From: a virus
Taxonomy: Duplodnaviria > Caudoviricetes
Virus record (IMG/VR): IMGVR_UViG_3300042935_001404
Direction: 5' to 3' (one strand)
DNA length: 64,000 nucleotides
The position numbers were made by a program, and so were the translations under genes. How positions within the stretch are numbered: position 1 is the first letter of the stretch; every line of letters begins with the position of its first letter. Shown here piece after piece: positions 1 to 64,000 of the stretch. The notes below the pieces were generated by a model. That model saw only the letters and a program-made list of their open reading frames with translations. It was not told where the DNA came from and ran no database searches.

Positions 1-64
1 TTTAAATCTGCATTGCGCGGTATTGAATTGTAGGAGTGCCGGTTAGCAATTGGAATGACAAACA

Positions 65-1084
65 TTATAGATATGTTTCTAAGCCGCCTCGGCGTGTCAA
101 GTCCTGTGTACAGCAACTGATGCCACCATCCCAGAAGTAACTATGACGCAGTTCACTAATAATTGGATTGATACGATGCCGTTTACAGAAATCAAACACA
201 TCTCTGTTGTACGCACTGAAGATAACATTTTCTTCGTCCAGCACTAAACAATTGACATCAAACACTGTTTCGGCAACAAAGCCGGTCCATTTGTTCAAGT
301 ATGTGTCAACAAACTTTGTAAACTCCTGTGTGGGGGTTTGTCCTTGCACATACCATGCTCCAGGGCTTTGTTCGTACTTGAACTTGCCTATTTCCATGGC
401 TGCCCAGATACTGCTATCCCAAATCTTTAGCACTTCCCATCCTGGAAAGTCCTTGGCAAGATCTAAGTTGACATCGTGCTTGCTAGACAAAATAACACCG
501 GGCTTGAGAATAGCAAACACAGCATCGCCGTGGCCGTCTGTTACTGCTTCGTGTATACGATACTCTGGGCCCAAGCAGTTGTCCACAATCCAACGTGTTT
601 GTTCTGGCTTTAGATAATCACTGTTGTCAAAGAATACGTCACGCCCTACACGCACAATACAACTAGCACTTGCTTGGTTAAGAATGCAGTCAGCATCCCA
701 CCGACCGTTATGTGGACTGATCACTTGGTCTGCATATTCTGCACAAATGTCGTCCAGTTCTTCCATTGGTAACACACGCAGTAACTTTTGTCCCAGACTA
801 ATTTGCCAATCACGTGGAGTCAACGGAGGCAAAGGTGCACCACCGTTTTCTGTTTGCCACCACACAAATTGATCCTTGGGTGGTAAGTTGGGACGACGTA
901 CACGAGCACCATAGGTTTCGATGGTCTTTTGCAGGTTGTTTAAATCTTCCTCAGTCTCGGCTAGAATTTGTTGTAGTTGATTGCGCACCTGCGGATTGTC
1001 AATAAAGTCAAAATAATCTGGACTGTAAGCACGACCCACAATAACTTCTTCTAAGGGTTGCCAACTGGTGTAGGAATTAATCAT
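65..1084 (-). CDS. Amidinotransferase (glycine/inosamine-phosphate amidinotransferase, pentein family)
   Basis: N-terminal NSYTSWQPLEEVIVG, internal GHGDA and DVN, C-terminal DGGISCCTQDL match GATM/StrB1-type motifs. Confidence 0.85.
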   Translation of the reverse strand: MINSYTSWQPLEEVIVGRAYSPDYFDFIDNPQVRNQLQQILAETEEDLNNLQKTIETYGARVRRPNLPPKDQFVWWQTENGGAPLPPLTPRDWQISLGQKLLRVLPMEELDDICAEYADQVISPHNGRWDADCILNQASASCIVRVGRDVFFDNSDYLKPEQTRWIVDNCLGPEYRIHEAVTDGHGDAVFAILKPGVILSSKHDVNLDLAKDFPGWEVLKIWDSSIWAAMEIGKFKYEQSPGAWYVQGQTPTQEFTKFVDTYLNKWTGFVAETVFDVNCLVLDEENVIFSAYNRDVFDFCKRHRINPIISELRHSYFWDGGISCCTQDLTRRGGLETYL

Positions 1085-2264
1085 TGTGTATTCTTTCTAA
1101 TAGAGTATTTAATCTGTGGGCTTTTGAGCTACAAAATAACTGTTGGTTGTGTTCAACATCTGATCGGCAAGATTCAAACCAGGTGTGCAAGTCTTGCGAC
1201 TTTAGTTGTGCAATTGTTTTACGCACAGCAATCCAACGTTCAGTATTATCTTGTATTGTATCGTAACTGTTGTCTACGACATGATCAAATGTACGATAAC
1301 CTAGGTCTCGCAATGCAGACAAGGATCCAGGGCATCCTACTACAACAAAAGGTTGTCCGTGTTTGATTGCTTTGAATGTTTTTTCAGTTAAAAACGCACC
1401 ACCTGATCCGTCTGCATCAAAGTGTGTTTCTAATACTATATTACAGTAACTATCTGTAAAATGATTGGTTTCTATTAGGTGATGATCGTTGTGTTGTTCG
1501 TGTGTGAGTGCATCGCATGTGTATGGACCGTTGCTTAAAAACTGTTTGATGTCTTCTCGAATTTCAAGAGTATCAACCTCAATGGGATTGTCAGTTTCGG
1601 CTTCATCTGTCACAATGTCAGTTCCGTAACTCCAGTAACTGTTGTCTAGTAATCCCTCACGGTGTAGGTCTGTCATCACAGTGGCCCTCCACCATTTGTG
1701 TGTTCTGCTTAGTACTGTAAAGTCACGCAATCGTCGATTGGTGTGTACAGGTGTTGGGGGTATTTGTTGATTGCGATGCCAGTATAGAAGTTCGTGATCT
1801 GGAAAATACACAAAGCCTGGAATGCCATTGGCTGCTGTATTGCCACTGACAAACCGGTAGCAGTTGGGTGGCAGCAAATGATTTTGACACAGTTCGTCTA
1901 GTCGATCTTTGATACGGAATGGATTGTCACCTTCGTGATAGTAAAACAGCACAGTTAGTTCTTCTCGACGCAACTGACGTCGTACCACCTCAGTCATTAA
2001 AGCAAAGTAATCAACATCAAAGTTAAAAAAGCCTAGTCCTACTGTGTAGTAAGCACCACTTGTAAGATTGCTAAGATCAGATAACTTATACTTGATGCCG
2101 TGTGTGTTGAAATGTTCGTACAACTCAGCAGGAACTGTATTGGGCCAATGCTGTACAAATTCACGCCATTCTGCAGTGTAAGGTTGTGCCTGCCACCGTG
2201 CTAGTGCAGGATATGCTTTGTTACGAACTACGCGGTCAGCAACAAAGTTATTTGCGTAGTCCAT
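1077..2264 (-). CDS. Putative GT-B/GT10-like glycan-modifying protein (TEKT-x-K-x-I-x4-PF family), paralog 1
   Basis: YCNIVLETHF...FLTEKTFKAIKHGQPFVVVG...LRDLGYRTFDHVVDNSYD; overlaps neighbours in an operon. Confidence 0.55.
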   Translation of the reverse strand: MDYANNFVADRVVRNKAYPALARWQAQPYTAEWREFVQHWPNTVPAELYEHFNTHGIKYKLSDLSNLTSGAYYTVGLGFFNFDVDYFALMTEVVRRQLRREELTVLFYYHEGDNPFRIKDRLDELCQNHLLPPNCYRFVSGNTAANGIPGFVYFPDHELLYWHRNQQIPPTPVHTNRRLRDFTVLSRTHKWWRATVMTDLHREGLLDNSYWSYGTDIVTDEAETDNPIEVDTLEIREDIKQFLSNGPYTCDALTHEQHNDHHLIETNHFTDSYCNIVLETHFDADGSGGAFLTEKTFKAIKHGQPFVVVGCPGSLSALRDLGYRTFDHVVDNSYDTIQDNTERWIAVRKTIAQLKSQDLHTWFESCRSDVEHNQQLFCSSKAHRLNTLLERIHND

Positions 2265-3363
2265 GGAGCATGCTAGTTAGTTCTGGCCATAATACGTTTG
2301 TCAGGCCACCCCTGTAAAAATGGCGGAAGTTGTGTTCCACGAGAGGTAAACACGCACGATGTATTGATTGGCGCTCTCTTGCACTTTGATTGTCTAGATC
2401 TTTTAGTAATCGAGCGACCTTTTCCACACGTAGCACGTCGTCGGTTTCGGCATCATAGCTTTCATCAAATATGTCATCAAAAGTTTTAAATCCGTAACTG
2501 CGCATATACTCTAAGCTGTGGGCAGGTGCAACCAATACAAATGGCATTTCTAATGCAATAGCTTTAAATGTTTTTTCTGTTATGTGTGTTCTGCGTCCAA
2601 AGTATACAGTTTCGGTAGGAACATATACCAAACTGTCTTGTGCTTCTGCATAGTTACCTAGCCAGCAACTGGTCATCTGTTGTGATTCTTCTCCTGCAAA
2701 CAATCTTGGCAAGGCAGCATGTTCAAACACTTGCGAAATATCTGGATATGTGTTACAATACTTGTTGGCCACAACACTTATATCAACATTTTCGTATTGG
2801 CATACTCGTGGCACACTGATATGATTGTGTTCTAAACCTTGTTTGAATACATTATACAAAAACAACACACGATGATCACGCTTGCCACCTACAATACGAT
2901 TGGGACTCATAAAAGTCCGTGTGGGCGCACGATCTCTTGCTCGAGGAATTAAGAATGACTTGTCATAACCGCGGAACCAGTCTTGACAGGCCCAGCCGTG
3001 GTAAAAATAATAGTGACTTTTCCATCCGTATGTTTCACATAGACGTTCAACATACTCGCCATGTTCACTTACAACAACATGACCAAATTGGGTTGGCTTT
3101 ACTTGATTATGTTGATGCCACCACAAATCTATATTCCGTCTTGCTACATCATCAAACAATGGCCGATATTCTTCCGTCCAGCACGGCTCTTGATCGTGCA
3201 TCCATACATAGTCAGTTTCTATAATGTCATCACTGCCCAAGTTAAATAAAGCATCCGGGTCAGTTTGTCCTGGCGGATCACAAAAAAACAATCTCGTACC
3301 TGGTAGATTTTTTTCTATCCAAGGCCAAAAAGTATTATTATAAATCTCGTCTATTCTTATCAT
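2248..3363 (-). CDS. Putative GT-B/GT10-like glycan-modifying protein, paralog 2
   Basis: LVYVPTETVYF...HITEKTFKAIALEMPFV...RSYGFKTFDDIFDESYD. Confidence 0.55.
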   Translation of the reverse strand: MIRIDEIYNNTFWPWIEKNLPGTRLFFCDPPGQTDPDALFNLGSDDIIETDYVWMHDQEPCWTEEYRPLFDDVARRNIDLWWHQHNQVKPTQFGHVVVSEHGEYVERLCETYGWKSHYYFYHGWACQDWFRGYDKSFLIPRARDRAPTRTFMSPNRIVGGKRDHRVLFLYNVFKQGLEHNHISVPRVCQYENVDISVVANKYCNTYPDISQVFEHAALPRLFAGEESQQMTSCWLGNYAEAQDSLVYVPTETVYFGRRTHITEKTFKAIALEMPFVLVAPAHSLEYMRSYGFKTFDDIFDESYDAETDDVLRVEKVARLLKDLDNQSARERQSIHRACLPLVEHNFRHFYRGGLTNVLWPELTSMLHGLRK

Positions 3364-6193
3364 GTTTGATGTATTTTATTCTGGAACAAAGCCCAATTTG
3401 TTTGCGCATGAGCAGGCAGTAGATACCATTGAACAGGCACAACAGCAGAGTCGCACTCGTTTCTTTTGGTTTGTAAATTACTTATCTGACTACACCGGCT
3501 TTGATTTTCTTTGGGAACCTGTGCCTTGGCAAGCACACCAGCGACATGCCTGGGCAAGTCAACACCAACCAGATTCGGGCACATATCTTGTGCCTACAGT
3601 AGGCTACACAGATACAAACTATCACACCGATGTAGTATTGCAAAGAATCAACAATGAAGATTCATGGAAAATACACGAAGCAATAGATCAAGAGTCATGG
3701 GATTGGTCCTGGCATCCTGATCCGGCAGAGCCTCCTTACATCTACGTGTTTGGTAATCAGTGGAACTTTCCTGAATACAAGGCCAGTGTAGAGTATGTTG
3801 TACCTGGAGCGACTGAACGCAAGTACATGGATCTAAAAACAACTAGACTACCGCTGCCGCAGTTATTTGCACATAATCTAGCAGTGAGCAAGTTTGATTA
3901 TTCGTGGGAACCTAATCCGTTTGATCCTCCTTATGTGTATGTGTTTGGCAATCAGTGGAACCCTGGTGTACTAGAGCCCACGATAATTTATACAGTACCC
4001 GGAGCAACAGAACACAAGTATGTAGATGACATTGTGGCCACTGTAGCATCCAGTCCTGCAGACTTTGATGTGTTGCACGATATTGCTGACTTTGATTATT
4101 CCTGGAGACCCAATCCTACAGATCCAGATTACATATATGTGTTCGGCAATGAATGGCACACAGCAGAGATCATGCCCACAGTGGAATATCAAGTGGGCAG
4201 TGCCACTGAACGCAAATATGTAGAATACCCTCGAGCTAAACTGCCACAGCACCGCAATAATAAATGGCACACAGTAGAAGATTGTGATTGGAATTATTCC
4301 TGGATACCAGATCCAGGTGATCCTCCTTACACGTATGTGTTTGGCAATCAGCATTGGTCTGCTGAAATTATGCCTACTGTCACATACACAGTTCCTGGCG
4401 CAACTGAACGCAAGTACATGGATTATCCACGTGCTCAACTGTTAGAAACACACCTACACTGGGACACTATTACACATCATGACTATGAGTTTGATCGATC
4501 TTGGCGACCCGATCCTGGTGAGCCGCCTATGATATATGTGTTTGGCAACCAACACTGGCCTGCAGAGAAAATGCCCGTGTTGCGTTACTGTTCCGAGCCT
4601 GCGGATCAAGACTTGCCCATCAAGTACATGGACTACCCTCGAGCCACACTACTGCCCAACAAAACAATGTGGGTGCTACCTGAGGGTGTGCGTGAAGAAC
4701 ACGTGGACTTCTCTTGGGTTCCTGATCCTGGTGAACCTGCCTACATCTATCAGTTTGCTACACAGTGGCAAAAAACCGGCGGCCCACAGTATCATGTGCC
4801 TGGTGCAACTGAAATCAAGTACCTTGAGCATGTAGAAATCAAAATTGAAACTACCACAGTTCCTATTGTGGAGATTGATCACTTGGATGGTAGTGCAGGT
4901 AACATTCCCGATACCGTCAAACGCATACGTTACTTTGACAACTATAGGGATACACTTGTACGTTTAGCCAAAAGTCTAGTTGGTGAGCATGAGTTTGTAT
5001 GGGTATGTAGCAGTATTTGTGACTACACTGACTTTGACTTTTCGTGGCACCCGGAAAAATGGCAAAGCACTATGCTACATGTATTTGCCTCCAATGAACA
5101 AAAGTTTGGAGATACATTCTACATGCACGTTCCTACATTTGCGGCTCGTGCAGAGAAGAAAGCCCTGTTGGAATGGTACAGCGTAAACTATGTGCCACGG
5201 ATTCGTGTTTCACGCAGACCCATGCCTGTGATACAGCACACAGAAGACAGTCATGTAGATGCAGTCAAGAACGCAACATGGTCAGGTCCATTGGCCACAT
5301 TTACCACAACTGATTGTGTGTCGGATAATGTAGTCACAGTTCCGCTGTGGCGCACTGAAACCAAAACTATTGTGCCATTGAGTAAAGGTGCTGCCAGTGT
5401 GATTGTTCCGCGAGTGGCAGTAGGTGATATTCGTACACAGTTATATGATTACCCGTACATTAATAAAACACAACGCATGGGCAAAGAACATCCGTTGGAC
5501 ATTGTGTTTATAAGCAATGGCGAAAAGTATGCTGGTTTTCATGAACAACAGTTATATCGATCAGTACAAAGAGACGGGCTTGACTGCAATCACATACATC
5601 ATTCTACAGGCGTAAACGGTCGAGTGGCAGCATACCAAGCAGCCGCTAGGTCAAGTACAACACCTTGGTTCTTTGCTGTGTTTGCCAAGCTAGAAGTTGA
5701 TCCCAAGTTTGACTGGACATGGCAACCTGATCGTATGCAACAGGCCAAGCACTACATCTTTCACGCATACAATCCTGTGAATGGATTGACATATGGTCAC
5801 CAAGCTATGATTGCATACAATAAGAAAATGGTGTTGGAGAACGTTGGAGCAGGATTAGACTTTACACTGGATCAACCGCATGAAGTTGTGCCCGTGCTCA
5901 GTGGTGTAGCTAATTATAATGAAACACCTTGGACAGCTTGGCGCACTGCATTCCGTGAAGTGCTTAAATTAAAGGCCAGTCTGCCAGATGTAGAAAGTGA
6001 ATACCGACTCCGTATGTGGCTCAGTAATGCTGGCGAAGTTCCAAATGCAGAATGGAGTCAGTGGGGCGCCGAAGATGCAGTAGAGTACTACGACGAAGTA
6101 GGCGGCGACTTTGCGGCTCTAAAGAAAAGTTACGAGTGGACTTGGTTGGCCAGTTATGCGTTTATGCGACGCAGTTTACAACCTGATCGCTGA
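3362..6193 (+). CDS. 943-aa repeat protein with C-terminal glycosyltransferase-like domain
   Basis: Six FDYSWxPDPxEPPYIYVFGNQW repeats; C-terminal LDIVFISNGE...GRVAAYQAAA...WFFAVFAK domain. Confidence 0.7.
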   Translation: MFDVFYSGTKPNLFAHEQAVDTIEQAQQQSRTRFFWFVNYLSDYTGFDFLWEPVPWQAHQRHAWASQHQPDSGTYLVPTVGYTDTNYHTDVVLQRINNEDSWKIHEAIDQESWDWSWHPDPAEPPYIYVFGNQWNFPEYKASVEYVVPGATERKYMDLKTTRLPLPQLFAHNLAVSKFDYSWEPNPFDPPYVYVFGNQWNPGVLEPTIIYTVPGATEHKYVDDIVATVASSPADFDVLHDIADFDYSWRPNPTDPDYIYVFGNEWHTAEIMPTVEYQVGSATERKYVEYPRAKLPQHRNNKWHTVEDCDWNYSWIPDPGDPPYTYVFGNQHWSAEIMPTVTYTVPGATERKYMDYPRAQLLETHLHWDTITHHDYEFDRSWRPDPGEPPMIYVFGNQHWPAEKMPVLRYCSEPADQDLPIKYMDYPRATLLPNKTMWVLPEGVREEHVDFSWVPDPGEPAYIYQFATQWQKTGGPQYHVPGATEIKYLEHVEIKIETTTVPIVEIDHLDGSAGNIPDTVKRIRYFDNYRDTLVRLAKSLVGEHEFVWVCSSICDYTDFDFSWHPEKWQSTMLHVFASNEQKFGDTFYMHVPTFAARAEKKALLEWYSVNYVPRIRVSRRPMPVIQHTEDSHVDAVKNATWSGPLATFTTTDCVSDNVVTVPLWRTETKTIVPLSKGAASVIVPRVAVGDIRTQLYDYPYINKTQRMGKEHPLDIVFISNGEKYAGFHEQQLYRSVQRDGLDCNHIHHSTGVNGRVAAYQAAARSSTTPWFFAVFAKLEVDPKFDWTWQPDRMQQAKHYIFHAYNPVNGLTYGHQAMIAYNKKMVLENVGAGLDFTLDQPHEVVPVLSGVANYNETPWTAWRTAFREVLKLKASLPDVESEYRLRMWLSNAGEVPNAEWSQWGAEDAVEYYDEVGGDFAALKKSYEWTWLASYAFMRRSLQPDR
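3698..4825 (+). repeat. Six intragenic repeats with a 195-213 nt (65-71 aa) period
   Basis: Repeat starts at 3698, 3893, 4091, 4289, 4490 and 4703; protein motif conserved, DNA diverged. Confidence 0.9.
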
Positions 6194-7268
6194 TGTATTC
6201 AACTTCTAAGTCTGTTAGTTCGGGATAGATAGGCAGACTTAGTACACGACGAGCAAGACTAGAACTTGCGGCCAACATGTCTGGGCCAGGATATGCTCTA
6301 TACAACGGTAGTTCGTGCAATGGGTTTATATAATGTACTCGTGTATCAATCTTGCGCAGTGCAAGATTTGCTCGTAGCGTATCACGTCCATCAACATCTA
6401 TAACAAACTTATGAACAGCATGATTGTGTGCATTGGTATCGTTAATCAAACACCGTATGTCTGTATGTTTAAAACGATCACGCCAATGATCTGCAATCTT
6501 TTGTCTACGTGCTTGCCAATAATCAATATGTCGAGATTTAACCAACATGTGCGCACAGTCCAGTTCGCTCATACGACTGTTGGTACCTGGATTTCGATGT
6601 GTAGGTTTACCATTGTCTCGCCATGCTCGGGCATATTCTGCTAGATCCAAATTGTCTGTAACAACGGCACCACCATTGCCATAACAAGCCAAGTTTTTCA
6701 TAGGATCAAAACTAATTGCCGCACCACCTTTGCCTATTCTTGTGCAGTCAGCCGATAACCAATGTTGTGCGGCATCTTCGATTATAAGAGTATCATGTTG
6801 TACCCATTGATGCCAGGCGCGAACATCACCGTGATGCGTAACTGCGGCACCGTACAATCCAACCATTACAATTGCCTGATAACTTAACCCTGTTGGTATT
6901 GAATTAGTGTTTAATAAACCCTGCGCATCTGTATCAATGATGTGTATATCCCAGCCTGCACGTACGAATGCATTGGCAGTGGCCACATAGGTCATTGCAG
7001 GGATCAACACAGTGGGAGGATGCGGCACAGGAGATTCCATGGCCCAGTAATTGGCTAAGATTTCAAGTGCATGTGTGCCTGAATGGCAAGTTACAGCATA
7101 ACGCACATGATTCTTTCGAGCAAGCCATGCTTCAAACTCCACAGTGTTGTTGCCGTTCATGAGTTGACCACTGCGAAGAACTTCGTCAGTCACATCTAGA
7201 ATTTCTGTGCGGAGATTGTTATACTGTTTTTTTAAACCAGTAAACGGGATTGTAAGTCCAGTATTCAT
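6162..7268 (-). CDS. DegT/DnrJ/EryC1/StrS PLP-dependent sugar aminotransferase
   Basis: IPFTGLKKQY, CHSGTHAL, IIEDAAQ, SFDPMKNLACYGNGG (PLP lysine), NSRMSELD; start refined to MNTGL (ORF track gives 7331). Confidence 0.92.
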   Translation of the reverse strand: MNTGLTIPFTGLKKQYNNLRTEILDVTDEVLRSGQLMNGNNTVEFEAWLARKNHVRYAVTCHSGTHALEILANYWAMESPVPHPPTVLIPAMTYVATANAFVRAGWDIHIIDTDAQGLLNTNSIPTGLSYQAIVMVGLYGAAVTHHGDVRAWHQWVQHDTLIIEDAAQHWLSADCTRIGKGGAAISFDPMKNLACYGNGGAVVTDNLDLAEYARAWRDNGKPTHRNPGTNSRMSELDCAHMLVKSRHIDYWQARRQKIADHWRDRFKHTDIRCLINDTNAHNHAVHKFVIDVDGRDTLRANLALRKIDTRVHYINPLHELPLYRAYPGPDMLAASSSLARRVLSLPIYPELTDLEVEYISDQVVNCVA

Positions 7269-7444
7269 GCATTCTTTGCCCAGGCAATATACCCACCATT
7301 GGCATTGCTCCACGGGCAATACTGTTCCCACAATACAGTTGCTTGCTCTGGATTCTCTTTCATCAAGAGGTCTAGACTATGCCTGGTCTTGTATCCATCA
7401 AGACTCCAGTCATGATTTTTCAATGCAGTTTCTAAGTCATTCAT
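7265..7444 (-). CDS. Small hypothetical protein (MNDLETALKNHDWS...)
   Basis: Fills the gap between the epimerase and DegT genes with overlapping stop/start. Confidence 0.6.
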   Translation of the reverse strand: MNDLETALKNHDWSLDGYKTRHSLDLLMKENPEQATVLWEQYCPWSNANGGYIAWAKNA

Positions 7445-7455
7445 TTTGTTTATCT

Positions 7456-8424
7456 TTAAAAAGTAGTTTGCCAGTAGGAAGATTCGCTCAGCCACTTGTA
7501 GTAATTTTGGAATCCCTCTTCTACATCTACTCGAGGATCATATCCAAGCACAGTCCTTGCCTTCGTGATATTTAATGCACCTCGACTGGGAAAGTCCGCA
7601 TCCTTGTCACGACATTCTATTGTTCCTTTGCCAACAATTTTAACAATCATTTCTGCGGCTTCTAACAAACTCACTGAATGTGATTTGGTGATGTTGTAGG
7701 TCATATTTTTACTCATGATACGAGTTGCGGCAGACACAATGCCGTCGGCCGCGTCATCTACATAGGTAAAGTCTAACGTCTCCCCTGCCCCATTAACTCG
7801 GAGAACGCTGCCTCGCATTGCTGTGAGCATAAATTTTGCAACAACTCGGTCCTCCACATCCAAGGGGCCGTATACAGCACTAGGCCTAATAATAGCGTAA
7901 TCAAAAGCGCCGCGACGATGGTAGTCTTTGACAATGTCTTCTCCTGTTAATTTTAAGATGCCGTATTGGCCAATGGGTCGGCAATTGTAGTCCTCTTCAA
8001 CTTGATCTTCAAAGTCGCCATACACCATTGAACTTGAGATGTATACCACACGTTCTACATTGTGAGTTTTGGCACTCTCACAAATGTTAATCAACCCCTC
8101 CATCATAACTCTAGCACCCCAAGCTGGATTGGCATTTACAACCTTTTGTCGGGGGAAACTTGCCATGTGTATTACTACTTCTGGCTTGTGCTCAGCCATA
8201 ACAAAGTCCATGTCACTGGCATCGGTAATATCGTATGGATAAATTTTGGTGTCTGGCGCAAGTTTTTTCATACGCTCGTGCATTAAATAGTCAATTTCTG
8301 ATTGTGGAATAATACCATAGTTGGTTTTTGTATCCACAATTACAACATTGTCTCCTCGAGCTTGTAAACGTTGTACCACGTTGTGACCAATAAGACCCAG
8401 GCCGCCTGTTACTAATATCTTCAT
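7456..8424 (-). CDS. NAD-dependent epimerase/dehydratase (extended SDR)
   Basis: MKILVTGGLGLIG, ISSSMVYG, YGILK (YxxxK), RPSAVYGP, LDFTYVDD. Confidence 0.92.
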   Translation of the reverse strand: MKILVTGGLGLIGHNVVQRLQARGDNVVIVDTKTNYGIIPQSEIDYLMHERMKKLAPDTKIYPYDITDASDMDFVMAEHKPEVVIHMASFPRQKVVNANPAWGARVMMEGLINICESAKTHNVERVVYISSSMVYGDFEDQVEEDYNCRPIGQYGILKLTGEDIVKDYHRRGAFDYAIIRPSAVYGPLDVEDRVVAKFMLTAMRGSVLRVNGAGETLDFTYVDDAADGIVSAATRIMSKNMTYNITKSHSVSLLEAAEMIVKIVGKGTIECRDKDADFPSRGALNITKARTVLGYDPRVDVEEGFQNYYKWLSESSYWQTTF

Positions 8425-8435
8425 TTCTTTCCTTA

Positions 8436-8786
8436 TTATATTAGATGTTGTGCAAGTACCATGCAACTAATCCAGACCCAAATTGTATTAAACCCTACCA
8501 AAGTTGGCAATGCTTTTTTATTGCTAGCCCAAATAAGTGTTAGACTTGTTGCTAGTGTAAAGAAATACAACCACCAAATAGTAATGCCAAAGATCAAGCC
8601 AGGAACAATAATGGTAGCTTTTGCCGCCCAACTTAAAAACTCTACAGTATTATAGTCAGTCCAATATTCTTTTGTAAACCACATGCCATAACATTCTTTA
8701 ATCTTGACAAATGTGATATGTTTGTAGCTGATTAATATCAATACTGCCCACACAACTGTGCCAGCTAACATTTGATTCTCACTCAT
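8436..8786 (-). CDS. Small membrane protein
   Basis: Three to four hydrophobic segments; operonic position. Confidence 0.65.
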   Translation of the reverse strand: MSENQMLAGTVVWAVLILISYKHITFVKIKECYGMWFTKEYWTDYNTVEFLSWAAKATIIVPGLIFGITIWWLYFFTLATSLTLIWASNKKALPTLVGFNTIWVWISCMVLAQHLI

Positions 8787-9342
8787 ATATTTTTCCTATT
8801 ATAATTGATCCAATGAACATTCCTATAGCATACTCTGCCCATAGTAGTAAACTATCCGTCATATTATCCCATTGTGCGTAGCTAATCCAGTAACCGGCCA
8901 TAATACAAGCAGGCAATAAGCTAGACATTCCTGCAATCATAACAATGATGTTGATACGGGTTGCATGATCCCAAAAGTAATTTAATGCCATTCCAAGTCC
9001 AATGGCTATTATAAAATCTGTTGTTGATGGCACAAAATTTTTAGTGAGCTCTGTGGCCAACACAACCGGAAACTGATAAAAATACAACCATCCGACTACA
9101 ATCAAAATTGACACGTATAGAATTAAATGTATTAAATTTTTTATGTTGTTTCTAACAGCACAAATTACAACTGCCATTGGAAATCCGACTTTGCTAGCAA
9201 ATACCAACAGCAAGGTATTATTAACAAACCCCCAACAACATCCGATACCACACAATATACACAGCAATATCTTGGAAGTCAACGACAAGTCGTCAAGTAC
9301 CGTGAATTTCATGTTTTCTTTAAACTCCATTTTAGTGTCCAA
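8779..9342 (-). CDS. Multi-pass membrane protein, possibly DUF389-like
   Basis: About five hydrophobic helices; IAGMSSLLPACIMAG resembles the DUF389 core. Confidence 0.5.
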   Translation of the reverse strand: MDTKMEFKENMKFTVLDDLSLTSKILLCILCGIGCCWGFVNNTLLLVFASKVGFPMAVVICAVRNNIKNLIHLILYVSILIVVGWLYFYQFPVVLATELTKNFVPSTTDFIIAIGLGMALNYFWDHATRINIIVMIAGMSSLLPACIMAGYWISYAQWDNMTDSLLLWAEYAIGMFIGSIIIGKIYE

Positions 9343-9644
9343 AAAGTTTCGTGTTGTTCGCTAAGTCTGGCCATGATACGATACAGGTGTCCGTAACTAG
9401 ACATATCTGCTTGGCGAGTCCAGTAAGGTTTCTCCACAGCATGTTCCATGATAAATTTACCAGCATCGCTTTGCTGCCATTTCCATATGGGATCGGCTAC
9501 CATGATGTCAGGATCTTCTACATCACCCATGCGTATCTCATGAACACACACGTCACGAAACTTTACGGCCCGGTCATTGATAATTTTGACCTGTTCAGGT
9601 TGCCAGTGTTTGTATTCGTCTGGATAAGTGCTTGTTATTGCCAT
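9309..9644 (-). CDS. Hypothetical phage protein
   Basis: Intact operonic ORF. Confidence 0.6.
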   Translation of the reverse strand: MAITSTYPDEYKHWQPEQVKIINDRAVKFRDVCVHEIRMGDVEDPDIMVADPIWKWQQSDAGKFIMEHAVEKPYWTRQADMSSYGHLYRIMARLSEQHETFWTLKWSLKKT

Positions 9645-9664
9645 ACACTAGTATAGCATGAGGA

Positions 9665-10357
9665 TTAGTTTTTAGCAACCAAGTCGGCTGCCATTGGAAA
9701 GATTGCTGTAATGGCTAGAGCGCAAGCTCTTGCAATTTCCATGTGCTCTTTTTGTGTGCCATTGGCCGCACGTAGTTCAATGTAATGAATCCATGAACGT
9801 AGTGTACCATTCATGTACATACGGCTAATGGTAAGGCCTTCTGGTAGAACAGCACGGGCCTGTTCTTTGGCAATGCCATTTTTAATTGCCCAAGAGTATT
9901 CTTGTTTGACACTAAACAGCACACGCCGCTGAGCACGTTCCCATTCAAATGCAATTAACCGTTGCTGTTCATCTGACAGATCTAGTTCTACACTGTTCTG
10001 ACGATTCCGTGTGTCTTGGAATCGTGCTTCACGCAGAACGAACGCTTCGTCGAGTTCTTGTGTAGGATCAGCATAACGCTGAGAGAACTCTTGAAAACTA
10101 AAACTACGATGACGTAAGATCTGTCTTGCAATATCACGTGTGGTTGTAATTTCCATACAGGCCGAAACCATTTCCAGTGGGCTCCAATGTTGGTGTCGAA
10201 CTAGATACTTGATTAGTCGTTCGCTTGTTTCTGTGTTTAACTGATTGGCAGGATTGCTGACACGGGCGCAATACGCAATTAGTTCTTGCGCATCTGCAAC
10301 ACCCTGGTCAGCAAACTCCGTAGTCGGCTGACTGTACGATACGAGTTGAATTTTCAT
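9665..10357 (-). CDS. thyX: Flavin-dependent thymidylate synthase
   Basis: HQHWSPLE, RQILRHRSFSFQEFSQRY (ThyX motif), EQARAVLP, ANGTQKEH. Confidence 0.97.
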   Translation of the reverse strand: MKIQLVSYSQPTTEFADQGVADAQELIAYCARVSNPANQLNTETSERLIKYLVRHQHWSPLEMVSACMEITTTRDIARQILRHRSFSFQEFSQRYADPTQELDEAFVLREARFQDTRNRQNSVELDLSDEQQRLIAFEWERAQRRVLFSVKQEYSWAIKNGIAKEQARAVLPEGLTISRMYMNGTLRSWIHYIELRAANGTQKEHMEIARACALAITAIFPMAADLVAKN

Positions 10358-11043
10358 TTTTGTTTTGGTAAAGTTGTCCAGGAAACAATGGCTCTTTTGT
10401 ATTTAAGTCCATTGGCCAGAAAGTTGTCACTGGTGTGAAATTTTTTGCGGCTTGCGGCAAATAATGATCCCTTGGTCCAAGGAAAAATCTTTTCAATACT
10501 GAACCATTGGAAATCTCCCATTGGGATATGTGAAAAATATTTTTGTCGGGTTTCTTCAGTGATGTGATACTTGCCAGGTTGTTTCAATGGATGTGCATCC
10601 ATGTAGTCTTGCGGAATATTGTTTTCGCTTTCCTGTTCAAACACAATAGTATTGCTATCAAATGTATCCAATGGGATAATGAAAGTCCATGCAGGATCTG
10701 AATCAACTGGATTTGCTCTTAAATTTGAATGATCGTAATCAGTGTGTATGTTGTAAGGATTTACTGAATTGAATATGTGAATCTGTTGCATAAACAAATC
10801 AGCACCAAAGTGCTCGGCAAACTTTGGTGCTAAAATGTCATGAATTATTTTGTTATCTTGATTGTAGAAATCAAAATTGTAATAATTAGCGTACAAATAT
10901 TTTTCACCAGGTTTACCACGAGGATGATCGCCTTCGTGATAACTATCGACCGGATCAACTGTAGTCATAACAAATTTTTCAATTGTTTCAACTTCTTTGT
11001 CAGACAGAAAATTATCAATAACTCTGGTATCAATATTTCGCAT
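10354..11043 (-). CDS. Putative 2OG-Fe(II) oxygenase-fold protein
   Basis: VIDNFLS N-terminus, HTD and distal FH iron-ligand pattern, C-terminal KRAIV. Confidence 0.55.
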   Translation of the reverse strand: MRNIDTRVIDNFLSDKEVETIEKFVMTTVDPVDSYHEGDHPRGKPGEKYLYANYYNFDFYNQDNKIIHDILAPKFAEHFGADLFMQQIHIFNSVNPYNIHTDYDHSNLRANPVDSDPAWTFIIPLDTFDSNTIVFEQESENNIPQDYMDAHPLKQPGKYHITEETRQKYFSHIPMGDFQWFSIEKIFPWTKGSLFAASRKKFHTSDNFLANGLKYKRAIVSWTTLPKQK

Positions 11044-11051
11044 ACAAATAT

Positions 11052-11354
11052 TTATAACCCATTTAGAATTTTATTAGTTTCGGGTTGAACAAGATTGGCC
11101 ACAGCACCAACATCTACCACAAAGTCTATGTCGCGAATTTCGTCATCTAATTCTGCAAGGGTACGAGTCAACATCACCTCAATCTCATCCACACTCATAC
11201 CTTGCTTTTGCAGTGTAGACAAGTTAAACGTCTTCTGACGACCGCCGTGAAATTTAAGAATTACTTTCTTGATACATTCTAACGGTACATCAGTTTTGGA
11301 TACGTCGGCAATAATGTGTTCCCAAGCAGTCAGGAAGTCTTTATTGTGTTCCAT
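11052..11354 (-). CDS. Hypothetical phage protein
   Basis: Intact ORF; start refined to MEHNK. Confidence 0.65.
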   Translation of the reverse strand: MEHNKDFLTAWEHIIADVSKTDVPLECIKKVILKFHGGRQKTFNLSTLQKQGMSVDEIEVMLTRTLAELDDEIRDIDFVVDVGAVANLVQPETNKILNGL

Positions 11355-12090
11355 CGGCAACAGCAGTCTTAACTTTGTTAGGGCCACGTGTGCGTTTTGC
11401 AGGCACAGCCGGCTCGGTTGCTACTGGTTTGCTTTTGCTTGGGCGACTAACTGTGGGATCCATGCGTTCAGCATCTTTCTTCATACGTGCCGCTTCTGCG
11501 ATCATTGACTTGGCATTTGCTTCCATTACCTGTGCTTGTGACAACATGTTGGCAGCAATGTCGCGATCAGTCAACGCACCACCTTCACCGGCTCGCAGTA
11601 CTGGAGGAGCAACATAACCAGGTGCTGACTTGGCAGCCTGTCCGGCTTTGTATTCTGCTTCTGCTTTGCGTTTGACTTCTGGCGCTACCATTCCGCGGCT
11701 GGCATCATTTTGTGCCATACGCTTGATGGCTTCTTCGCCTTGCTTCATTTCATTCAACATCTTGTTGAGTTCATCTAGGCGAATTCTTGCATCGCCGGAA
11801 GGTGTAACAATGATGTCACTAGAACGTACCTTCTTGATCATGCGCTCTTGGTGCAGAGTTTCCAAGATAGGACGACCATCTGGGAAGTAACTGCGATGTA
11901 GCGCATCGGCAAATTCTTCTGCTGATTGACCAATTGTACTTTCCAATACCTTTTGCACAGAATCTTGCCAGTGTGCCTGTAGCGTTTCGGGATAGACAAC
12001 TAGACTCATGTGATCTTCTCCGGGTACCTGACGGAACAAAATGCAGACCTTACGGTCACCGTGTTTACCAACGTGTTTCATAAATGCCAT
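11341..12090 (-). CDS. Hypothetical phage protein with coiled-coil C-terminus
   Basis: 249 aa, SD-like GGAG upstream, operonic. Confidence 0.75.
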   Translation of the reverse strand: MAFMKHVGKHGDRKVCILFRQVPGEDHMSLVVYPETLQAHWQDSVQKVLESTIGQSAEEFADALHRSYFPDGRPILETLHQERMIKKVRSSDIIVTPSGDARIRLDELNKMLNEMKQGEEAIKRMAQNDASRGMVAPEVKRKAEAEYKAGQAAKSAPGYVAPPVLRAGEGGALTDRDIAANMLSQAQVMEANAKSMIAEAARMKKDAERMDPTVSRPSKSKPVATEPAVPAKRTRGPNKVKTAVADGTQ

Positions 12091-12092
12091 TG

Positions 12093-12296
12093 TTACTCTC
12101 CTTGTGTGTTACTGGCCGCAGATTCTTCCTGGGCCTTGGCTTGTGCTACTACTGCTTCAAGGAAACTGGTTAGTTTGTTGTAAACTTCTCCAATCTCCTT
12201 CATTTCTGCGGCACGGAAGGCACCGCGTGTGCTTGCTAAGTCAACGATATCTTTTAACAGATTTAAATCGGCGATAGTAATTTCTTTGTTTTCCAT
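12093..12296 (-). CDS. Small hypothetical protein (ASTRGAFRAAEM motif)
   Basis: Intact ORF abutting the next gene. Confidence 0.7.
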   Translation of the reverse strand: MENKEITIADLNLLKDIVDLASTRGAFRAAEMKEIGEVYNKLTSFLEAVVAQAKAQEESAASNTQGE

Positions 12297-12394
12297 ATAG
12301 ATATTTAATAAAAAAATGTGCAGTGCAAAAGTTTTTTACTGTGGATTACACTCAAAACTGGTCACTTAGGACAAATTGATCATCCTAAACTAGA

Positions 12395-12628
12395 TTAAAA
12401 TTCTACCAATTGCTTTACATCTTTTGTTGGAACCCACATGACATTGTGAATGTCTTGTTTGACTTTTACCGGAAGATCAGCATGCACCAACACACGTTTT
12501 TCCTGTTCTCTTACTACAGTACCGATAAATGGCACTCCAGCAAAACGTCCAAATACTCTGGATCCAAGATCAAACTTTGACCCTGGAGCATCTTTGTTTT
12601 TGTTGGCAAAGTATTCGGCGTAGCCCAT
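12395..12628 (-). CDS. Small hypothetical protein
   Basis: Stop/start overlap with the upstream ORF. Confidence 0.6.
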   Translation of the reverse strand: MGYAEYFANKNKDAPGSKFDLGSRVFGRFAGVPFIGTVVREQEKRVLVHADLPVKVKQDIHNVMWVPTKDVKQLVEF

Positions 12629-12855
12629 TATTCAAAATGCTCTTTTAATGTTTTTACACTTTCACTAATTGTGCATTTAACAATGCCTTGTTGGAATGTG
12701 GTCATGGCACAATGCATAGGTGTTGCATCTACAACTTGAATGCATTCTTCAATTAACAATTCTGCAAATTTTTCCAATGGAATATACACATCGTCGGGTA
12801 AGTTGTCTATTTTTAATCCTGCCTGCAATGCAAGATCGTGTAGTTTTTGTTTCAT
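12628..12855 (-). CDS. Small hypothetical protein (LEKFAELLIEEC motif)
   Basis: 1-nt overlaps with both neighbours. Confidence 0.65.
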   Translation of the reverse strand: MKQKLHDLALQAGLKIDNLPDDVYIPLEKFAELLIEECIQVVDATPMHCAMTTFQQGIVKCTISESVKTLKEHFE

Positions 12856-13175
12856 TATTTAACTCCAAATTCTTGTTCCAGGTCTCCATCATTATAAAAG
12901 AAACCTTGTCCTTGATCGTATTTGTTCTGTGCCAGTTGTTCAAATGTTTCTCCGTCGTAAAATTTCTCAATGACCATACGCCATCGTTCTTCAGGATAAT
13001 CAATTAGTTCAAATTCGTCAACTCGGCCGTAGCCGTCATAGGTGCCACGTACACGATCGCCGTTCTTAAACAGCACAACAACACCCGAAGCAAATGCCCA
13101 AGGTGTGTTTCTTACTGCAACCTCTGCCATTACAGGCTTGTCTGATTTGGCACAACGCCAACTGAAGAATCCCAT
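12855..13175 (-). CDS. Hypothetical protein (MGFFSWRCAKS...GTYDGYGRV)
   Basis: Start refined to the ATG immediately after the VWA gene stop. Confidence 0.65.
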   Translation of the reverse strand: MGFFSWRCAKSDKPVMAEVAVRNTPWAFASGVVVLFKNGDRVRGTYDGYGRVDEFELIDYPEERWRMVIEKFYDGETFEQLAQNKYDQGQGFFYNDGDLEQEFGVK

Positions 13176-13179
13176 TTTA

Positions 13180-14487
13180 TTATGCCTCTTCATCTTCACC
13201 ATAGTAGGCATATTGCCCGAATGGTGGAACAATAGATCTGGTACCGTGCAAGATGAACACTGTTTCTGTATAGTTTTCGTCGCCCCAACTACCAAATGGG
13301 TATCCGTCTGTAAACATAACCAATCTCTTGGGCTCAATTTCGTTGTGTTTCAAGTACTGGTACACGCAATCGAAGTCTGTGCCGCCGCCACCTGCTGGCT
13401 CGTAGTCACAAATGGTATCCAAGTTGTCACTATCGTATTGCACAGGATTGTAAGTCTCTGTATCAAAGCTAACCACATGGATCTTGTATGCCGGGAACGA
13501 TTCCATAATGCCTTGGATCTCACTTAAGAAGTCCTTTAACATGGCCTCGCCAATAGAACCCGATGTGTCGATTGCCACTGCAATATCGATCATGGGCTCC
13601 AGCTTCATACCAGGCATAATAGCATCCATGTCCCAACCTTTACGGCCGGTTCGCATCCAGGTGTAGTCACTCTTAATAGTGCTTTCTAACTGCATACGGA
13701 GCAGTTCGCGCCAGTTCATTTTGGGCTCAGTCAAGTCCTTTAAGATACGACGAACACCTGCGGGCAAGTTACCTGCGCCATCTGCGTCTGCGGCCACAGC
13801 CGACAACATAGCTTCTTTAATCTCGTCTTTAATTTGCTGACGATCCTCGGCACTTAACTTGGGACGACCCTTGCCTTTTTTGTCGCCTTCTTCGCCTTCC
13901 TCACCAGAGCCGCCACTGTCGTCATCACCCTCACCATCCAAGTGCTCGTCAATCATCTGTTCCATCAATTTGCCAATGTCGATTTTGTCTGCTTTTTCAT
14001 ACAAGATATCGTACACTTCCTCGGCACATAGGCCTTCATACTTTTTGTCGTACAAGCAAGGAACACTGGTAATGAACTCGCCGACACCGTGCTTCTTCAA
14101 GTCCCCGTTCACACAATAGTCGTCTGCAATATTCCACAACATGGGATCCCGCTCACCTCTGCGTCCAAAGTGGTCATACACACAATGCAACACCTCGTGC
14201 CCAAACAGGAACTCTACTTCTTTGGGCTTCAGCAGTTTAATAAACTTGCAATTATAATAAAAATTACGGCCATCTGTTGCGGCAGTAGGGCACCATTCGT
14301 CTGCGTTGACAAGCTTCAACCGAGTTGCCAAGTTACCAAAGAAACTGGCCTTAAGCAACAGGCCCACACGGGCAGTGGTCAAAATTTCTCGTACTTCTCG
14401 ATCCAGTTTAGGATCCATTTTACCTACGAGATCTTTAAACTTGTCGTTTTCTTTAGAATCTGCGGTAGTACCTTTTTTGGCGCTCAT
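13180..14487 (-). CDS. Putative metallopeptidase-VWA protein (DUF2201-like)
   Basis: PTAATDG, GHEVLHC (HExxH), IAVAIDTSGSI (MIDAS DxSxS), GGGGTDF, FTDGY. Confidence 0.88.
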   Translation of the reverse strand: MSAKKGTTADSKENDKFKDLVGKMDPKLDREVREILTTARVGLLLKASFFGNLATRLKLVNADEWCPTAATDGRNFYYNCKFIKLLKPKEVEFLFGHEVLHCVYDHFGRRGERDPMLWNIADDYCVNGDLKKHGVGEFITSVPCLYDKKYEGLCAEEVYDILYEKADKIDIGKLMEQMIDEHLDGEGDDDSGGSGEEGEEGDKKGKGRPKLSAEDRQQIKDEIKEAMLSAVAADADGAGNLPAGVRRILKDLTEPKMNWRELLRMQLESTIKSDYTWMRTGRKGWDMDAIMPGMKLEPMIDIAVAIDTSGSIGEAMLKDFLSEIQGIMESFPAYKIHVVSFDTETYNPVQYDSDNLDTICDYEPAGGGGTDFDCVYQYLKHNEIEPKRLVMFTDGYPFGSWGDENYTETVFILHGTRSIVPPFGQYAYYGEDEEA

Positions 14488-14514
14488 AACATTCCTTTTG
14501 TTGCTTATGTATGT

Positions 14515-14543
14515 ATTATAGCAGAATATGCATTATTCGTCAA
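14515..14543 (-). promoter_or_regulatory. Sigma70-type promoter TTGACG-N17-TATAAT
   Basis: Directly upstream of the VWA gene. Confidence 0.75.
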
Positions 14544-14545
14544 GC

Positions 14546-14878
14546 TCAAACAGTGTTAGGATGACTCAACATAAACCAATTTAGTTCTTTGTCTGTGGCC
14601 ACATAGATTCTATAATCATTGTACCGAGCACTGTATGCCCACAAAGGATTGACGTCATCCGGCTCAAACAGCAGGGGATTGGCACTACCGCTTTTGATCA
14701 TGGCAACACGGGTTTCAACATCTTGGCTCCATCCGAATGTCTTATTAAACCATTTCCGACCATGATCAAAATCTAACACACCTGTGCCTTTCCAGTGTGC
14801 CTTTGAGAATTCAATCATGTACTGAAAATATTCTTTTTGACTGTACCGCTTGTCGAGTCTAGTAATTTTGTATTTCAT
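14546..14878 (-). CDS. Hypothetical phage protein
   Basis: Intact ORF. Confidence 0.65.
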   Translation of the reverse strand: MKYKITRLDKRYSQKEYFQYMIEFSKAHWKGTGVLDFDHGRKWFNKTFGWSQDVETRVAMIKSGSANPLLFEPDDVNPLWAYSARYNDYRIYVATDKELNWFMLSHPNTV

Positions 14879-14884
14879 AATAAA

Positions 14885-14906
14885 GAAGCGGTATCTCTAC
14901 CGCTTC
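14885..14906 (-). terminator. Terminator-like hairpin after the AAA ATPase
   Basis: GAAGCGGTA/TACCGCTTC 9-bp stem followed by a short U-rich run. Confidence 0.5.
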
Positions 14907-14911
14907 CTTGT

Positions 14912-15997
14912 TTACGCTCTAGCCTGCAAAATGTACTTGCCGTACTTTTGGTGGAACTCGTCAAAGTTCTTTAGCTTGGTAGGTTGGAATGGCAAGTCGT
15001 ATGTGGTAAGAGCAATACGAGCACCCATAACAACTAGTTCTGTCTCAAAGTTCTTCATCATGTAGCCAAGAAAGTTGTCGGACATGTTATGGAACTCTTT
15101 ATCTGGCACTTTACGAGCCACTGCATCTTTGAGCTCGTAGCACATGGAGATAACCAAACTGTACATGGCACTGACTTCTTTAACAGACAGGTCGGTTACC
15201 TTGCCGCTTAAGATATCCTCGGGCTTGGGCAGTTTAGAACTAATCTTACGATGAGCCATAAACTTAACAGCAAGGCCTTCGCCAATTGTACCAGCAATTA
15301 AGTTGGTCAAAGTATCGTTGTCTGTGTCCTCGTCATCCAACAACTGGCTCACAAAGGTCCATGAGCGTGGAGTAGCAAAGGCACGGCTGGCACTCTTAGC
15401 GTCAAAGTCGTACAGGTCCTGTTTGGCAAAACTCAAATAACCCACAACATCTTTGTGGATGTTGTGTTGAACAGCCCAGGCCTGGTAACTGGCAAAGTCC
15501 ACCTTCATCTCTTGGTGGATGAAACGATTGGCAAGCGGAGTAGGCATACGATAGGTAACGCCTTTGTCGCTTTCTCTGTTGCCGGCGGCCACCATAACAA
15601 CATTGTCCGGCAGTTTATACTTGCCTACACGACGATTCAAAATAAGTTGGTAAGCGGCTGCCTGTACGTTGCCTGCGGCACTGTTCATCTCGTCCAAGAA
15701 CAGCACTACAATAGGATACTGGCTGGCAGTTTCCTCGTCGGGCAGGTCGATGGGCGGTGCCCAGTCCATCTTGCCAATTTCTTTATTGTAAAAAGGAATG
15801 CCTCGAATGTCTGTGGGCTCCATCTGTCCCAGTCGGCAGTCGTACATAATGCCACCTAGCTCGTTTGCAAGTTCCTCTACCAGTTCGGATTTACCGATAC
15901 CGGGAGGACCCCAAAGGAACAGCGGGCGTTTAACTTTAAATGCTTTTAACAAACTCTTGCGAGCCTGCGTAGAGGTAACGGTACGGGTATCTGACAT
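14912..15997 (-). CDS. MoxR/dynein-related AAA+ ATPase
   Basis: Walker A GPPGIGKS, Walker B VLFLDE, AAGNRESD, LANRF. Confidence 0.92.
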   Translation of the reverse strand: MSDTRTVTSTQARKSLLKAFKVKRPLFLWGPPGIGKSELVEELANELGGIMYDCRLGQMEPTDIRGIPFYNKEIGKMDWAPPIDLPDEETASQYPIVVLFLDEMNSAAGNVQAAAYQLILNRRVGKYKLPDNVVMVAAGNRESDKGVTYRMPTPLANRFIHQEMKVDFASYQAWAVQHNIHKDVVGYLSFAKQDLYDFDAKSASRAFATPRSWTFVSQLLDDEDTDNDTLTNLIAGTIGEGLAVKFMAHRKISSKLPKPEDILSGKVTDLSVKEVSAMYSLVISMCYELKDAVARKVPDKEFHNMSDNFLGYMMKNFETELVVMGARIALTTYDLPFQPTKLKNFDEFHQKYGKYILQARA

Positions 15998-16032
15998 AGT
16001 GCTTCCTTGTTGCTAATGTATGTATTATACTG

Positions 16033-16422
16033 TTAAACTGTTTTTCCGTCAACCAGCCTGCGGATGCGTACACCCATGTCTTCTTCTGTGTCGCCTTTGC
16101 CTGTGAGCATGTAGGCAGTGTACTCTACCATGTCTGCTTCTTTAAACTCCAAAGCAATGCCCAAGTTCTTAAACACAAGGTTAACTTGTTTAAGAGTTTC
16201 TTCCACTGTTTTTTGCACAATGTCTACATGGCTGGAGTCTACCTCGTCATCATCGTAGCCCATCTCGTCTGTCAGCACTTTGTGGAAGGACATTTCGTCA
16301 TCCATAATGCAGAACTTACCAAACGCCTTGTTTAGCGTTTCGTCGCCAAAGTCTTCAATGTGTTCACCAATGTCGTTAGTGTCGATATCGCTAAGGCGTT
16401 CTTGTTTTGTGTATGTATGCAT
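16033..16422 (-). CDS. Acidic hypothetical protein
   Basis: GGAG SD and strong promoter upstream. Confidence 0.7.
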   Translation of the reverse strand: MHTYTKQERLSDIDTNDIGEHIEDFGDETLNKAFGKFCIMDDEMSFHKVLTDEMGYDDDEVDSSHVDIVQKTVEETLKQVNLVFKNLGIALEFKEADMVEYTAYMLTGKGDTEEDMGVRIRRLVDGKTV

Positions 16423-16451
16423 AGTTGGCTCCTTTTAGTTACTATACAAGT

Positions 16452-16480
16452 ATTATAGCAAAATGGGAATTATGGGTCAA
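16452..16480 (-). promoter_or_regulatory. Sigma70-type promoter TTGACC-N17-TATAAT with extended -10 TG
   Basis: Consensus match; palindrome 16511-16542 lies upstream. Confidence 0.8.
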
Positions 16481-16535
16481 CCAGGCTAAAAGTGTCTATT
16501 TTTTAAGCAGAATGTAGTGTTGTTTTTACGCAACA

Positions 16536-17138
16536 CTACATTGTGGGTCCGTTGCCGTTTTTAAAGCCTACCGCACCGCCTTCTGCTTCTATGCGTTTGA
16601 TAACGTCTTCAAACAAGATAGGGGCAAAGTCGGTCTGTTCCACGCAGACACAATGGTAACGAGGATCGATGTCATCACTATACAATACAGTACCAGTTTT
16701 AGCATCAACTCCGCGAGCTTTCTTCACACGACTGGCGTGCAAGTGTCCGTGAATGTTGGTACCAAAACGACCTAACGATGCTTCGTGCACCGGGATATGA
16801 CTCAAGATCATTCCGTTCATCACATGGTATGCACGTAATTCTCGGAAGTATTCGCGGTATTCAACATCAGGAAAGATGTCATGGTTGCCGCGGATCAACA
16901 CCTTGTCGCCATTCAATCTAGCCAATGTTTTTAAACTCTTGCGGTTAATAACAACATCGCCTAAATGGTACACCTTGTCGTTTGGCCGAACACGATCGTT
17001 CCAACGCTTTACCATTTCCTCATCCATTTCATCTGGATCAGTCCATGGCCGAATCTTTGTGATCCCGTCTGCTTCTGTGAATCGGCACACGCCGGCATGA
17101 CCAAAGTGTGTGTCGCTGGTTAAAAATACTGCTGGCAT
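16536..17138 (-). CDS. Calcineurin-like metallophosphoesterase
   Basis: SDTHFGH, LGDV, RGNHD, SHIP, HGHLH. Confidence 0.92.
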   Translation of the reverse strand: MPAVFLTSDTHFGHAGVCRFTEADGITKIRPWTDPDEMDEEMVKRWNDRVRPNDKVYHLGDVVINRKSLKTLARLNGDKVLIRGNHDIFPDVEYREYFRELRAYHVMNGMILSHIPVHEASLGRFGTNIHGHLHASRVKKARGVDAKTGTVLYSDDIDPRYHCVCVEQTDFAPILFEDVIKRIEAEGGAVGFKNGNGPTM

Positions 17139-17163
17139 TGTGTGCTCCTTTCTTTAATGTAAT

Positions 17164-17192
17164 ATTATAACATTTTGGGTATATTTGGTCAA
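17164..17192 (-). promoter_or_regulatory. Sigma70-type promoter TTGACC-N17-TATAAT
   Basis: Consensus match upstream of the phosphoesterase. Confidence 0.75.
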
Positions 17193-17674
17193 TCAGCAGA
17201 AAGTATTACTTCTTGCCAGGTGTGATCACCCATGTACTTGACCTGCATTATGTACTGATAATCTTCTGGAGTACCGGTGCTCCAGTCCTTGGGACCATTG
17301 AGCACCAACAGATTTTTTTCATGCCGTCGGTGCCACACTAACCAATAGCAGTTGCCCATGACAATTTGAAAATGGTACTCTGCGGCATACACAGCGTCGG
17401 TTACATCGAGCCGTCGTTTGATCGCTTGTGCTTGTTTTTCTAGTACTGAGACCAGTTCCATGATACGATCATACTCTTGCTGAGCATACATCCTAGCATG
17501 ATTGATCATTACATCCTTTTGCTTTTCAACTGGGATTAGATCAAACTTGGGTCCACCGGATTCAGTGGCATAGGGAGTTACATTACGGTTAAAAAAATGA
17601 ACCAGTGTGTTGCCGGTTGAAACATCAAAACTGTTTCTTCCTTTGGCGGAGTTTGTGTGATCTGAGTCATCCAT
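17189..17674 (-). CDS. Hypothetical protein, DUF2452-like
   Basis: YATESGGPKFDLIP...QQEYDRIME pattern recognised from memory. Confidence 0.55.
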   Translation of the reverse strand: MDDSDHTNSAKGRNSFDVSTGNTLVHFFNRNVTPYATESGGPKFDLIPVEKQKDVMINHARMYAQQEYDRIMELVSVLEKQAQAIKRRLDVTDAVYAAEYHFQIVMGNCYWLVWHRRHEKNLLVLNGPKDWSTGTPEDYQYIMQVKYMGDHTWQEVILSAD

Positions 17675-17679
17675 GCACG

Positions 17680-17901
17680 TCAGCACTCGATGTCAATGTG
17701 TCGACCCTTGTCAAGGTCTAGTCGGAGATTTCTGCTCACACGTTCTGCTATGATTTGATCAAGTCTTCGTTCTTCAATTTTTTTACTGTAATCTTGTTCT
17801 CGTTGTTTGTCCATACGAGTCTGATCTAGTCGATACTGTTCTAGATTGTACTTTATAACGTTTTGTTCGGCTCTTGATATTTGCATTTTGATTAATCCCA
17901 A
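17680..17901 (-). CDS. Small hypothetical protein
   Basis: Operonic ORF. Confidence 0.55.
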   Translation of the reverse strand: MGLIKMQISRAEQNVIKYNLEQYRLDQTRMDKQREQDYSKKIEERRLDQIIAERVSRNLRLDLDKGRHIDIEC

Positions 17902-18239
17902 TACATTTGGTTATTTTTTTGAAAATAATAATCTTTTACTAAATCCGTCATGTCGCTGTGATCAACTCTGTACTGTTGATGATTAACTGATATTCTTACA
18001 TAACTTGCTGGGGCACTTTCGGGCCTGGGCGTTGTGGTTTTGTAATGAATAAACCAATGCTGATTAGGTGTCGTAAAAGAACAACCATTGTTGTCAAGCC
18101 AATTATCTAGTAGATATTCAAACTGTTCTGCAGACATTGCATACGTGTGTGCATGTGCATCTGTGACACGTATGGTGATGTCAACTGACTGCTTGTCTTT
18201 AAACAGGTATATTTTTAACGATTTTTTAAATGCAAGCAT
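17892..18239 (-). CDS. Hypothetical protein
   Basis: Operonic ORF downstream of the tRNA cluster. Confidence 0.55.
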   Translation of the reverse strand: MLAFKKSLKIYLFKDKQSVDITIRVTDAHAHTYAMSAEQFEYLLDNWLDNNGCSFTTPNQHWFIHYKTTTPRPESAPASYVRISVNHQQYRVDHSDMTDLVKDYYFQKNNQMYWD

Positions 18240-18255
18240 GTAACAATATTTTAAA

Positions 18256-18329
18256 TGGAGCGGAGTGAGAGAATCGAACTCTCGACCGAAGATTGGAAAT
18301 CTGCTGTTTTGCCATTAAACTAACCCCGC
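18256..18329 (-). tRNA. tRNA-Gly(TCC)
   Basis: Cloverleaf, loop TT-TCC-AA, CCA encoded. Confidence 0.95.
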
Positions 18330-18338
18330 ATACTAACT

Positions 18339-18413
18339 TGGTACCTGGACACGGTTTCGAACCGCGGACCCTCTCCGTGTAAAGGAGACGCTCTACCCCT
18401 GAGCTATCCAGGC
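18339..18413 (-). tRNA. tRNA-Val(TAC)
   Basis: Cloverleaf, loop TT-TAC-AC, CCA encoded. Confidence 0.95.
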
Positions 18414-18426
18414 TTCTATTCTACTT

Positions 18427-18500
18427 TGGTCTCGGTAGCAGGAATCGAACCTACGCTCGAACGTCCCAAACGTTCAGTGATACCATTTCACCATACCGAG
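18427..18500 (-). tRNA. tRNA-Pro(TGG)
   Basis: Cloverleaf, loop TT-TGG-GA, CCA encoded. Confidence 0.95.
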
Positions 18501-18506
18501 AAAAAC

Positions 18507-18659
18507 TTAACTGGGAATTATATGAGGCAAATACGGAACTGCTCTAGGACCGTGCAGTTGTTGCAACAACTTACGAGCCTCTTCTGCAGAGTCAGCACCC
18601 ACACGAGCCTTAAACTCTCGACCATCTGGTCCTCTAACTGTTGCTTCGTATAATTTCAT
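18507..18659 (-). CDS. 50-aa hypothetical protein MKLYEATVRGPDGREF... (below ORF-track cutoff)
   Basis: ATG to TAA between tRNA-Thr and tRNA-Pro; stops 7 nt before the tRNA. Confidence 0.6.
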   Translation of the reverse strand: MKLYEATVRGPDGREFKARVGADSAEEARKLLQQLHGPRAVPYLPHIIPS

Positions 18660-18674
18660 TTTGTAACTTTAAAA

Positions 18675-18749
18675 TGGTGCCCAATGTCTGATTCGAACAG
18701 ACGACCTACCGCTTACAAGGCGGTTGCTCTACCCCTGAGCCAATCGGGC
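18675..18749 (-). tRNA. tRNA-Thr(TGT)
   Basis: Cloverleaf, loop CT-TGT-AA, CCA encoded. Confidence 0.95.
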
Positions 18750-18756
18750 GTGTTTC

Positions 18757-18764
18757 TATTTATA
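18757..18764 (-). promoter_or_regulatory. T4-type late promoter TATAAATA
   Basis: Exact octamer just upstream of tRNA-Thr. Confidence 0.55.
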
Positions 18765-18767
18765 GAC

Positions 18768-18853
18768 TGGTGCGAGTGGCCGGAATCGAACCGGCACGCC
18801 ATTACAGCGGCAGATTTTAAGTCTGCTGTGGCTACCGATTACACCACACTCGC
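18768..18853 (-). tRNA. tRNA-Leu(TAA)
   Basis: Class II cloverleaf, loop CT-TAA-AA. Confidence 0.95.
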
Positions 18854-18870
18854 ATTTCTAACTTGTATAT

Positions 18871-18899
18871 ATTATACAATAAATCGAGTTAATTGTCAA
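18871..18899 (-). promoter_or_regulatory. Sigma70-type promoter TTGACA-N17-TATAAT
   Basis: Perfect consensus upstream of the five-tRNA cluster. Confidence 0.85.
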
Positions 18900-18909
18900 C
18901 CAGAAGAGA

Positions 18910-19416
18910 TTAACTGTTTAGGACTTTGGCAACCGAATTCATCACTGCGGCAATACGTCCAATATCACGAAGCTGTTCTACTGTGTAGCCTTCTTGCTTG
19001 AGTGTTTCGTAATGTGCCTTAACACAGAAGTGGCACCGGCCAACAATACTTGCGGCCAAACTAAATGCTTCAAAGTTTGATTTGGTAGTTCCACCATGTG
19101 ATGCAATAGCGTTCATGCGTAACTGTGCTGGCAGTCCTTTTAGAGCAGGATCATCAGCCATTTCAATGTAAGGATACCACACATTGTTCTGTGCCATGAT
19201 GCTGGCAGCAGTCATTGCTGACTCTGCGTGTACCGGAGCATCTGCTAAAATTACTGATAGGATCTTTCCGTTACCAGTTGCGGCCAATGCGGCCACGGCA
19301 CAACCCATAGCCACATCTGCATCTAATGTACTACGCAAAAGTACTGCATCAAGATTTAACTTGGTGTCCTTTGCGTAGTCTGGCAATGCACCTTTGACGG
19401 CGTCGATGAAACTCAT
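18910..19416 (-). CDS. ahpD: Alkyl hydroperoxide reductase AhpD
   Basis: LPDYAKDTKLNL, MAQNNVWY, GRCHFCVKAH (CxxC-H). Confidence 0.93.
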   Translation of the reverse strand: MSFIDAVKGALPDYAKDTKLNLDAVLLRSTLDADVAMGCAVAALAATGNGKILSVILADAPVHAESAMTAASIMAQNNVWYPYIEMADDPALKGLPAQLRMNAIASHGGTTKSNFEAFSLAASIVGRCHFCVKAHYETLKQEGYTVEQLRDIGRIAAVMNSVAKVLNS

Positions 19417-20105
19417 TATTTTCTATCTCCAAACAGTTGTAACAGATTGATAAACAAGTTGATAAAGTCCATGTACAAAGTCAATGCTCCGCGAATTTCT
19501 GCCGAGTCACTGGTTTCTACTGACAGTTCTTCACGAATCTTCTGTGTGTCGTAAGCAGTTAATCCCAGAAAGATAATGATAGCCAGTGCGGAGATCACCA
19601 TCTGCATCACGGTGCTGCCAATAAAGATGTTAACAATACTGGCAATCACGATGGCAATTAAGCCAACAAACATGAACTTGCCCATGCTGTCTAGACTTTG
19701 TTTGGTAAAGTAGCCATAGCCACTCATTACTGCAAACAAGATGCCTGCACCCATAAATGCTGACACAATACTACCCATAGTGAACACAGCAAAGATCATG
19801 GAAAAACTCAAGCCCATTAAGGCCGCAAATCCATGCAAGCATAACTGTGCTACGCCTTTGCTGGGATTATTACCTAGCACATAGCTGACACCAAAGATGG
19901 CCGCAAGTGGTGAAAAGATCACAATCCATTTTATCCAACCTGTAAAAAAGAATGCCAGTAACTCTGGACTAGATCCCACAAAGTAACTCACAAACATTGA
20001 TACAATCACAGCAAGACTCATGTGTCCATACACACGGCCCATTGCTGAATTAATTTCGCTGGCAGAACGATATGCAATTCCACCTGTATAACTTGTTCCA
20101 AACAT
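19416..20105 (-). CDS. Bax inhibitor-1/YccA family membrane protein
   Basis: Seven hydrophobic helices; AYDTQKI and GALTLYMDFINLF. Confidence 0.92.
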   Translation of the reverse strand: MFGTSYTGGIAYRSASEINSAMGRVYGHMSLAVIVSMFVSYFVGSSPELLAFFFTGWIKWIVIFSPLAAIFGVSYVLGNNPSKGVAQLCLHGFAALMGLSFSMIFAVFTMGSIVSAFMGAGILFAVMSGYGYFTKQSLDSMGKFMFVGLIAIVIASIVNIFIGSTVMQMVISALAIIIFLGLTAYDTQKIREELSVETSDSAEIRGALTLYMDFINLFINLLQLFGDRK

Positions 20106-20115
20106 GATTTTCTCC

Positions 20116-20739
20116 TTAAAATTTACCTGATGCCAATACGATTTGACAAATATGTTCTAATCGTTCAATGTGTTCAAATGCCCGCCACGGGCTTGTATCA
20201 ATGGCCACAACTCCGTGACCTTTGATGCCTACGATGTCAAAACCAATTGTGCCATCTTTTCTTAGCCAGAGATTTTCATGACAACGGTCTGCAAGCTCTT
20301 GACTGATAGGAGGTACATCTCCTACGTTCTTGGCCACTCGAGTATATCTACTTAGTTCTGGAAAGTCATCAACTATAGTGCTCAAGTCAATGCCGGCGTG
20401 CATAGCAGCCACACAGTATGTAGGATGTAAATGAACCACTACTCTAACATCAGTGCTGTGCTGACCCATTGCTCGTTGTAGGCCAAAATGTAGAGGAATT
20501 TCTCCGCTGGGCTTGAGATTGGCACTGATATCAGAGTAAGGCTCTTCTTTCCATGCCAAACTGCTTACAATCTTGATCTTCTTGAACTGGTCAGGTTGCA
20601 TGGTCTGCTTACGAACGCCACTGGGTGTGATATAAAAGTGATCACGGTCGTGATGACGAATGCTCACATTGCCATCACGACTGGTAATCCAGTTGCGTCT
20701 ATATGCTTCAACCAGTGTGTCGCATATAGTTTCTAACAT
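20116..20739 (-). CDS. Class II aldolase/adducin family protein (FucA/MtnB-like)
   Basis: DGNVS, ITPSG, KPSGEIPLH, VVHLHP, GHG. Confidence 0.88.
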   Translation of the reverse strand: MLETICDTLVEAYRRNWITSRDGNVSIRHHDRDHFYITPSGVRKQTMQPDQFKKIKIVSSLAWKEEPYSDISANLKPSGEIPLHFGLQRAMGQHSTDVRVVVHLHPTYCVAAMHAGIDLSTIVDDFPELSRYTRVAKNVGDVPPISQELADRCHENLWLRKDGTIGFDIVGIKGHGVVAIDTSPWRAFEHIERLEHICQIVLASGKF

Positions 20740-21278
20740 TACAGTGTCTCGCCACCAACTGTACGGTTACAAGCACAAAGCTCGCCAGTTTGTAGTGCAT
20801 CCAATACACGAAGTGTTTCTTCTGGGCTACGACCAACGTTCAAGTTGTTGACAGTAACGTGTTGGATAACGTTCTCTGGGTCAACAATGAATGTGGCACG
20901 AAGTGCGGCGCCTGCTGGAGCATAGAACACGCCCAACTGTTCAATCAAACTCAACTCACCACGCTGTGTGTCAGCATACTGGTGATGGGTGATCTTCTTT
21001 AGATCTGCGTGTGCTGTTTGCCATGCTACTTTGCAGAACTCATTGTCTGTGCTACCAGTGAGCAGGACTGCATCACGGTCAGCAAAGTCTTGTGTTAGTT
21101 TGTCGTAGGCTACGATTTCTGTAGGGCAAACGAATGTAAAGTCTTTTGGATAGTAAACGATTACTTTCCACTTGCCTTCAAAACTTGTTTCAGTGATGGT
21201 ATAGAAAGCGTCTTCTGGTTGTCCGGGCTTAACGCCTGTGACTGCAAATGGGGCTAATTTGTCGCCAACTGTTTTCAT
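20739..21278 (-). CDS. ahpC: Peroxiredoxin AhpC
   Basis: YYPKDFTFVCPTE, LRATFIVDP, GRSPEETLRVLDALQTGELC. Confidence 0.96.
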   Translation of the reverse strand: MKTVGDKLAPFAVTGVKPGQPEDAFYTITETSFEGKWKVIVYYPKDFTFVCPTEIVAYDKLTQDFADRDAVLLTGSTDNEFCKVAWQTAHADLKKITHHQYADTQRGELSLIEQLGVFYAPAGAALRATFIVDPENVIQHVTVNNLNVGRSPEETLRVLDALQTGELCACNRTVGGETL

Positions 21279-21382
21279 AATATCTCCTTTGTGTTGAATG
21301 AAAATGTTTGCAGAAGTTTTTCTGCATGTGTATATTGTACAGTTATTTACATGAGAAATCGACCATCTCTCATGGTTTCTAC

Positions 21383-21419
21383 TGAATATATTTCTATGGC
21401 AGCCATAGAAAAAATCAAT
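21383..21419 (-). promoter_or_regulatory. Candidate OxyR box upstream of ahpC
   Basis: ATTG-N7-CTAT-N7-ATAG-N7-TTCA versus consensus ATAG-N7-CTAT-N7-ATAG-N7-CTAT; TACAAT -10 at 21334-21339. Confidence 0.5.
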
Positions 21420-21424
21420 AAAGA

Positions 21425-21444
21425 AAACCCGCTAAAGCGGGTTT
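21425..21444 (-). terminator. Intrinsic terminator after the porin gene
   Basis: AAACCCGC-TTTA-GCGGGTTT followed by TCTTTT. Confidence 0.75.
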
Positions 21445-21464
21445 GAAATCTACGTTGTGTTAAA

Positions 21465-22490
21465 TCAGAAACTATGTGACAATCCAATGTAACTAGCTGT
21501 ACCTATGTTTGCAGTATCGGCTGCACCAGCGGCAGTTACAGCTTGCTTGGTATCTGATAAAAACGCTTCAAGTTTAGTACGCTTGCTGAAAGAATACACT
21601 GCGCGAACGCCTGTAACACCCTTCTTAGTGTTGGCAGCACCATTGGCACCAATGTTTACATTGTTAGACAACTTAGACAAAGACACATCTAACTTGGCAT
21701 TAACTGGAACTTTAATGCCGTACTCAGTTGACTTATGAGCTGCCATAGAAGTCAAATTGTCTTTTTGATTCATTTGGTTAACTGCAACTTCTGCAAATCC
21801 AAAATTGTAAGCGGCGTTGATAGTTTGCAACTTTTCAGCATTGAGACCAGTGATATTAGCAACTTGAGCTTTTAATCCTCCTGCTGAATAGTTAACACCA
21901 ATGACGTTCACATCATTCATCAACGTTGCTGTGGTTGTAGTGGCAAAACCATTGCCAGGGACCACTACATATTTGTTATGTCTGCCCTTGGCGTTTAATA
22001 AAAATACCTCTGCACCAGCAATCTTAGGCGAAGTGTATTGCACTTGTGCAGAATTGCGACCATAATTCAAGCCAGAATGGGTACCTTTAGACCAGTCTTG
22101 CATATAATGGCCGGCACCGTTTGTGCTGACCAACTGAGTAGAGAAACGACCTAATTTAACATTGCCGAACTTGCTATCCACAAAAATATTAGACTGTTCC
22201 CACAATTGAGTGTTGGCGTCACCAGTTGATGAATTAGCATATGACCCTTGTGCACCAGTTTCGGAACTAAAACGATTTTGTAAAAAAATACCAACTTTGG
22301 TACCACCGCCTAAGTCTTCAGCGGCACTAAAGTTTAAATAATTACGGTCACCTTTGGCAGCGCCAACGGTAGTAACTCCGGCAGCAGACCTTGCTACACC
22401 ATATTGAACCTGACCAGAAATTGTCACGGTTGATTGTGCAAGGACAGCAGTAGATACAGTCAATGCTAAGATTGCGAAGATTTTCTTCAT
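21465..22490 (-). CDS. Gram-negative general porin (Burkholderiales type)
   Basis: Signal peptide MKKIFAILALTVSTAVLA, VTISG, AAEDLGGG, YSFSKRT, C-terminal IGLSHSF. Confidence 0.9.
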   Translation of the reverse strand: MKKIFAILALTVSTAVLAQSTVTISGQVQYGVARSAAGVTTVGAAKGDRNYLNFSAAEDLGGGTKVGIFLQNRFSSETGAQGSYANSSTGDANTQLWEQSNIFVDSKFGNVKLGRFSTQLVSTNGAGHYMQDWSKGTHSGLNYGRNSAQVQYTSPKIAGAEVFLLNAKGRHNKYVVVPGNGFATTTTATLMNDVNVIGVNYSAGGLKAQVANITGLNAEKLQTINAAYNFGFAEVAVNQMNQKDNLTSMAAHKSTEYGIKVPVNAKLDVSLSKLSNNVNIGANGAANTKKGVTGVRAVYSFSKRTKLEAFLSDTKQAVTAAGAADTANIGTASYIGLSHSF

Positions 22491-22623
22491 TAGTTTTTCC
22501 TTTAGATTAAATTAAAATCAACAGATTGTCGACTTTATCAACAGACTGTCGATATAATATTTAGTCACGCAACATGATCCCTGACTTTTTGTCAACGAAA
22601 TCCATCAAAAATAGAGGTTCTGC

Positions 22624-23943
22624 TTATTGAGATCTTAACCACTGAATTAGTCGTCGATGTAAATTATAAAGTTTTTTACTAGATCCTGGATCTTGTTTTA
22701 ATATTTTTTTTCGTATCGCTCTTCGAAATATGCCACGTGGTTTTTTGACGAGTCGAAATGCATCTATAAAATTTGTTTTTAATTCTTCAATTACCTGTTG
22801 TTGAAATGCATCGCTAAAAAAATGTTTTTTGTTAAAATCCGCTATGCGTCTAATTTCTAGTAAAAATTGATCAAACTCCGGTGCGCCAAGAGAATTAATT
22901 TTATTCAGGCTGTTGATAATTTTTTCAAGTCTTAACAAACTATTTGTCTCTTGATCATAACTTTCGTCAATCCAAGGAGCAAATGTTCGAAATCCGTAAC
23001 TTCTTAGATATTCTAAACTATGCGGGCCTGCTGCCAACACAAATGGATGTCCGCAGGCAATTGGTCTCAGTATCTTTTCTGTCAAGTGAATTCTTGAGTC
23101 GTCAAATATAGTTTCCAAAACTACACTTATTGCAGTTGAATTAAAATCATCATGATTGTACTGTGCGCTTTCGTTGCTGTCACTGTGATTGTCTTCAAAC
23201 AGATCTAGTACAGTGCTGTCTTTGAGCGCAAAATTAATATTTTTAAATTTGTGGTCCCGGTAATGATACCCTTGATCGCCTTCGGACCGTCTTGATATAC
23301 TGATTTTACTTTGTTCATGCAATCCATGTTTGACCAACAACTCTATAAACTTTAATCTGTATTCTCTAGTGTTGCCCCAGGCACGATTGTATATTAGGAA
23401 TTTTTTACAAACTTGAGATTGCGTTGTTAGCCGAGTATCTATCTCGGCAAATCTATACCAGTCACGAGCAATAATTGCATGGCACCAATAATAAACTGGT
23501 AAAAAATTATTTTGAGAATACTGTTCTAAGTCAACAGAATTTTTTTCAGAATGCAGTAAAATTGCCTGTTCATAAAGAGATCCACACAACAATGGTATTG
23601 ACAATAAATTTTTATCAACCGCCGCTTGACTACTTATTTTGGCCACAGTGGGTTCGTTTAATGCAATGTGTAATGACACAGGATCAATATTTGTATAAAA
23701 ATTATAATGCAATGGCTCTTGGTCGTGTGCAACAACTGGAATGTTAATAAAATATGTTAGGCCGTCAACACCATTGGCGCCAAGAGCAGTCAATGCATCA
23801 AGATCAGTTAATGTATCAATATCAGTCAATGGTCTGAGGTCAGAAATATCTTTACTACCGTGAGGATAAAATCTGTAAAATGCTGTCGGAACAGGTATAA
23901 TCGATTGCACCCAGTGGTACAAATTGTCTAAGGGAATGTTCAT
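22624..23943 (-). CDS. Putative GT-B/GT10-like glycan-modifying protein, paralog 3
   Basis: ISVVLETIF...HLTEKILRPIACGHPFV...LRSYGFRTF...DESYD. Confidence 0.55.
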   Translation of the reverse strand: MNIPLDNLYHWVQSIIPVPTAFYRFYPHGSKDISDLRPLTDIDTLTDLDALTALGANGVDGLTYFINIPVVAHDQEPLHYNFYTNIDPVSLHIALNEPTVAKISSQAAVDKNLLSIPLLCGSLYEQAILLHSEKNSVDLEQYSQNNFLPVYYWCHAIIARDWYRFAEIDTRLTTQSQVCKKFLIYNRAWGNTREYRLKFIELLVKHGLHEQSKISISRRSEGDQGYHYRDHKFKNINFALKDSTVLDLFEDNHSDSNESAQYNHDDFNSTAISVVLETIFDDSRIHLTEKILRPIACGHPFVLAAGPHSLEYLRSYGFRTFAPWIDESYDQETNSLLRLEKIINSLNKINSLGAPEFDQFLLEIRRIADFNKKHFFSDAFQQQVIEELKTNFIDAFRLVKKPRGIFRRAIRKKILKQDPGSSKKLYNLHRRLIQWLRSQ

Positions 23944-23970
23944 GCCATTGGATTTTGTCTTTGAATAAAA

Positions 23971-24003
23971 GGTAATTTAATTCTGTTACGAGGATAAATT
24001 ACC
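23971..24003 (-). terminator. 3' hairpin/terminator of the tmRNA coding piece
   Basis: GGTAATTTA/TAAATTACC 9-bp stem followed by TTTT. Confidence 0.6.
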
Positions 24004-24280
24004 AAAAACCCTAGGCAGTGTTTAGACTGCCAATGCTTCCTTGGCTGTACGAGCAGAGAACTTGACGTTCTTACCAGAAACAGTTACGGTTTTGTTTACG
24101 TTTGCATTTACGTTTTTTGCTTGATTAACGGTCATCGCCTACCGTGCTGTCCACTTGTTTACTTGTTGCCCTGTCGAATCTAGTGCTCCCCCACCTAAAT
24201 ATACTGAATACATTTAGGTGGAGGAGGGGGGATTCGCACCCCCGTCCAAGACACTTTTCTCTTTGCTTCATACAGCAATA
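23971..24280 (-). ncRNA. ssrA: Circularly permuted (two-piece) tmRNA
   Basis: Acceptor piece (~24280-24217, T-arm GGGGG-TGCGAAT-CCCCC then CTCCTCC-A-CC) precedes a 24-nt spacer and the coding piece starting GGGGGAG-CACTAGATTCGAC (24192); G3.U70 pair; tag 24105-24022 ANVNKTVTVSGKNVKFSARTAKEALAV* with the stop codon in a hairpin loop. Confidence 0.92.
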
Positions 24281-24285
24281 ACTCT

Positions 24286-24293
24286 TATTTATA
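24286..24293 (-). promoter_or_regulatory. T4-type late promoter TATAAATA upstream of tmRNA
   Basis: Exact octamer about 6 nt before the acceptor piece. Confidence 0.6.
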
Positions 24294-24295
24294 AT

Positions 24296-24370
24296 TGGTT
24301 GCGGGGGAAGGACTCGAACCTCCGGCTTCCAGGTTATGAGCCTGGCGGTCTACCACTGACGTACCCCGCG
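24296..24370 (-). tRNA. tRNA-fMet(CAT), initiator-like
   Basis: C1:A72 mismatch, loop CT-CAT-AA; anticodon stem ends AGG/CCT rather than GGG/CCC. Confidence 0.88.
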
Positions 24371-24376
24371 ATAAAT

Positions 24377-24466
24377 TGGCGGAAGCGGTGAGATTCGAAC
24401 TCACGAGGGACGTTGATCCCTGCTGGGTTAGTAATCCAGTGCCATCGGCCACTCGGCCACGCTTCC
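24377..24466 (-). tRNA. tRNA-Ser with ACT anticodon
   Basis: Long variable arm, G73, loop TT-ACT-AA, A31:C39 mismatch. Confidence 0.85.
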
Positions 24467-24476
24467 TGCAGTTGTT

Positions 24477-24710
24477 TTATGGCAAAATTTCGCTAGATAC
24501 CACACCAGGTTGTGTGGCCGCCCAGTTCGTATATTCAGTTGCTTTCTCAAGTGTGGGCCATGTTCTTTCCCATATTGTATCACCGTTTTCGAGAGTTGTA
24601 AATGTTGGGAACTCACCCACGCCGTTTGGCCATGCTAAAGATATAAGAACATCTCTTGCCTCATTTGTCAATGAGGTTCCTGCTTCCACAACTATTTTTG
24701 TTTTAATCAT
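24477..24710 (-). CDS. Small hypothetical protein
   Basis: AGGA SD; stops 10 nt before tRNA-Ser. Confidence 0.6.
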   Translation of the reverse strand: MIKTKIVVEAGTSLTNEARDVLISLAWPNGVGEFPTFTTLENGDTIWERTWPTLEKATEYTNWAATQPGVVSSEILP

Positions 24711-24739
24711 AATATTTTCCTATAAAAAATCAAAGTATG

Positions 24740-25240
24740 CTAGAATTTTTCATTAACTTTAGCACGATAACTAGCAGTTGATAACCCTTTAAATCGATCT
24801 GCCGCATAACTGGCAGCAAATGCATTGGGTTTAACTGATGGCGTCACATTACATGTTCCTTTAATGTAGCCAACAGCCTGTGATATCACACAGCTCGACC
24901 CGTATTTATCGTCAGGATTGATATCTAAGTGCACCTCAACATGACGATTTTCCAACACTTCGCCCAATTTCAAATACAGTTCAGATACTTTGTAAACTTC
25001 ATTCATCAGGCGCATGCTTGGACGCGATGTTTTTTGATCAAAGTCCCGTTCGCGGTGTACTTCTCCAAACAGTTTGCAACCGTTGTTGCCGTTGATATGC
25101 ACCACAATGGCCACCACGTAGTCAGCATACCAAACACCGTTTACACGATGACGTTCTGAGTCACACCCAAGATAAATCTTAGTCTCAGGAGTTTGTTCTT
25201 CAATGAACCTTTTTACTTTAACAAGATTTATCTTTTCCAT
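24740..25240 (-). CDS. RNase H-like YkuK (DUF458) family protein
   Basis: KIYLGCDS, RLMNEV, EVHLDIN, FAASYAAD. Confidence 0.85.
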   Translation of the reverse strand: MEKINLVKVKRFIEEQTPETKIYLGCDSERHRVNGVWYADYVVAIVVHINGNNGCKLFGEVHRERDFDQKTSRPSMRLMNEVYKVSELYLKLGEVLENRHVEVHLDINPDDKYGSSCVISQAVGYIKGTCNVTPSVKPNAFAASYAADRFKGLSTASYRAKVNEKF

Positions 25241-25252
25241 AATATTTTACCT

Positions 25253-25337
25253 TGGTGCGGATGGAGAGATTCGAACTCTCACGATTTTACTCGCTGGAAC
25301 CTAAATCCAGTGCGGCTACCAATTACGCCACATCCGC
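25253..25337 (-). tRNA. tRNA-Leu(TAG)
   Basis: Class II cloverleaf, loop TT-TAG-GT. Confidence 0.95.
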
Positions 25338-25348
25338 ATTGTTTTTAT

Positions 25349-26284
25349 TTATTGACCGAGTTTTGTTGCAAATGATTCAAACATATGGTCCATGGTTTTG
25401 ATATTTTGCAAATCTAATTTGTAGTCACCAGACTTGCTGACCAGATGTTTTTGAACCAAGTCAGGCATGGCCAGTTTGATTGCTTGATTCAGATCCTTGA
25501 CAACTTGATCTCGCACTTCTCGGGGAGTGTCTTTTCTTATAAAGAAACTGTATCCTGCCACTAAGTTTTGGTAATCAGAGAATCCGGGACTTGTTAAATT
25601 AGGCAAATCTGGAAAGTCAGTTGACTTTTTGTTGTCAAACACAAACAGCGGTGTTAGTGTTCCGGCAGTGATGTGTTGATTAACATTGCCGTAGCTGATA
25701 ACAGCAAAGTCAAGTTGATTGTTTAAAATATCTACAATCACCTGAGGTATACTTTTGTAGTTGACCAAAATTCCGTTGACTTTCATCTTGTCTATGGCTA
25801 ATGATCCGTAAATGTGAAGAGGACTTCCTGTTATAGTGCTACCATATGTTAGTCCTTTTTGTTTGCCTAGTTCTGCCAGATCATTGAGATTCTTGATGTT
25901 TCTTTTGCTGTTGGTAACCAATACCCATTGTGGAGAATAGAAATGTGATACCGGTTCGAAATGCCGTTCGTAATCAAATCCTGTTGACGGTTTTGCACTG
26001 GCATAGGCAGTTGATGCGTAGAACAAAATTGTATGGCCATCGGCCGGGGCCGACAAGACATGTTGAGACGCTATGGCAGCGGCCCCACCTGGTTTGTTCA
26101 TTACCACGACACCGGATTTCCAGATCCCGTCTAGTTTTTCTGCCACAGTTCTTGTGATAAGATCAAGTCCACCGCCTGCTCCTGTGGGAACAATTAGTTG
26201 TACAGGTTTCTCAGGAAACGCTGATACAGAGACACTAACACTCATAACAAGTGCGGTTAATAATGTTGATACAATTTTCTTCAC
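25349..26284 (-). CDS. Bug/TctC tripartite tricarboxylate transporter substrate-binding protein
   Basis: Signal peptide, FPEKPVQLIVPTGAGGGLD, NKPGGAAAIA, APADGHTIL. Confidence 0.9.
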   Translation of the reverse strand: MKKIVSTLLTALVMSVSVSVSAFPEKPVQLIVPTGAGGGLDLITRTVAEKLDGIWKSGVVVMNKPGGAAAIASQHVLSAPADGHTILFYASTAYASAKPSTGFDYERHFEPVSHFYSPQWVLVTNSKRNIKNLNDLAELGKQKGLTYGSTITGSPLHIYGSLAIDKMKVNGILVNYKSIPQVIVDILNNQLDFAVISYGNVNQHITAGTLTPLFVFDNKKSTDFPDLPNLTSPGFSDYQNLVAGYSFFIRKDTPREVRDQVVKDLNQAIKLAMPDLVQKHLVSKSGDYKLDLQNIKTMDHMFESFATKLGQ

Positions 26285-26305
26285 GGTTGCTTTCTTTAAA
26301 ATTAA

Positions 26306-27439
26306 TCACGATCCAATGTCGTATTCCTTGCTCCAAATAAACGGCAAGTCATATAACATATTTTGCCGTTTAGTTCGAAATAGATTGTTATGCTTAAAAT
26401 GATTTACTAGTGTTGTTTGGGTGTATAGATTATATACGCCTTTTAAGAAGTTTGCGGCCTCAGGTCGTCCAGATCTTAGATCTTCAACCAGAAATCTACT
26501 CTCCGGTGATGCTGTCTCGATGTCTTGCCAAGAACCGGTTAGATTTACATTTGAAATTCCTGCTAAACGTTCACTTAGCACTTTCTGCGATCGACTCACT
26601 CCATAGTTTAATTCCTGGTGTCGCCCGCAATCTAAACTCATTTGTTCAAATCCTTTGGTGGTTTTTTTATAATTGGCCTCGGCTAGCCCGCCATTGTGTA
26701 ACTTTAGTTGATTTTGTTGAATGTACTTTTTAACATTGTTCTTGAACACATGACTTTGTTTAACAGCCAGCACTGTATCTAAAAAGAACGCTTCGATATG
26801 TGGCCTATTAAACCCTTGATCTAAAACCATTGCCAGTTGTCTACTAAACCATCGACCGTTTCTATAAACAAGTCTGGGTTTTTCGTACCCTGTGATGCAT
26901 TTGAAAGTGTGCCCGCTGTACTTTTGGTATACCGCATCTTCTGTTGTGGTAAATGGAAGATTAAAATATCTAACTAACTCTGTTCTCTTGCTATTAAAAA
27001 TCCAGTCTTCGCTGTTGACAAATGGATTGTGTTTGTTAGGTGCTCGGGCATCCAGCAACGTTATTTCGGTATGCGGATCCCAGTGATTCTTTTTTACCCA
27101 TTCATACGCACTGGTAGGGAACCATGCAAATTCTTCTGCGGCAGCAACAATTATCTCATCTAGGTGTATTTTATGTTTGGCAAACACATTGTAAATGGTT
27201 TGGCTGTCAAACCCACCACTGTAGTATAGCACTAATTTTTCGTATTTGTTCCTGAGCTCAAAGGCTCGATACGCCATTAAATTATCAAATGAATCAGTTG
27301 ATTCTGTAGTCCAGTCAACCTTATCGTATTGATCTTCGTTTAGATAGAACTTGACTGGATGACCAGTTTCAGTAGAGTTTATCCAAGCAAGATATACATT
27401 GTTATAAGGTTGGTTGTTTACAGTGTAAAAAGCGTTCAT
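26306..27439 (-). CDS. PP-loop (N-type ATP pyrophosphatase-like) hypothetical protein
   Basis: LVLYYSGGFDS motif; ITGYEKP. Confidence 0.55.
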   Translation of the reverse strand: MNAFYTVNNQPYNNVYLAWINSTETGHPVKFYLNEDQYDKVDWTTESTDSFDNLMAYRAFELRNKYEKLVLYYSGGFDSQTIYNVFAKHKIHLDEIIVAAAEEFAWFPTSAYEWVKKNHWDPHTEITLLDARAPNKHNPFVNSEDWIFNSKRTELVRYFNLPFTTTEDAVYQKYSGHTFKCITGYEKPRLVYRNGRWFSRQLAMVLDQGFNRPHIEAFFLDTVLAVKQSHVFKNNVKKYIQQNQLKLHNGGLAEANYKKTTKGFEQMSLDCGRHQELNYGVSRSQKVLSERLAGISNVNLTGSWQDIETASPESRFLVEDLRSGRPEAANFLKGVYNLYTQTTLVNHFKHNNLFRTKRQNMLYDLPFIWSKEYDIGS

Positions 27440-27455
27440 TTATTTTTAATTAAAT

Positions 27456-27531
27456 TGGCTCCCCAACGTGGGCTCGAACCACGGACCAACAGATTAACAG
27501 TCTGCTACTCTACCGACTGAGCTATTGGGGA
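27456..27531 (-). tRNA. tRNA-Asn(GTT)
   Basis: Cloverleaf, loop CT-GTT-AA. Confidence 0.96.
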
Positions 27532-27537
27532 ATACTC

Positions 27538-27693
27538 TTACTTGCGTTCTTTAGACGAGAATGATGCAGGTGTTGCCTGTGCGTCAATCATGGCTCTTTT
27601 AAATCCGTTGCGATCGTGTTGATCTTTAAACTTTAACAATGCCATCAATGTTTTTGTTCGTTTGCTGAGTTTAAATGTAGATGTTGTTTTCAT
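27538..27693 (-). CDS. 51-aa basic hypothetical protein MKTTSTFKLSKRTK...FKRAMIDAQ
   Basis: AAAGGA SD; stops 7 nt before tRNA-Asn. Confidence 0.65.
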   Translation of the reverse strand: MKTTSTFKLSKRTKTLMALLKFKDQHDRNGFKRAMIDAQATPASFSSKERK

Positions 27694-27744
27694 TTGTTTC
27701 CTTTGGGGTATTTATTTGGGTTAAATTGCGATATAAATATCTGT

Positions 27745-27930
27745 ATGCAAACGCAAACACAAGATTTTATTTCAGTTAGTGGACATCTACAAGTGCATCT
27801 GTCACTCAGTGAGTATAACACATCTTATATTTTTGTCAATGATATTTTCAATGATCGGCTAATTATGCGTTACTTTGGTGATCATGAATCTGCAGTCAAC
27901 TGGATCAAGACTCTTAAAGACCACTATTGA
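27745..27930 (+). CDS. 61-aa hypothetical protein on the opposite strand
   Basis: Preceded by TATAAATA at 27732-27739. Confidence 0.5.
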   Translation: MQTQTQDFISVSGHLQVHLSLSEYNTSYIFVNDIFNDRLIMRYFGDHESAVNWIKTLKDHY

Positions 27931-27938
27931 TCACATGC

Positions 27939-28014
27939 TGGGGAGAAGTATGGGAATTGAACCCATATTAACGGAATCACAATCCGTGGTGTTGACCTTT
28001 ACACTAACTACTCC
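27939..28014 (-). tRNA. tRNA-His(GTG)
   Basis: G-1:C73, loop TT-GTG-AT. Confidence 0.93.
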
Positions 28015-28018
28015 GTGT

Positions 28019-28093
28019 TGGTCTCGCTTGCAAGAATCGAACTCACATTCAAGAGGTAGAAGCTCTTTGTATTATCCATTATACTAAAGCGAG
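28019..28093 (-). tRNA. tRNA-Arg(TCT)
   Basis: Loop CT-TCT-AC, CCA encoded. Confidence 0.93.
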
Positions 28094-28095
28094 AA

Positions 28096-28173
28096 TGGCA
28101 GAGGGTACTGGATTCGAACCAGTGATCATGGAGTCAAAGTCCAATGCTTTAGGCCAAACTAAGCTAACCCCCA
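28096..28173 (-). tRNA. tRNA-Gln(TTG)
   Basis: Loop CT-TTG-AC, G73; U1.U72 and G3.U70 in the acceptor stem. Confidence 0.9.
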
Positions 28174-28184
28174 GTAATAATTGT

Positions 28185-28258
28185 TGGAGCGGGATAGGAG
28201 AATCGAACTCCTGACTAAACCTTGGCAAGGTTTCGTTTGACCATTAAACTAATCCCGC
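28185..28258 (-). tRNA. tRNA-Gly(GCC)
   Basis: Loop TT-GCC-AA, U73. Confidence 0.95.
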
Positions 28259-28261
28259 ATG

Positions 28262-28336
28262 TGGTGGTGATGAGTAGAGTCGAACTACCACCGGACTCCG
28301 TATGAAGGAGGCGCACTACCGTTATGCTACATCACC
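28262..28336 (-). tRNA. tRNA(CAT), elongator Met or lysidine-type Ile2
   Basis: Fully paired acceptor stem, loop TT-CAT-AC; identity cannot be resolved by eye. Confidence 0.88.
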
Positions 28337-28338
28337 GA

Positions 28339-29073
28339 TCAGTCGAAGTAGTATTCGAGATCAGAGAGACCGACCACGTTAGAATAATCTAAGCCGTGTA
28401 TGTAAGACTCGCGACGCAAGTCATTTCCGGGCACCAAGTCTCGGCGAATGTGTGTCAGTTCCATACATCCAAAAACGCCATCAGTGTCATAGCTCACGTG
28501 ATTGTTGCCGTGTACGTGTACAATGGCATAGTGCTCTTGCCACCGCTCCACAGCCTGGTGCCATTGTTTGCTACGATTGGCACAGTTGTGCCATTCCATT
28601 GCAACGCCTACAATGCGATCGCGATGTTGTACGATGCTTTCAATCAAACTGTATTCACCACCTTCGATGTCCATCTTGATGAACACCTGGTCTACGCCCA
28701 TTCTGTCTAGGGCCCGAACAAAATTTTCTGGCCCAATAAACTCTGGCCAATGTTTTACGTTATCTTGAAAGAATTCATCGTACATGGCTCGAATATCCAA
28801 GTGTCCACGAACCGGCGTATTGATGCTGATACGCATGGTATCTCTAGTGACACTGGCATCATACATCTGAATCGGATCTGTAGGTTTGAGATTATGCCAG
28901 TCTTGATCAAATGTAAAATCGTCACCTAGTCCAAAACTTAACAGACCCTGTGCTTGGTCCACTGCTGAACGTGGCAAAATGTAGCCGCCGTCCATTTTTC
29001 CACCTAATCTAATTAGGTCAGGCACTGCAACAGGGCAGAGCCAATGTAGTTCTTGGGGTAGTTTAATTTTCAT
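28339..29073 (-). CDS. FkbM-like SAM-dependent methyltransferase
   Basis: RLGGKMDGGY, LLSFGLGDDFTFD, FIKMDIEGGEY, HVHGNN. Confidence 0.75.
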   Translation of the reverse strand: MKIKLPQELHWLCPVAVPDLIRLGGKMDGGYILPRSAVDQAQGLLSFGLGDDFTFDQDWHNLKPTDPIQMYDASVTRDTMRISINTPVRGHLDIRAMYDEFFQDNVKHWPEFIGPENFVRALDRMGVDQVFIKMDIEGGEYSLIESIVQHRDRIVGVAMEWHNCANRSKQWHQAVERWQEHYAIVHVHGNNHVSYDTDGVFGCMELTHIRRDLVPGNDLRRESYIHGLDYSNVVGLSDLEYYFD

Positions 29074-29101
29074 AATTTTATTTATTAACTGGTTTTACAC
29101 A

Positions 29102-29194
29102 CCATATAAAAGCACACTATATGCGCCCTGGTTGTTAAGCGCCACTAACAGCCTGCAACCACGCAGGGTAGCCGTGTAATGTGCTTTTATATGG
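29102..29194 (-). ncRNA. Candidate structured ncRNA immediately 3' of tRNA-Lys
   Basis: 15-bp closing stem CCATATAAAAGCACA/TGTGCTTTTATATGG enclosing two internal hairpins. Confidence 0.45.
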
Positions 29195-29265
29195 TAGGGG
29201 TGCAGGGGAACGATCCCTGTTTTACGGATTAAAAGTCCGTTACTTCACCTTAAAGTTTCACCCCC
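29192..29265 (-). tRNA. tRNA-Lys(TTT)
   Basis: Loop CT-TTT-AA; atypical T-loop ATCGTTC; G1.U72. Confidence 0.9.
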
Positions 29266-29388
29266 TAATGGGCTTTGTTTTTGTGCTCGACGCAGAGCCT
29301 TGTTGCTCTTACGATGCGAACCTGCTTTGCGGAACAGTGCAAGACGAACGAAGCAGTTACGTTCGCGCACGATCGATTTACGTTTCAT
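29245..29388 (-). CDS. 47-aa basic peptide reading into tRNA-Lys (possibly ArfA-like)
   Basis: AAAGGA SD; MKRKSIVRERNCFVRLALFRKAGSHRKSNKALRRAQKQSPL|GGETLR*; stop codon lies in the tRNA D-loop. Confidence 0.7.
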   Translation of the reverse strand: MKRKSIVRERNCFVRLALFRKAGSHRKSNKALRRAQKQSPLGGETLR

Positions 29389-29407
29389 ACAGTTTCCTTT
29401 TATAAAA

Positions 29408-29483
29408 TGGTGGAGGATAACGGATTCGAACCGTTTGCTCCTGGTTGCAAACCAGGTGTGTTAGCCAAGTATACCAATCCCCC
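29408..29483 (-). tRNA. tRNA-Ala(TGC)
   Basis: G3.U70, A73, loop TT-TGC-AA. Confidence 0.96.
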
Positions 29484-29484
29484 A

Positions 29485-29724
29485 ATATGCTCTGCATCCC
29501 CCGGCGGTAATTATAGAGTATCAACATAGATTAATCCGGAATCTAACTCAACTAAGGTTAGCGATTCTATGCATCACACACTCCTTCCACCCGCTTCCCG
29601 ACAGGGACCGTTATCGCATTGCTAGCGGCCTTTTGGTAAGAAGACTACCACCCTTGAGTAACGAACTCACTTCTCTCGTACGGGTCATACTAGCCAGGCG
29701 TTACCCCGACGGGTTCTTCTCTCA
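29485..29724 (-). ncRNA. Candidate ~240-nt structured ncRNA directly upstream of tRNA-Ala
   Basis: GC-rich, no credible ORF, consecutive hairpins with GUAA and GCAA tetraloops and a T-loop-like TTCGTTA. Confidence 0.55.
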
Positions 29725-29768
29725 AATAAGCATAAGCATAGTATTCTTTCATACCTTGACGAGAATCT

Positions 29769-30530
29769 TTACAACCTAGATTCTATCATAGGAGCAATAA
29801 AATCAGCAATCTGAATATGAGCTTTTTCTGTAGGATGATGTGATATTGGATTTAACAATCCAATATCAACTAAAAACGCTACTCTATTGGAGTCTACAAC
29901 CCAATTTGAATAATGATAGTTGTTATCAACATTTTTCATGTTATTTCTCAAACACAATTGTGACATTAAATCTCTATCAGGTATATCAATCATATTGTCG
30001 ATGGGTTGATGATACAGATGATGATTAAATGTATCAACCCATATATTTTTGACCCCCATTGACTTATAAAAAACATTCCAAAAATTCATCTCAACTTCTA
30101 ATTGTTGTACTTCGTGATTATGATCATATGAATGTTTAACCATAAACTCGCTAAATTTATTTGGCATATTATATTTGCAATGTAACACAGACATTGTGTC
30201 TAAATCAAAAAATACATTTCGAGCAGTTGATGTGATTGCATGCAATACAATAATTTTATCATATGTTTCTTGATCACATTTGAAATCAATTTTACTAAAA
30301 TATCTTTTAGCATAATTAAATTGAGCTTGATTACTGCTTCCACCATGTGCAAAATTTTTGTTATCTAATGCAAAATTTTTAGACAAAACACCACGAAATG
30401 ATTTTGTCCCACAAATGTCTGAATTCCATGCAATAGAATTATACACAGCAGTGGATTGCTCAATTTGATATCCTACACCAACTCCATAGGTCCAACTGCA
30501 CCCAAACGTGATAAGCAAATTTTTATTCAT
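29769..30530 (-). CDS. SGNH/GDSL-like protein
   Basis: ITFGCSWTYG, GGSSN, HHPTEKAH. Confidence 0.65.
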   Translation of the reverse strand: MNKNLLITFGCSWTYGVGVGYQIEQSTAVYNSIAWNSDICGTKSFRGVLSKNFALDNKNFAHGGSSNQAQFNYAKRYFSKIDFKCDQETYDKIIVLHAITSTARNVFFDLDTMSVLHCKYNMPNKFSEFMVKHSYDHNHEVQQLEVEMNFWNVFYKSMGVKNIWVDTFNHHLYHQPIDNMIDIPDRDLMSQLCLRNNMKNVDNNYHYSNWVVDSNRVAFLVDIGLLNPISHHPTEKAHIQIADFIAPMIESRL

Positions 30531-31179
30531 GTTTTTGTAGTACCATTCTTAATGTTCCCTCGGCCATGTTAGATCCAATATGAGTATCATCAAGTTCAAA
30601 ACACAAAATCTCATCTCTAAAAATTTCAATTTGATCACGTATGTATGTTGATGCAGTATTTTTTATTTCTGTAGTCTCTGCACCTATCATATGACACACA
30701 TTCATCATGATAAAAATTTTACCACCTGGTTTGGTCATTTGTAAGACTTGATTGATCCTGTTAGAAAATTGCGACAATGGAATAAAATGCAAAGCATTCA
30801 TACTCATGATATTTTCAAATTTTTCTGTATTTTCCTTGACAAACGCATCATCTACAAACCCAACCTGGTCAGCATAAAAATTTAATGATTTTGAATCAAT
30901 GCCGATTATGTTTGGAATATATTTTTTATATATGTTCCACCCACATCCAATATCATAAATTTTAGAGCTTGATGCTAATTGTAAAATATAGTAAAAAGGA
31001 ACCATTGAAAATATTCTTTTGCCACGATATTCGCGCGGCGTCATTCCCATAAAGCCCAAAGTTGGTATATTAGTTTCCCAAGTCAACAAATCAAAATCTT
31101 GTTTTACGTTACGTGCCAAATCAGTTGATTCAAAGCTTTTTCGAAAATTTTCTAAGTTATATGCGTTTAAATTGTTCAT
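30523..31179 (-). CDS. Class I SAM-dependent methyltransferase-like protein
   Basis: IYDIGCG, IIGID, MNALHF, KPGGKI. Confidence 0.7.
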   Translation of the reverse strand: MNNLNAYNLENFRKSFESTDLARNVKQDFDLLTWETNIPTLGFMGMTPREYRGKRIFSMVPFYYILQLASSSKIYDIGCGWNIYKKYIPNIIGIDSKSLNFYADQVGFVDDAFVKENTEKFENIMSMNALHFIPLSQFSNRINQVLQMTKPGGKIFIMMNVCHMIGAETTEIKNTASTYIRDQIEIFRDEILCFELDDTHIGSNMAEGTLRMVLQKHE

Positions 31180-31198
31180 ACATTATATATGATAGATA

Positions 31199-31283
31199 TG
31201 GTGGAGATGATAGGGATCGAACCTATTGTGACCGAAGTCGGAAGATTTACAGTCTCCTGCCATACCATTACGGCGGCATCTCC
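31199..31283 (-). tRNA. tRNA-Tyr(GTA)
   Basis: Class II cloverleaf, loop CT-GTA-AA. Confidence 0.95.
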
Positions 31284-31288
31284 ATGTC

Positions 31289-31363
31289 TGGTACTCGATA
31301 GCGGAGTCGAACCGCTCTTGCCTGGATGAAAACCAGATGTCCTAACCGATAGACGAATCGAGC
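31289..31363 (-). tRNA. tRNA-Glu(TTC)
   Basis: Loop TT-TTC-AT. Confidence 0.95.
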
Positions 31364-31371
31364 AAAAAGAG

Positions 31372-31436
31372 GAGAGCCACGGTTGCAGGACCTAGTGTCT
31401 CGTTGCCGAGAGAAGTGTCCAGGCGATGTGGCTCTC
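31372..31436 (-). ncRNA. 65-nt rod-like hairpin between tRNA-Glu and tRNA-Asp
   Basis: GAGAGCCAC/GTGGCTCTC closing stem, GGAC/GTCC inner helix, TCTCG-GCAA-CGAGA apex. Confidence 0.45.
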
Positions 31437-31442
31437 AAAACT

Positions 31443-31517
31443 TGGCGGTCTGTGGGGGAATCGAACCCCCGTAAGTGGATAGACAATCCACAGTAATAAC
31501 CTCTATACGAACAGACC
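31443..31517 (-). tRNA. tRNA-Asp(GTC) with U37
   Basis: Stem GTGGA/TCCAC, loop TT-GTC-TA, G73. Confidence 0.92.
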
Positions 31518-31525
31518 AAAATCTA

Positions 31526-31758
31526 CTATTTTAAAACATACTAAAGGAACCATTGTGCATCTATGTCTACCTATAGGACCGTCTCCTATAGACCTGCACG
31601 GTCATTACTGCCTACATGCTCCGCCGCTTTTCTGGACATTTCTGCCCGGTTTCATGGACCTAGCTTGAGCGTGGGCGGCCCCACAGTCCTCGCCTTAGAT
31701 CCCTAACGGTGTAGGTAACCTTTAATACGTTTTAAAATAGCAACCCTTACGGGTTACC
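31526..31758 (-). ncRNA. Candidate ~230-nt multibranched ncRNA
   Basis: CTATTTTAAAAC/GTTTTAAAATAG closing stem; several internal helices with GAAA and GUAA tetraloops; no credible ORF. Confidence 0.6.
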
Positions 31759-31784
31759 AAAAACAACAACTTTTTAAAGAACGT

Positions 31785-31975
31785 CTAGTTAATTTCCTAA
31801 CTAGTCTCTAGTATAACACAATGGCTATATCTAGTCAATTTGTTTTGCAAAGTCCCTACACTGTGTAGGGTTATTTGCAGATCCAGCTAATTTCTTAACT
31901 TGTTTCTATTGTAGCAAAATGGCGTTTAATTGTCAACTTAGTACTTTAGTATACCCTACGCACTGTAGGGTTATT
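31785..31975 (-). repeat. Two ~100-bp tandem promoter modules (palindrome + sigma70 promoter + leader hairpin)
   Basis: CCCTAC-N5-GTAGGG at 31854-31870 and 31954-31970; TTGACT-N17-TATACT (31810-31838) and TTGACA-N17-TACAAT (31908-31936). Confidence 0.8.
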
Positions 31976-31977
31976 AT

Positions 31978-32051
31978 TGGCGTACCTCCAAGGACTCGAA
32001 CCTTGACTGACGGTTTTGGAGACCGCGGTGCTGCCATTACACCAGAGATAC
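31978..32051 (-). tRNA. tRNA-Trp(CCA)
   Basis: Loop CT-CCA-AA, G73. Confidence 0.95.
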
Positions 32052-32058
32052 ATTAAAT

Positions 32059-32132
32059 TGGTAGCCTGTCAAGGTAACGATCCTTGGTCGCTCGATTATC
32101 AGTCGAGTGCTCTACCTTTGAGCTAACGGGCT
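32059..32132 (-). tRNA. tRNA-Ile(GAT)
   Basis: Loop CT-GAT-AA; atypical T-loop ATCGTTA. Confidence 0.9.
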
Positions 32133-32137
32133 ATGAT

Positions 32138-32212
32138 TGGCGGGTCCTGCAGGAATCGAACCCACACCGCTTGGTTCGAAGCCAAGCATGATATCCATTT
32201 CACCAAGGACCC
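32138..32212 (-). tRNA. tRNA-Arg(TCG)
   Basis: Loop CT-TCG-AA. Confidence 0.93.
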
Positions 32213-32217
32213 TTAAC

Positions 32218-32307
32218 TGGCGGTGCGACTCGGATTCGAACCGAGAACCCGGATTACGCCGAGCGACAGATTAGCAATCTGCTCTAATACCATTATAGGA
32301 CCACACC
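32218..32307 (-). tRNA. tRNA-Ser(GCT)
   Basis: Class II cloverleaf, loop TT-GCT-AA, G73. Confidence 0.93.
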
Positions 32308-32313
32308 GTTGTT

Positions 32314-32405
32314 TGGCGGAAGACGGAGGAGTCGAACCCCATCCCTGTTAAGAGAACCTGGTTTTCAAGGCCAGTCGCAGGACCGGTCCCGCTGCATCAT
32401 CTTCC
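32314..32405 (-). tRNA. tRNA-Ser(TGA) with 8/4 acceptor/T-stem fold
   Basis: GGAAGATG pairs with CGTCTTCC (8 bp); T-stem GGGG/CCTC (4 bp); no U8; loop CT-TGA-AA. Confidence 0.88.
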
Positions 32406-32414
32406 TAAAATGTG

Positions 32415-33176
32415 TTAAAGATTTTTAAAAACTTTTTTTATAATTGCACTGCGATCCAGTTTGGAACTGGCACCCAGCACAATGACTGCGTACTGTTGTT
32501 TGTTGTGTTCTACCAGCATGGCCACACACCATCCAGCAAGATTAGTAAATCCAGTCTTGCTCACGTCCACACGGGTAAACTCTGCCAACAGTGGACGGGA
32601 TGTGTGAACCAGGTTCACAGAGCTGCCGCCTATTTTGTCAAGTTTTTTCAACAGCACAGTTGACTGCCCACTGGCTTCTTGTATAAACCAATAGTTGGCA
32701 GCAATCTGTACCATTTCTATTAGATCCCGTGCAGTGGACACATTGAACACACCCAGGCCTGACGGATCTACAAATTTAGTATTTCGAAGATTCCACATCC
32801 GGGCATGTCGATTCATTTCAGCTACAAAGGCAGATCGGCCTCCGGGGTAGTTCTGTGCAATGGTTTCGGCTGCTCCGTTGTCACTGCTGACCAGCATGGC
32901 CAGCAACAACTGTTCTCTGGTGTACCTGCCGGGCGGCAATCGACTGCCGGTGTTTTTTCTCAGCACCAACTGCTGTTGAAGATCTCTGTTGTGATCCAAT
33001 GCAACCATGGCAGTCATCAACTTGGTCACACTGGCCATTGATCTGATTTGATCACTATTTTGACTCAGTTCCGTGCGCTGTGCATTGATGTTGTAGACCA
33101 ACACTGTGGGCTCACGTGCGTGGGCCGTTGCATTGGATAAAACTGTACAAAAAAGTACTGCGGCAAATAATTTCAT
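32415..33176 (-). CDS. D-alanyl-D-alanine carboxy/endopeptidase (peptidase S11, PBP7-like)
   Basis: Signal peptide; ASVTK (SxxK), SDN (SxN), FVDPSGL, KTG. Confidence 0.92.
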   Translation of the reverse strand: MKLFAAVLFCTVLSNATAHAREPTVLVYNINAQRTELSQNSDQIRSMASVTKLMTAMVALDHNRDLQQQLVLRKNTGSRLPPGRYTREQLLLAMLVSSDNGAAETIAQNYPGGRSAFVAEMNRHARMWNLRNTKFVDPSGLGVFNVSTARDLIEMVQIAANYWFIQEASGQSTVLLKKLDKIGGSSVNLVHTSRPLLAEFTRVDVSKTGFTNLAGWCVAMLVEHNKQQYAVIVLGASSKLDRSAIIKKVFKNL

Positions 33177-33194
33177 ATCTTTATTTTGTAAAAT

Positions 33195-33269
33195 TGGAAC
33201 ACAGGACAGGACTCAAACCTGCATGATACGGATTTGCAATCCGTTGCGTAATCATTCCGCCACCTGTGC
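33195..33269 (-). tRNA. tRNA-Cys(GCA)
   Basis: Loop TT-GCA-AA, U73. Confidence 0.92.
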
Positions 33270-33280
33270 ATATACGTCGA

Positions 33281-33415
33281 ACACACTGTTTCCAATGTGT
33301 GTATTAAAGCACTCTAAAATACTTAGGCTGCCTGTTCTTAAAGAATGCTTTAATACGAACTAATTTTTCCTCCCACACAAGGGATTCCATCCTAGTCGCC
33401 GCCCGTTCGTGCTTG
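33281..33415 (-). ncRNA. Candidate three-domain structured leader/ncRNA upstream of tRNA-Cys
   Basis: ACGAAC/GTTCGT domain; 15-bp GTATTAAAGCATTCT/AGAGTGCTTTAATAC stem; ACACATTG-GAAA-CAGTGTGT hairpin. Confidence 0.45.
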
Positions 33416-33420
33416 TTTAT

Positions 33421-33450
33421 AGTGTAGCACAGGACCTCGTTTCCTGTCAA
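33421..33450 (-). promoter_or_regulatory. Sigma70-type promoter TTGACA-N18-TACACT with extended -10 TG
   Basis: Consensus match. Confidence 0.6.
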
Positions 33451-33461
33451 CACTTTAGGAT

Positions 33462-33623
33462 TTATGTCCAAAGTTGATTCTTGACTCGCATGCGAGTTTC
33501 GAGTTCCAACCTAGCACGTTCCAACTTTTCCCGAATCAACTTTTCACGTTGTTCCGGTGTCAGTGTGTGCTCTGTTGTGTACTTTACTTCACGCATTCGT
33601 TGTTTTAAATCTAATTTCTTCAT
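33462..33623 (-). CDS. 53-aa highly charged helical protein, first gene after the attenuator
   Basis: AAAGGA SD; MKKLDLKQRMREVKY...LETRMRVKNQLWT*. Confidence 0.7.
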   Translation of the reverse strand: MKKLDLKQRMREVKYTTEHTLTPEQREKLIREKLERARLELETRMRVKNQLWT

Positions 33624-33641
33624 TTTTCCTTTTCTAAAAAC

Positions 33642-33673
33642 AAAAAACCCTAGGGTTTTTAATCCTAGGGTCC
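33642..33673 (-). terminator. Attenuator terminator
   Basis: ACCCTAGG/CCTAGGGT 8-bp stem followed by a U-tract; its 5' arm can instead pair with 33711-33722. Confidence 0.8.
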
Positions 33674-33698
33674 TTGGAGTTTGTGTGTAAACTTTTAT

Positions 33699-33839
33699 TT
33701 ACGACATGGTCTCCTGGACCCTGGTACCCTCTGGTGTGCGATCATATGACATGCTATTGATTGCCGACCAAATAGAGGGCGCGAAGCCGGCCTGTTTGGC
33801 TAAACAATTTGATATAGAATGTAATACGTTTGTTTGCAT
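33699..33839 (-). CDS. 46-aa leader peptide containing all 20 amino acids
   Basis: MQTNVLHSISNCLAKQAGFAPSIWSAINSMSYDRTPEGTRVQETMS*, between a promoter and a terminator. Confidence 0.7.
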   Translation of the reverse strand: MQTNVLHSISNCLAKQAGFAPSIWSAINSMSYDRTPEGTRVQETMS

Positions 33840-33887
33840 TTTTGTTTCTTTAAATTTATATACACCTTTTTATTGGCGCATGTGTGT

Positions 33888-33916
33888 ATTGTATAGGTTT
33901 ATTTATACAAGGTCAA
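33888..33916 (-). promoter_or_regulatory. Dual promoter: TTGACC-N17-TACAAT with an embedded TATAAATA (33900-33907)
   Basis: Both consensus elements upstream of the leader peptide. Confidence 0.75.
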
Positions 33917-33974
33917 CCACTTGGTTGTTCAAAATGCAAATTTTTTTCAAGATATTTGCCTTAATAAGTACACT

Positions 33975-35069
33975 ATGCAACAAGCATTCAACGGAGTACA
34001 CAGCGGCGAGATTTGGAATCAAAGCCAATGTCTAGTACACGAATACAACATCAATAACACAATATATCAAACACTACGCGATACCGGGTTTAGTGTAACT
34101 GACAATCCACGGATATGGAAAAAATCAAACCAAACAGTGATCGTTTGCCTGGTTGACGATATACGAAGTTGTAGTACAGACTATCACAGTGACTTGCCCT
34201 ACTTGTTTGATGCCAATACCACAGTCATAACCGACAACTATATCACTTGTCCCACGCAGTACCATGTGATAAGATTGCCCGCTAGTTTCTTGGGAATCTA
34301 TCACTATGTGCCCAGCAACCAAACATGGCAGCCAGAACGAGATTTTTCTTTTGCAGTAAATCGAATTGACCAACGCAGATTTATGCTGATGTTGGAAATC
34401 GGACTCAGAGTACATTTGCACAAAGGCCATGTAAATTTCAACTGTTATCGTCCAGGAAATTCCGTAGTGTCAGACCCTGCTCTTATTTCCACAACCCGGG
34501 CATTAGAACATTGGAATAACCATTGGAACCAGACCAGCAACGAAGACAAATCAAAATATCAAAAAAGTTATGAATTGCTAACAGCACAAATGCCTGTGCG
34601 CAATTATGAAATAGAACATGATGAAATTTTTAATCGGTCATATGTTAACATTGTGGCCGAAACCTACAGCAGTGACAACAACATATCACTGAGTGAAAAA
34701 ATATTCAGAGCATTGGTAACACCTGCTCCGTGGACCGTATCGTCGGGTCGATACACAGTGGCCTATTTAACTAGCTTGGGATTTGATACTGTGTCAGATC
34801 TAATAGACCACAACCATTACGATAGACTAATAGAAGTGCAAGAGAAGCAACGCATATTTGTATGGAAAAGCCTTGAAACTATTAAATCATTGAAGTCTCA
34901 AGATCTAACTCTGCTACAAGACAGATGTCAACGTGCTGCCACACACAATCAAACTGTATTGGCCGCAATGGCTGCTCGGTGGCCCAATGATTTTGCTCAG
35001 TGGATCAGCATACTTACACAAACGCTAACCAATCCACAGGCGATCGAACCCATTCAGTGTCAAATTTAA
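33975..35069 (+). CDS. Putative GT-B/GT10-like glycan-modifying protein, paralog 4
   Basis: YVNIVAETY...LSEKIFRALVTPAPW...LGFDTV (ORF track start 33921). Confidence 0.55.
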   Translation: MQQAFNGVHSGEIWNQSQCLVHEYNINNTIYQTLRDTGFSVTDNPRIWKKSNQTVIVCLVDDIRSCSTDYHSDLPYLFDANTTVITDNYITCPTQYHVIRLPASFLGIYHYVPSNQTWQPERDFSFAVNRIDQRRFMLMLEIGLRVHLHKGHVNFNCYRPGNSVVSDPALISTTRALEHWNNHWNQTSNEDKSKYQKSYELLTAQMPVRNYEIEHDEIFNRSYVNIVAETYSSDNNISLSEKIFRALVTPAPWTVSSGRYTVAYLTSLGFDTVSDLIDHNHYDRLIEVQEKQRIFVWKSLETIKSLKSQDLTLLQDRCQRAATHNQTVLAAMAARWPNDFAQWISILTQTLTNPQAIEPIQCQI

Positions 35070-35667
35070 AATTCTTAACTTGACCGTCAAGATAATTTTG
35101 CATCATTGTCAATCTAAGATCAATGTTATGTAGATGATGTGTAGTGCTGTGATCGCCAATTTCCAGCCAATCAAGTCCATGGTCGGCACCAGGCTGGGAA
35201 GGTGTAACTAATATTGTTGTATGGTTAGTATCAAACTTGATCAATCTTATCAAGTCTTGATCGTTGTTAATTTGCTGCCAAGTGTTGTATTGTACAGCGT
35301 TCGATGCTGTGCATGTTATAACAACACTGACTGTGGATATTTTGGGATTTAGTTGCAGTGTCATCAGTCGTGTGTCGCCACAATCAACTATGTACTGTTC
35401 ATGTTGTTGGTGTATCAACAAGGGCTTTCGTATGGGCTCTTTGTGTAAATTTTGATAAAAATAGTTGACCCGCAGTAATTTTGCAATTTCGTTTTGCAGT
35501 CCTGCTGGCCAAGACAACAAATCAGTGCCATACAAATCTAATGCTTGATTTACCACAGAACAAGATCCTTCGAGTGTCTGTACCGGAGTTAGTTGTGCAA
35601 TGGGAAATGCTGGATGGTAAAACATGCAGTATGTTGACCCAAGTGCTGTTTTTATTATATCTGTCAT
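35014..35667 (-). CDS. Hypothetical protein
   Basis: Start refined to MTDII; upstream part overlaps the + strand gene. Confidence 0.6.
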   Translation of the reverse strand: MTDIIKTALGSTYCMFYHPAFPIAQLTPVQTLEGSCSVVNQALDLYGTDLLSWPAGLQNEIAKLLRVNYFYQNLHKEPIRKPLLIHQQHEQYIVDCGDTRLMTLQLNPKISTVSVVITCTASNAVQYNTWQQINNDQDLIRLIKFDTNHTTILVTPSQPGADHGLDWLEIGDHSTTHHLHNIDLRLTMMQNYLDGQVKNFKFDTEWVRSPVDWLAFV

Positions 35668-35694
35668 ATTGGTATTTACTTGTAAATATAAACA

Positions 35695-36624
35695 ATGATT
35701 GAAATACACGGTCCTACTTACACCTACTCTGGCGAGATTCTGTCCAGCCCCGAAATTATTTTGGTTCGTGACCACCACTATAATCCCGACGAACATTGTT
35801 ATCATGTGGAAAAATTATTGGAAAACAGTTCATGTGATCCGCAACAGCATCTGTTGGTATTTGATCACGTCAATATGCAAGAAGGATTAACCCAATATCC
35901 GCATGTTTGTTTACCTATGTTTTTGGCCCGAGAAAATAAAGAATTTATACATCAAGACATACAACCAGATTGGAGTTGTAAAACAACTACATTCAACTTT
36001 ATGATCAACAAACCCAGACCCAACAGACGTCGATTGTTGGCATTAATCGAACAACATAAATTAACCAATTATTGTCATTCTCTTGCGTGGAAAACAAATG
36101 ACATTAATACCATACCTGTAACCAACTATGTCTTTGGCCCCGAAGTTGCAATGGATCAAGGAGTTCGTAACGGTTCATTTAAAAATGCACACACCTATAA
36201 TAAATTGTTGCAGAAAACAGTGTTTGAGCCTGCTTGTGTTTCTTTGATAACTGAACCTGCGTATTATGAAAAAGAAACTATAGTAACAGAAAAGACGTTG
36301 ATGGCATTGTATGCAGGAACTATTCCAATTTGGGTTGGCGGTTGGCGCATAGCAGATTATATGGCCAGCATGGGATTTGATGTGTTTAATGACATTGTTG
36401 ATCATAGTTACCAAAGCGAACCAGATCCTGAACTGCGATGCAACTATGCTGTAGAACGCAATCTTGAACTGTTGACAAATTTTGATCTAGCTTTTGTCAG
36501 CATTGAGTTAACACGCCTACAGCACAATTATGATCTGTTACAACAAAATGTTTTTTTAAAAGATGTGCTAGAAAAAACTCAACGATCAGAGTTACAGTCA
36601 ATAGTTGCGCAGGAACTTTTCTAG
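35695..36624 (+). CDS. Putative GT-B/GT10-like glycan-modifying protein, paralog 5
   Basis: VSLITEPAY...VTEKTLMALYAGTIPI...MGFDVFNDIVDHSY. Confidence 0.55.
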   Translation: MIEIHGPTYTYSGEILSSPEIILVRDHHYNPDEHCYHVEKLLENSSCDPQQHLLVFDHVNMQEGLTQYPHVCLPMFLARENKEFIHQDIQPDWSCKTTTFNFMINKPRPNRRRLLALIEQHKLTNYCHSLAWKTNDINTIPVTNYVFGPEVAMDQGVRNGSFKNAHTYNKLLQKTVFEPACVSLITEPAYYEKETIVTEKTLMALYAGTIPIWVGGWRIADYMASMGFDVFNDIVDHSYQSEPDPELRCNYAVERNLELLTNFDLAFVSIELTRLQHNYDLLQQNVFLKDVLEKTQRSELQSIVAQELF

Positions 36625-36963
36625 ATCACCATACAGTTGTGACATGACTGCTTCGCGACTACCAAACATATAAACACTGGTTGGTATGCGTTTGTCAATT
36701 CTAATATAATACGGACTTTGCAGTTTGCGATCAAGAGTTAACACAATGCGTCGATTGCCCGGGGTTGGTTTGATCTCTAGTTCATAATGTGCTAAATCTA
36801 ACACACGACTGAACACATAAAATCCATGTTCGGTAAGACGCAGGCCACCGGTCTTACGAATGTTTGCCCACCAAGTCTTGACAGCAACTTCAACGGGCTC
36901 GGCAAATTCTTCTGGCAGATTGGCCACCAGTGCTTGGGTTAATTTTAGTTTATCACGCACCAC
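36598..36963 (-). CDS. Hypothetical phage protein (GGLRLT motif)
   Basis: Operonic ORF. Confidence 0.7.
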   Translation of the reverse strand: MVRDKLKLTQALVANLPEEFAEPVEVAVKTWWANIRKTGGLRLTEHGFYVFSRVLDLAHYELEIKPTPGNRRIVLTLDRKLQSPYYIRIDKRIPTSVYMFGSREAVMSQLYGDLEKFLRNY

Positions 36964-37249
36964 TGGGCTGAACTGTGTCGCCCTGGGTCAACAATACCAC
37001 AGTGAACTTGTCGGTCTTGAACTGTGCGTTTAGTTTCTTTGAAAGATTGTGTGCATGGCCGGGATTGGAGAAACTGACTTTCTTGTACTTGGGCCCAGGG
37101 TGTTGCACCAACATGTTGCTGGTTTTGAGATTAATAGGAGAGTTGTTGTAGAACACAGCCCACACCCCTGCTGACGATAAAACCTGTTCAGTTTTGTACG
37201 TGGTTTTATTTGTCAGTTCTAGAATAACTTTGGGTTTTGGTCTTGACAT
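36953..37249 (-). CDS. Hypothetical phage protein (MSRPKP...KYKKVSFSNPGHA)
   Basis: AGGAG SD, operonic. Confidence 0.75.
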   Translation of the reverse strand: MSRPKPKVILELTNKTTYKTEQVLSSAGVWAVFYNNSPINLKTSNMLVQHPGPKYKKVSFSNPGHAHNLSKKLNAQFKTDKFTVVLLTQGDTVQPSGA

Positions 37250-37292
37250 TCATTAAACTCCTACATTTATTTATGACAAATATAGGGACTTT

Positions 37293-37499
37293 TTAAAATG
37301 CTCCACCCTTCATTTCCACTGTAATTTCGCTTTCTTGTGCGGCATTTACAGCAGATTCTCTTGCGGCCTGTAGTGCGATCAACAGCCTTGTGAGGTCAGC
37401 ATGGAGATCCTTGGCATCTTTGATGGGCATGGTAAAGTCTCTGGCACCACGTGCTTCAAATCCTTGAAGACGTTCGATAAATCGTTGAATGTGTATCAT
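37293..37499 (-). CDS. Small hypothetical protein
   Basis: Overlaps the stop of the upstream gene. Confidence 0.6.
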   Translation of the reverse strand: MIHIQRFIERLQGFEARGARDFTMPIKDAKDLHADLTRLLIALQAARESAVNAAQESEITVEMKGGAF

Positions 37500-37864
37500 C
37501 TTGTCAAGTATCCTTTTAAGTCTGGCGGAGTCCATCCCTGAGGCTTGAGCACTTTGCCATCTTCGCGTTTACGCACCCGGCCTGTTTCGCGATCAACCTT
37601 GGCAAAGTTGGTTGCCATAACTTCTTTCCATGCACCTTCGCCATCAAAGCCTGCTGAATGAATGGCTCCAATTGTAACAACCAAGATGTCAATCAGTGCA
37701 TCCAGTTGTTCAGTCAAGTCGTTGGCTTCGACGGCTTCTCGAAGTTCTCGATGCTCTTCGTCTATTAGATTCAAATACATCTTATATTGTGAAATAGAGT
37801 AGGCATCGACCTTTTGGTCACAGGCCTTCATGAACTTTTCTTGATCTCGGAATGGATTTGTCAT
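37496..37864 (-). CDS. MazG/PRA-PH-like nucleoside triphosphate pyrophosphohydrolase
   Basis: EEHRELREA...EQLDALIDILVV, TNFAK, REDGKVLKP. Confidence 0.85.
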   Translation of the reverse strand: MTNPFRDQEKFMKACDQKVDAYSISQYKMYLNLIDEEHRELREAVEANDLTEQLDALIDILVVTIGAIHSAGFDGEGAWKEVMATNFAKVDRETGRVRKREDGKVLKPQGWTPPDLKGYLTR

Positions 37865-38298
37865 AGTGTCACTTGTTCTTTGTTCTTAAATGGGCCTTGG
37901 TAAGGATAGCGTTGTAGTGCAATCAGTTTGGGATCCTGAATGATCTTCCAATTTCGTCCACGCTTGATAGAATACCATCCTGCGGCAAACCAACTTTTGC
38001 TTTTGGCAGTCTTGGTGTAGATTGGCAAGTGATGCACCACGTCCCACACAGGATTATAACAACGACCTGCTACCGGATATCCGTGTACAGAGGTATTGTC
38101 AGGTTTGGATGTTGTTTGTTCTTTGGCAAATACAATGTTTGATTCTTTGGCCGCAAGTTTGATTGTTTTAAATTGCTTGACTTGATTGTTGATACGAACT
38201 TGATATCCGCCATTCCATGCTTCGATGTTGCCAACTTTGCGATCATCTTCTTGTAAGATCCAAAACTGTTTGTCTGCTACGACTTTAGCTACTAACAT
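37861..38298 (-). CDS. Hypothetical phage protein
   Basis: Operonic ORF. Confidence 0.7.
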   Translation of the reverse strand: MLVAKVVADKQFWILQEDDRKVGNIEAWNGGYQVRINNQVKQFKTIKLAAKESNIVFAKEQTTSKPDNTSVHGYPVAGRCYNPVWDVVHHLPIYTKTAKSKSWFAAGWYSIKRGRNWKIIQDPKLIALQRYPYQGPFKNKEQVTL

Positions 38299-39292
38299 TT
38301 AAAACTCCTTTATATGTTTCATTCAACCAACGGCCAAACCCTTCGGCGTTTTCACTACATCGTACTAGATCATACTTGCCGCAAAATTGCATAAACCTTA
38401 CGCCCACCTGTCCGATATCCTTGTGCGAGATCTGTTCAATGATAGCAAGATCCACTGTGTCTTTTACTGCCTGTGGTTGATGTGTAAGATCAATCAACTG
38501 ACGATTGCGTTCATAGTCATCCAACACACGATGTTCTTCACCGTTATGGTCTGTCCATCTTTGCAACATCATGTTGTTCCAGTTGTAGCCTTTGGTTGTA
38601 CGGTCTGCAAATGCTTCTTGTAGACCCACCTTGTTCTTGGTGCCTTTTGTTCGCACACCAGGAAATGCAGAGAACACATTGTCGCTGGTATCGCCACGCA
38701 TACATTTTTCGAACAACAACCATGCAGGATCAGGAATCTGTTTGGGTTCCTTGGTCTTCTTATCAACTACAGGTCTACCTTTGGCATCATAAATGCCTTC
38801 TGTGGTGATAAGTTCGTCTGTGATACCATTGTATTGTTTTACGTTTGCGGCCAGCAACTGCACAAAATCTGTGTCGCTACTGATCACAATGTGTTCGTCT
38901 TGGGGATGTAGGGTAATCCAACGGGCAATAATGTCATCGCCCTCTGCAGTGGGACATCGAATCACACTGCAATTGGTTCTTTCTGACAAGTATTTAGTCA
39001 AATTATCATACGTTTCCCAGAACATTTTATCTTCTTCTGCTTCTGTTTCTGTAAGAGCGGCACGGGCTACAGCACGGTTTGCTTTGTAGGGTTTGTAGTG
39101 ATCTTTGCGCCAGCTACGTCCCTCCAGTGCAAAAACAACATGGTCTGCTTCAAAACGTTTAACAACCTTGTTAGCACTCATCAGCGTTGTGTGCAGTGCT
39201 ACCCCAACTTTTTCCCATGGATCTGACGCACGAAATGCAGTGTGCCTTGCACGAAAAAACATATTAGCTGTGTCAATTAACACATAACGCAT
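38285..39292 (-). CDS. rnh: RNase H / 5'-3' exonuclease (T4 RNase H-FEN family)
   Basis: VLIDTAN, SWRKDHY-PYKANR, AEGDD, ISSDTDF-QL, GDTSDN. Confidence 0.9.
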   Translation of the reverse strand: MRYVLIDTANMFFRARHTAFRASDPWEKVGVALHTTLMSANKVVKRFEADHVVFALEGRSWRKDHYKPYKANRAVARAALTETEAEEDKMFWETYDNLTKYLSERTNCSVIRCPTAEGDDIIARWITLHPQDEHIVISSDTDFVQLLAANVKQYNGITDELITTEGIYDAKGRPVVDKKTKEPKQIPDPAWLLFEKCMRGDTSDNVFSAFPGVRTKGTKNKVGLQEAFADRTTKGYNWNNMMLQRWTDHNGEEHRVLDDYERNRQLIDLTHQPQAVKDTVDLAIIEQISHKDIGQVGVRFMQFCGKYDLVRCSENAEGFGRWLNETYKGVLNVSS

Positions 39293-39300
39293 AGAGAACC

Positions 39301-40002
39301 TTAGACTTTGTTGTGGGTATTGATATATTGTAACATAAAACGATTCCAAAAGCTATGGCCATCCTTGCCAAAATGCCATGAATTGGGTGCAACTGTTTCT
39401 ATTCCTGCGGCTCTGATTCGAGCATTATATGTGCCTTCTGAGTTATACGGGTCAATGTAACTGTTGCCCCATTTTTTTGGTTTCTTAATACTACTAAAAT
39501 CATTATTACCATTGAAGAAGATATGATTAACACCCAGTTTGTTTAGTTCGGTATGTAACTTCCAAATTTCATCGTGTGCTTGTTGAGTTTTTTGTTTCCA
39601 ATCTACACTGACTACAAACTCTTTGTAGCGTTGTTTATGCTTGTCGGGAACATCATCCTGGCCACTGGCACCAATTTGGTAATATACTCCGTCAATCAAC
39701 CATTCTTCTCGTTCCCAGGTGCTCCACTGTATTACCATCAGCACTTCTTCAACATGATGTATTTTTTTTAACCAATCTCTGGTTGTGCGTAAAATTCTAG
39801 TGTTACTGCTGGCACTTTCAGCATCACAGTGAAAACTGGCTCGTAGTGCATCGCTTAACCGCCTGCCCCAACTCACTGCTAAATTTTCTGGATGCGGAGC
39901 ACGACCCATGTAAAACAACTGTCCATCGTCCATGGCAAATGCATGCGGATTAACTGCTTCGGCAGCCGCAGTGTGGCTATCACCGTTTACATAAAGAATC
40001 AT
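39301..40002 (-). CDS. SGNH/GDSL-like protein
   Basis: LYVNGDSHT, SASSN, QWSTWER, WHFGKDGH. Confidence 0.65.
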   Translation of the reverse strand: MILYVNGDSHTAAAEAVNPHAFAMDDGQLFYMGRAPHPENLAVSWGRRLSDALRASFHCDAESASSNTRILRTTRDWLKKIHHVEEVLMVIQWSTWEREEWLIDGVYYQIGASGQDDVPDKHKQRYKEFVVSVDWKQKTQQAHDEIWKLHTELNKLGVNHIFFNGNNDFSSIKKPKKWGNSYIDPYNSEGTYNARIRAAGIETVAPNSWHFGKDGHSFWNRFMLQYINTHNKV

Positions 40003-40685
40003 ACAATGTTGTGTTTTGTAATATGGTCATGCATGACATTTGCCCATTGAGTGTGAGCCGCACTTTCGTAGTGTTGCCATCCTGGAGTTATTTCTTTATA
40101 ACCTTGGCGCTGGCACCATTCAGTGTAGATTAATTCTTTAGAGTAAGGTGTTAAAAATGCATTGTTCCAGTCAAGTTGGTTTACTTCACTTGGCAAAATA
40201 AACTCATCAAACGCATTGAAAAACAAATGCGGAATTTTTTTGTACTCTAACAACTTGTGTATGTTAAAAATTTTATTGTGCCAATAAGCACCTTGTACCA
40301 ACCGCCAGTAACCATCAGGTTGCACATTTTCAACATAATGTTTGTATCGATCTTTATATTCCTCAGGAACAGGAATACCTACTCCAATTTGGTTTATTTC
40401 CCAAAATCGTCCCTTGCCCCACTCGTCAACTAAAAACCATTGTACGCGATTAAACTGTGTCCATCCAACCACTACTAGATCAGGTTTTGGACTGCTGGGA
40501 TTGTTTAAAAAATCCAGTGTTTGTTCGTAAATTAAATCATTACTTGCACCCGGGGTTGCATCGTTGATAAATTTTGTTTTGTATTGCCCGTTGAATCTTT
40601 CGGCTAACTTAGGTGCCATTCCGTGAGTAGACTCCGGCAACTCTGTACCTGCTACGTTACTATCACCGTTGAAATATATCAGCAT
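39999..40685 (-). CDS. SGNH/GDSL-like protein
   Basis: IYFNGDSN, PGASN, GWTQFNR, QHYESAAH. Confidence 0.65.
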   Translation of the reverse strand: MLIYFNGDSNVAGTELPESTHGMAPKLAERFNGQYKTKFINDATPGASNDLIYEQTLDFLNNPSSPKPDLVVVGWTQFNRVQWFLVDEWGKGRFWEINQIGVGIPVPEEYKDRYKHYVENVQPDGYWRLVQGAYWHNKIFNIHKLLEYKKIPHLFFNAFDEFILPSEVNQLDWNNAFLTPYSKELIYTEWCQRQGYKEITPGWQHYESAAHTQWANVMHDHITKHNIV

Positions 40686-41068
40686 TATGACACTTCGGAT
40701 CGGCCATCCCCTATGTCGCGACTTTTCACCACACGATTGGGATTGTTTGCCATTTCTTGTTCCCATGTTTCCATCACAACATGACGACAAACATTCTGGA
40801 ACCAACGATCAACAATGTCTGAATCTTTGTCGTCGGGTTTGCCTTGATATCCAGCACGAATCAAATTGGCAACAAACTTGTCGTTCCAGTCCAGTTCAAA
40901 TGCACCTTGATGCATGTTCTCGGGATCCACTTGCATGCTGAGAATTGCCACATAGGGCTCGCCTTTTTCTGTGGCAATTTCTTTTTCAGTTTTTACTGGT
41001 ACCTTGGGCTTGGGATCAGCCTTGGGTTTAGGTTCAGGTTTCTTTTTAAATCTATCAAAAAATCCCAT
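40685..41068 (-). CDS. Hypothetical phage protein (AFELDWND motif)
   Basis: Operonic ORF. Confidence 0.7.
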   Translation of the reverse strand: MGFFDRFKKKPEPKPKADPKPKVPVKTEKEIATEKGEPYVAILSMQVDPENMHQGAFELDWNDKFVANLIRAGYQGKPDDKDSDIVDRWFQNVCRHVVMETWEQEMANNPNRVVKSRDIGDGRSEVS

Positions 41069-41077
41069 ATAGTTTCC

Positions 41078-42178
41078 TTAGAATAAATCCACAGTTTCCC
41101 AAGGCAAATAGTTTTTGCCAAAGTGTCCGTAGTTGGTTGTGCTACTGTAGATAGGACGGAAGAGATCAAATCGTTCAATAATGCCTAGAGGTGTTAGATC
41201 AACGTTGTCTTGCACCCACTTGGTCAATTCACGACTTTGTGGTTTGTGGTCTGTTTCGACGTAAAAGCTCATGGGCTGTGCCATGCCAATAGCATAACTG
41301 ATCTGTACAGTTGCCCAATCTGCTCGACCACTGGCCACAATGTTCTTGGCAATCCAACGTGTCAAGTAGGCAGCACTTCGATCAACCTTAGTGGGATCTT
41401 TTCCTGAGAAAGCCCCGCCACCATGAGGACTATACCCGCCGTATGTATCCACAATAATCTTGCGACCAGTAAGCCCAGTGTCACCATCAGGACCACCAAC
41501 GACAAATCTACCAGTGGGGTTAATATAAAATTCGGTTTGATTATCAACATAATTTTTAGGAAGAATATTACGGATAATTGATTCTACTTTGTTGCGGAGT
41601 AACGCTGTTTCAATATCATCGCTATGTTGCGTAGAACAAACAACTTTAGCAACACGTTTGGGTGTGCCAGCATCATTGTACTCAAATGTCACTTGGCTCT
41701 TGGCATCTGGGCCTAGCCATTCAATGCCCAGTTCCTTGCGTTGTCGTGCAAGTTCTTCCACAATACGATGGCTCCAATAAATGGCACTGGGCATGTGTGT
41801 ATCGGTTTCGTTACAAGCATATCCAAACATCAGTCCTTGATCGCCTGCACCGAATGTATCTGTGCCCAGTGCAATGTCTGCACTTTGACCATGTAACAAA
41901 TTGGTGATCTCAACAGTGCGCCAATCAAACCCAGACTGTTCATACCCAACGTCTTTGATAACTCTGCGTACTGCTGATTCAACTTCTTCGGCATGTAAGA
42001 TGCCTTTGTATTCGCCAGCAACCACAACACGATTGGTAGTCACTAGTGTTTCACAAGCACAGCGTAGTGCAGGATTTTCCTTGGACATTACCAAGTCCAG
42101 AACAGCATCGCTAATAGCATCTGCAATTTTATCCGGATGTCCTTCGGATACACTTTCACTTGTAAATAGATAACTCAT
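41078..42178 (-). CDS. metK: S-adenosylmethionine synthetase
   Basis: FTSESVSEGHPDK, GAGDQG, GGPDGDTGLTGRKIIVDTYGG, GGAFSGKDPTKVDRS. Confidence 0.97.
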   Translation of the reverse strand: MSYLFTSESVSEGHPDKIADAISDAVLDLVMSKENPALRCACETLVTTNRVVVAGEYKGILHAEEVESAVRRVIKDVGYEQSGFDWRTVEITNLLHGQSADIALGTDTFGAGDQGLMFGYACNETDTHMPSAIYWSHRIVEELARQRKELGIEWLGPDAKSQVTFEYNDAGTPKRVAKVVCSTQHSDDIETALLRNKVESIIRNILPKNYVDNQTEFYINPTGRFVVGGPDGDTGLTGRKIIVDTYGGYSPHGGGAFSGKDPTKVDRSAAYLTRWIAKNIVASGRADWATVQISYAIGMAQPMSFYVETDHKPQSRELTKWVQDNVDLTPLGIIERFDLFRPIYSSTTNYGHFGKNYLPWETVDLF

Positions 42179-42188
42179 TAATTTCCTT

Positions 42189-43043
42189 TTATTTTCCCCA
42201 TCCGTTACCCCACAGATCAACGTGCAATCTTGGAGTATAGTAGTATCCACGCACAAGTGCCCAGTCTGCAACATTCACACGGTTCTCTGCATATGGAGCA
42301 ACAACACCACCTTGTGGCATAACATATACCACGCCTTCAAATCCTGCGGCACGATAAGCGGCCACAGCACGATCTACTTCTTCAAAGTGTACTTCGCTGT
42401 CAATCACAAACTTAAGATACACAGTACCAAAGTTTTGATAGTCTGCCACAATCTCGGGTTTAATTGCCTCTGCCCATGCTTCTCCGCTGGCACTGAGTTT
42501 GGGACTTACAGAGAATGTAAGTTCATTGTGTCCTGCCAGCCATGTGTTAAGATATTCTCTAAACTTGGGCTGTAACTTTTGAGTACCATTGGTCTCAAAT
42601 GTAACATTCTTAATGCCACGCATATCGTCATGATCAAACAAGTCTTGATATGTACGTTGCCATCCCAGCAATGGCTCACCGCCTGTGATCACAAGATGTG
42701 TGTCATTGCCTGTGCGATTGGTCCAACGACGGTCAGGAATCAAGTCTAGCATTTTGTTTACTAGTTCATCAATCTCATATGTAGGGCTAAGTTCTTTGAA
42801 GTCTGGATGCCAACTTGCATAACTGTCGCAACCGGTGTTCACAAGCGGCAGTTCTTCAAATGTTTTATACAAGTGTACACTCTTGGCAACTTCATCTGCT
42901 TCTGTGCTTTTCTCCCCAGGCCGGCACCCGAAACCTGCACAGGTAAAGTTACAGCCAAATGTGCGTAAAAACACACTGGGTACACCAATAAAGCGACCTT
43001 CGCCTTGTGCCGAATAGAATAGTTCTGATACTTTTAATTTCAT
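42189..43043 (-). CDS. queE: 7-carboxy-7-deazaguanine synthase (radical SAM)
   Basis: SELFYSAQGEG, FLRTFGCNFTC...GCDS, VITGGEPLL, ETNGT, SVSPKL, RLHVDLWG. Confidence 0.92.
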   Translation of the reverse strand: MKLKVSELFYSAQGEGRFIGVPSVFLRTFGCNFTCAGFGCRPGEKSTEADEVAKSVHLYKTFEELPLVNTGCDSYASWHPDFKELSPTYEIDELVNKMLDLIPDRRWTNRTGNDTHLVITGGEPLLGWQRTYQDLFDHDDMRGIKNVTFETNGTQKLQPKFREYLNTWLAGHNELTFSVSPKLSASGEAWAEAIKPEIVADYQNFGTVYLKFVIDSEVHFEEVDRAVAAYRAAGFEGVVYVMPQGGVVAPYAENRVNVADWALVRGYYYTPRLHVDLWGNGWGK

Positions 43044-43048
43044 ATGCT

Positions 43049-43078
43049 ATTATATACTAATCAGTTAAGACTTGTCAA
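43049..43078 (-). promoter_or_regulatory. Sigma70-type promoter TTGACA-N18-TATAAT upstream of queE
   Basis: Consensus match. Confidence 0.7.
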
Positions 43079-43976
43079 CTAAATTTTTAATAATTCGTTT
43101 GACACCTTGCTCGAATGACATTGGTTTATAATCGGACATGACCGATCTCAGTTTGTCAATGTTGGGTCTACGTGTTGCAGTACTGCCGGCCTTGCCAGGA
43201 GAGGAAGTCCACTCAGGGTCAGTGTGACCCAGTTCTTCGGCAATGACTTTTACTGCATCCCGAATGGTAATTTCTCTATCATTGCCTATGTTGAACAATT
43301 CACGTGTTTGTGTTTTGGCGCAGAATATGCTGGCTCGAACAGCATCTTCTACATGACAAAAACTGCGTGTTTCTTCCGGGCCAACAACTTCAAATATACC
43401 ATTTTGAATCTTGGCAATTTGATCTGCCAAGAAATGACCAGCCTTGCTGTTGTCACCATACACATTAAAGTACCGTATCATTACATAGGGCAACGGTGAG
43501 TTGGTCAAGTAGTTTTCTGCACAGATCTTGGGCAAACGATAACTCCATCTAGCATTGTGAATATTGTTGATCGTGATATCTGTATGCTCAGCCACAGGAC
43601 TAACCGGATCGTCACTTACTACTTCACTGGAACTAGCGTACACTAGTTTTTTTAACTGTTTATTCATGCCGGCAAATTCAAATACATTGAAGTCGCCGAC
43701 CATGTTGTTCCATAACACTTGGTTGGGACGCTCGTAAAAGTTCTTGGTTCCGTTGATTGCACCATAGTGATAGATGTAATCAAAGTCCACAGGCAAGTCT
43801 GCGTAGGCCACATCGCCTGCAGTCAAGTCCACATCGATAAACTTGTCACAGGGCGGTATGGTTGAGCTACGACTATGGTTGTCCATGGCCCATACTACAT
43901 TTTTTTTATCGTGTTTGAGTTGGCGGCAGATTTCTGTGCCCAACAAGCCGCTGGCACCGGTTACTAATATTTTCAT
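43065..43976 (-). CDS. NAD-dependent epimerase/dehydratase or NDP-uronate decarboxylase-like SDR
   Basis: ILVTGASGLLG, YASSSEV, RWSYRLPK, RYFNVYG, RSFCHVED. Confidence 0.9.
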   Translation of the reverse strand: MKILVTGASGLLGTEICRQLKHDKKNVVWAMDNHSRSSTIPPCDKFIDVDLTAGDVAYADLPVDFDYIYHYGAINGTKNFYERPNQVLWNNMVGDFNVFEFAGMNKQLKKLVYASSSEVVSDDPVSPVAEHTDITINNIHNARWSYRLPKICAENYLTNSPLPYVMIRYFNVYGDNSKAGHFLADQIAKIQNGIFEVVGPEETRSFCHVEDAVRASIFCAKTQTRELFNIGNDREITIRDAVKVIAEELGHTDPEWTSSPGKAGSTATRRPNIDKLRSVMSDYKPMSFEQGVKRIIKNLVDKS

Positions 43977-44746
43977 TTGATAAATTTCTCGTTGTCGTCA
44001 ATTACACTTTGAATCAGTTTGAAGTCAAGACCCAGTTTCTTGATCAAGTTATTCCACGCACTGGTGTCTTTGGGCAAGCAATGGCCTCCGTAACCACGTG
44101 TGTTTTTATTGGCCATCAAGTATGCAGGATTGATACAGTCACGTTGCGTGATGGCATTGTACACATTCATGTAGTTGGCGTCTAGTTTTTGACAAACTTC
44201 ATAAGTGACGTTGGCAAAGGTCACCTGCATGGCATGGTGTACGTTGTTAAAATACTTGACAATTTCTGCTTCTGTAGGTTTAACGCAGGCCACATGCTTG
44301 GGATAGAAACCGTGAATCTTTTTAATCAACTCAAAGTCTTCTTCACGATAGCTGCCAATGATCAACAGATCATGATTGTGAATAAAGTCTGCCAGTGCAG
44401 TCTTGGCACGTAGGAACTCTGGCACACTACAGATTTTCATACGTGGATACTCTGCACTGAGCCGTTCGCTTGTGCCCGGTACCACTGTGCTTTTAACTGC
44501 AATCAATCCTCGGTAGTTTAGTCCATCAAGGTCTTTGATTACATTTTCTACAATGCTGGTGTCACAGTCTCCGTTCGGTGCTTGATTGGTTGGCACACTG
44601 ACAAAAACACAATCAGCGTCTATAACGTCCATGATAGATGATCCTTCGTATGCAGGATCAAAGAAGCACATGTTATGGCCCAGATACTCTAGTCCTTCGT
44701 ACACTGCTTTGCCAACAGTACCTTTTCCAATTACACCCACGTTCAT
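43973..44746 (-). CDS. UDP-glucose/GDP-mannose dehydrogenase family protein (short form)
   Basis: GVIGKGTVG, VSVPT, KSTVVPG, PEFLR, AEIVKYFNN, GYGGHCLPKD. Confidence 0.92.
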   Translation of the reverse strand: MNVGVIGKGTVGKAVYEGLEYLGHNMCFFDPAYEGSSIMDVIDADCVFVSVPTNQAPNGDCDTSIVENVIKDLDGLNYRGLIAVKSTVVPGTSERLSAEYPRMKICSVPEFLRAKTALADFIHNHDLLIIGSYREEDFELIKKIHGFYPKHVACVKPTEAEIVKYFNNVHHAMQVTFANVTYEVCQKLDANYMNVYNAITQRDCINPAYLMANKNTRGYGGHCLPKDTSAWNNLIKKLGLDFKLIQSVIDDNEKFIK

Positions 44747-45159
44747 TTGTCATCTCCTGGAATGATTGAATCTACTCTGTACGTGTCAGTTTCGTAGTCT
44801 TCTCCGCCACGTGGACCTTCGGCAAAGGCAATAAATGTACAGCCATCCACTGTGGTTTTCATGGCATGAATCTCATTGGGTGGGCTGATAATAAAGTCAC
44901 CTTTTCTAGCCAAGAATTCTGTAGGTGTTACGTCACTGTCTACGGGTTTGCTGTAGTACACCATACTGCCTGTGAGCACATAGGTATATTGAGTAGTGTG
45001 TTTGTGATAGTGATTACCACGTACTGCACCGGCTGTGTTGGTAATCAAGCAAGCGTGATTGATACCGGCCTTGTAAAAGATATCTGTAATTGTGCCACGG
45101 TCGTCGCTGAACGTTCCTAGCCCTGTTTCGTTGTTGTTGTAAATGTTGTATTGTTTCAT
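44743..45159 (-). CDS. Cupin (RmlC/FdtA-like sugar epimerase or isomerase)
   Basis: FSDDRG, VRGNHYH, PPNEIHA. Confidence 0.8.
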   Translation of the reverse strand: MKQYNIYNNNETGLGTFSDDRGTITDIFYKAGINHACLITNTAGAVRGNHYHKHTTQYTYVLTGSMVYYSKPVDSDVTPTEFLARKGDFIISPPNEIHAMKTTVDGCTFIAFAEGPRGGEDYETDTYRVDSIIPGDDK

Positions 45160-46388
45160 TGTGATATAAACCTTGTGTTGGGATTGATGCGTAATAATGC
45201 TTGCTTAAGACCTTCGCCAATGTTCCAACTTAAAATTAGAGCGTATGGATTGGGATACTTTGCAAATTCATTATCATCTAAGATTGGTATACGGCTAAGA
45301 GGAGTATACTTACCTTGCTTGTGTTCACTAGCATCGGTAATACAATGCAGGTGTGTTTTATTTAGGCCATGCCACGCAAGCCATGTATTTGCTTTGGCGG
45401 CAGCACCCACGCCAATGATCACAGCGTCAGGTTCGTCTTGTAGTATTTGATAAAATTTAGCCAACCATGTGTTGCGTTGTTGTTCAAACTTCTTTTGAAG
45501 GCCCACGTAAAAGCCTGGATCAAATAGGCCAGCAGTGGTTTCTGTGTGGATAGCATTCGACACCTTTTCCGGCACTCCTGCACCTGTGCTTTTTCTTGCT
45601 ACCACACGCAAACTACCACCATGATAATCAACCACATCAAAGTCCGCAATTTCTAATCCAGCCTCTGCCAACAAGTTGTGCAGGCTCTTGATAGTAAAGT
45701 AACTGATGTGTTCATGATACACCATGTCAGTGAAGCGTCCGCTACGAACCATTTCCAGCCAGTATGGAACTTCAAACACAAATACACCATCCGTGTCTAG
45801 TAGAAAACTTACACCATGTGCAAACTCTGTAGGATCGTTAGCATGATTGAATACATTGTTGGCAATGACAACTGAGGCACGACCATGTTTGGGAACAAGA
45901 TCATAAGCAACATTGGGATGAAATAATGCCTGTACTGCATCAACTCCTTGTGATTTGGCCAACTCACACATTGCACTGCTGGAATCAATGCCCAACGTGG
46001 CGGTTGATTCATTGTTGAATTGTCGGATCAAGTATGCATCGTTGCTGCCAATTTCCACCACAAGACCCGCAGTGTTGTATTTTGATTTGATAGTTGTGGC
46101 AAACTCGTCCCAGTGATCTCTTGCTGTCTTTGAGTTGCTGGATGTGTAACTGTAACTGTACAAGTTGTATCTTGCTTCGGCATTGCTGACATACCCCAAT
46201 TGCAACATGCCTGAGTTGGGATTCAAATGTACTTGCAATGGAAACACTGGCTCACTTAGATTCAACTGATCCCGGGACACAAACGTGTCTGCGTAGGCGT
46301 GTTGTCCAAAGTCCAATACCTTGGTCACTGATTCTGTAGTGATTAAACATGTGTCCAACTGTCTGCTGTGTGTTATGTCTGTTGTCAT
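45156..46388 (-). CDS. NDP-sugar C-methyltransferase (EryBIII/TylCIII/NovU-like)
   Basis: VVEIGSNDA, ANNVFNH, VFEVPY, VYHEHISYF, HGGSLRV, GAAAKANT, KQGKYTP. Confidence 0.92.
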   Translation of the reverse strand: MTTDITHSRQLDTCLITTESVTKVLDFGQHAYADTFVSRDQLNLSEPVFPLQVHLNPNSGMLQLGYVSNAEARYNLYSYSYTSSNSKTARDHWDEFATTIKSKYNTAGLVVEIGSNDAYLIRQFNNESTATLGIDSSSAMCELAKSQGVDAVQALFHPNVAYDLVPKHGRASVVIANNVFNHANDPTEFAHGVSFLLDTDGVFVFEVPYWLEMVRSGRFTDMVYHEHISYFTIKSLHNLLAEAGLEIADFDVVDYHGGSLRVVARKSTGAGVPEKVSNAIHTETTAGLFDPGFYVGLQKKFEQQRNTWLAKFYQILQDEPDAVIIGVGAAAKANTWLAWHGLNKTHLHCITDASEHKQGKYTPLSRIPILDDNEFAKYPNPYALILSWNIGEGLKQALLRINPNTRFISQ

Positions 46389-47206
46389 TTTGGAAGTTTA
46401 AATTGTGTTGTTTGATTGTTTGGATCGTTGGCCTTCATAAGTGCCCATGGATCAATTTTTCCTGCGGCTGCCGCATCCCAGTGGGCGGTGTCGATATTTT
46501 TAGATCGCATATACGCAGCCAGTTTACCAACATCCACAAGCCGATTGTGTGTGACGTACTTGTTATGGAAGTCTTCGGGATTTTTTGGATTGCCTTCAAA
46601 GTACTTTTTCTTTTTGGCATTTTCATCTGCATTATTACCAGTTAAATCATGACGGTCGTGTGTGACATCTACTTCAATGATTTTCATTATGTCCAGCAGA
46701 TAAGCCATTTGACTAACTTCAGCATCAATCAATTGATGCTTGCTAAGATAACCTGTTAGCTCTGGCCACTCTGCTGGTATAATGGGAAATATACTGTATG
46801 GATGTTCATTGTGAGTGTGTACTTTTAACAACTTGAACTCTCCAGTGCATTCTATAATACGTTGGTCCCATGCTTGTGTTGACATGATGGCATCGTCGCA
46901 CCAAACAAACAACCAATCAGCATTGGCATGTGTGGCAAGTGTATTAAAATAACGATTGAGTGCTCCGTAACCTAACGGTTCAAACTCCAGTGCAGTATAC
47001 GTTACATCTCGTTGGTCTAGTACGGGTTGAATCGCATTGACAAAATGTTCACACCCAATTTCATCGTTGCTGTCAATGCCAAACACAAATTGTATTTGAC
47101 TCAAGTCGTGGGCATTATCCAGCAGACTAAACACACTGCGGCTCAGTGCATCTGTGCGTTTGTGCGTGGGAAGTAGTACGGCTATTTTAAATTCACGATT
47201 TGTCAT
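46385..47206 (-). CDS. Glycosyltransferase family 2-like
   Basis: IAVLLPTHKR, VWCDDA, SIFPII. Confidence 0.75.
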   Translation of the reverse strand: MTNREFKIAVLLPTHKRTDALSRSVFSLLDNAHDLSQIQFVFGIDSNDEIGCEHFVNAIQPVLDQRDVTYTALEFEPLGYGALNRYFNTLATHANADWLFVWCDDAIMSTQAWDQRIIECTGEFKLLKVHTHNEHPYSIFPIIPAEWPELTGYLSKHQLIDAEVSQMAYLLDIMKIIEVDVTHDRHDLTGNNADENAKKKKYFEGNPKNPEDFHNKYVTHNRLVDVGKLAAYMRSKNIDTAHWDAAAAGKIDPWALMKANDPNNQTTQFKLPK

Positions 47207-47813
47207 GGGGAGTTATTGTGATTTGTTCTATCTTGTATTTAATAGCAGTTGCAATGGCCTCAGCAATATCTGCAGGTGTCAGTGCAGGACCTTTGGCATA
47301 GAGTTTTTCAATTTCATCTGGGGTTTTTGCACCTTGATAATTTTGTTTTAACATATTGCTACGTATTTTACCAGGCCTGATTTCTGTAAAGAGCACGTTG
47401 GGATACTGTTTCTTCACTGTATTCATACTGTAATGCAATGCGGCCTTGGCGGCAGTGTAGAATATGTTATACACAATAGGATCATCAATGTTACTGCTGG
47501 TGATATAAATGAAATGTCCGGTGGCACGTTGCTGAACATATTGCTTGGCCAACAGCAATGCGCCTGTGAAGTTTACATCAACTTGATTTTGCTGATTTTG
47601 CCAGGTGTTATCTTGCCAGCCCCGGAACGCACCTACATTAGCACCGGCACAGTTAATAACAATGTCGTATGGAGATAGATCCAATTGATCTATTGCTTCA
47701 AAATTGGATAAATCTAGTTCGTTCCTTGTTGGCGCTGTAATTGTGTGTTGGCCAAACAGTTTGACACATGCTTGACCGACACCAGAACTACCGCCGGTGA
47801 TGAATATGTTCAC
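47193..47813 (-). CDS. Short-chain dehydrogenase/reductase
   Basis: ITGGSSGVG, INCAG, VNF, YTAAK (YxxxK), PG. Confidence 0.88.
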   Translation of the reverse strand: MNIFITGGSSGVGQACVKLFGQHTITAPTRNELDLSNFEAIDQLDLSPYDIVINCAGANVGAFRGWQDNTWQNQQNQVDVNFTGALLLAKQYVQQRATGHFIYITSSNIDDPIVYNIFYTAAKAALHYSMNTVKKQYPNVLFTEIRPGKIRSNMLKQNYQGAKTPDEIEKLYAKGPALTPADIAEAIATAIKYKIEQITITPHDKS

Positions 47814-48316
47814 GCAAACAGATCCTCATTCCATTCACGATGACCTTCACGGAAAGCCATGTTAGCTTGTGTCTCACGTACTTCTACTCGATAGCACCAC
47901 AAACGAGCTGCCTCTCCTGGACCCCACATTTCGGGAATGTACACTCCATTCACATACTTGTACAACATGTCACTGAGTCCTTCGCAGCCTAGGCGAGGTA
48001 ATACTACAACCTTGGCCATTTTCTTTTCCACTAACAAGTTGTATGTGGCCATTTCTGGATCATCCGCTGCCACAATTAGTGTATGATCAAATTGGTCTTC
48101 TAATGTCTTTTTAAGTTCTTTAAGTCCACCGTAATCAGCGGCCCAGTTGCGAACATCCAGTTCATTGGTACCAAAGTAAAATTTCATACTGAATGAATAT
48201 CCATGTATCAAATTACAATGACTGTCTGCCCTCCACTGTCTATACGCACATGGAAATGCGTCGTGATACTCTTTAGTACTTGTATATTTGTAAACTACGG
48301 GATTTAATGTTGTCAT
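47810..48316 (-). CDS. queD: 6-carboxy-5,6,7,8-tetrahydropterin synthase
   Basis: CNLIHGYSF, DYGGLK, FDHTL, CEGLS, VEVRET. Confidence 0.85.
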   Translation of the reverse strand: MTTLNPVVYKYTSTKEYHDAFPCAYRQWRADSHCNLIHGYSFSMKFYFGTNELDVRNWAADYGGLKELKKTLEDQFDHTLIVAADDPEMATYNLLVEKKMAKVVVLPRLGCEGLSDMLYKYVNGVYIPEMWGPGEAARLWCYRVEVRETQANMAFREGHREWNEDLFA

Positions 48317-48323
48317 GCTGTTT

Positions 48324-48362
48324 CTCCTATGTTATTGTAGCATAGGCAGCAGAGTTTGTAAA
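48324..48362 (-). promoter_or_regulatory. Promoter TTTACA-N17-TACAAT overlapping an SD-sequestering hairpin upstream of queD
   Basis: CCTATG (48346-48341) pairs with CATAGG (48331-48326), covering the SD AGGAG; the -10 lies in the loop. Confidence 0.55.
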
Positions 48363-48406
48363 GCGGGAATGATGCCGAAGACCGCTGTAAAGAAATATTT
48401 ATCGTA

Positions 48407-48826
48407 TCACACATCGGGATGCGTATAACTGCCTGTGCGATAGTTGCCTTGGCCGGGAATGGTATTCCTAACACCGCCAATGGGATCCTCTACGTCGCCA
48501 GTTCTTCGTGGAATCAAGTGTACGTGTGGCCAAGGCACTGTCTGCCCGGCTGCCGCACCATAGTTTAATCCAATGTTAAATCCATCCCAGGCACCCAATT
48601 CGACCTGCGATTGCCCGTGATAGATTGCATCTTGCACAGCATCCATCAGCACACCCACTGTGTTGTATTTAGGTACAAACAACAGGTGTCCTGGGGTCAC
48701 AGGATAGATATCCTCGAACACTTGTACATGAAAATCTTCACGTACCAATTCAGTCCAAGGCGCATGTTGTTTGTTAATTTCCTGCGGCAACCCAGGAACG
48801 ATTTCTTTTGTGTGTGGTAAAGTCAT
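48407..48826 (-). CDS. HIT family nucleotide hydrolase
   Basis: DIYPVTPGHLLFVPK, GAAAGQTVPWPHVHLIPR. Confidence 0.93.
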   Translation of the reverse strand: MTLPHTKEIVPGLPQEINKQHAPWTELVREDFHVQVFEDIYPVTPGHLLFVPKYNTVGVLMDAVQDAIYHGQSQVELGAWDGFNIGLNYGAAAGQTVPWPHVHLIPRRTGDVEDPIGGVRNTIPGQGNYRTGSYTHPDV

Positions 48827-48837
48827 AATTGATCCTT

Positions 48838-50115
48838 TTATTTGACAGTGGTGTAACCCCAAGGCTTACTAAAATATTCCGACAGTTGAATCTGTGCAGA
48901 TTCGTTGTTTAACAAATCAAATCCGTGATACTGAGCGTAATAAAAGTCCCAGCCAACACTGTGTTTGGGATTTTGTATCCATTCGGCCCGACTCCATGGC
49001 ATATACTCGGACCATTGTACCCCAGAAACTCTGCTGTTAAATTTGGATCCCAACAGTTCAAACACCGCCGCAATTTTGGTTCGTTGCAGTGCATAGTCGA
49101 GCGGTTGGTTAACCCAAGGTACAACACTGGGATCTACGTCTTTGCCAGTTGCACCAATGTGGATGGTGTCTAATAGAATTGGTTTTTGATACAGGGTAGC
49201 AATGCGCTGAATGTCAACAATCAAATTAAATATCACAGTGTCGTTGATTACACTGGCCAATGTGGTGCCACTGGACTTGGTCACTTGTGTGCCAACATGC
49301 ACTGCAACAAGATCTACTCGATTCCATACCTGGGTAGTACAGCGATCGCAGGATTCATAAATCAATTTGCCTGTGTACACAGTTTTGATCTGAGCAATAA
49401 CGTTGTCCCAGTCGGCCATGTAAGGGGTTGTATCAAGCCCGAGGTTCATGGTTCCGATATAAAACCCGTCCACTTTGTATTTCTCTGCTTCTGTGGCCAA
49501 TACTCGTTGATACGAGACTAAAGTGTTAAAGAAATTTGCGGTAGAGAATGTAGGTGGCAATGCAAATGTTGAACCGGTACAGCCAGGACAGATATTTACA
49601 TCATTGATGTGATTGACTGGAATTGCTTTGATAAACACACGGAGTCCTCGGTCTTTGGAGTACTTGACCAGTCGCCAAAAATCTTTAGGTATGTTCTTAT
49701 CACGGTTGTAGGCAATTGGGCTTGAGTCATACAATTCTAAATGTCCAGTTTTGACATCAATGGGAATATTGGTCTGAAAAACAATTGTATCAAATCCAAC
49801 ACAATCAATCTTATCAATAACCTGAGACACAGCATCGTATCCTACTACCAATTTACCGTCCGCGGTATAGTCAATTTGTTCGAATCGCATGTCCACGATT
49901 GCACTGCGGTATTTGTCAGAGCTTATTGCAGGCTTTACTATGCAATTAGTAAGAGCCGAAACTGTGTGTGTAGTAGGGGCAGGTGTGGACGCAACTGCTA
50001 TAGTAGTTTCTATTGCAGTGGCACCAGGCCCGGTTATCGGAGTTCCAGCCCCACCTCCGCCACCACACCCAGTTAGGAATAAAACCAGCCCAATTGTGCT
50101 AATAATAAAACGCAT
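48838..50115 (-). CDS. Predicted lipoprotein with GH113-like TIM-barrel domain
   Basis: Lipobox LTGC, Gly/Thr/Pro linker, GLRVFIK, KVDGFYIGTM, KTVYTGKLIY. Confidence 0.6.
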   Translation of the reverse strand: MRFIISTIGLVLFLTGCGGGGGAGTPITGPGATAIETTIAVASTPAPTTHTVSALTNCIVKPAISSDKYRSAIVDMRFEQIDYTADGKLVVGYDAVSQVIDKIDCVGFDTIVFQTNIPIDVKTGHLELYDSSPIAYNRDKNIPKDFWRLVKYSKDRGLRVFIKAIPVNHINDVNICPGCTGSTFALPPTFSTANFFNTLVSYQRVLATEAEKYKVDGFYIGTMNLGLDTTPYMADWDNVIAQIKTVYTGKLIYESCDRCTTQVWNRVDLVAVHVGTQVTKSSGTTLASVINDTVIFNLIVDIQRIATLYQKPILLDTIHIGATGKDVDPSVVPWVNQPLDYALQRTKIAAVFELLGSKFNSRVSGVQWSEYMPWSRAEWIQNPKHSVGWDFYYAQYHGFDLLNNESAQIQLSEYFSKPWGYTTVK

Positions 50116-50149
50116 AATACTTTCACCAAGAGTTGTTTAATGTACACGT

Positions 50150-50178
50150 ATTATAACAAATTAAGAATTATTGGTCAA
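50150..50178 (-). promoter_or_regulatory. Sigma70-type promoter TTGACC-N17-TATAAT
   Basis: Consensus match upstream of the lipoprotein gene. Confidence 0.75.
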
Positions 50179-50767
50179 CTAGCCATTTTTGATAAACTTG
50201 GTGCAATTCTTCCCAATTTAAGATTAATTCTTTGTAATTTCTTGGATTTTTAATACTTTGGTGTGTGTATTCGGAATTTACTATGTAATCAATGCCCAGT
50301 TGGTCGGCCACATACTTTTCTGGAACAGCGGCACCCACTAAACTATTGTAGTCGATGCGGATCACACTGTTGTACCTTGACATAACTTCTGAATCGACCA
50401 ACTGATATGTAATATGCAACCCATGTAATAAATTTGTAAAGTCGTCAGGATCCACATTGAATGGAGCCACTGGGGTATCTGTATAGACAAAAAATTCATC
50501 TGTGTGTTTTGCCACAAAATAACTGACAGCCACATCAAAATAATTTGACCGATCACAAACAACCAATGTAACAGAATCTCTTATCTCTCGAGGTATTTCC
50601 AATAACTCGTCAACGTTGTTGGTGTGATATATCCAACTGCCAGGCAAAAGAGTACAGTTTGAATACCGGAATGCAGTTGGTGCTAATAATCCGATCAACA
50701 AAGATTCAACCCAGTGGCTACCAGTACGCCCTGGGCCGTAAATGACAAAGTTTTTATATCGTTCCAC
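50168..50767 (-). CDS. Sulfotransferase-like protein (Stf0-type P-loop)
   Basis: [12 protein letters not shown][10 protein letters not shown], IDYNSL. Confidence 0.6.
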
Positions 50768-51086
50768 GGTCTAAGTGCTGTAGTTTATCTGGTACATTGG
50801 TCCATTTTTCATGGTCTGGCAGTGGTGCCTTACTTTTGGTAATAACAGGCCATAGCTTTGCCAGCTCAGCATTGATAGCTATAAATGCCCGTTGCGTTTC
50901 CGGAACATCCTCTTCAGCATAAATTGCATTTACTGGACATTCTGGAACACATACTGCACAGTCAATGCATTCGTCTGGATCAATGGCCAAAAAGTTTGGT
51001 CCTTCGACAAAACAATCTACCGGGCATACATCAACACAGTCTGTGTGTTTGCATAAAATGCAGTCGTCAGTTACAACATAGGTCAT
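50754..51086 (-). CDS. fdxA: 7Fe ferredoxin (FdxA type)
   Basis: [25 protein letters not shown]...[12 protein letters not shown]. Confidence 0.96.
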
Positions 51087-51913
51087 CTTGGAGCAAAGTC
51101 CTGTTGTAATTTAATATTGTCAAAAAACTCTTTCTTTGTACTTTGATCTGTGTTAAACGCACCTTTAAGCACAGTGGTCTGTGTTAGACTACTGTGTGCC
51201 ATAATGCCGCGATTCTCGCAACATCCATGTACTGCTTGAATATAAACACCAACGTCTGTGGCATCTGTGGCTCGCATTATTTCGCGGGCAATGTCATTAG
51301 CAAGTTCTTCTTGTAGTGTGCCACGACGAGCACACCACTGAGCAATACGAGTGTACTTGCTAAGGCCAATGAGCTTTTGAGCGGCAATAATCCCGATATA
51401 AGCAACGCCACTGACAGGTTGGTGGTGATGACTGCACATACTGCGAAGCTCACTACGCACCACAAGCATTCCTTCATATCGATCCGCTGAGTCATTTGGG
51501 AAAGCGGTTGCATCTGGTTCTGGTTCATATCTACCTGCCATAATTTCGTTAAAATACATTTTAGCAAGACGTCTTGCTGTGCCTTTTGAGTTGGGATCTG
51601 TTTCACGATCAATCAGCAATCGATCCAGCACTGTTTCAAATGCTTCTGCGGCTTCGTCAATTAGTTGTTCTACATCACCTTGGTGCAGGTAGTCACTGAC
51701 GTTATCGCCTGCCCAGAAACGTTTGTTGTCACGTTTCATCTTGAAGCGAATAGCATCGCCTAGGTAACCTTCTTGGTAATCTTTGTCTGACATAATTTCA
51801 GTTGCTGTTGTAATTGTGGATGATTCCGTGGCATTGTTGCCAAAGCGGTCTGGTGTAAATTTCTTTTTAGTATCCGAGTGAAACACTGGATCTGGTGCAA
51901 ATTCTTTTTTCAA
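51083..51913 (-). CDS. folE: GTP cyclohydrolase I
   Basis: [33 protein letters not shown]. Confidence 0.96.
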
Positions 51914-51954
51914 TCATAGTCTCCGATGTTAAGGCAGTGGATTGCCATTGTGTT

Positions 51955-51983
51955 ATTATACAGGGTATTTAGGTCGTTGTCAA
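51955..51983 (-). promoter_or_regulatory. Sigma70-type promoter TTGACA-N17-TATAAT upstream of folE
   Basis: Perfect consensus. Confidence 0.8.
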
Positions 51984-52576
51984 GGAACAATGGTTATTTT
52001 TCTGCAATCTGGGTAATCAACCGGGATTGGCTTCGGCCGATTTACTTTTACATCTTCCAACAACTCTAGGCCACGAACAGCTTCTTCGATTGTGGGCTTG
52101 TAATGATATCCAACTCGGAACACTTGTTGTGTTTCCCACGGCGATATGGTCAAATCTCTACCATCATATCGTTGTGCCAATATAGTATCATATGCAACAA
52201 CATCATCCAACAAGATTGCTCCACCACGCCCAATGTGCAGGGGTTTACCGTAACCAAAACTCAAGCATTGCATGGCGCCTTCACGGTACATGCCCTTTTC
52301 AAGTCTACGTGCTGAATCCCAAATGCGTGTTTCTAGGAAAGGATATTCACCTACCCAACGTTGCCATTCATGGTCTAGCAGTTCGTACTTGATGCCTAGC
52401 TTGTGCATGGTCATTGGAATACTCAAATAGGTGTAAGGAGTAAACTTGCACTCTGTGACTTGATCATAACGTAAACACAGTTCAATAGCATGTGTACAGC
52501 AATCAGTCATCACAGCATACGGAGCACCTGTAAACTCTGCCAGTGCTCTTTCAAACTGTAGTATTTTATCGAACAT
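51980..52576 (-). CDS. Compact DegT-family aminotransferase (198 aa)
   Basis: DCCTHAIEL, WDSAR, LSFGYGKPLHIGRGGAIL. Confidence 0.8.
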   Translation of the reverse strand: MFDKILQFERALAEFTGAPYAVMTDCCTHAIELCLRYDQVTECKFTPYTYLSIPMTMHKLGIKYELLDHEWQRWVGEYPFLETRIWDSARRLEKGMYREGAMQCLSFGYGKPLHIGRGGAILLDDVVAYDTILAQRYDGRDLTISPWETQQVFRVGYHYKPTIEEAVRGLELLEDVKVNRPKPIPVDYPDCRKITIVP

Positions 52577-53513
52577 ACCATGCCCAAGCGTGTTGAATCA
52601 TATCATCTAAGCTATGCGATTGCCATGCACCGGCCACCGCATTAAACTTATCTGCACTGGCAGTGAGCATGGGAGGGTCACCCACACGTTGTTCACCTAC
52701 TGTGACCGTTAATGTCTTGTTGGTAATGCGTTCAGCAGCCGCAATGATTTCGCGATTGCTGGTGCCCATGTTTGATCCAAGATTGTAAATGCCTGCAGGA
52801 ATTGTTTGATCCAACGCCAACACATGAGCCCGAGCAATATCATCCACGTGTACATAGTCACGAATGCATGTTCCGTCTGGCGTGGGATAGTTGTCACCGT
52901 ATAGTGTAAACTCTTGATTGTCACGAATGCTTTCTAACACACGAGCAATGATGTGTGTGGCACCGGGCTCTTGTCCATGACGCCCTCGGGGATCTGCACC
53001 ACAGGCGTTGAAGTAACGAAACGAAACATAGTCAAGCCCATATGCTCGATGGTACGATTCCAACATCATGTCAATCATCAGTTTACTTTCGCCATACGGG
53101 CTAACTGGCTCAGTGGGATCAACTTCGTCACACGGGACCATCACAGGTTCGCCGTATGTGGCCGCACTGGAACTAAAGATAAACCTAGTTTGAGGCATGG
53201 CTCGTGTTATGAAAGTAATCAACTCCAGTGTTTTGGCCACATTGTTAAAGTAGTATTCACTTGGATTCTTAATACTAGGACCAACCAAGCTGGTTCCTGC
53301 ACAGTGTACAATAGCATCAGGTCGTACGTTTAATAACTTTTTAAATGCAGTATCACTGTCAAAGTCTGCCAGTACAAAACTATCAAGCAGACCTTTTTGA
53401 TGTTTTTGTAAAGGTCTGCGATCGATGCCCACAACTGTATGCCCTGCGTCTTTTAACTGCAAGGCAACTTGTCCACCAATGTATCCAGCAACGCCTGTGA
53501 CTACTGTGTTCAT
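52566..53513 (-). CDS. galE: UDP-glucose 4-epimerase
   Basis: GVAGYIGG, VGPS, FSSSAATYG, YGESK, RYFNACGADP, DGTCIRDYVHV. Confidence 0.92.
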   Translation of the reverse strand: MNTVVTGVAGYIGGQVALQLKDAGHTVVGIDRRPLQKHQKGLLDSFVLADFDSDTAFKKLLNVRPDAIVHCAGTSLVGPSIKNPSEYYFNNVAKTLELITFITRAMPQTRFIFSSSAATYGEPVMVPCDEVDPTEPVSPYGESKLMIDMMLESYHRAYGLDYVSFRYFNACGADPRGRHGQEPGATHIIARVLESIRDNQEFTLYGDNYPTPDGTCIRDYVHVDDIARAHVLALDQTIPAGIYNLGSNMGTSNREIIAAAERITNKTLTVTVGEQRVGDPPMLTASADKFNAVAGAWQSHSLDDMIQHAWAWYVR

Positions 53514-54712
53514 TCTTCGATTCTTCTCACTTGGTACTTCTCATGTGCAGTATGATCACGATAGCGATTGCCTGCACGATTCCATTGCTCGCCTTGTCCA
53601 GTCATAATATCAATCACTCGATCAATAGTGCCGTTGTTCCAGTCTGAGATCAAGCCCATGTTGTGATGTGGTTCACGCAATAGGTTTTGCATCTTGTGAT
53701 AGGCATCATCTATGCTCCAAGGCACGTAGAGCCTATTAGGGTCATTAGCGAATGTTTCGGGGAAACTACGATAAGCAGGATATAACACATTACACCCAAG
53801 AGTATCGGCTTCAGAAACAGTGTTAGATACCCAGTCTTGTAAAGCACAATTGAATAGCACCCGAGTATCATTAACAAGATTATAGTAGTCATTTTTGCTT
53901 AGATTATCATAAATTTTTAACTTGCCTTCTTGCTCGTACATTCTAGCACGTTCAAGATACTTGGGATTGTTACTGCGCAATGGACCACCAGAGAAGATGG
54001 CAAACTCGCACGGTTCTTTGGTCATGTATCCATACATTTCAATCAAGTCCATGTAGAAGTCAGGTTGCTTCTCTTGGTCAAACCGTGCGGCAAAGCCTAC
54101 ACGACGTTTGCGTTCGCCAAATGGTCGGATATTCTCTGCACCACCAATTCGCTCTAGCACTTCTTCTTTGCCAAATGCTAGGCCACTAATATTATATATA
54201 GGAGCACGCCATCCAGCAATGCGCATATGAGCAACCATCTCTTCGTTTGTGGCGAGAACTCCTGTAACGAACTCATTAACCATGTGTTCGTAGAGTCCCA
54301 TCCACTTTGCCATACCCCATACATGTACGAAATCATCAGGATCAATGGACTGAGCAAGACAGCGCACATATACCCTGGGACGCTGATCAGCAGGAATTTG
54401 ATCAAATATATATGGTAAGCTCTCAATGCCTGGTTGAAACATGTCCTCAAAGTAGATAACATCTTCACTTGTAACTTCTCCTTTGCGCATCATTTGAACC
54501 AAGTTCATCATCTGGCTCATGCTGAAATAACTGCGACCATGTGCGTCTAGCACTTGTCCTACAGAGATTGCCTGTGAGTTGTCAATGGTTGTGCCAGGAA
54601 CATAAACTACATCAAGCCCACGTCTATCAAACACACGCCGGTTCCACTCTGTAAGTTGTAGTGTATAGCGAGCCTCGTAACTCTCGAGACCCATGTAGAA
54701 TAGTTTTCTCAT
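53510..54712 (-). CDS. GT-B (GT4-like) glycosyltransferase within the deazaguanine gene cluster
   Basis: FAARFDQEKQP, FNCALQDWVSNTVSEADTLGC, PAYRSFPE. Confidence 0.7.
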   Translation of the reverse strand: MRKLFYMGLESYEARYTLQLTEWNRRVFDRRGLDVVYVPGTTIDNSQAISVGQVLDAHGRSYFSMSQMMNLVQMMRKGEVTSEDVIYFEDMFQPGIESLPYIFDQIPADQRPRVYVRCLAQSIDPDDFVHVWGMAKWMGLYEHMVNEFVTGVLATNEEMVAHMRIAGWRAPIYNISGLAFGKEEVLERIGGAENIRPFGERKRRVGFAARFDQEKQPDFYMDLIEMYGYMTKEPCEFAIFSGGPLRSNNPKYLERARMYEQEGKLKIYDNLSKNDYYNLVNDTRVLFNCALQDWVSNTVSEADTLGCNVLYPAYRSFPETFANDPNRLYVPWSIDDAYHKMQNLLREPHHNMGLISDWNNGTIDRVIDIMTGQGEQWNRAGNRYRDHTAHEKYQVRRIEE

Positions 54713-54713
54713 G

Positions 54714-54935
54714 TTAGATATTTCTATTCAAACGACGAGCGTCCTCTGCCCACATGTCACGAGCATTTTTGCCCTGTGAGTACTTGTTGTATTGTTGCCA
54801 TGCATAACTCTTGAAGTTATACAGGTCTGCTTCGTTGAAGCGATATCCAAAATCGCGACAGAAGTCTAGAAAGTGATCCAGCTCATCCTGTGCGGCCTGG
54901 GCCTTGGGGTTAGAATATACTGCTTGTTTACCCAT
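54714..54935 (-). CDS. Small hypothetical protein
   Basis: AAGGA SD, operonic. Confidence 0.7.
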   Translation of the reverse strand: MGKQAVYSNPKAQAAQDELDHFLDFCRDFGYRFNEADLYNFKSYAWQQYNKYSQGKNARDMWAEDARRLNRNI

Positions 54936-54946
54936 GGTAGTTCCTT

Positions 54947-55399
54947 TTAAATTTTAATGTTAAGATTGGGACGAGAAATTTCATATTTGATCAAAGCGCC
55001 GTTCTCGCCATCCTCGGCCACTTCAATCCACACTGCACGGTCAGGATACCGAGCGGCAATTTGTAAGTACAGATCATCGCTGATCATTTCACAACTCTTA
55101 AAGTTCAGTTCCAGTGTTCCGCCTGCGTAGAGATTCTCTAGCCAGCGTTTAAACTGAATAAATTCAATGTCACGATCGTTGTGAAATACATTAATCCAAA
55201 CACGGAAATGAAAGATATGTCTATGCGGCACGCCAAGAAAGCTGACATCATACTCGTCACCTGTGGCCAATGCAGGATCATCTGCGGCAGCCGGATACTT
55301 GTGGATGCCTTCTTTGCGGAATGTGATCCAGATTTTTCTTTCTGCCTGGTTCATGATTCTAATAGATTGTTCTACCAGTGCCTGTTCTCTTTGTGTCAT
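54947..55399 (-). CDS. Second QueD-like T-fold protein
   Basis: EGIHKYP, HRHIFHF, DRDIEF, SCEMI, IEVAEDGENGA. Confidence 0.75.
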   Translation of the reverse strand: MTQREQALVEQSIRIMNQAERKIWITFRKEGIHKYPAAADDPALATGDEYDVSFLGVPHRHIFHFRVWINVFHNDRDIEFIQFKRWLENLYAGGTLELNFKSCEMISDDLYLQIAARYPDRAVWIEVAEDGENGALIKYEISRPNLNIKI

Positions 55400-56529
55400 A
55401 AATTACTCTCTATAGATTTATATACGTCGGGGAAAAGTTGTCTACTATTTAGATTTCTGCGATCATCAATGTTTTTTAATGCGTCAACAAATGTTACACT
55501 AATTTGTTCAGTATTTGCAAGACTTTTGACAACATTTTGATAACCAGTTATATTGGAATAATCTTTTTGTTGCATACGCTCAATCACTTGATTTCGGTAC
55601 TCAACACTTAGACCTTGAGGATCAAATGGTCCAGGACCTGTACCGTTATGGTATACTGTTAATGAAGCTGTTTGGAGTCGGAATCCTTGATCACGTAACC
55701 AATCAATTGTGTTCCAAACTGACATTGCATTCAAAGAGAGAAAAACCATATTAAACGAAATACAATGTAACGGAACGTCACGTTTGAGTTGCAAAAGATT
55801 ATTTTCAAACTCTGTCCATTTGCCCGGCCAACGCAGGTACTCGTATTCGACACCAGTAGCATCAAAACTAACCAACCATCTTACATTAGTCATGTTAATC
55901 AAACGTTGGTAAATCTTAGTATCGGTATTCAGTAAATTTGTATTAATTAAAAGTTTACAATCAGGATTGCGAACAGCAAGTTCATCAAGTAATAGTTCGT
56001 TTTCCTTCATTAGCAGCGGTTCGCCGCCAGCTAAGTACACTTCTTTTAAAGATTCTACGTTGTCTAGCACGTATTTCAAAAAATTGTTTTTGTCTCTGCG
56101 CTCAATTTTAATAGTGCGCCCAAGTTCTTGTGCCCACAGCGAACTAACAGTAGGATGACAATACACACAGGCCAGGTTACAAGTATTACTCCATCGTGCA
56201 TCTAAATACCTAAGATCAAACGTCCCAACTTGATATATAGAATCATCCTTGTTAGGAAAATTCTGTAGCATGTTTACTTGCAGGGTATTTAGTCCGCCAT
56301 CTATTCCGCCATGACACCAAGCACAACCAGGCACAACCTGATCGTTCAACATACTACGTTGAATGTTAATATTGGTTGGACCAGTTAGCATTTCCGCAAC
56401 CGAATCAACTTCATCTAAATTGCCAAGATTGTTGCGGCCAACACAACAGTTATCTACTCGTCCACTAGGTTCAACATAGACACTAATCCATGGCGCCGGA
56501 CAAAAATTCTTATTGCCGGGATCGATCAT
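55396..56529 (-). CDS. Radical SAM protein with SPASM/Twitch domain
   Basis: FCPAPW, CAWC, SNTCNLACVYC, YLAGGEPLL, INTN. Confidence 0.88.
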   Translation of the reverse strand: MIDPGNKNFCPAPWISVYVEPSGRVDNCCVGRNNLGNLDEVDSVAEMLTGPTNINIQRSMLNDQVVPGCAWCHGGIDGGLNTLQVNMLQNFPNKDDSIYQVGTFDLRYLDARWSNTCNLACVYCHPTVSSLWAQELGRTIKIERRDKNNFLKYVLDNVESLKEVYLAGGEPLLMKENELLLDELAVRNPDCKLLINTNLLNTDTKIYQRLINMTNVRWLVSFDATGVEYEYLRWPGKWTEFENNLLQLKRDVPLHCISFNMVFLSLNAMSVWNTIDWLRDQGFRLQTASLTVYHNGTGPGPFDPQGLSVEYRNQVIERMQQKDYSNITGYQNVVKSLANTEQISVTFVDALKNIDDRRNLNSRQLFPDVYKSIESNL

Positions 56530-57065
56530 AATTTCTCGTCCTTTGTGTATTTAGACCATGGAGTGAATTTGTTTCGATTTTGTAATGTGTGTAGGCTATG
56601 GCACCAAACACCAGGGTTGGTTGCCGCAAAGTCTCGATCGTCTATTTTAAGTGTGGTATTATACCCCAGCAGACGGATGTAAGGAAGTTTTACAGAGATC
56701 ATTGGAATAAAGTTATTGTGCTCGCACAATCCACCTTCAAGCAATCCCTCAACACACTTGATATCAATGTCTAGTGTGCATAGATGTCCTTTGTTTAAAA
56801 AATGTTGGATCATCTGTTCCCAGGGAGACCAAAACACAGAATCATTGGTTTGTATGCTAGAAGGAAAACTCTGATTGGCACCAAAATAAATGTGCTCAAT
56901 GTGTTGTGTTGCATCTTCATACAAGGCAAAGTCATCTAGCCAATCTTGAATTTCACTGACTGGCTGTAACCCCACTACAAACAATGTTTTCTTACCAAAT
57001 GCTGGAGTATGTTCTACTTCTGTGCCTGTGAAAAACTTAACATTTTCGTGGCCTGCTCGGTTCAT
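56526..57065 (-). CDS. Hypothetical protein adjacent to the DpdA-like gene
   Basis: FFTGTEVEHTPAFG...HIYFGANQS...NPGVWCHSL; operonic. Confidence 0.75.
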   Translation of the reverse strand: MNRAGHENVKFFTGTEVEHTPAFGKKTLFVVGLQPVSEIQDWLDDFALYEDATQHIEHIYFGANQSFPSSIQTNDSVFWSPWEQMIQHFLNKGHLCTLDIDIKCVEGLLEGGLCEHNNFIPMISVKLPYIRLLGYNTTLKIDDRDFAATNPGVWCHSLHTLQNRNKFTPWSKYTKDEKL

Positions 57066-58630
57066 TTAGATTGTTCCTGTTCAAGTTTATCCAAATTGTC
57101 TACAGACAATTCCTCTTCATCTGATTGTACACTATCTTCGGTATCTGTGTCAACAGTTTCGAACAGGCTGTTGAATTGAGTGTGTGCGTTCTTGGCTTTT
57201 TTGCCTTTGAACCCACGTGTGCCCACAATGTCCATCCAATAACGATCGTAGGATTCAATAATGGCTTCTGCTTCGGCACGATCAGCAGTGGCAAAGATTG
57301 CTTCTACAATGTCCTCAAACTTGGTATGGTCACCGCATGTGTCCCACATCATTCGAGGCCTATTGCCAGCATCAAATTCACGATTGGCACGTTGTACAGA
57401 CTCTAAGTGTAACCAAACATTATGGCCCATTAGCAAAGCATACGAGAAACTGTCCCAACTGGTTTTGCCTTCCTTACCAATCTTATTTAGGTCACCTGGC
57501 TTGTAATAGCAAATATCTTTCATTTGTAAATGCTGACTGATAGGACTGTCTTCAAATGTATCAACCAATCCATCTGCCACAACACCTTGACTGAATGGGC
57601 GTGTGTCTGCGGCATATTTCTTGTCATCCACAATGGGGTTCATTCTGTAACTCCACTTGCCGTTGTGTGGCAACACAATCTCGTGGTACACTTGTCCGTT
57701 GGCTGTGGCAAGGAATGGGCTGGCACAATCAAAGGAAATAGTAAATTGTGGATTCACATACTTTCTAACAGCCCTTTGAATCACGGTGAGTAACACAGCC
57801 CATTCCAACTTGCTTGTGCCCAAGAAATGCATCCAATCATGAACACCCGGTTGCAACAAGTTATCATGACGCAGTGCTACCAATCGTCGTAGCACCAAAT
57901 GCACATCGCACATGTTCTGACCACCCATTGACCACCCATTAAAGTGTGTGTCGGGATATTTTATCGGATCACAGTACTCTTTCATCATGTCATACCAGCG
58001 ATCTGCATCAGCATGATTGGCACCTTGCAACACATTCAAGAATTTGGCACCACCATTCTTAACACCTTTACGATGCTTCATAAAGTAATCGTTGTTGAAC
58101 TTGGTAGCGTCAACTGCTTCTTGCAGTGTGGTAATTTGACAAGCCGCCGATGCTTTCTTGTCATGAATGACCCAGGTTGGAATATCTAGGATCATGCCAT
58201 AGTCAGACACACCGTCTAACCATTTAAGCACAGCGTCACGTTTCTTTTGTGCTTTGGCACAGCCTGAGTTGGCTTTCCAATCGCCTTCCCATAAGCCTTT
58301 AGCAATCTGGAATCCACCTGAGTCGCCTAATATTACAGTGCCAGGTTCTCGATTACGAACCATGTCCTCTGACCAGTCCTGCTTGGTCAAATCCAAATTA
58401 GCATGACCACCGGAGTACAAACTCCACCGATATGGGAACAGACCCGTTTGACTGTTGAGCCAATTCATCTGTTCCATGTCCGGCATGCCCTGTGGCATAC
58501 GTGCAGGTTCTATGTATGGCCCATTAACTGGGTCACGTTGCTTGCCTATGAACGTGGCATAGAATCCTGAAATGGCAGGCAAGAACACAGCATAGTCATT
58601 CTGTTTGGCAGTTAAGTTATCTTGCGTCAT
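57062..58630 (-). CDS. dpdA: TGT-fold guanine transglycosylase, probable DNA 7-deazaguanine-inserting DpdA
   Basis: ILGDSGGFQIAKG, MILDIP, LNVLQG, HFLG, SFDCASP; co-located with folE/queD/queE and replication genes. Confidence 0.75.
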   Translation of the reverse strand: MTQDNLTAKQNDYAVFLPAISGFYATFIGKQRDPVNGPYIEPARMPQGMPDMEQMNWLNSQTGLFPYRWSLYSGGHANLDLTKQDWSEDMVRNREPGTVILGDSGGFQIAKGLWEGDWKANSGCAKAQKKRDAVLKWLDGVSDYGMILDIPTWVIHDKKASAACQITTLQEAVDATKFNNDYFMKHRKGVKNGGAKFLNVLQGANHADADRWYDMMKEYCDPIKYPDTHFNGWSMGGQNMCDVHLVLRRLVALRHDNLLQPGVHDWMHFLGTSKLEWAVLLTVIQRAVRKYVNPQFTISFDCASPFLATANGQVYHEIVLPHNGKWSYRMNPIVDDKKYAADTRPFSQGVVADGLVDTFEDSPISQHLQMKDICYYKPGDLNKIGKEGKTSWDSFSYALLMGHNVWLHLESVQRANREFDAGNRPRMMWDTCGDHTKFEDIVEAIFATADRAEAEAIIESYDRYWMDIVGTRGFKGKKAKNAHTQFNSLFETVDTDTEDSVQSDEEELSVDNLDKLEQEQSK

Positions 58631-59318
58631 AAAATTTCACTGACTCTATTAGATCGTAATCTATTTTATAGTATTCTTTGAGGTGGACCATATGTGTTGG
58701 ACAGGTATTTAGATGTTCGGTAAGCATATCTTTTATTTGTTGTTGCGTCCAGCCAACAACTGTTTTAGATTTATCATACCATCCTGGAAATTGGTTAGCT
58801 TTTCCTAATGCAGATATATTGTATGGATTATGAATATCTGTATGCCATTTTGATTGTTTCCTAGGAACGATTTTATCAACCGCCCAGTGATTCCATGTTT
58901 CGGACAAAAAATTATCACAATTAAACCATACAGTTCGTGCATGATCTATATTGTCTAAAAACATGGTTTGTGGTGCTGTGTGTTCGTCAAACACTATATG
59001 ATCAAATATATCATTGAATCCTATATTTAGAAAAAAATGAGGATTCTCCGGAGAGCAGCCAACAAAGGCCTGCGCCGCACCTGAGATCCATCGGTCTATC
59101 GGATCTTTAAGCACAACCACATACGTAGCATCATCAATGGGATCTTTAATATAATTAATATTATTTCCATTAAATTTGTCTTTCATCCAAGTACTAGCAT
59201 TTTTTGGAATGTTTATATATATGTAATTTTTATTATTGACTCCAAGATGATGTATCCCTTTACCCCGGCCGTTCCAATCGGTAATTTTCCAACCAAGAGA
59301 AAGAAGAGGATTACCCAT
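58617..59318 (-). CDS. Sulfotransferase family 2-like protein
   Basis: YINIPKNASTW (PAPS loop), LKDPIDRWISG, DEHTAPQ, YKIDY. Confidence 0.75.
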   Translation of the reverse strand: MGNPLLSLGWKITDWNGRGKGIHHLGVNNKNYIYINIPKNASTWMKDKFNGNNINYIKDPIDDATYVVVLKDPIDRWISGAAQAFVGCSPENPHFFLNIGFNDIFDHIVFDEHTAPQTMFLDNIDHARTVWFNCDNFLSETWNHWAVDKIVPRKQSKWHTDIHNPYNISALGKANQFPGWYDKSKTVVGWTQQQIKDMLTEHLNTCPTHMVHLKEYYKIDYDLIESVKFYDAR

Positions 59319-60040
59319 TACTTGCTCTGTGCAGGTAAGATGTAGTTGTAAACAGCAAGACCAGAGTCAACTGTGATCATTGCGGCACCATCATCGCTGA
59401 TCTTGACAACTTTGTCGCCTGTTAAATCCATGATAGAAATAAATGTCTTGATGGGCCATGACCACGCACGTTTCAATTGACCAGTGATGCCTGGTTGGAA
59501 CACAAAGTTGCCTGCGTGTGTTGAATGGTCACCAAAGAAAAACATTAAATTGCCATTTTCTGTTTTTGCTTGGAAGTTTGTTTCTTCACTGTTGGCCTGT
59601 GCCTGCATTTTTAAACGCATGACGCTGGCATTGGTTGGCTCAAACTCAATGTGCCAGTTGACACCTTTGAACTTGACAGTTTTAAGTTTCTCATTCACAA
59701 TCTCACTGGCCATAAAGCGATAACTGTTTTTAAAGTCACCTAACTTGTTTTCAAAGTTAATGCCGTCGGGCTCGCCGGTACTACGCCGTGTGATGCTGAG
59801 TTTGGCATCTTCACGATACTCTTGCAAGTTCAACAAGATTTTTAGTTTGCTCAAGTTAGGCATGCCGAAGTTGCCAACGAAGTCTGGAACTGGATTGGCA
59901 AACTTGCCCTCAACTACTACAGACCTGTCTTCTGCCAGCCCAGAAATAACTGTGTCTTCTTCTGTGCCTGTAATTTTTACCAAATCGATTACACCCAAAT
60001 CAAGTGTGTGTTCGACTAAGTCTAATAAATGATCTCTCAT
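59318..60040 (-). CDS. DNA polymerase sliding clamp (T4 gp45-like)
   Basis: 240 aa, two-domain beta-rich pattern, C-terminal YNYILPAQ, close to the polymerase. Confidence 0.75.
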   Translation of the reverse strand: MRDHLLDLVEHTLDLGVIDLVKITGTEEDTVISGLAEDRSVVVEGKFANPVPDFVGNFGMPNLSKLKILLNLQEYREDAKLSITRRSTGEPDGINFENKLGDFKNSYRFMASEIVNEKLKTVKFKGVNWHIEFEPTNASVMRLKMQAQANSEETNFQAKTENGNLMFFFGDHSTHAGNFVFQPGITGQLKRAWSWPIKTFISIMDLTGDKVVKISDDGAAMITVDSGLAVYNYILPAQSK

Positions 60041-60090
60041 GTTTAATTCTCCTATTGTGTATTGTATATGGTTTATTTAGATTTTGCAAG

Positions 60091-61056
60091 TTATTTGTTA
60101 ACTATTTTTGCCAAAGTCTGTCCACCACGGATGCTTTCAAGCTCGCCAGGTTTACGCAGTTCTAGCCAGGTTAGATTGCCCATGTCTGTCCAACTGAACA
60201 TTTGTCGGTATCCAATTGATTTTGCAATTGCTTTTACTCGGTTTCCCGGAGTATAGAAACAGAAATTCTTTTCAACCAACGCAACACAATGTGCTCGGTC
60301 GCAGTCGTTGAATGTCATTGCCAATATACCACCTGGGCGTAGTTTATTAAAGATGTTTCGTAAGTATTGCTCCACCACTTCGAGTGGGGTAAACTCAAAA
60401 AAGTTAAATGCAAGACACATGCCAAATTGATTGTCTGGCAGTGCGTCTAGCACGTTGGTTGAGCATGGGTTTTGTTCGTATACTCGCAGTCTGCGTTGGT
60501 ACTCTTCTGGAAAAGTACTCAATGCTGGCTGCAATAGTTCCGCGCTGTAGTCAACAAGGTATAGAGGATCCAGTGCTACCAAGTCACTTATAAATGTTTC
60601 AACTCCGGGGCGAATAATTAGGCCAGGATATTTCCAATCAACATAGCTCTTAATGCGGTTAGAAATCATTTGTTGAACGTCTGCAGTCATTGGCATGCGA
60701 CGATCTAGAATTTGTTGATTGACCTTTTTATTAGTAGGCTCGTCAAGTCGACCATACCGTGCTACCGCTTCATTGTATAACCTGGTGCTTTCGGCATACT
60801 GTGTTTTTTCAGCCGTCTCAATCATGCTGTCTAGTTCGCTTATTAATTCAACCAGTGTAGAACTAAAATGATCAAAAGCAGTTATTACACGAGTTTGATC
60901 TTCCTGCAGAGTTTGTGTAAATGCACGTGGCTGTATCACACTGTTCTGTACATTATACACAATTTCTTCTAGCTTATGCCGTGCAGTATATTGGATGGTG
61001 TTAACATCAAACTCTGACAAATGATTGCGGTATGCAACTAATTCACTAAGTTTCAT
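60091..61056 (-). CDS. Hypothetical protein with C-terminal methyltransferase-like domain
   Basis: FNFFEF...KLRPGGILAMTFND. Confidence 0.6.
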   Translation of the reverse strand: MKLSELVAYRNHLSEFDVNTIQYTARHKLEEIVYNVQNSVIQPRAFTQTLQEDQTRVITAFDHFSSTLVELISELDSMIETAEKTQYAESTRLYNEAVARYGRLDEPTNKKVNQQILDRRMPMTADVQQMISNRIKSYVDWKYPGLIIRPGVETFISDLVALDPLYLVDYSAELLQPALSTFPEEYQRRLRVYEQNPCSTNVLDALPDNQFGMCLAFNFFEFTPLEVVEQYLRNIFNKLRPGGILAMTFNDCDRAHCVALVEKNFCFYTPGNRVKAIAKSIGYRQMFSWTDMGNLTWLELRKPGELESIRGGQTLAKIVNK

Positions 61057-61059
61057 AGA

Positions 61060-63717
61060 TCACCATTCAAATAAAGTTTGGAATGTATTCTCTGTGTTGG
61101 TGGCACTTGCCAAGTCCCAATCCAGCACACCCAACAAGTTGTCAATTTTTTGATCCACAACAGTGGCCTCCATCAATCCATCATCAAATGGCAGTTCTGT
61201 GAACCAAGCAGGCAAGCGTTGTTCATCTGTGGGATAACCAATTGACGTCCACCCAAGAGCATTGCTTTTAAGTTTACACACAATAGTTTTCATACCATCA
61301 ACAATTTGCATACTGTAGTTGTCGCCATTCATTTTCCGCATGTTGTTCCAGTTCATGGCAGCTCGCACATGTCCTGGCATATTGGCTTTGCCAAGCCTTG
61401 CCTCTTCTGCACCATACTTGGTCAAGTTGTTCACACGCTTGGGCGACCCTTTTTCCCAGCCCGGACGTTCCATAAACTCATATTTGAATTCACGAATACG
61501 TGCTACAATGGAATCTCTGTCAGCACCATGCAATGTACTATTTAGAATTTCCAACAAGAAGTCTTGAATTACCTTAGGTGTATCACTACGCTTCAAGTCC
61601 AGGCCCATGGCCTTGGTCTTGCCCTTCTTGCCTTCCACATCCAGTCGCTTGCCTTCCAAGTCAATGATGTTCACAGCATAGCGTTTCTTTGTGATAAACA
61701 GGCCACGATCTGCCACCAGTTCTCGACCTGCCGCAATCAACGCACCCATCTCTCTTGGACAGTGAAATGCCTGTTCCATGAAGCCTGGAAAACTCTCATT
61801 CACTTGTTCAGCAATAGAGTCATACAAGGCAATGGCAGTTTCCTTGTTCCACGCCATACGACCTTCTGCTACTTCTTTCTTCAGCACTGGCCACGCAGTA
61901 AAGTAGCAGGAGTCTGTGTCACCATAGATGATGGCTTCGCCGGTGTGATCATACACACCTGTGATACATTCGTTGATGTGTGCATCCATGTGCCGGGCAA
62001 TGGCACGACCAGTTAGTGTAGTGCTTTGTCCAATGCGATGATCGAAGAACCTGCAACCAGGATTTAAAATAGCACCATATAACGAGTTCAAGTTAATCTT
62101 CTTGACCAACTGTCGCTTGTCCCAGAATGCTTCTTCTTTCTTGTCCCGGGCTGTTTTCTTTTTGGCCTGTAGTTCTTTACGTTCACTGTACCAACGTTCC
62201 AACAAGCCTGGGATGATACCCTTCTTTTCGTATGTGAGAATAGTACCGTTAGCACTCATGATCCAAGGCTGATTGCTGTCAAACATGATGGTCCAGATCT
62301 CTGCGGCACTGTGTGTGCTTTCTGTGCCATCTTGCCAGTCAATAGTGATCTCTGTGCCACGTTGCTGTTCCATTACCGCAGTGTATTCCAAACTGCCAAA
62401 CAAGCCCTCCCAGGCAGCCGCAAAACTTGCACCCTTGGCAATTTTTTCTTTGATGTAGTGATCACTCATGATGGGACGCAGTTGGCCTACTACAGTTTCT
62501 GGTCCCATGTTCATGGCACGAATGGCCGATGGATATAGACTGTTGATGTCGACTGATCCAATCCAGTCATGCAGGCCCTTCTTTGGATACGCAACATACG
62601 CACCTGCGGCCTGGGTGTCATCGTCTGTGAGTCGTTGCTTGCGATTGGGCACTACCATGCCACGTTCGTGCGCTTCATTGATAATGGCCTGCTCAGTCAC
62701 TGCCACAGCACCCATTGTGGTTTGTAGTAGCACAGTATTGGCGTGTGCCAGTTCGCTGGCTAGACTCAAGAACTGTAGTTTACGATCCAGTTTGTGCAAC
62801 AACAGTGTATCTTGTCTGTTGTATTCAATAAACTTTTTAAAGTGTTGGTTGTACAAAGCATCCAGGGTGCCTTCAAACTGTGTCTTGCGTTCGTTGAGTT
62901 CGTACTCGCCAATGGCATCTAAACTGTACGAATGGCGTTCTTCATATGTGTACTTGCGATACAGTTGCATATAGTCCATATGCACACGACCAATCAAGTC
63001 ATATGTTTGGCTTTCACTGCCAAAGCGTTCAAACATACGCATCTTGGGCAGTTGTCCCCACAGACAGAACTTACGTGTGTCGTCTTTGCTCAGCACACGA
63101 GTGCAACGATTCACAGTGTAGGGAATATCGTAGCCTTCTGAGTTCCAGCCACTCAGCACGTCTGCATCTTCGATCAAGTCCAGGAATGTTTTGATCATGT
63201 CCTCTTCTCGTTCAAACAAGATGGTATTTTCAAAGTCCTTCACAAGATCTTGTGCAGTTGCCCACGATAGACCTTTGGGCGGAACTGCCAGTGTGACCAA
63301 TTGATCCAACCAGTTCAGGTAGACTGAGATTGCAGTGATGGGATTGAATGGATCATCCACAGGCGAGAAACCTCGCTCCTTGTCAAAGTCTACCTCAATG
63401 TCGAAAAATGCAACATTGAGTTCTGGGGCGTCTTGGTCTTTGTAGTTTTCTTCCAAGCAACGAAAGATGGGATTGATATCACTTTCATACAATTGCTTGC
63501 TGGAGTGCATGCGAACTTCCTTGCGGAATTCTTTGTTGTTGCGTGTGCTGAAGCGACTCACAGGTGTTCCGTAGATGCTTTGGAACTTGCCTCTGGCATC
63601 GTCGTAATAGAAGATGTAGTTGGCAGGATACTCTTGGTATTTCCTCACGCCGTCTCGGCGTTCTACAACATGAATGCGATCGTGTTCACGATCAAATAGT
63701 GCGTCAATATAACTCAT
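61060..63717 (-). CDS. Family B DNA polymerase (T4 gp43-like)
   Basis: Exo I FDIEV, GWNS-GYDIPY, YSLDAI, YN-QD; polymerase DINSLYPS, KINLNSLYG, YGDTDS, KKRY. Confidence 0.97.
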   Translation of the reverse strand: MSYIDALFDREHDRIHVVERRDGVRKYQEYPANYIFYYDDARGKFQSIYGTPVSRFSTRNNKEFRKEVRMHSSKQLYESDINPIFRCLEENYKDQDAPELNVAFFDIEVDFDKERGFSPVDDPFNPITAISVYLNWLDQLVTLAVPPKGLSWATAQDLVKDFENTILFEREEDMIKTFLDLIEDADVLSGWNSEGYDIPYTVNRCTRVLSKDDTRKFCLWGQLPKMRMFERFGSESQTYDLIGRVHMDYMQLYRKYTYEERHSYSLDAIGEYELNERKTQFEGTLDALYNQHFKKFIEYNRQDTLLLHKLDRKLQFLSLASELAHANTVLLQTTMGAVAVTEQAIINEAHERGMVVPNRKQRLTDDDTQAAGAYVAYPKKGLHDWIGSVDINSLYPSAIRAMNMGPETVVGQLRPIMSDHYIKEKIAKGASFAAAWEGLFGSLEYTAVMEQQRGTEITIDWQDGTESTHSAAEIWTIMFDSNQPWIMSANGTILTYEKKGIIPGLLERWYSERKELQAKKKTARDKKEEAFWDKRQLVKKINLNSLYGAILNPGCRFFDHRIGQSTTLTGRAIARHMDAHINECITGVYDHTGEAIIYGDTDSCYFTAWPVLKKEVAEGRMAWNKETAIALYDSIAEQVNESFPGFMEQAFHCPREMGALIAAGRELVADRGLFITKKRYAVNIIDLEGKRLDVEGKKGKTKAMGLDLKRSDTPKVIQDFLLEILNSTLHGADRDSIVARIREFKYEFMERPGWEKGSPKRVNNLTKYGAEEARLGKANMPGHVRAAMNWNNMRKMNGDNYSMQIVDGMKTIVCKLKSNALGWTSIGYPTDEQRLPAWFTELPFDDGLMEATVVDQKIDNLLGVLDWDLASATNTENTFQTLFEW

Positions 63718-63775
63718 AGTCTCCGTTTGTGGCCGGTAAGCCGTGATTCATGCTCGTAAAGTGAGCGACTCGTTG

Positions 63776-63967
63776 TTACTTATTAAGTAAATCTGGTAAG
63801 TGTATTTTTGTATCAAACATGTATACCTTGTTTAATTTACACTGGTAATAATTTTGTTCCGCAAATTTTTTGCACTTGTCTTGATTATCAGAATCTGAAA
63901 TAATAAAATCAGTGGGCACACAATCGTAATTCATTAATTGCCCAATGACAAAACATACCCAAAACAT
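63776..63967 (-). CDS. Small hypothetical protein
   Basis: Intact short ORF. Confidence 0.5.
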   Translation of the reverse strand: MFWVCFVIGQLMNYDCVPTDFIISDSDNQDKCKKFAEQNYYQCKLNKVYMFDTKIHLPDLLNK

Positions 63968-64000
63968 ATTATCAAAGTTCTCATATACACCTAATGGATT

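What the first reader, a model, noticed from the sequence alone, without database searches (positions are those of the whole stretch)
18256..33916. Candidate undescribed phage system: sensing translation stress and rescuing translation
Seen in one co-oriented 15.6-kb block: an attenuator with an all-20-amino-acid leader at the 5' end, 25 tRNAs for 19 amino acids (several with atypical loops or folds), a two-piece tmRNA, a small ORF converted to a non-stop mRNA by tRNA processing, five unnamed structured RNAs and a YkuK RNase H-like gene. Known: host defences (PrrC, colicin D/E5-like and toxin-antitoxin anticodon nucleases) deplete tRNAs and stall ribosomes. Inference: the phage senses ribosome stalling, raises tRNA supply, recycles stalled ribosomes through tmRNA and holds an ArfA-like backup. 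Internal promoters at 33421, 31908, 31810 and 18871 mean the attenuator cannot be the only control.
Basis: inference. Interest (0 to 1): 0.88.

Follow-up and report, generated by a model that had tools for sequence, protein, structure and literature searches.

The report
Jumbo-phage tRNA island with translation-sensing leaders
This is the tRNA and tmRNA island of a roughly 350-kb freshwater phage; it is not one co-inherited system, but it holds a conserved switch whose short leader peptide uses nearly all 20 amino acids and always sits ahead of phage tRNA genes, plus short reading frames that run without a stop codon into the lysine tRNA.

Summary
There are 24 ARAGORN tRNAs plus one Sec-like tRNA-Ser(UGA), covering 19 amino acids with no Phe. 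There is also a two-piece tmRNA, a YkuK gene, sigma-70-type promoters and at least five structured RNAs with no Rfam family. About 67% of the block is mosaic, host-like cargo.

The elements are not co-inherited. Among 10 near-complete related jumbo phages, tmRNA occurs in 10, YkuK in 7, the attenuator in 5-6 and the 41-aa ORF in 4. The tmRNA can lie about 110 kb from the tRNA island, and none of five genomes searched encodes SmpB.

Two parts gained strong comparative support:

- **Leader ORF and terminator.** It occurs once in each genome that has it and always sits inside a tRNA array. The antiterminator helix covaries (p=0.0007). Twenty-two leaders in 10 sequence clusters use 18-20 different amino acids in 37-49 codons (p=0.001).
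- **ORFs reading into tRNA-Lys(UUU).** Two unrelated ORF types with a Shine-Dalgarno (SD) ribosome-binding site, a 41-aa basic peptide and an MDSDK mini-ORF, read into this tRNA without a stop codon. This holds in 14 of 22 unbiased contexts, against 3.7% for other tRNAs.

No homology to ArfA was found. The sensing-to-tRNA-supply idea is plausible but untested. The single integrated system is not supported. First-reader notes on this same genome had flagged the components; nothing was noted on other DNA.

The parts
33888..33916 (-). Promoter P1 (TTGACC-17-TACAAT) ahead of the leader
   Evidence: 10/12 consensus match; conserved in relatives
33699..33839 (-). Leader ORF, 46 codons, all 20 amino acids
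   Evidence: The ORF is kept in 10 sequence clusters while its sequence diverges, and uses 18-20 distinct residues.
33711..33722 (-). Antiterminator 5' strand (AGGGTCC AGGAG), inside the last leader codons
   Evidence: Pairs with 33664-33679 in the MFE fold. The GGGTCC core is invariant but read in different frames, and the flanking helix covaries (p=0.0007).
33636..33679 (-). Intrinsic terminator: 8-bp stem (33664-33671 with 33648-33655), 9-nt loop, T-run
   Evidence: Compensatory T-A to C-G and G-U intermediates occur in relatives.
33462..33623 (-). orf53, a small helical protein (motif LT.EQ...LI..KLERAR); first gene after the terminator
   Evidence: Homologues follow the terminator in 10 of 21 loci. 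No family hit.
33421..33450 (-). Promoter P2 (TTGACA-18-TACACT), with the inverted repeat ACAGGA-N7-TCCTGT in its spacer
   Evidence: identical in all eight sequences aligned
33275..33414 (-). ncRNA-1, structured RNA between P2 and tRNA-Cys
   Evidence: 94-97% identical where flanking genes are 79-83%; compensatory changes in two helices; no Rfam hit
33195..33269 (-). tRNA-Cys(GCA)
32415..33176 (-). D-Ala-D-Ala carboxypeptidase (Peptidase_S11), cargo
   Evidence: Pfam E=9e-35
32318..32405 (-). Atypical tRNA-Ser(UGA): 8-bp acceptor stem, long D arm, 4-bp T stem
   Evidence: Rfam tRNA-Sec 35.2 bits, below the gathering score of 47. Missed by ARAGORN. 94-96% identical in five relative groups.
31978..32307 (-). 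tRNA-Ser(GCU), Arg(UCG), Ile(GAU), Trp(CCA)
31810..31936 (-). Tandem promoters 98-100 nt apart, each preceded by a CCCTAC hairpin
31535..31745 (-). ncRNA-2, multi-branched RNA of about 200 nt (aligned core 31542-31724)
   Evidence: 29 distinct homologues. Of 44 pairs, 22 show compensatory change. 97% of cells are paired, against 34-44% when partners are slid. No Rfam hit.
31364..31442 (-). tRNA-sized stem-loop RNA between tRNA-Asp and tRNA-Glu, ending in a U-run
   Evidence: Consensus fold with compensatory changes in the inner hairpin
31199..31517 (-). tRNA-Asp, Glu, Tyr (the span also contains the spacer RNA listed above)
29769..31179 (-). Two cargo genes (an unknown 253-aa protein and a methyltransferase-like 218-aa protein), absent from all relatives
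29484..29715 (-). ncRNA-5, GC-rich multi-branched RNA directly upstream of tRNA-Ala
   Evidence: Compensatory changes in several hairpins among five relatives. No Rfam hit. Highest word depth of the block in two of the four metatranscriptomes.
29408..29483 (-). tRNA-Ala(UGC)
29266..29388 (-). 41-codon basic ORF with an SD site and no stop before tRNA-Lys (in-frame TGA at 29245-29247, inside the tRNA)
29192..29265 (-). tRNA-Lys(UUU) with G1-U72 and atypical D and T arms
29100..29191 (-). Long hairpin RNA directly after tRNA-Lys
   Evidence: Consensus fold; compensatory changes in L060
28339..29073 (-). Cargo gene (244 aa) with only a weak FkbM-methyltransferase hit
   Evidence: E=0.0044, below the Pfam cut-off
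27939..28336 (-). tRNA-Met, Gly(GCC), Gln, Arg(UCU), His
27456..27839 (-). Promoter (27812-27839), 51-aa ORF (27538-27693) and tRNA-Asn
25349..27439 (-). Cargo: TctC-family receptor and an unknown 377-aa protein (shared only with relative A)
25253..25337 (-). tRNA-Leu(UAG)
24740..25240 (-). YkuK / RNase H-like (PF04308)
   Evidence: E=7e-18. Present in 7 of 10 near-complete relatives. It lies inside the tRNA island in the five records where that could be checked, and 4-12 kb from the tmRNA in most others.
24296..24466 (-). tRNA-Ser(ACU) with an A-C mismatch in the anticodon stem, and an initiator-like tRNA-Met (C1-A72)
24005..24277 (-). Two-piece (permuted) tmRNA: acceptor piece, spacer, coding piece with a 27-residue tag ending ALAV, terminator hairpin
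18910..23943 (-). Cargo: unknown 439-aa protein, porin, AhpC, class II aldolase, Bax-inhibitor-1/YccA-like protein, AhpD-like CMD
18256..18899 (-). Perfect consensus promoter (18871-18899), tRNA-Leu(UAA), Thr, a 50-aa ORF (18507-18659), tRNA-Pro, Val, Gly(UCC)

Best explanation
The block is the tRNA/tmRNA island of a freshwater jumbo phage of roughly 350 kb. The host is probably a betaproteobacterium. The island is modular, not a single operon or a co-inherited system.

Shown:
- Six sigma-70-type promoters head separate tRNA sub-operons.
- The tRNA genes are interleaved with strain-variable, host-like cargo genes.
- A two-piece tmRNA is present. It must use host SmpB, because none of five related genomes searched (all at least 99% complete by CheckV) encodes SmpB.
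- At least five conserved structured RNAs are present.

Inferred, module 1 (head of the island): a leader-peptide transcription attenuator.
- A ribosome that reaches the leader's stop codon covers the GGGTCC strand. The terminator then forms and transcription stops.
- A ribosome that is late or stalled at any codon leaves that strand free to pair with the 5' arm of the terminator. Transcription then reads on into orf53, ncRNA-1 and the tRNA genes.
- Because the leader uses 18-20 different amino acids, it would report general decoding capacity, not the supply of one amino acid.

Inferred, module 2: a translated leader runs, without a stop codon, into tRNA-Lys(UUU). The leader is either a 41-aa basic peptide or a 7-10-codon MDSDK mini-ORF. 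RNase P cleavage at tRNA +1 would leave a non-stop message. The most likely role is to couple lysine-decoding capacity to the fate of the tRNA-Lys precursor. tRNA-Lys is a known target of anticodon nucleases.
For: **Identity as a phage tRNA island**
- The window encodes a family-B DNA polymerase and an HNH endonuclease.
- Relatives are IMG/VR contigs of 160-375 kb.
- The beta_tmRNA model passes its gathering score, and the cargo includes TctC and Porin_4.
- A distant homologue of the 41-aa ORF lies in Acidovorax phage ACP17.

**Modularity**
- The cargo is mosaic among relatives.
- In 10 near-complete genomes: tmRNA 10/10, YkuK 7/10, 41-aa ORF 4/10, attenuator 5-6/10.

**Attenuator**
- It occurs once in each genome that has it, with no match to the reversed control pattern.
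- The MFE fold contains the antiterminator (z=-5.5).
- A change in the terminator 5' arm (T to C) is compensated in both of its pairing partners in L165.
- The helix flanking the invariant core is more complementary within a sequence than across sequences (-4.43 vs -2.96 kcal/mol; permutation p=0.0007).
- GGGTCC is read as G-S in some lineages and R-V in others, so the constraint is on the RNA.
- The ORF is kept at 37-49 codons, with its stop 6-21 nt after the start of the GGGTC motif, in 10 sequence clusters at or below 50% identity.
- The mean number of distinct amino acids is 19.3 against about 17 expected; 11 of 22 leaders have all 20. Fisher p=0.0012, taking the least significant member of each cluster.
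- Where downstream sequence was available (19 of 21 loci), tRNA genes follow within about 0.2-1.2 kb, and in 11 loci a tRNA lies just upstream.

**Lys leader**
- In the 49 IMG/VR contigs found with the peptide (about 38 distinct peptides in the 48 loci analysed), the 41-aa ORF always abuts tRNA-Lys(UUU), with the stop 8-30 nt inside the tRNA, while the upstream neighbour varies.
- Codon-position entropy is 17.7/14.5/35.8. In the core there are 5128 synonymous against 745 nonsynonymous differences. The last three residues are hypervariable.
- The MDSDK mini-ORF, with SD TAAGGAGAG, has the same layout ahead of four different tRNA-Lys sequence types.
- An SD-ATG ORF reads into the tRNA in 14 of 22 unbiased tRNA-Lys(UUU) contexts, against 32 of 863 for other tRNAs and 0 of 7 for Lys(CUU).

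**Expression**
- Contigs from four metatranscriptomes give high word depth on the RNA genes and near zero on most of the cargo genes.
Against: - No experiment or read-level data show termination, read-through or RNase P cleavage here. The metatranscriptome data are assembled contigs that mix related strains and possibly DNA.
- The leader has no clear Shine-Dalgarno sequence.
- A strong, fully conserved promoter (P2) lies between the terminator and the first tRNA, so attenuated read-through can only add to constitutive transcription.
- Only one fully compensated change supports the invariant antiterminator core.
- The amino-acid diversity statistic rests on lineages that are related, and on choosing the longest ATG ORF.
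- Strong amino-acid conservation of the 41-aa peptide is not explained by a purely cis-acting leader.
- Eight of 22 tRNA-Lys(UUU) contexts have no such ORF.
Confidence: 0.68

Rival explanations
1. The attenuator senses stalling, the whole array answers with more tRNA, the tmRNA recycles ribosomes, and the 41-aa peptide is an ArfA-like backup released when trans-translation is saturated. All of this acts as one coordinated counter-defence unit.
For: - All parts lie co-oriented in one island in this genome and its nearest relatives.
- The attenuator and the non-stop layout are conserved.
- Three related near-complete genomes carry a GGQ-domain (RF-1 family, ArfB/PrfH-like) gene. In at least two of them (G015, G016) it lies inside the tRNA island, so ribosome rescue is a recurring theme.
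- Phage tRNAs are known to counter tRNA-cleaving defences (PMC10264068, PMC11555353, PMC11464382).
Against: - The elements have different distributions: 10/10, 7/10, 5-6/10 and 4/10. The tmRNA is about 110 kb from the island in G015 and G016.
- Five further promoters lie downstream of the attenuator.
- No match to ArfA in Pfam or NCBIfam, and no match to any solved structure in the PDB.
- The unrelated mini-ORF replaces the peptide in sister genomes.
- No SmpB and no RtcB are encoded.
Confidence: 0.12
2. An ordinary tRNA island with no sensing. The 46-aa ORF is simply a small gene with its own terminator. The overlap between ORFs and tRNA-Lys is gene packing, and the products are made from unprocessed transcripts that end at the stop inside the tRNA.
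For: - Large tRNA sets, and tmRNAs, in huge phages are well known (PMC7162821, PMC9004378).
- P2 alone could drive the first tRNAs.
- The leader lacks a Shine-Dalgarno sequence.
- The 41-aa peptide is under strong protein-level selection, like a normal gene.
- The homologue in phage ACP17 has no tRNA downstream.
Against: - The leader's sequence diverges freely, while its length, stop position, RNA motif and amino-acid diversity are kept.
- The antiterminator covaries.
- The in-tRNA C-terminal extensions differ in frame and length (GGETLR, GVKL, GL, EV and others), and no variant has a stop before the tRNA despite hypervariable last codons.
- The layout is specific to tRNA-Lys(UUU).
Confidence: 0.2
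3. The 41-aa peptide acts as a nascent-chain arrest peptide. Its conserved core (residues 11-33) sits in the ribosomal exit tunnel when the ribosome reaches the tRNA boundary, holding the ribosome on the precursor.
For: - The core is strongly conserved at the amino-acid level. It is followed by about 3-8 variable residues and then the tRNA boundary.
- The peptide is very basic.
- This rests on general knowledge of SecM/TnaC/MifM-type arrest peptides; it is an inference.
Against: - The MDSDK mini-ORF is too short to act from inside the tunnel.
- No arrest motif is known here.
- Nothing was tested.
Confidence: 0.1

Closest known systems
Leader-peptide transcription attenuators of amino-acid operons (trpL, hisL, pheL, ilvL; own knowledge, and PMC3082878 for pheL)
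   Same: A promoter-proximal short ORF, an intrinsic terminator, and a mutually exclusive antiterminator whose 5' strand is covered by a ribosome at the leader's stop codon.
   Different: - There is no run of one regulatory codon; instead 18-20 different amino acids occur in 37-49 codons.
- No 1:2 pairing was seen, so no translation would also mean read-through.
- The downstream genes are tRNAs and a structured RNA in a phage, not biosynthetic enzymes.
- No Rfam family matches, and the paper search found nothing comparable.
arfA (E. coli) and brfA (B. subtilis), expressed from non-stop mRNAs (PMC3989581, PMC8012679)
   Same: A small basic ORF whose message would lose its stop codon through RNA processing, so that its product would be subject to trans-translation.
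   Different: - Here the cut would be made by RNase P at a tRNA 5' end.
- No sequence homology.
- The ORF is always tied to tRNA-Lys(UUU).
- An unrelated mini-ORF shares the layout.
Phage-encoded two-piece tmRNA, e.g. OM43 phage Melnitz (PMC9004378)
   Same: A circularly permuted ssrA gene in an aquatic phage. That paper found 53 unique two-piece tmRNAs among 18,146 phage genomes, mostly aquatic.
   Different: - The tag has 27 residues and ends in ALAV.
- The gene scores best with the betaproteobacterial model.
- No riboswitch was found in it.
tRNA arrays of huge/jumbo phages, and the T4 tRNA cluster with its two stable RNAs of unknown function (PMC7162821; T4 from own knowledge)
   Same: Many tRNAs in one region, translation-related genes nearby, and non-tRNA stable RNAs embedded in the array.
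   Different: This island has a near-complete tRNA set, internal promoters, an attenuator and a translated leader on tRNA-Lys.
Phage tRNAs as counter-defence against anticodon nucleases (PMC10264068, PMC11555353, PMC11464382)
   Same: A phage copy of tRNA-Lys(UUU), a common nuclease target, and several tRNAs with unusual loops or arms.
   Different: No nuclease or defence context was tested here. The possible sensing layer (translated leaders) is not part of those reports.
Non-canonical 8/4 serine tRNAs (allo-tRNA type; own knowledge, Mukai et al. 2017)
   Same: An 8-bp acceptor stem, a 4-bp T stem, a long variable arm and a serine-type anticodon.
   Different: The anticodon UGA matches the serine identity, so no recoding is implied. 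Membership was not tested against those sequences.

Membership tests
Permuted tmRNA (Rfam RF04321) | Covariance-model score at or above the gathering score | tested here: met
   129.9 bits against 47; beta_tmRNA 96.5 against 84
Permuted tmRNA (Rfam RF04321) | Acceptor stem formed by two pieces in permuted order, with G3:U70 | tested here: met
   ARAGORN places the 3' tRNA domain upstream of the 5' domain. GGGGGAG pairs with CTCCTCC.
Permuted tmRNA (Rfam RF04321) | Tag reading frame that resumes at an Ala codon and is conserved | tested here: met
   The 27-residue tag is conserved, with V/I/L and T/S changes in relatives.
Permuted tmRNA (Rfam RF04321) | Partner protein SmpB available | tested here: not met
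   No PF01668 in five related genomes that are at least 99% complete. Host SmpB would be needed.
Leader-peptide transcription attenuator | Short ORF between the promoter and an intrinsic terminator | tested here: met
Leader-peptide transcription attenuator | Antiterminator that excludes the terminator and overlaps the end of the ORF | tested here: met
   MFE fold; compensatory and covarying pairs
Leader-peptide transcription attenuator | Cluster of codons for the one regulating amino acid | tested here: not met
   Leaders use 18-20 different residues and have no runs.
Leader-peptide transcription attenuator | Read-through responds to ribosome position | not testable with these tools
   Needs reporter, Term-seq or in vitro assays.
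ArfA (Pfam PF03889) | Sequence homology to ArfA | tested here: not met
   No Pfam or NCBIfam family, and no PDB chain at all, at E up to 10, for the single peptide or for a 20-sequence profile
ArfA (Pfam PF03889) | Made from a message that lacks a stop codon | tested here: inconclusive
   There is no stop before tRNA +1 in any variant. The RNase P cut is inferred, not observed.
ArfA (Pfam PF03889) | Recruits RF2 to non-stop ribosomes | tested here: inconclusive
   The complex prediction with E. coli RF2 gave no verdict.
tRNA-Sec (Rfam RF01852) | Score at or above the gathering score, and anticodon UCA | tested here: not met
   35.2 bits against 47; the anticodon is UGA.
YkuK / RNaseH_like (Pfam PF04308) | Profile match above the curated cut-off over the full domain | tested here: met
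   65.3 bits against 25; residues 8-150 on profile positions 5-143 of 145

The most novel reading that the evidence does not exclude
Jumbo phages carry two translation-coupled sensors on their tRNA genes.
- A single-copy attenuator has a leader peptide that samples nearly every amino acid. Slow decoding at any codon would then raise transcription of a phage tRNA operon.
- Lys-codon leaders fused without a stop codon to tRNA-Lys(UUU) would report loss of lysine decoding, for example after attack by an anticodon nuclease.

Together they would be the first leader-peptide controls found on tRNA genes.
Probability: 0.35. Interest if true: 0.9.

Novelty: new variant of a known kind. Interest (0 to 1): 0.8.

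Why it matters
Why phages carry near-complete tRNA sets is an old question. Recent work points to escape from tRNA-cleaving defences.

Control of tRNA genes by a translated leader has, to my knowledge, not been described. No Rfam family matches these elements, and one keyword search of the held open-access library found nothing comparable.

If the leader works as inferred, it would be a simple, portable sensor of overall decoding capacity. It would also make the question of when a phage turns on its own tRNAs directly testable with reporter fusions.

The ORF-into-tRNA-Lys layout offers a second testable link between RNase P processing, non-stop translation and the tRNA most often attacked by host nucleases.

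The work also defines at least three new structured RNA families. One has strong covariation, and one shows high depth in lake metatranscriptomes.

Tried and rejected
- **Close phage relatives.** Megablast of the block against 50,697 GenBank phage records found only single-tRNA matches.
- **Own genome.** The window's assembly is not held.
- **Host from the porin.** A scan of genome contigs found no relative.
- **Naming the small proteins.** Pfam, NCBIfam, PDB profile search and the protein atlas gave nothing usable for the 41-aa peptide, the leader, orf53, orf50, orf51, or the unknown 439-aa and 377-aa proteins.
- **Naming the RNAs.** Permissive Rfam scans of each ncRNA gave only chance-level hits.
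- **Complex of the 41-aa peptide with E. coli RF2.** No verdict; this is neither support nor evidence against.
- **ArfB-like gene in the window.** tblastn with the GGQ protein from G016 found nothing.
- **tRNA repair.** No RtcB in five relatives.
- **Read-level RNA ends.** Only assembled metatranscriptome contigs were available, so no 5' or 3' ends could be read.
- **Rejected: tRNA-Met 24296-24370 as part of the tmRNA.** It is a separate initiator-like tRNA.
- **Rejected: the gaps at 18501-18674 and 27532-27938 as ncRNAs.** They hold small protein genes.
- **Rejected: the 32318-32405 element as a tRNA-Sec.** Its anticodon is UGA.

Full report
**1. What is there**

On the minus strand between 18256 and 33916, ARAGORN finds 24 tRNA genes and a permuted tmRNA. 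Rfam confirms 23 of the tRNAs and the tmRNA: tmRNA_permuted scores 129.9 bits against a gathering score of 47, and beta_tmRNA scores 96.5 against 84.

The 24th tRNA, tRNA-Met at 24296-24370, is a separate gene. It has a C1-A72 mismatch, as initiator tRNAs do.

A 25th tRNA-like gene lies at 32318-32405. It scores 35.2 bits on the tRNA-Sec model, below the gathering score. It has an 8-bp acceptor stem, a long D arm, a 4-bp T stem and the anticodon UGA, so it is an atypical tRNA-Ser and not a tRNA-Sec. ARAGORN misses it.

Nineteen amino acids are covered. Phe is missing here, but relatives carry tRNA-Phe exactly between Ser(GCU) and Arg(UCG).

About 10.4 of the 15.7 kb is protein-coding cargo:
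- AhpD-like CMD, a Bax-inhibitor-1/YccA-like protein, a class II aldolase, AhpC and a porin;
- a TctC receptor and a D-Ala-D-Ala carboxypeptidase;
- one methyltransferase-like gene, one gene with only a weak FkbM-methyltransferase hit, YkuK (PF04308, E=7e-18) and several unknowns.

Elsewhere the window encodes a family-B DNA polymerase and an HNH endonuclease.

**2. Relatives**

No close relative exists among GenBank phages, and the window's own assembly is not held. IMG/VR holds many related contigs of 160-375 kb, ten of them at least 92% complete by CheckV.

The tRNAs and most intergenic stretches are 85-100% identical in the nearest relatives, while the cargo is mosaic:
- the porin and the two genes at 29769-31179 occur only in this window;
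- TctC and the unknown 377-aa protein are shared with one relative only.

The beta-type tmRNA, TctC, Porin_4 and a distant homologue in Acidovorax phage ACP17 point to a betaproteobacterial host. This is an inference.

**3. Are the elements co-conserved?**

| Element | Present in 10 near-complete genomes |
|---|---|
| Permuted tmRNA | 10 |
| YkuK | 7 |
| Leader/terminator | 6 by blastn, 5 by a strict structural pattern |
| 41-aa ORF | 4 |

- In G015 and G016 the tmRNA lies about 110 kb from the tRNA island. YkuK, the 41-aa ORF and a GGQ-domain gene lie within the island. G015 has terminal repeats, so its two ends are adjacent.
- None of five complete genomes searched encodes SmpB or RtcB.
- Six consensus promoters split the array.

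The block is therefore a modular island and not one inherited unit.

**4. The attenuator**

The order of parts is: P1 (33916-33888), a 46-codon ORF (33839-33699), and 25 nt later an 8-bp hairpin with a T-run (33671-33636).

*Structure.* In the MFE fold the last codons of the ORF (AGGGTCC AGGAG, 33722-33711) pair with CTCC..GGACCCT, which is the 5' arm of the terminator (z=-5.5 against shuffles).

*Divergent versions.* These were found by blastn in related genomes and by a degenerate structural pattern. The pattern matches once in each of the seven genomes that have it (of 15 searched), with no match to the reversed control.

Across 22 leaders in 10 clusters (50% identity or less between clusters):
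- The peptide sequence diverges freely.
- An ATG ORF of 37-49 codons is always kept.
- Its stop lies 6-21 nt after the start of the GGGTC motif, and 23-25 nt before the terminator arm in the ten versions where this was measured.
- GGGTCC is invariant but is read in different frames (R-V in the window, G-S in others), so the constraint is on the RNA.

*Covariation.*
- In L165 a T-to-C change in the terminator 5' arm is matched by A-to-G in both the 3' arm and the antiterminator. Other lineages show G-U intermediates and never a mismatch.
- The helix next to the invariant core changes sequence between lineages (AGGAG/CTCC, TTAAA/TTTAA, AGTAGA/TCTACT, GGTAG/CTACC). It is more stable within a sequence than across sequences (-4.43 vs -2.96 kcal/mol; permutation p=0.0007).

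*Context.* In 19 of the 21 loci examined, tRNA genes follow within about 0.2-1.2 kb; the other two loci end before any downstream sequence. In 11 loci a tRNA lies just upstream, usually tRNA-Met about 180 nt away. In about half, the small orf53 gene comes first after the terminator.

**5. Is 'all 20 amino acids' chance?**

For one 46-residue peptide it could be. P is about 0.04 from the composition of this phage's proteins, and 2.3% of real 43-residue segments have all 20.

Across the family it is not chance:
- all 22 leaders have 18-20 distinct residues;
- 11 have all 20;
- the mean is 19.3 against about 17 expected;
- Fisher's combined p is 0.0012, using the least significant member of each of the 10 clusters.

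Four other small ORFs in the island (41-53 aa) have 16-17 distinct residues (my own count from their translations).

The mechanism I infer is this. A ribosome that reaches the stop in time hides the antiterminator strand and transcription ends. Slow decoding of any codon, or no translation at all, lets the antiterminator form and transcription runs into orf53, ncRNA-1 and the tRNA genes.

Limits:
- the leader has no clear Shine-Dalgarno sequence;
- the fully conserved promoter P2 lies between the terminator and the first tRNA;
- nothing was measured.

**6. ORFs that run into tRNA-Lys(UUU)**

The ORF at 29388-29266 has a good SD site and 41 codons up to tRNA-Lys +1. Its only in-frame stop is inside the tRNA.

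*Distribution.*
- The peptide search found 49 IMG/VR contigs; the 48 loci analysed held about 38 distinct peptides. In all of them the same ORF abuts tRNA-Lys(UUU), and the stop is always 8-30 nt inside the tRNA. The upstream neighbour varies: Gln, Ala, Gly, Arg, Cys, Met or Lys(CUU).
- 112 protein clusters exist in public data, all unnamed. Their tails beyond about residue 40 are unrelated and look like translated RNA genes.

*It is a real coding sequence.*
- Third-position entropy is twice that of positions 1 and 2.
- In the core there are 5128 synonymous against 745 nonsynonymous differences.
- The last three residues are hypervariable, yet no variant has a stop there.

*No link to ArfA.* No homology was found in Pfam, NCBIfam or PDB.

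*The new observation.* Sister genomes that lack this ORF have, in the same place, an unrelated mini-ORF. It has the SD TAAGGAGAG, reads M-D-S-D-K followed by 2-5 more codons (a second Lys at codon 8 in all but the shortest variant), and also reads into tRNA-Lys with no stop. It occurs ahead of four different tRNA-Lys sequence types.

| tRNA context | SD-ATG ORF reads into the tRNA |
|---|---|
| tRNA-Lys(UUU), loci not fetched with the peptide | 14 of 22 |
| All other tRNAs | 32 of 863 (mostly spurious frames) |
| tRNA-Lys(CUU) | 0 of 7 |

The shared feature is therefore translation into tRNA-Lys(UUU), not one particular protein. This lowers the ArfA-like reading and favours a cis-acting role. 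The strong conservation of the 41-aa peptide remains unexplained; it could be a trans-acting protein or an arrest peptide. tRNA-Lys is a known target of anticodon nucleases (PMC10264068, PMC11464382). The link to defence is an inference.

**7. Structured RNAs**

None matches Rfam, even in permissive scans.

| RNA | Coordinates | Evidence |
|---|---|---|
| ncRNA-2 | 31535-31745 | 29 distinct homologues in jumbo-phage contigs; 22 of 44 pairs have compensatory changes; 97% of cells paired against 34-44% when partners are slid |
| ncRNA-1 | 33275-33414 | Follows P2; better conserved than its flanking genes; compensatory changes in two helices |
| ncRNA-5 | 29484-29715 | Several compensated hairpins; highest word depth of the block in two of the four metatranscriptomes |
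| Shorter element | 31364-31442 | Compensatory changes |
| Shorter element | 29100-29191 | Compensatory changes |

In four metatranscriptomes the RNA genes have high depth and most of the cargo genes almost none. These are assembled contigs from mixed strains, so they show presence, not regulation.

**8. Comparison with what is known**

- Phage two-piece tmRNAs and large phage tRNA sets are already described (PMC9004378, PMC7162821).
- tRNAs as counter-defence are described (PMC10264068, PMC11555353, PMC11464382).
- Leader-peptide attenuation and non-stop control of arfA and brfA are classical (PMC3082878, PMC3989581, PMC8012679).
- I found no description of an attenuator with a pan-amino-acid leader ahead of tRNA genes, or of leaders fused without a stop codon to tRNA-Lys. 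The latter rests on my own knowledge and the absence of any named family; no paper search was aimed at it.

**9. Verdict**

- a translation-sensing control on part of the tRNA supply is plausible and has comparative support;
- the single integrated sensing-and-rescue system with an ArfA-like backup is not supported.

Noticed in passing
L169:8260-8610 (G016); G015:C1:221026-221340; G021:C1:309673-309957: Three related jumbo phages encode a small GGQ-domain protein (RF-1 family, ArfB/PrfH-like, about 116-140 aa). In G015 and G016 it lies inside the tRNA island; in G021 it lies about 2 kb from the leader-like match. The window and its closest complete relative lack it.
   Followed up: partly
window 31741-31800 (-): Downstream of the tandem promoters lies CGTTCTTTAAAA, which resembles the rrn boxA antitermination element. 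It is flanked by hairpins and is identical in five relatives.
   Followed up: partly
window 33421-33450 (-): The spacer of promoter P2 holds a perfect inverted repeat, ACAGGA-N7-TCCTGT, identical in all eight sequences aligned. It could be an operator, possibly for orf53, the gene under attenuator control.
   Followed up: no
window about 27866-27930 (+): A tiny opposite-strand ORF (MRYFGDHESAVNWIKTLKDHY) is conserved at the amino-acid level, with synonymous changes in relatives C and D.
   Followed up: no
window 32212-32218: tRNA-Phe(GAA) is present at this exact junction in relatives A, D and F but absent here and in B and C. This is a recent gain or loss of a single tRNA.
   Followed up: partly
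window 19416-20105 (-): A Bax-inhibitor-1/YccA-like membrane protein is the only cargo gene found in all seven relative groups (79-91% nucleotide identity).
   Followed up: no
L173:2980-3131 (Acidovorax phage ACP17, KY979132): An unannotated homologue of the 41-aa ORF (62% identity) has no ATG start and no tRNA downstream, and overlaps the next gene. It is the only hit among cultured phages.
   Followed up: partly
L172:130-204 (G015): ARAGORN calls a tRNA with anticodon CUA (amber-reading, labelled Pyl) in a related 223-kb phage.
   Followed up: no
window 29484-29715 (-): RNAs like ncRNA-5 reach word depths of 2745 and 923 in two lake metatranscriptomes, above the tmRNA bin. This points to a very abundant stable RNA of unknown function.
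   Followed up: partly
window 24014-24031 (-): The stop codon of the tmRNA tag sits in the loop of a terminator-like hairpin followed by a T-run. The coding piece appears to end there, without the usual downstream pseudoknots.
   Followed up: no

What the first reader, a model, noticed from the sequence alone, without database searches (positions are those of the whole stretch)
23971..24293. Circularly permuted two-piece tmRNA in a phage, behind a T4-type late promoter
Seen: the 3' half (T-arm and acceptor, ending CTCCTCC-A-CC at 24217) comes before the 5' half (GGGGGAG at 24192), joined by a 24-nt spacer inside a CCACCTAAAT/ATTTAGGTGG hairpin. G3.U70 alanine identity is intact; cross-piece helices AGGGCA/TGTCTT and ACAGCA/TGCTGT are present; CCA is not fully encoded; TATAAATA lies just upstream. 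Known: two-piece tmRNAs occur in Alphaproteobacteria, marine picocyanobacteria and some Betaproteobacteria, and the phage tmRNAs I know of are one-piece. Whether a permuted phage copy has been reported needs checking.
Basis: partly seen in the sequence, partly recalled or inferred. Interest (0 to 1): 0.8.

Follow-up and report, generated by a model that had tools for sequence, protein, structure and literature searches.

The report
Phage two-piece tmRNA, long tag
A giant lake-water phage carries a real back-to-front (two-piece) gene for tmRNA, the RNA that frees stalled ribosomes. Such phage genes are already known and common; this one is unusual mainly for its 27-residue tag.

Summary
On the minus strand, 24280-23968, lies a circularly permuted tmRNA gene (ARAGORN tmRNA*; Rfam tmRNA_permuted 129.9 bits, cut-off 47; beta_tmRNA 96.5 bits). 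The G3:U70 pair, discriminator A, a 24-nt spacer hairpin, both cross-piece helices and an incomplete CCA are all present. Compensatory changes in sister phages and in 115 related genes show the fold is under selection.

The promoter reading holds in a relaxed form. Exact TATAAATA is not enriched. But ATAAATA sits directly upstream of gene starts in this lineage, complete relatives encode a gp55-type late sigma factor, and homologous tmRNA genes carry either ATAAATA or a sigma-70 -10 box at the same distance.

It is not new as a kind. Phage two-piece tmRNAs were reported in 2022, Rfam has a model, at least 99 IMG/VR contigs carry homologues, and this scan has flagged such genes on other DNA (571 notes, at least 421 genomes).

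The specific features are:
- a clade-restricted 27-residue, Lys-rich tag ending ALAV;
- a mosaic tRNA-like domain;
- no SmpB in complete relatives;
- a phage-encoded ClpX, ClpA-like protein and two ClpP in the complete relative with the same tag.

Verdict: new member of a known kind, modest interest.

The parts
24286..24293 (-). TATAAATA, a candidate -10 element of a T4-late-type (gp55-type) promoter. A start 6 nt downstream would fall at about 24280.
   Evidence: for the motif. Searches show ATAAATA is tied to gene starts. One search finds gp55 homologues in relatives. One search shows a -10 element at the same distance in homologous genes. No start site has been mapped.
24217..24280 (-). Acceptor piece (about 64 nt): 3' strands of the two cross-piece helices (24277-24272, 24253-24248), T arm (24243-24227), acceptor 3' strand (24226-24220), discriminator A at 24219, CC at 24218-24217. 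The terminal A is not encoded.
   Evidence: Rfam alignment, cofold and fold, covariation. The 5' end is inferred from the promoter position. The 3' end is inferred from tRNA rules.
24193..24216 (-). Intervening sequence of 24 nt, removed on maturation. Together with ACC and the GGU before G1 it extends the acceptor stem into a 19-bp hairpin in the precursor.
   Evidence: It is the shortest among 115 related genes, which range 24-197 nt with a median of 89.
23968..24192 (-). Coding piece: acceptor 5' strand GGGGGAG (24192-24186), D-loop-like UAGAUUCGAC, 5' strands of the cross-piece helices (24172-24167, 24150-24145), a hairpin in place of pseudoknot 1 (about 24144-24129), the tag frame and the 3' hairpins.
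   Evidence: The 3' end is inferred from the terminator-like hairpins.
24022..24105 (-). Tag reading frame: resume codon GCA (24105-24103), 27 codons giving ANVNKTVTVSGKNVKFSARTAKEALAV, stop UAA (24024-24022).
   Evidence: ARAGORN. The frame is kept in five sister contigs, with four synonymous third-position changes and two conservative changes, V/L/I and T/S.
24004..24031 (-). Hairpin GGCAGU/ACUGCC with the stop codon in its loop, followed by a U run. It is terminator-like and resembles tmRNA helix 5.
   Evidence: Nearly invariant in the five aligned sister sequences, with one change in L124.
23964..24004 (-). Second hairpin, GGUAAUUUA/UAAAUUACC (24004-23971), followed by UUUUAUU. This is the likely 3' end of the coding piece.
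   Evidence: Invariant in the five aligned sister sequences. About 85% conserved in tmRNA genes of other viral contigs.
24296..24370 (-). tRNA-Met(CAU) immediately upstream, shown for context. With tRNA-Ser(ACU) it forms the conserved order tRNA-Ser, tRNA-Met, tmRNA, 439-aa ORF.

Best explanation
This is a functional, phage-borne, beta-type two-piece tmRNA (ssrA) gene. It sits in the tRNA island of a freshwater jumbo myophage of about 350-480 kb, whose DNA polymerase is closest to those of Phosso, Atu_ph07 and Rak2/121Q-like jumbo phages.

Likely mechanism, step by step:
1. Transcription starts about 24280, just downstream of an ATAAATA-type -10 element read by a phage gp55-type sigma factor. 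Read-through from the upstream tRNA genes is also possible. Transcription ends at the two hairpins around 24031-23964. (Inferred.)
2. The precursor folds so that the acceptor stem is extended by the 24-nt spacer hairpin. (Shown by folding.)
3. Host RNase P cuts 5' of G24192, and 3' trimming followed by the CCA-adding enzyme finishes ...ACC to ...ACCA. This leaves an acceptor piece of about 64 nt and a coding piece of about 190-225 nt. They are held together by the acceptor stem and two cross-piece helices. (Inferred from Caulobacter two-piece tmRNA.)
4. Host AlaRS charges it through G3:U70 and A73. Host SmpB and EF-Tu deliver it to stalled ribosomes, since no smpB is found in the complete relatives. 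(Inferred.)
5. Translation resumes at GCA and adds a 27-residue tag ending ALAV. (Frame conservation shown; tagging inferred.)

The pay-off for the phage is probably to keep ribosomes free while messages are being degraded, and to send unfinished proteins to Clp proteases. The complete relative with the same tag encodes its own.
For: - Detectors: ARAGORN calls a permuted tmRNA. Rfam RF04321 scores 129.9 bits against a cut-off of 47, and RF01850 scores 96.5 against 84.
- Fold: z = -5.57 with the expected T arm, acceptor plus spacer helix and P2 helix. Cofolding of the two pieces recovers the trans acceptor stem.
- Covariation among sister phages: acceptor GGGGGAG/CUCCUCC, GGGGGUG/CACCUCC and GGGCCUG/CAGGUCC; T stem GGGGG/CCCCC against GCGGG/CCCGC; P2 UGUCUU/AGGGCA against GAUUCAA/UUGGGUC.
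- Covariation across 115 related genes: pair 6:67 is U-A, A-U or C-G, and G3:U70 is kept in 114.
- Synteny: tRNA-Ser, tRNA-Met, tmRNA, 439-aa ORF is kept in four of the five sister contigs, and L124 by alignment. The tag frame is preserved with mostly synonymous or conservative changes.
- Promoter: 9 of 11 ATAAATA sites in the window lie just upstream of a gene, tRNA or tmRNA start. In the complete relative G002, 31 of 57 sites lie within 25 nt upstream of an ORF start. The figure is 4-16% for 19 of the 20 same-composition words (29% for the overlapping TAAATAA), and 1 of 57 in reverse orientation.
- Late sigma: gp55 family phrog_234 is present in G002, G005, Phosso and Atu_ph07.
- Shared 5' end: homologous tmRNA genes have TATAAT or ATAAATA ending 5-7 nt before the same ATTGCTG.
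- Partners: no SmpB in five relatives, two of them complete, and none among window ORFs of 150 aa or more. ClpX, a ClpA-like protein and two ClpP are encoded in G002.
- RNA libraries: lake metatranscriptome contigs cover the clade-specific tag end and hairpins.
Against: - There is no direct evidence of transcription start, processing, alanylation or tagging. The RNA-library contigs cannot show ends or strand, and DNA carry-over is possible.
- Exact TATAAATA is not enriched. The first base of the motif differs in two sister phages: CATAAATA and AATAAATA.
- The pseudoknot-1 region is reduced to a hairpin in the window.
- The tag lacks the usual acidic ANDExF core and ends in V rather than A, so its value as a degron is uncertain.
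- Only 64 kb of this phage was available. The absence of smpB and the presence of gp55 and Clp genes are read from relatives, not from this genome.
Confidence: 0.85

Rival explanations
1. It is a decoy rather than a rescuer. The phage RNA would mainly soak up host SmpB, or compete with host tmRNA, to blunt host trans-translation or a tmRNA-dependent host response. Its tag would be of little consequence. Mycobacteriophage DS6A, which carries only the tRNA-like domain, is a precedent.
For: No phage smpB is found, so it must draw on host SmpB. The DS6A tRNA-like-domain-only form is reported to resemble a strong tmRNA inhibitor (PMC4131195). The tRNA-like domain is swapped among sister phages, as expected if binding to a host factor is the selected trait.
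Against: The resume codon, open frame and stop-in-hairpin are intact. They are kept in all six IMG/VR contigs with this tag, with synonymous or conservative changes. A pure decoy would not need them.
Confidence: 0.07
2. It is a passenger or remnant: a host ssrA copy picked up by chance, or an attachment-site fragment, with no role in infection.
For: tmRNA genes are common integration sites, and fragments occur in prophages (PMC9004378). The gene type (beta) and the ANDExFALAA tags of relatives resemble bacterial two-piece genes.
Against: The gene is complete, not a fragment. It is conserved in position in sister phages, including a complete 347-kb genome, and shows compensatory changes. It has its own promoter-like and terminator-like signals. 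Bacterial genes sampled share only 70-75% identity over the tRNA-like domain. No recombinase-like Pfam domain was found among the window ORFs of 150 aa or more.
Confidence: 0.03
3. It is not driven by a late promoter. The tmRNA would simply be the last gene of a long tRNA-island transcript, and the TATAAATA between tRNA-Met and tmRNA would be an AT-rich spacer or processing signal.
For: tRNA-Met ends 2 nt before the motif with no terminator between them. Exact TATAAATA is at chance level. The motif is imperfect in two sister phages.
Against: ATAAATA is associated with gene starts in an orientation-specific way. In L124 the motif is duplicated on both sides of an inserted ORF. Other phages place a clear sigma-70 promoter at the same spot before the same 5' end.
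Confidence: 0.3

Closest known systems
Two-piece tmRNA of Betaproteobacteria (Rfam RF01850 beta_tmRNA; Sharkady and Williams 2004) and the merged model RF04321 tmRNA_permuted (PMC11915505)
   Same: Same gene order: acceptor piece, spacer, coding piece. Same tRNA-like domain with G3:U70, same trans P2 helices and same resume context UAAAU-GCA-AAC. Both models score above their cut-offs. More distant phage relatives carry beta-like tags such as ANDEQFALAA. Some bacterial beta genes also lack the encoded A of CCA.
   Different: Carried by a phage. It shares only 70-75% identity with the sampled bacterial beta genes over the tRNA-like domain. The tag is 27 residues, Lys-rich and ends ALAV, instead of about 10 residues ending LAA. 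The 3' part of the beta model is not matched.
Caulobacter crescentus two-piece tmRNA (Keiler, Shapiro and Williams 2000, cited in PMC9004378 and PMC11915505)
   Same: The same principle: one precursor is cut by tRNA-processing enzymes into two base-paired RNAs that work in trans-translation.
   Different: Caulobacter's is the alpha type and chromosomal, shown experimentally and paired with the cell's own SmpB. Here nothing has been tested experimentally, and no smpB is found in the complete relatives.
Two-piece ssrA of Methylophilales phage Melnitz and related aquatic myophages (Buchholz et al. 2022, PMC9004378)
   Same: A phage-borne permuted tmRNA in an aquatic myophage. That paper counted 53 two-piece forms among 133 distinct phage tmRNAs, 50 of them from aquatic phages.
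   Different: Melnitz's gene is alpha-like, sits behind an early promoter and carries a glutamine riboswitch. The window's gene is beta-like and sits behind an ATAAATA-type motif. No riboswitch was found by Rfam.
tmRNAs of huge phages (Al-Shayeb et al. 2020, PMC7162821) and the unannotated permuted tmRNA of cultured Sinorhizobium jumbo phage Phosso (PV764938.1, 349596-350198)
   Same: Jumbo or huge phages with large tRNA sets and a tmRNA. Phosso's DNA polymerase is the closest cultured match at 51%, and Phosso has an RF04321 hit of 113 bits.
   Different: Al-Shayeb et al. also report SmpB among huge phages, but none was found in the relatives here. The Phosso gene is not annotated, ARAGORN finds no tag in it, and it is not close in sequence.
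One-piece phage tmRNAs (mycobacteriophage Bxz1 group, Bacillus phage G) and the DS6A form with only the tRNA-like domain (PMC4131195)
   Same: Phage-carried ssrA relatives that depend on host SmpB.
   Different: Those are standard-order genes or lack a tag frame. The window's gene is permuted and has a long tag.

Membership tests
Circularly permuted (two-piece) tmRNA, Rfam RF04321 / RF01850 | Score above the curated covariance-model threshold | tested here: met
   RF04321 scores 129.9 bits (cut-off 47). RF01850 scores 96.5 bits (cut-off 84). ARAGORN calls tmRNA*.
Circularly permuted (two-piece) tmRNA, Rfam RF04321 / RF01850 | tRNA-Ala-like domain: 7-bp acceptor stem with G3:U70, discriminator A, 5-bp T stem with a 7-nt loop | tested here: met
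   Read directly from the sequence, with fold z = -5.57. G3:U70 is kept in 114 of 115 related genes.
Circularly permuted (two-piece) tmRNA, Rfam RF04321 / RF01850 | Permuted order: the 3' acceptor half lies upstream of the 5' half, joined by an intervening sequence | tested here: met
   The acceptor 3' strand at 24226-24220 precedes G1 at 24192. The spacer is 24 nt.
Circularly permuted (two-piece) tmRNA, Rfam RF04321 / RF01850 | Trans helices (P2) joining the two pieces, supported by covariation | tested here: met
   UGCUGU/ACAGCA and UGUCUU/AGGGCA are present. The latter is replaced by GAUUCAA/UUGGGUC in L122 and L124. A third 4-bp model helix is not formed in the window.
Circularly permuted (two-piece) tmRNA, Rfam RF04321 / RF01850 | Tag frame with an Ala resume codon and a hydrophobic C-terminal degron (typically ...LAA) | tested here: inconclusive
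   The resume codon GCA and an open 27-codon frame are present and conserved. But the tag ends ALAV and lacks the ANDExF core. Whether it is a degron could not be tested.
Circularly permuted (two-piece) tmRNA, Rfam RF04321 / RF01850 | Maturation into two RNAs, alanylation, and SmpB-dependent tagging | not testable with these tools
   Only assembled RNA-library contigs were available, and they cannot show ends.
T4-type late promoter (gp55-dependent, TATAAATA at -10, no -35 element) | TATAAATA or NATAAATA about 6 nt upstream of the transcript start | tested here: inconclusive
   The motif lies at 24293-24286 and the structured RNA starts at 24277. Homologous genes place a -10 element at the same distance. 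No start site has been mapped.
T4-type late promoter (gp55-dependent, TATAAATA at -10, no -35 element) | The motif recurs upstream of many genes in the genome | tested here: met
   Met for the relaxed motif ATAAATA only. In the complete relative G002, 31 of 57 sites lie within 25 nt upstream of ORF starts. The figure is 4-16% for 19 of the 20 same-composition words (29% for the overlapping TAAATAA), and 1 of 57 in reverse orientation. In the window it is 9 of 11. The exact 8-mer is not enriched.
T4-type late promoter (gp55-dependent, TATAAATA at -10, no -35 element) | A gp55-type late sigma factor encoded by the phage | tested here: inconclusive
   phrog_234 is found in complete relatives G002 and G005 (E about 6e-23) and in Phosso and Atu_ph07. 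The window's own genome beyond 64 kb was not available. gp33 and gp45 were not searched.

The most novel reading that the evidence does not exclude
The clade-specific 27-residue, Lys-rich tag ending ALAV may not be an ordinary host degron. It could be a phage-tuned handle that evolved together with the phage's own ClpX, ClpA-like protein and two ClpP, all present in the complete relative that has the same tag. Proteins tagged during infection would then go to a phage-controlled protease, or be kept away from the host's. The system might also be wired to the stop-less mini-gene that another note of this scan reports in the same tRNA island.
Probability: 0.12. Interest if true: 0.65.

Novelty: new member of a known kind. 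Interest (0 to 1): 0.3.

Why it matters
As a kind it adds little. Phage-borne two-piece tmRNAs are published, modelled in Rfam, and abundant in freshwater viral contigs.

What this case adds is detail that could be used experimentally:
- One widespread phage tmRNA gene appears behind different promoter classes (sigma-70-type or ATAAATA-type) at the same 5' end. This suggests different phages time ribosome rescue differently.
- Close sister phages keep the tag-coding half nearly unchanged but swap the tRNA-like half. That is a natural experiment on matching host AlaRS, SmpB and RNase P.
- One small clade of jumbo phages has stretched the tag from 10 to 27 residues and changed its last residue. 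The complete relative with the same tag carries its own Clp protease set but no SmpB.

If the long tag changes the fate of tagged proteins, it would show a phage re-programming protein quality control and not merely boosting it.

Tried and rejected
- **Close cultured relative.** None in INPHARED by DNA; only tRNA-Met matched.
- **The window's own assembly.** Not held, so smpB, gp55 and Clp genes could only be sought in relatives.
- **Exact TATAAATA as a genome-wide late promoter.** Rejected: 5 against 3.0 expected in the window, and 8 in 347 kb of G002 against 17 for the reversed control.
- **The T-arm and acceptor motif as a lineage marker.** Rejected: in bacterial species genomes it occurs mostly in one-piece tmRNAs of many phyla, with 88 of 94 calls one-piece.
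- **Host identification.** The porin and Bug/TctC homologues point only weakly to Burkholderiales, at 28-33% identity to the named bacterial proteins. The host remains unknown.
- **Permuted tmRNA in that order.** In 151 sampled genomes of that GTDB order, only 3 had strong permuted tmRNA hits. This says the form is rare there, not which host is used.
- **RNA evidence.** Four lake or river metatranscriptome runs gave only assembled contigs. They cover parts of the gene, and many come from other tmRNAs that share conserved segments. No ends, strand or processing can be read, and uncovered parts mean nothing.
- **A short ...ALAV tag in IMG/VR.** The only extra match was the C-terminus of an ordinary protein gene.
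- **Other searches with no match.** Lon protease and a CCA-adding enzyme in the relatives. A riboswitch like Melnitz's: Rfam found only tRNAs and the tmRNA in the window.
- **Complex prediction.** Not used, because the tag is shorter than the 30 residues the tool needs.

Full report
**1. What is there**

The region reads as a tmRNA gene on the minus strand.
- ARAGORN reports a permuted tmRNA at 23931-24308 with the tag ANVNKTVTVSGKNVKFSARTAKEALAV. It also finds 24 tRNA genes between 18256 and 33269, all on the same strand.
- Rfam gives tmRNA_permuted (RF04321) at 24277-24022 with 129.9 bits (cut-off 47, E = 3.9e-25), and beta_tmRNA (RF01850) with 96.5 bits (cut-off 84).

| Element | Minus-strand position |
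|---|---|
| Acceptor 3' strand CUCCUCC | 24226-24220 |
| Discriminator A | 24219 |
| CC | 24218-24217 |
| U in place of the final A of CCA | 24216 |
| Spacer (24 nt) | 24216-24193 |
| GGGGGAG, G1 at 24192 | 24192-24186 |
| UGCUGU pairing with ACAGCA | 24277-24272 with 24150-24145 |
| UGUCUU pairing with AGGGCA | 24253-24248 with 24172-24167 |

G3 pairs with U70.

The 121-nt tRNA-like precursor folds into the T arm, an acceptor stem extended by the spacer into 19 bp, and the P2 helix. Its z-score is -5.57, and none of 200 shuffles folds as well. Cofolding the two presumed pieces recovers the trans acceptor stem.

The tag frame runs from GCA (24105-24103) to UAA (24024-24022). The stop codon lies in the loop of a hairpin followed by a U run (24031-24004). 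A second hairpin with a U tail follows at 24004-23964.

**2. The genome**

- No close cultured relative exists by DNA.
- The family-B DNA polymerase at 61060-63717 is closest to Sinorhizobium phage Phosso (469 kb, 51%). Next come Agrobacterium phage Atu_ph07 (490 kb), then Vibrio, Xanthomonas and E. coli 121Q-type jumbo myophages.
- The nearest held record is an IMG/VR fragment, G001. Two complete relatives are G002 (346,856 bp, terminal repeats) and G005 (356,865 bp).
- The stretch occurs in at least 20 lake-water or freshwater DNA runs.
- The window also encodes a Gram-negative porin, a Bug/TctC binding protein and many metabolic genes. This suggests a Gram-negative host. Burkholderiales is only a weak guess.

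**3. Evidence that the RNA is under selection**

Five sister contigs share the 439-aa downstream ORF (71-94% identity), and four keep the order tRNA-Ser(ACU), tRNA-Met, tmRNA, 439-aa ORF. L124 has the tmRNA by alignment, though ARAGORN does not call it.

In the alignment, the tag frame and both 3' hairpins are almost invariant. The tag differs by four synonymous third-position changes and two conservative replacements, V/L/I and T/S. With six changes this is only suggestive of coding constraint.

The tRNA-like half, in contrast, is mosaic and shows compensatory changes:

| Element | Window | L122, L124 | L125, L126 |
|---|---|---|---|
| Acceptor stem | GGGGGAG/CUCCUCC | GGGGGUG/CACCUCC | GGGCCUG/CAGGUCC |
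| T stem | GGGGG/CCCCC | GCGGG/CCCGC | GGGGG/CCCCC |
| P2 helix | UGUCUU/AGGGCA | GAUUCAA/UUGGGUC | as window (one G·U pair becomes G-C in L126) |
| CCA | A not encoded | A not encoded | fully encoded |
| Spacer | 24 nt | 24 nt | 101-116 nt |

The pseudoknot-1 region is a short hairpin in the window and L125, and longer in L122, L124 and L126.

Across 115 permuted genes gathered from viral contigs and bacteria, pair 6:67 is U-A, A-U or C-G, and G3:U70 is kept in 114. My selection there required six of seven pairs, so percentage paired is partly circular. The double-sided changes are not.

**4. The promoter claim**

Exact TATAAATA is at chance level. The window has 5 copies against 3.0 expected, and G002 has 8 copies against 17 for the reversed control.

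The 7-mer ATAAATA behaves differently:
- In the window, 10 of 11 copies are on the gene strand. Nine lie just upstream of a start: three ATG codons exactly 5 nt away, two ORFs with a Shine-Dalgarno leader, tRNA-Thr, tRNA-Leu, the tmRNA, and the head of the tRNA island.
- In G002, 31 of 57 copies lie within 25 nt upstream of an ORF start. The figure is 4-16% for 19 of the 20 other words of the same composition (29% for the overlapping TAAATAA) and 1 of 57 in reverse orientation. The spacings are bimodal, at 4-7 nt and 14-22 nt.
- A gp55-type late sigma factor (phrog_234) is present in G002, G005, Phosso and Atu_ph07.
- Homologous tmRNA genes in other viral contigs all begin with about ATTGCTGTATGAAGC. 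Upstream they carry either a clear sigma-70 promoter (TTGACA, 17 nt, TATAAT) or ATAAATA, with the -10 element ending 5-7 nt before that start.

So the acceptor piece most likely begins at the transcription start, and different phages have put different promoter classes there. No start has been mapped. Read-through from tRNA-Met, which ends 2 nt before the motif, remains possible.

**5. Is it new?**

No, not as a kind.
- Buchholz et al. 2022 described a two-piece ssrA in phage Melnitz. They counted 53 two-piece forms among 133 distinct phage tmRNAs, 50 of them aquatic (PMC9004378).
- Al-Shayeb et al. 2020 reported tmRNAs and SmpB in huge phages (PMC7162821).
- The tmRNA database holds 11,946 permuted sequences and 79 phage sequences, and produced RF04321 (PMC11915505).
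- A pattern for the window's T arm and acceptor strand hit more than 118 IMG/VR contigs. ARAGORN calls a permuted tmRNA in 99 of them, with tags such as ANDSRFALAA, ANDSQFALAA and ANDERFALAA.
- The window's promoter-plus-acceptor segment is 93.6% identical to that of several such contigs, which were not among the 42 loci found with the 439-aa ORF. It is closer to them than to its sister L122, at 82% overall. This points to exchange of modules between phages.
- The same motif in bacterial species genomes is almost always in one-piece genes.
- Only 3 of 151 sampled genomes of the GTDB order that holds Deefgea had strong permuted genes. These share 70-75% identity with the window over the tRNA-like domain and carry ANDExFALAA-type tags.

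The phage family is therefore beta-type, but not a near copy of any bacterial gene sampled. The cultured jumbo phage Phosso also has an RF04321 hit (113 bits) in an unannotated gap. This scan has flagged phage permuted tmRNAs many times on other DNA.

**6. What is particular here**

*The tag.*
- The long tag occurs in only six IMG/VR contigs, all of this clade.
- The more distant complete relative G005 has the canonical ANDEQFALAA.
- One lake metatranscriptome contig matches the window on both sides of the tag but replaces 65 nt with 14 nt, giving ANDEQFALAV. This is a weak observation, since the shorter side of the joint is 21 nt.
- The 27-residue tag thus looks like an internal expansion of a beta-type tag, with a change of the last residue from A to V.
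- From general knowledge, ClpX reads the C-terminal LAA. Engineered ssrA variants ending in V (AAV, ASV) are degraded more slowly. So ALAV may be a weaker or re-targeted degron. This is inference.

*The partners.*
- No SmpB was found in five relatives, two of them complete, nor among window ORFs of 150 aa or more.
- No CCA-adding enzyme or Lon protease was found in the relatives.
- G002, which has the same tag, encodes a ClpX with zinc finger (399 aa), a ClpA-like two-AAA protein (762 aa) and two ClpP.

*Compactness.* The spacer is the shortest seen (24 nt, against a median of 89). The encoded A of CCA is missing, as in 3 of 92 homologues and some bacterial beta genes.

**7. Verdict**

This is a real and almost certainly functional two-piece tmRNA gene of a freshwater jumbo phage. 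It is a new, unannotated member of a known and common kind. The late-type promoter is plausible but unproven. The long ALAV tag, together with phage Clp genes, is the only lead with some novelty.

Noticed in passing
window 11044-11056(-), 27732-27747(+), 29073-29085(-); G002 genome-wide: ATAAATA followed by exactly 5 nt and then ATG, with no Shine-Dalgarno sequence. If the motif is a gp55-type -10 box, these genes would give leaderless or near-leaderless mRNAs. In G002 the spacings are bimodal, at 4-7 nt and 14-22 nt.
   Followed up: partly
L298:13908-15107(+), L323:85-2373(+), L321:7654-8277(+), L321:3658-4233(+) (all in G002): The complete 347-kb relative with the same long-tag tmRNA encodes ClpX (zinc finger, AAA_2, D2-small), a ClpA-like protein and two ClpP paralogues, but no SmpB and no Lon.
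   Followed up: partly
PV764938.1 349596-350198 (locus L275/L282): The cultured Sinorhizobium jumbo phage Phosso has an RF04321 permuted-tmRNA hit of 113 bits in a gap with no annotated feature. ARAGORN does not call it, and the hit spans 603 nt.
   Followed up: partly
L124:2055-2640 and L126:2137-2520 (alignment A1): Two sister phages have an insert of about 580 nt and about 390 nt between tRNA-Met and the tmRNA. In L124 the insert is flanked on both sides by ATTATAAATAA, as if a gene cassette had brought or duplicated the promoter motif.
   Followed up: no
window 24145-24280 compared with L122, L125, L126 (alignment A1) and L010, L057, L109: The tmRNA is modular. The tag half is nearly identical among sisters. 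The acceptor stem with its spacer, the T arm with P2, and the pseudoknot-1 region occur in different combinations. The window's acceptor piece is closer to those of viral contigs not found with the 439-aa ORF (93.6%) than to its sister's.
   Followed up: partly
window 24377-24466(-): A tRNA-Ser with anticodon ACU directly upstream of tRNA-Met, conserved in all sister contigs. A normal tRNA-Ser(GCU) lies at 32218-32307.
   Followed up: no
window 19416-26284(-): Host-like genes are interleaved with the tRNAs: Bax-inhibitor-1 family membrane protein, class II aldolase, AhpC/TSA peroxiredoxin, Gram-negative porin, YkuK-type RNaseH_like protein (PF04308) and a Bug/TctC solute-binding protein.
   Followed up: partly
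window 47810-48316(-), 51083-51913(-), 55396-56529(-): 6-pyruvoyl-tetrahydropterin synthase family, GTP cyclohydrolase I and a radical SAM/SPASM protein. This is the kind of set used for 7-deazaguanine (queuosine-type) synthesis, here next to sugar-nucleotide enzymes, SAM synthetase and ThyX.
   Followed up: no
window 24033-24099, run X23: A lake metatranscriptome contig matches both flanks of the tag but has 14 nt in place of 65. It encodes the short tag ANDEQFALAV, a possible intermediate between canonical ...ALAA tags and the 27-residue ...ALAV tag.
   Followed up: partly

What the first reader, a model, noticed from the sequence alone, without database searches (positions are those of the whole stretch)
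29245..29388. Small basic ORF whose stop codon lies inside tRNA-Lys: RNase P would create a non-stop mRNA (ArfA-like logic)
Seen: a strong SD (AAAGGA) and a 47-codon K/R-rich ORF missing from the ORF track. The tRNA-Lys 5' end (29265) falls exactly on the codon 41/42 boundary and the TGA lies in the tRNA D-loop. The six other ORFs that end directly upstream of tRNAs stop 2-11 nt before them. Known: E. coli arfA mRNA is cut by RNase III into a non-stop message, so ArfA accumulates only when tmRNA tagging fails. The peptide has a weak ArfA-like N...LFR...K/R pattern. Inference: a backup ribosome-rescue or ribosome-binding factor gated by tRNA processing and by the phage's own tmRNA.
Basis: partly seen in the sequence, partly recalled or inferred. 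Interest (0 to 1): 0.82.

Follow-up and report, generated by a model that had tools for sequence, protein, structure and literature searches.

The report
Stop-less peptide gene fused to tRNA-Lys
A real, strongly conserved gene for a tiny basic peptide runs without a stop codon straight into a lysine tRNA, so cutting out the tRNA should leave a message with no stop; the same undescribed peptide family also occurs in bacteria next to an RNA-repair gene, which points to a new backup factor for freeing stalled ribosomes.

Summary
The ORF at 29388..29245 (minus strand) has a Shine-Dalgarno site. Codon 41 ends one base before tRNA-Lys(UUU), and the TGA lies in the tRNA D-loop.

The ORF is a real gene. 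Third codon positions vary 2-3 times more than first and second positions. The core motif is RN.FV.LALFRKAGSHRKSNKALRR.

Among 96 unique phage junctions, 83 run into tRNA-Lys(UUU) with no earlier stop. They do so in all three frames, and 15 read through the whole tRNA. The upstream neighbour varies. A tRNA-less phage subgroup instead runs into long perfect stems.

An HMM search found 571 clusters, some in proteobacterial chromosomes. Several bacterial members carry a hairpin or terminator inside the ORF before the stop, as real arfA genes do. At least 14 lie just downstream of the RNA ligase gene rtcB.

Of 10 near-complete carrier phages, 9 encode a permuted tmRNA. Some also have an RF-1-domain hydrolase, and one has RtcB beside the module.

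Homology to ArfA or the KGG family (said to include ArfT) is not detectable, and no Pfam, NCBIfam or PHROG family matches.

Best reading: an undescribed peptide family expressed from non-stop mRNA, here truncated by RNase P, probably acting in ribosome rescue. That function is inferred, not shown. The scan had noted this stretch before, on this same genome only.

The parts
29245..29388 (-). 47-codon ORF for the basic peptide. Conserved core is codons 1-38; codons 42-47 and the TGA are tRNA-Lys sequence.
   Evidence: Homologues. Coding signature.
29266..29388 (-). 41 codons that would remain on the message after RNase P cuts at the tRNA-Lys 5' end. This is the predicted non-stop mRNA body.
   Evidence: Coordinates. 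Cleavage by RNase P is inferred from general tRNA biology, not measured.
29395..29399 (-). Shine-Dalgarno AAGGA, six nt before the ATG.
   Evidence: An SD-like motif is present in 66 of 76 unique upstream regions of homologues.
29408..29483 (-). tRNA-Ala(UGC) 19 nt upstream. Its 3' processing would define the 5' end of the mini-mRNA. This neighbour is variable in relatives.
   Evidence: At least 14 different upstream tRNAs were seen.
29192..29265 (-). tRNA-Lys(UUU). Its 5' end is the predicted RNase P cut that removes the stop codon. This is the conserved downstream partner.
   Evidence: It is the partner in 83 of 96 unique junctions.
29102..29195 (-). Long inverted repeat that begins with the tRNA's own ACCA. 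The arm sequence is conserved (ACCATATAAAA[AG]CACA.. / ..TGTGTTT[CT]TATATGGT) and the interior is hypervariable. It is probably a processing stem and forms the third part of the module.
   Evidence: present after tRNA-Lys in most loci. Function not tested.
23931..24345 (-). Phage-encoded permuted tmRNA, about 5 kb away. It is the candidate controller of a non-stop product.
   Evidence: RF04321, 129.9 bits. Found in 12 of 15 carrier contigs, and in 9 of 10 that are at least 90% complete.

Best explanation
The ORF encodes a peptide with a functional length of about 38-41 aa. It belongs to an undescribed family of small basic proteins found in large freshwater phages and in some Gamma/Betaproteobacteria.

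In phages the gene has no stop codon of its own. About 7-11 codons after the conserved core it enters tRNA-Lys(UUU). RNase P cleavage at the tRNA 5' end, here after codon 41, should therefore leave a short Shine-Dalgarno-bearing message with no stop. Ribosomes reaching its end would be handled by trans-translation, using host tmRNA plus the phage's own. Untagged peptide would then accumulate only when that capacity is exceeded. This is the logic of arfA and brfA, with tRNA excision as a new truncation device.

The peptide itself most likely binds the ribosome as a backup rescue factor. It would act within a phage toolkit of replacement tRNA-Lys, tmRNA and, in some genomes, an RF-1-domain hydrolase and RtcB. 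Such a toolkit would keep translation running when tRNAs or mRNAs are damaged, for example by anticodon nucleases that cut tRNA-Lys.

Shown: the gene is real, the stop-less junction is conserved, and the family, its contexts and its co-occurrences are as described.
Inferred: RNase P cutting before or faster than translation, tmRNA control, ribosome binding and rescue.
For: 1. Real gene. Entropy at codon positions 1/2/3 is 0.63/0.46/1.31 bits, with 42314 synonymous against 22472 nonsynonymous codon differences in 92 unique cores. An SD-like motif is present in 66 of 76 unique upstream regions.

2. Conserved stop-less junction. Of 96 unique junctions, 83 enter tRNA-Lys(UUU) with no earlier stop, and none has a stop before an adjacent tRNA-Lys(UUU). 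There are 22 junction classes, the three frames are used 36/25/22 times, and 15 read through the whole tRNA. C-terminal tails are therefore hypervariable translated tRNA. A cultured example is Synechococcus phage BUCT-ZZ01.

3. The same logic with other devices. The phage 'KSKK' subgroup runs into stems of about 15-24 bp instead. Bacterial members have strong hairpins or stem-plus-U-tract terminators inside the ORF before the stop (L145, L148, L152, L146, L144, L149). True arfA genes fetched as controls look the same.

4. Context. The gene lies about 50 nt downstream of rtcB in at least 14 bacterial loci, involving two peptide subtypes. rtcB-prfH is a known rescue-plus-repair pair (PMC9304027, PMC6514570). 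Permuted tmRNA occurs in 9 of 10 near-complete carrier phages. A small RF-1-domain ORF occurs in 4 of 15 contigs, 1.8-8.5 kb from the module. The only phage RtcB found lies 350 nt from the module.

5. Motif. The RK[AG]GSH.K motif resembles ArfA KGKGS and ArfT KKGGSTNKK, which bind the mRNA channel (PMC6299226).
Against: - No significant similarity to ArfA: Pfam PF03889 gives no hit at E<=10 and hhalign probability is below 1%. Pfam KGG gives no hit at the peptide loci. There is no PDB sequence match.
- Some homologues have ordinary stops and no obvious truncation device: ACP17 and V45v66, L064, L059, L077, L094, L123, and the Rariloculaceae clade with acidic tails.
- The strict tie to tRNA-Lys(UUU), rather than to any tRNA, is not predicted by the non-stop logic alone.
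- Metatranscriptome contigs cover the ORF only at depth 3-60. Some of them span both the tRNA-ORF junctions. They cannot show ends.
- The hairpin-energy contrast with control gene ends is modest (median -38.6 vs -33.8 kcal/mol, p=0.001) and was not corrected for relatedness.
- Carrier phages may be related to one another, so the tmRNA co-occurrence is not independent evidence.
Confidence: 0.45

Rival explanations
1. A partner specific to tRNA-Lys. The peptide would bind, protect or help mature the phage tRNA-Lys(UUU), or inhibit an anticodon nuclease that targets tRNA-Lys (PrrC or PARIS AriB type). The fusion would simply guarantee co-expression in equal amounts.
For: The downstream partner is tRNA-Lys(UUU) in 83 of 96 unique junctions, although at least 14 different tRNAs occur upstream. 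tRNA-Lys is a known nuclease target and phage tRNA-Lys is a known counter-measure (PMC11464382, seen). Bacterial members sit beside the tRNA-repair ligase gene rtcB. A conserved stem follows the tRNA.
Against: Bacterial members, the phage KSKK subgroup, ACP17 and V45v66 have no tRNA-Lys nearby. Co-expression does not require loss of the stop codon or read-through in all three frames. The tie can also be explained as a locked junction: the ORF end must abut a processing site, so the pair cannot be separated by recombination.
Confidence: 0.17
2. An ordinary small RNA- or ribosome-binding protein translated co-transcriptionally from the unprocessed precursor. The overlap with the tRNA would be genome compaction and the variable tail would be harmless, with no non-stop regulation.
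For: Some homologues have normal stops. RNA-library contigs span the tRNA-Lys/ORF and tRNA-Ala/ORF junctions at low depth, although carried-over DNA cannot be excluded. AF2 predicts only a single helix.
Against: Other genes in the window stop before their tRNAs. Fifteen junctions would add 25-45 residues of translated tRNA to a 38-aa core. Translation through the tRNA would fight its folding. Relatives in bacteria and other phages place hairpins or terminators before the stop.
Confidence: 0.2
3. A cis-acting leader ORF. Ribosome progress through its Lys codons and into the tRNA would set the folding or processing rate of tRNA-Lys, giving feedback on Lys-tRNA supply. The peptide would be a by-product.
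For: The ORF has six Lys codons, mixing AAA and AAG. It is physically coupled to tRNA-Lys(UUU).
Against: There is strong amino-acid-level conservation at non-Lys positions (N11, A17, L18, G23, H25), with free synonymous change. Homologues exist as stand-alone bacterial genes.
Confidence: 0.08
4. Not a gene: a chance ORF in a conserved non-coding spacer.
Against: Codon-position entropy and the excess of synonymous change. A conserved SD-like motif. 571 clusters at E<1e-3 in a profile search. Homologues at about 40-50% identity in bacteria align without gaps.
Confidence: 0.02

Closest known systems
ArfA (alternative ribosome-rescue factor A, PF03889; E. coli yhdL)
   Same: It is a small basic peptide whose gene has no usable stop before an RNA truncation site, so the product is made from non-stop mRNA and kept low by tmRNA. 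The C-terminal residues beyond the truncation point are dispensable and variable. It has an LFR segment and a basic K-G-x-G-S-like motif. Real arfA loci fetched here show the same in-ORF hairpin or terminator as the bacterial members of the new family.
   Different: There is no significant sequence similarity. The core is shorter by about 8 residues between LFR and GS. In phages the truncation device is a tRNA (RNase P) rather than RNase III or a terminator. RF2 recruitment is untested.
BrfA (B. subtilis) and ArfT (Francisella)
   Same: Both are independent small basic RF-dependent rescue factors. BrfA is also made from non-stop mRNA. The ArfT tail KKGGSTNKK resembles RK[AG]GSH.KSNK, and ArfT has a normal stop, like a minority of this family (PMC6299226, PMC6881298).
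   Different: The Pfam KGG model, which PMC6514570 links to ArfT-like proteins, does not hit the peptide loci. No direct alignment to ArfT or BrfA was made, because neither sequence was held.
rtcB-prfH rescue-and-repair operons
   Same: A ribosome-release component is encoded next to the RNA ligase RtcB. Here the peptide gene follows rtcB in at least 14 bacterial loci. One jumbo phage has an RF-1-domain ORF, the peptide/tRNA-Lys module and RtcB within 4 kb.
   Different: PrfH is a release-factor homologue of about 200 aa with its own hydrolase domain. This peptide has none and would have to recruit a release factor or act otherwise.
Mitochondrial tRNA punctuation
   Same: Excision of a flanking tRNA defines the mRNA 3' end, and some such mRNAs lack a complete stop or are non-stop (PMC9674279, seen).
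   Different: In mitochondria polyadenylation usually completes the stop. Here nothing would restore one, and the arrangement is confined to one gene family.

Membership tests
ArfA (PF03889) | Significant match to the family profile | tested here: not met
   There is no hit at E<=10 for the window peptide, BUCT-ZZ01, 9 distant family members and 10 bacterial members. hhalign of an ArfA alignment against the family alignments gives probability 0.3-0.7%. The genome-wide PF03889 search does not flag any of the 12 carrier genomes.
ArfA (PF03889) | Conserved KGKGSY.RK motif in the tail that enters the mRNA channel | tested here: inconclusive
   The family has [RK]K[AG]G[SAV]H.K[ST].K at the equivalent place. 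This is a resemblance only, with no statistical support.
ArfA/BrfA-type regulation | The ORF lacks a stop upstream of an RNA truncation site, so the product comes from non-stop mRNA | tested here: met
   This is met at the level of gene architecture only. 83 of 96 phage junctions enter tRNA-Lys without a stop. Other phage members enter long stems. Several bacterial members have in-ORF terminators or hairpins. Actual RNA 3' ends were not obtained.
ArfA/BrfA-type regulation | Product repressed by tmRNA tagging | not testable with these tools
   The only evidence is co-occurrence: permuted tmRNA in 12 of 15 carrier contigs.
RF-dependent rescue factors (ArfA, BrfA, ArfT) | Binds non-stop 70S ribosomes and recruits RF1 or RF2 for peptidyl-tRNA hydrolysis | not testable with these tools
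   Complex prediction with RF2_ECOLI gave no verdict. That is evidence neither for nor against binding.
ArfT-like / KGG repeat (PF10685) | Match to the KGG profile | tested here: not met
   The search of five carrier genomes gave no match at the peptide loci. The best hits were elsewhere, at E 0.07-4.

The most novel reading that the evidence does not exclude
Phages, and some proteobacteria, carry a previously unrecognised class of backup ribosome-rescue factor. In phages its synthesis is licensed by RNase P excision of tRNA-Lys(UUU). The replacement tRNA, the rescue peptide and a phage tmRNA would together form a counter-defence cassette against anticodon nucleases that cut tRNA-Lys and jam ribosomes. 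The bacterial rtcB-linked copies would be the cellular 'repair plus rescue' version of the same cassette.
Probability: 0.3. Interest if true: 0.92.

Novelty: new variant of a known kind. Interest (0 to 1): 0.82.

Why it matters
If the reading holds, it would add a fourth family of small release-factor-type rescue peptides, after ArfA, BrfA and ArfT. It would be the first such family in viruses.

It would also show that tRNA excision by RNase P can be used as a gene-regulatory device to make a non-stop message. And it would link ribosome rescue to tRNA damage and repair, through tRNA-Lys, RtcB and tmRNA, in the phage-host arms race.

Even if the rescue function is wrong, two results stand. A peptide gene that is systematically fused, without a stop and in any frame, to one particular tRNA is a new kind of gene architecture. 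And the family (571 clusters at E<1e-3, with no Pfam, NCBIfam or PHROG entry) is mostly left unannotated.

The idea is directly testable with a small cassette in E. coli.

Tried and rejected
Searches that found nothing:
- Pfam, NCBIfam and PHROG scans of phage and bacterial members gave no family.
- A PDB profile search gave no hit at E<=10.
- The protein-atlas search returned only unnamed clusters and a weak DUF7230 lead at 0.86, which was not confirmed by Pfam.
- Literature searches for the peptide motifs and for ORF/tRNA/RNase P non-stop designs in phages found nothing relevant.

Tests for homology to known rescue factors:
- hhalign against ArfA was not significant.
- The Pfam KGG model did not hit the peptide loci.

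Structure and binding predictions:
- Complex prediction with RF2_ECOLI and the 41-aa peptide scored 0.00. This is no verdict, and counts neither for nor against binding.
- AF2 predicted a single helix over residues 12-37 at pLDDT 78, too simple for a fold search.

Tests that turned out uninformative:
- Phyletic complementarity with ArfA: the peptide is in 12 of 400 genomes and ArfA in 5 of 400, with no overlap, but the expected overlap is only 0.15.
- Metatranscriptome contigs had low depth over the ORF and give no ends.
- tmRNA within 2.5 kb of the module was found in 1 of 133 loci, but the flanks are too short for this to mean anything.
- The unusual T-loop AUCGUUC of the window's tRNA-Lys is not specific to the module.

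Considered and rejected:
- A structured non-coding RNA instead of a gene, because of the coding signature.

Full report
**Observation.** On the minus strand an ATG at 29388 opens a 47-codon frame that ends with TGA at 29247-29245. AAGGA lies at 29399-29395, six bases before the ATG. ARAGORN and Rfam place tRNA-Ala(UGC) at 29483-29408 and tRNA-Lys(UUU) at 29265-29192. Codon 41 therefore ends at 29266, one base before the tRNA, and the stop occupies tRNA positions 19-21. In the same window, six other ORFs of 40 aa or more that lie upstream of tRNAs stop 2-34 nt before them. The other frames that stay open across a tRNA 5' end begin about 45-80 codons upstream, in stretches of closely packed tRNA genes; I take them as spurious, though none was checked for a ribosome-binding site.

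**It is a real gene.** A word-indexed search found 112 homologues. Two scans of IMG/VR gave 132 loci. A profile search of 1.84 billion representatives gave 571 clusters at E<1e-3, of which 68 were below 1e-10. The core is M-K-R-K-x(3-6)-R-N-x-F-V-x-L-A-L-F-R-K-A-G-S-H-R-K-S-N-K-A-L-R-R. N11, A17, L18, K21, G23, H25, K27 and K30 are invariant in the phage alignments. In 92 unique cores the entropy at codon positions 1, 2 and 3 is 0.63, 0.46 and 1.31 bits. Synonymous codon differences outnumber nonsynonymous ones by 42314 to 22472. An SD-like motif precedes the ATG in 66 of 76 unique upstream regions. No Pfam, NCBIfam or PHROG model and no PDB sequence matches. The motif strings appear in no paper of the held library.

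**The stop-less junction is the conserved feature.** After residue 38 or so the homologues diverge completely, and their tails read as translated tRNA. I ran ARAGORN on all loci and removed duplicates.
- There are 96 unique junctions.
- In 83 of them tRNA-Lys(UUU) begins 21-47 nt after the ..H.K..K motif, and there is no in-frame stop before it.
- None has a stop before an adjacent tRNA-Lys(UUU).
- There are 22 different junction classes.
- The three reading frames relative to the tRNA are used 36, 25 and 22 times.
- In 15 junctions the frame stays open through the entire tRNA, so the first stop lies 79-127 nt past its 5' end.
- The upstream neighbour is one of at least 14 different tRNAs.

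The cultured Synechococcus phage BUCT-ZZ01 has the same arrangement, annotated only as a hypothetical protein.

The 13 remaining junctions fall into these groups:
- two are cut by contig ends (L078 and L079; Rfam finds a truncated tRNA in L079);
- one is an internally deleted tRNA-Lys remnant (L080);
- one (L131) I read as a probable remnant, judged only from its peptide tail, which resembles translated tRNA-Lys in L124 and L132;
- four belong to a 'KSKK' subgroup in which the ORF runs, again without a stop, into stems of about 15-24 bp;
- five have stops of their own (L059, L064, L077, L094, L123).

Acidovorax phage ACP17 and Variovorax phage V45v66 also have stops of their own and no tRNA.

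**The family is also bacterial.** Distant members lie in chromosomes. Niveibacterium sp. 24ML and a Rhodocyclaceae MAG were found through. Twelve of 400 sampled genomes of the class carry a member. A scan of GTDB species gave 36 loci in Ca. Thiodiazotropha, Chromatiales, Thioalkalispiraceae, Rariloculaceae and betaproteobacterial MAGs. They align without gaps to the phage core, as RNP[LV]..[HS]P[LM][LM][RK]KGG[AV]H.K...

Several carry a strong hairpin or a stem-plus-U-tract terminator inside the ORF ahead of the stop:
- L145 has a 29-bp stem and T5 just before TAA.
- L148 has a stem and T7 ten nt before TAA.
- L152 has a 22-bp stem, with the stop about 45 nt later.
- L144, L146 and L149 have stems of about 24-26 bp.

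In the Thiodiazotropha clade a hairpin of -35 to -50 kcal/mol is conserved. The stop, by contrast, falls in its loop, at its foot, or up to 27 codons beyond. Five real arfA genes fetched as positive controls show the same design. A crude comparison with ordinary gene ends is only modestly significant and was not corrected for relatedness. One bacterial clade (Rariloculaceae, with acidic tails) looks ordinary.

**Context.**
- In at least 14 bacterial loci the peptide gene follows the RNA ligase gene rtcB by about 50 nt on the same strand. Two peptide subtypes are involved.
- RtcB is known to pair with the release-factor homologue PrfH in 'rescue and repair' operons (PMC9304027; PMC6514570).
- Among whole carrier contigs, a permuted tmRNA scores above the Rfam cut-off in 12 of 15, and in 9 of 10 that are at least 90% complete. 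None encodes SmpB.
- Four of 15 encode a small RF-1-domain ORF 1.8-8.5 kb from the module.
- The single RtcB found in 22 contigs lies 350 nt from the module, in a 344-kb genome. In that genome the RF-1-domain ORF, the peptide/tRNA-Lys module and RtcB lie within about 4 kb.
- The window itself carries the tmRNA about 5 kb away.
- These phages may be related to one another, so the co-occurrences are suggestive rather than independent.

**Relation to known factors.**
- Homology to ArfA is not supported. The Pfam ArfA model gives nothing at E<=10.
- hhalign between an ArfA alignment (E. coli, three other enterobacterial sequences and five divergent sequences) and the family aligns only DPLFR with HPMLR, or LLHDPLFRQ with FVRLALFRK, at probability below 1%.
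- The Pfam KGG model, which one paper links to ArfT-like proteins, does not hit the loci.
- The basic RK[AG]GSH.K segment resembles ArfA KGKGS and ArfT KKGGSTNKK. That is a resemblance, not a test.
- The complex prediction with E. coli RF2 returned no verdict.
- AF2 gives a single helix.

**Mechanism.** Three apparently different devices occur in one family: a tRNA (RNase P), long stems (RNase III-type substrates) and intrinsic terminators. All sit between the conserved core and a stop codon whose position is not conserved. The simplest common explanation is that the functional message ends at the processing site and has no stop. The product would then be subject to trans-translation, which is the ArfA/BrfA logic. 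The contexts (tmRNA, RF-1-domain hydrolase, RtcB, and tRNA-Lys as a nuclease target) point to ribosome rescue under RNA damage.

My estimates:
- that the gene is real: about 0.97;
- that the non-stop design is functional: about 0.65;
- that the peptide is a rescue factor: about 0.4;
- for the whole reading taken together: 0.45.

The strict tie to tRNA-Lys(UUU) remains only half explained. Either the junction is simply locked, because the ORF end must abut a processing site, or the peptide has a function specific to tRNA-Lys. That second possibility is my main rival.

**RNA evidence.** Lake metatranscriptome contigs cover the ORF only at depth 3-60, and some of them span both the tRNA-ORF junctions. 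Contigs cannot show ends, and DNA carry-over cannot be excluded. The decisive experiments are 3'-end mapping with and without RNase P, peptide levels with and without ssrA, and an in vitro release assay.

Noticed in passing
window 29102-29195 (-); also L004-L136 just after tRNA-Lys: A long inverted repeat starts with the tRNA-Lys ACCA end. Its arm sequence is conserved across loci (ACCATATAAAA[AG]CACA.. / ..TGTGTTT[CT]TATATGGT) and its interior, 10-90 nt long, is hypervariable. Some interiors contain T-arm-like GGTTCGAATCC. It may be an RNase III-type processing stem or a small RNA. There is no Rfam match.
   Followed up: partly
window 29573-29660 (-), within the unnamed RNA upstream of tRNA-Ala: In four lake metatranscriptomes, contigs matching this roughly 85-nt stretch reach summed depths of thousands (up to about 30000), against less than 100 on the flanks. 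One variant replaces 29516-29585 with 26 other letters. This looks like a very abundant or widely conserved structured RNA. There was no Rfam hit at E<=1.
   Followed up: no
L064:1771-2226: A GOLLD RNA (RF02032, 223 bits), with a tRNA nested inside it, lies about 275 nt upstream of the peptide gene in a 145-kb viral contig.
   Followed up: no
L013, L019, L022, L027, L032, L033, L074 (just after tRNA-Lys): In these loci the tRNA-His that follows tRNA-Lys is enclosed by an extra stem of 10-14 bp that extends its acceptor stem (for example AAAGTTCTTAGGGG...CCCCTAAGAATTTTT). This is a different flanking-stem design from the ACCATATAAAA element.
   Followed up: no
L157 (G063:C62:1-600): A bona fide arfA gene (PF03889, 36.9 bits) ends with its own TGA. 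About 10 nt later comes what looks like a tRNA-His gene, identified by eye only. This would be a cellular arfA sitting directly on a tRNA.
   Followed up: no
L068:2619-2671 and L081:2614-2671: The hairpin that the KSKK-subgroup ORF runs into contains a sigma-70-like promoter (TTGACA, 17 nt, TATAAT) in its loop and arms, directly upstream of the next tRNA.
   Followed up: no
L002:1480-1632 (Acidovorax phage ACP17): The ACP17 homologue is unannotated. Protein-level similarity extends upstream of the first ATG, GTG or TTG. A CTG that overlaps the upstream gene's TGA (CTGA) would give a full-length peptide, which suggests a non-canonical or coupled start.
   Followed up: partly
G418 (235-kb viral contig holding L120): This contig has two permuted tmRNA genes above the Rfam cut-off, at 143658-143932 and 172862-173101.
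   Followed up: no
window 29192-29265 and other tRNAs of these phages: The T-loop reads AUCGUUC, with A54 and U58 swapped relative to the usual UUCGAAU. The same variant occurs in a minority of other tRNAs in the related loci, so it is not specific to the module.
   Followed up: partly
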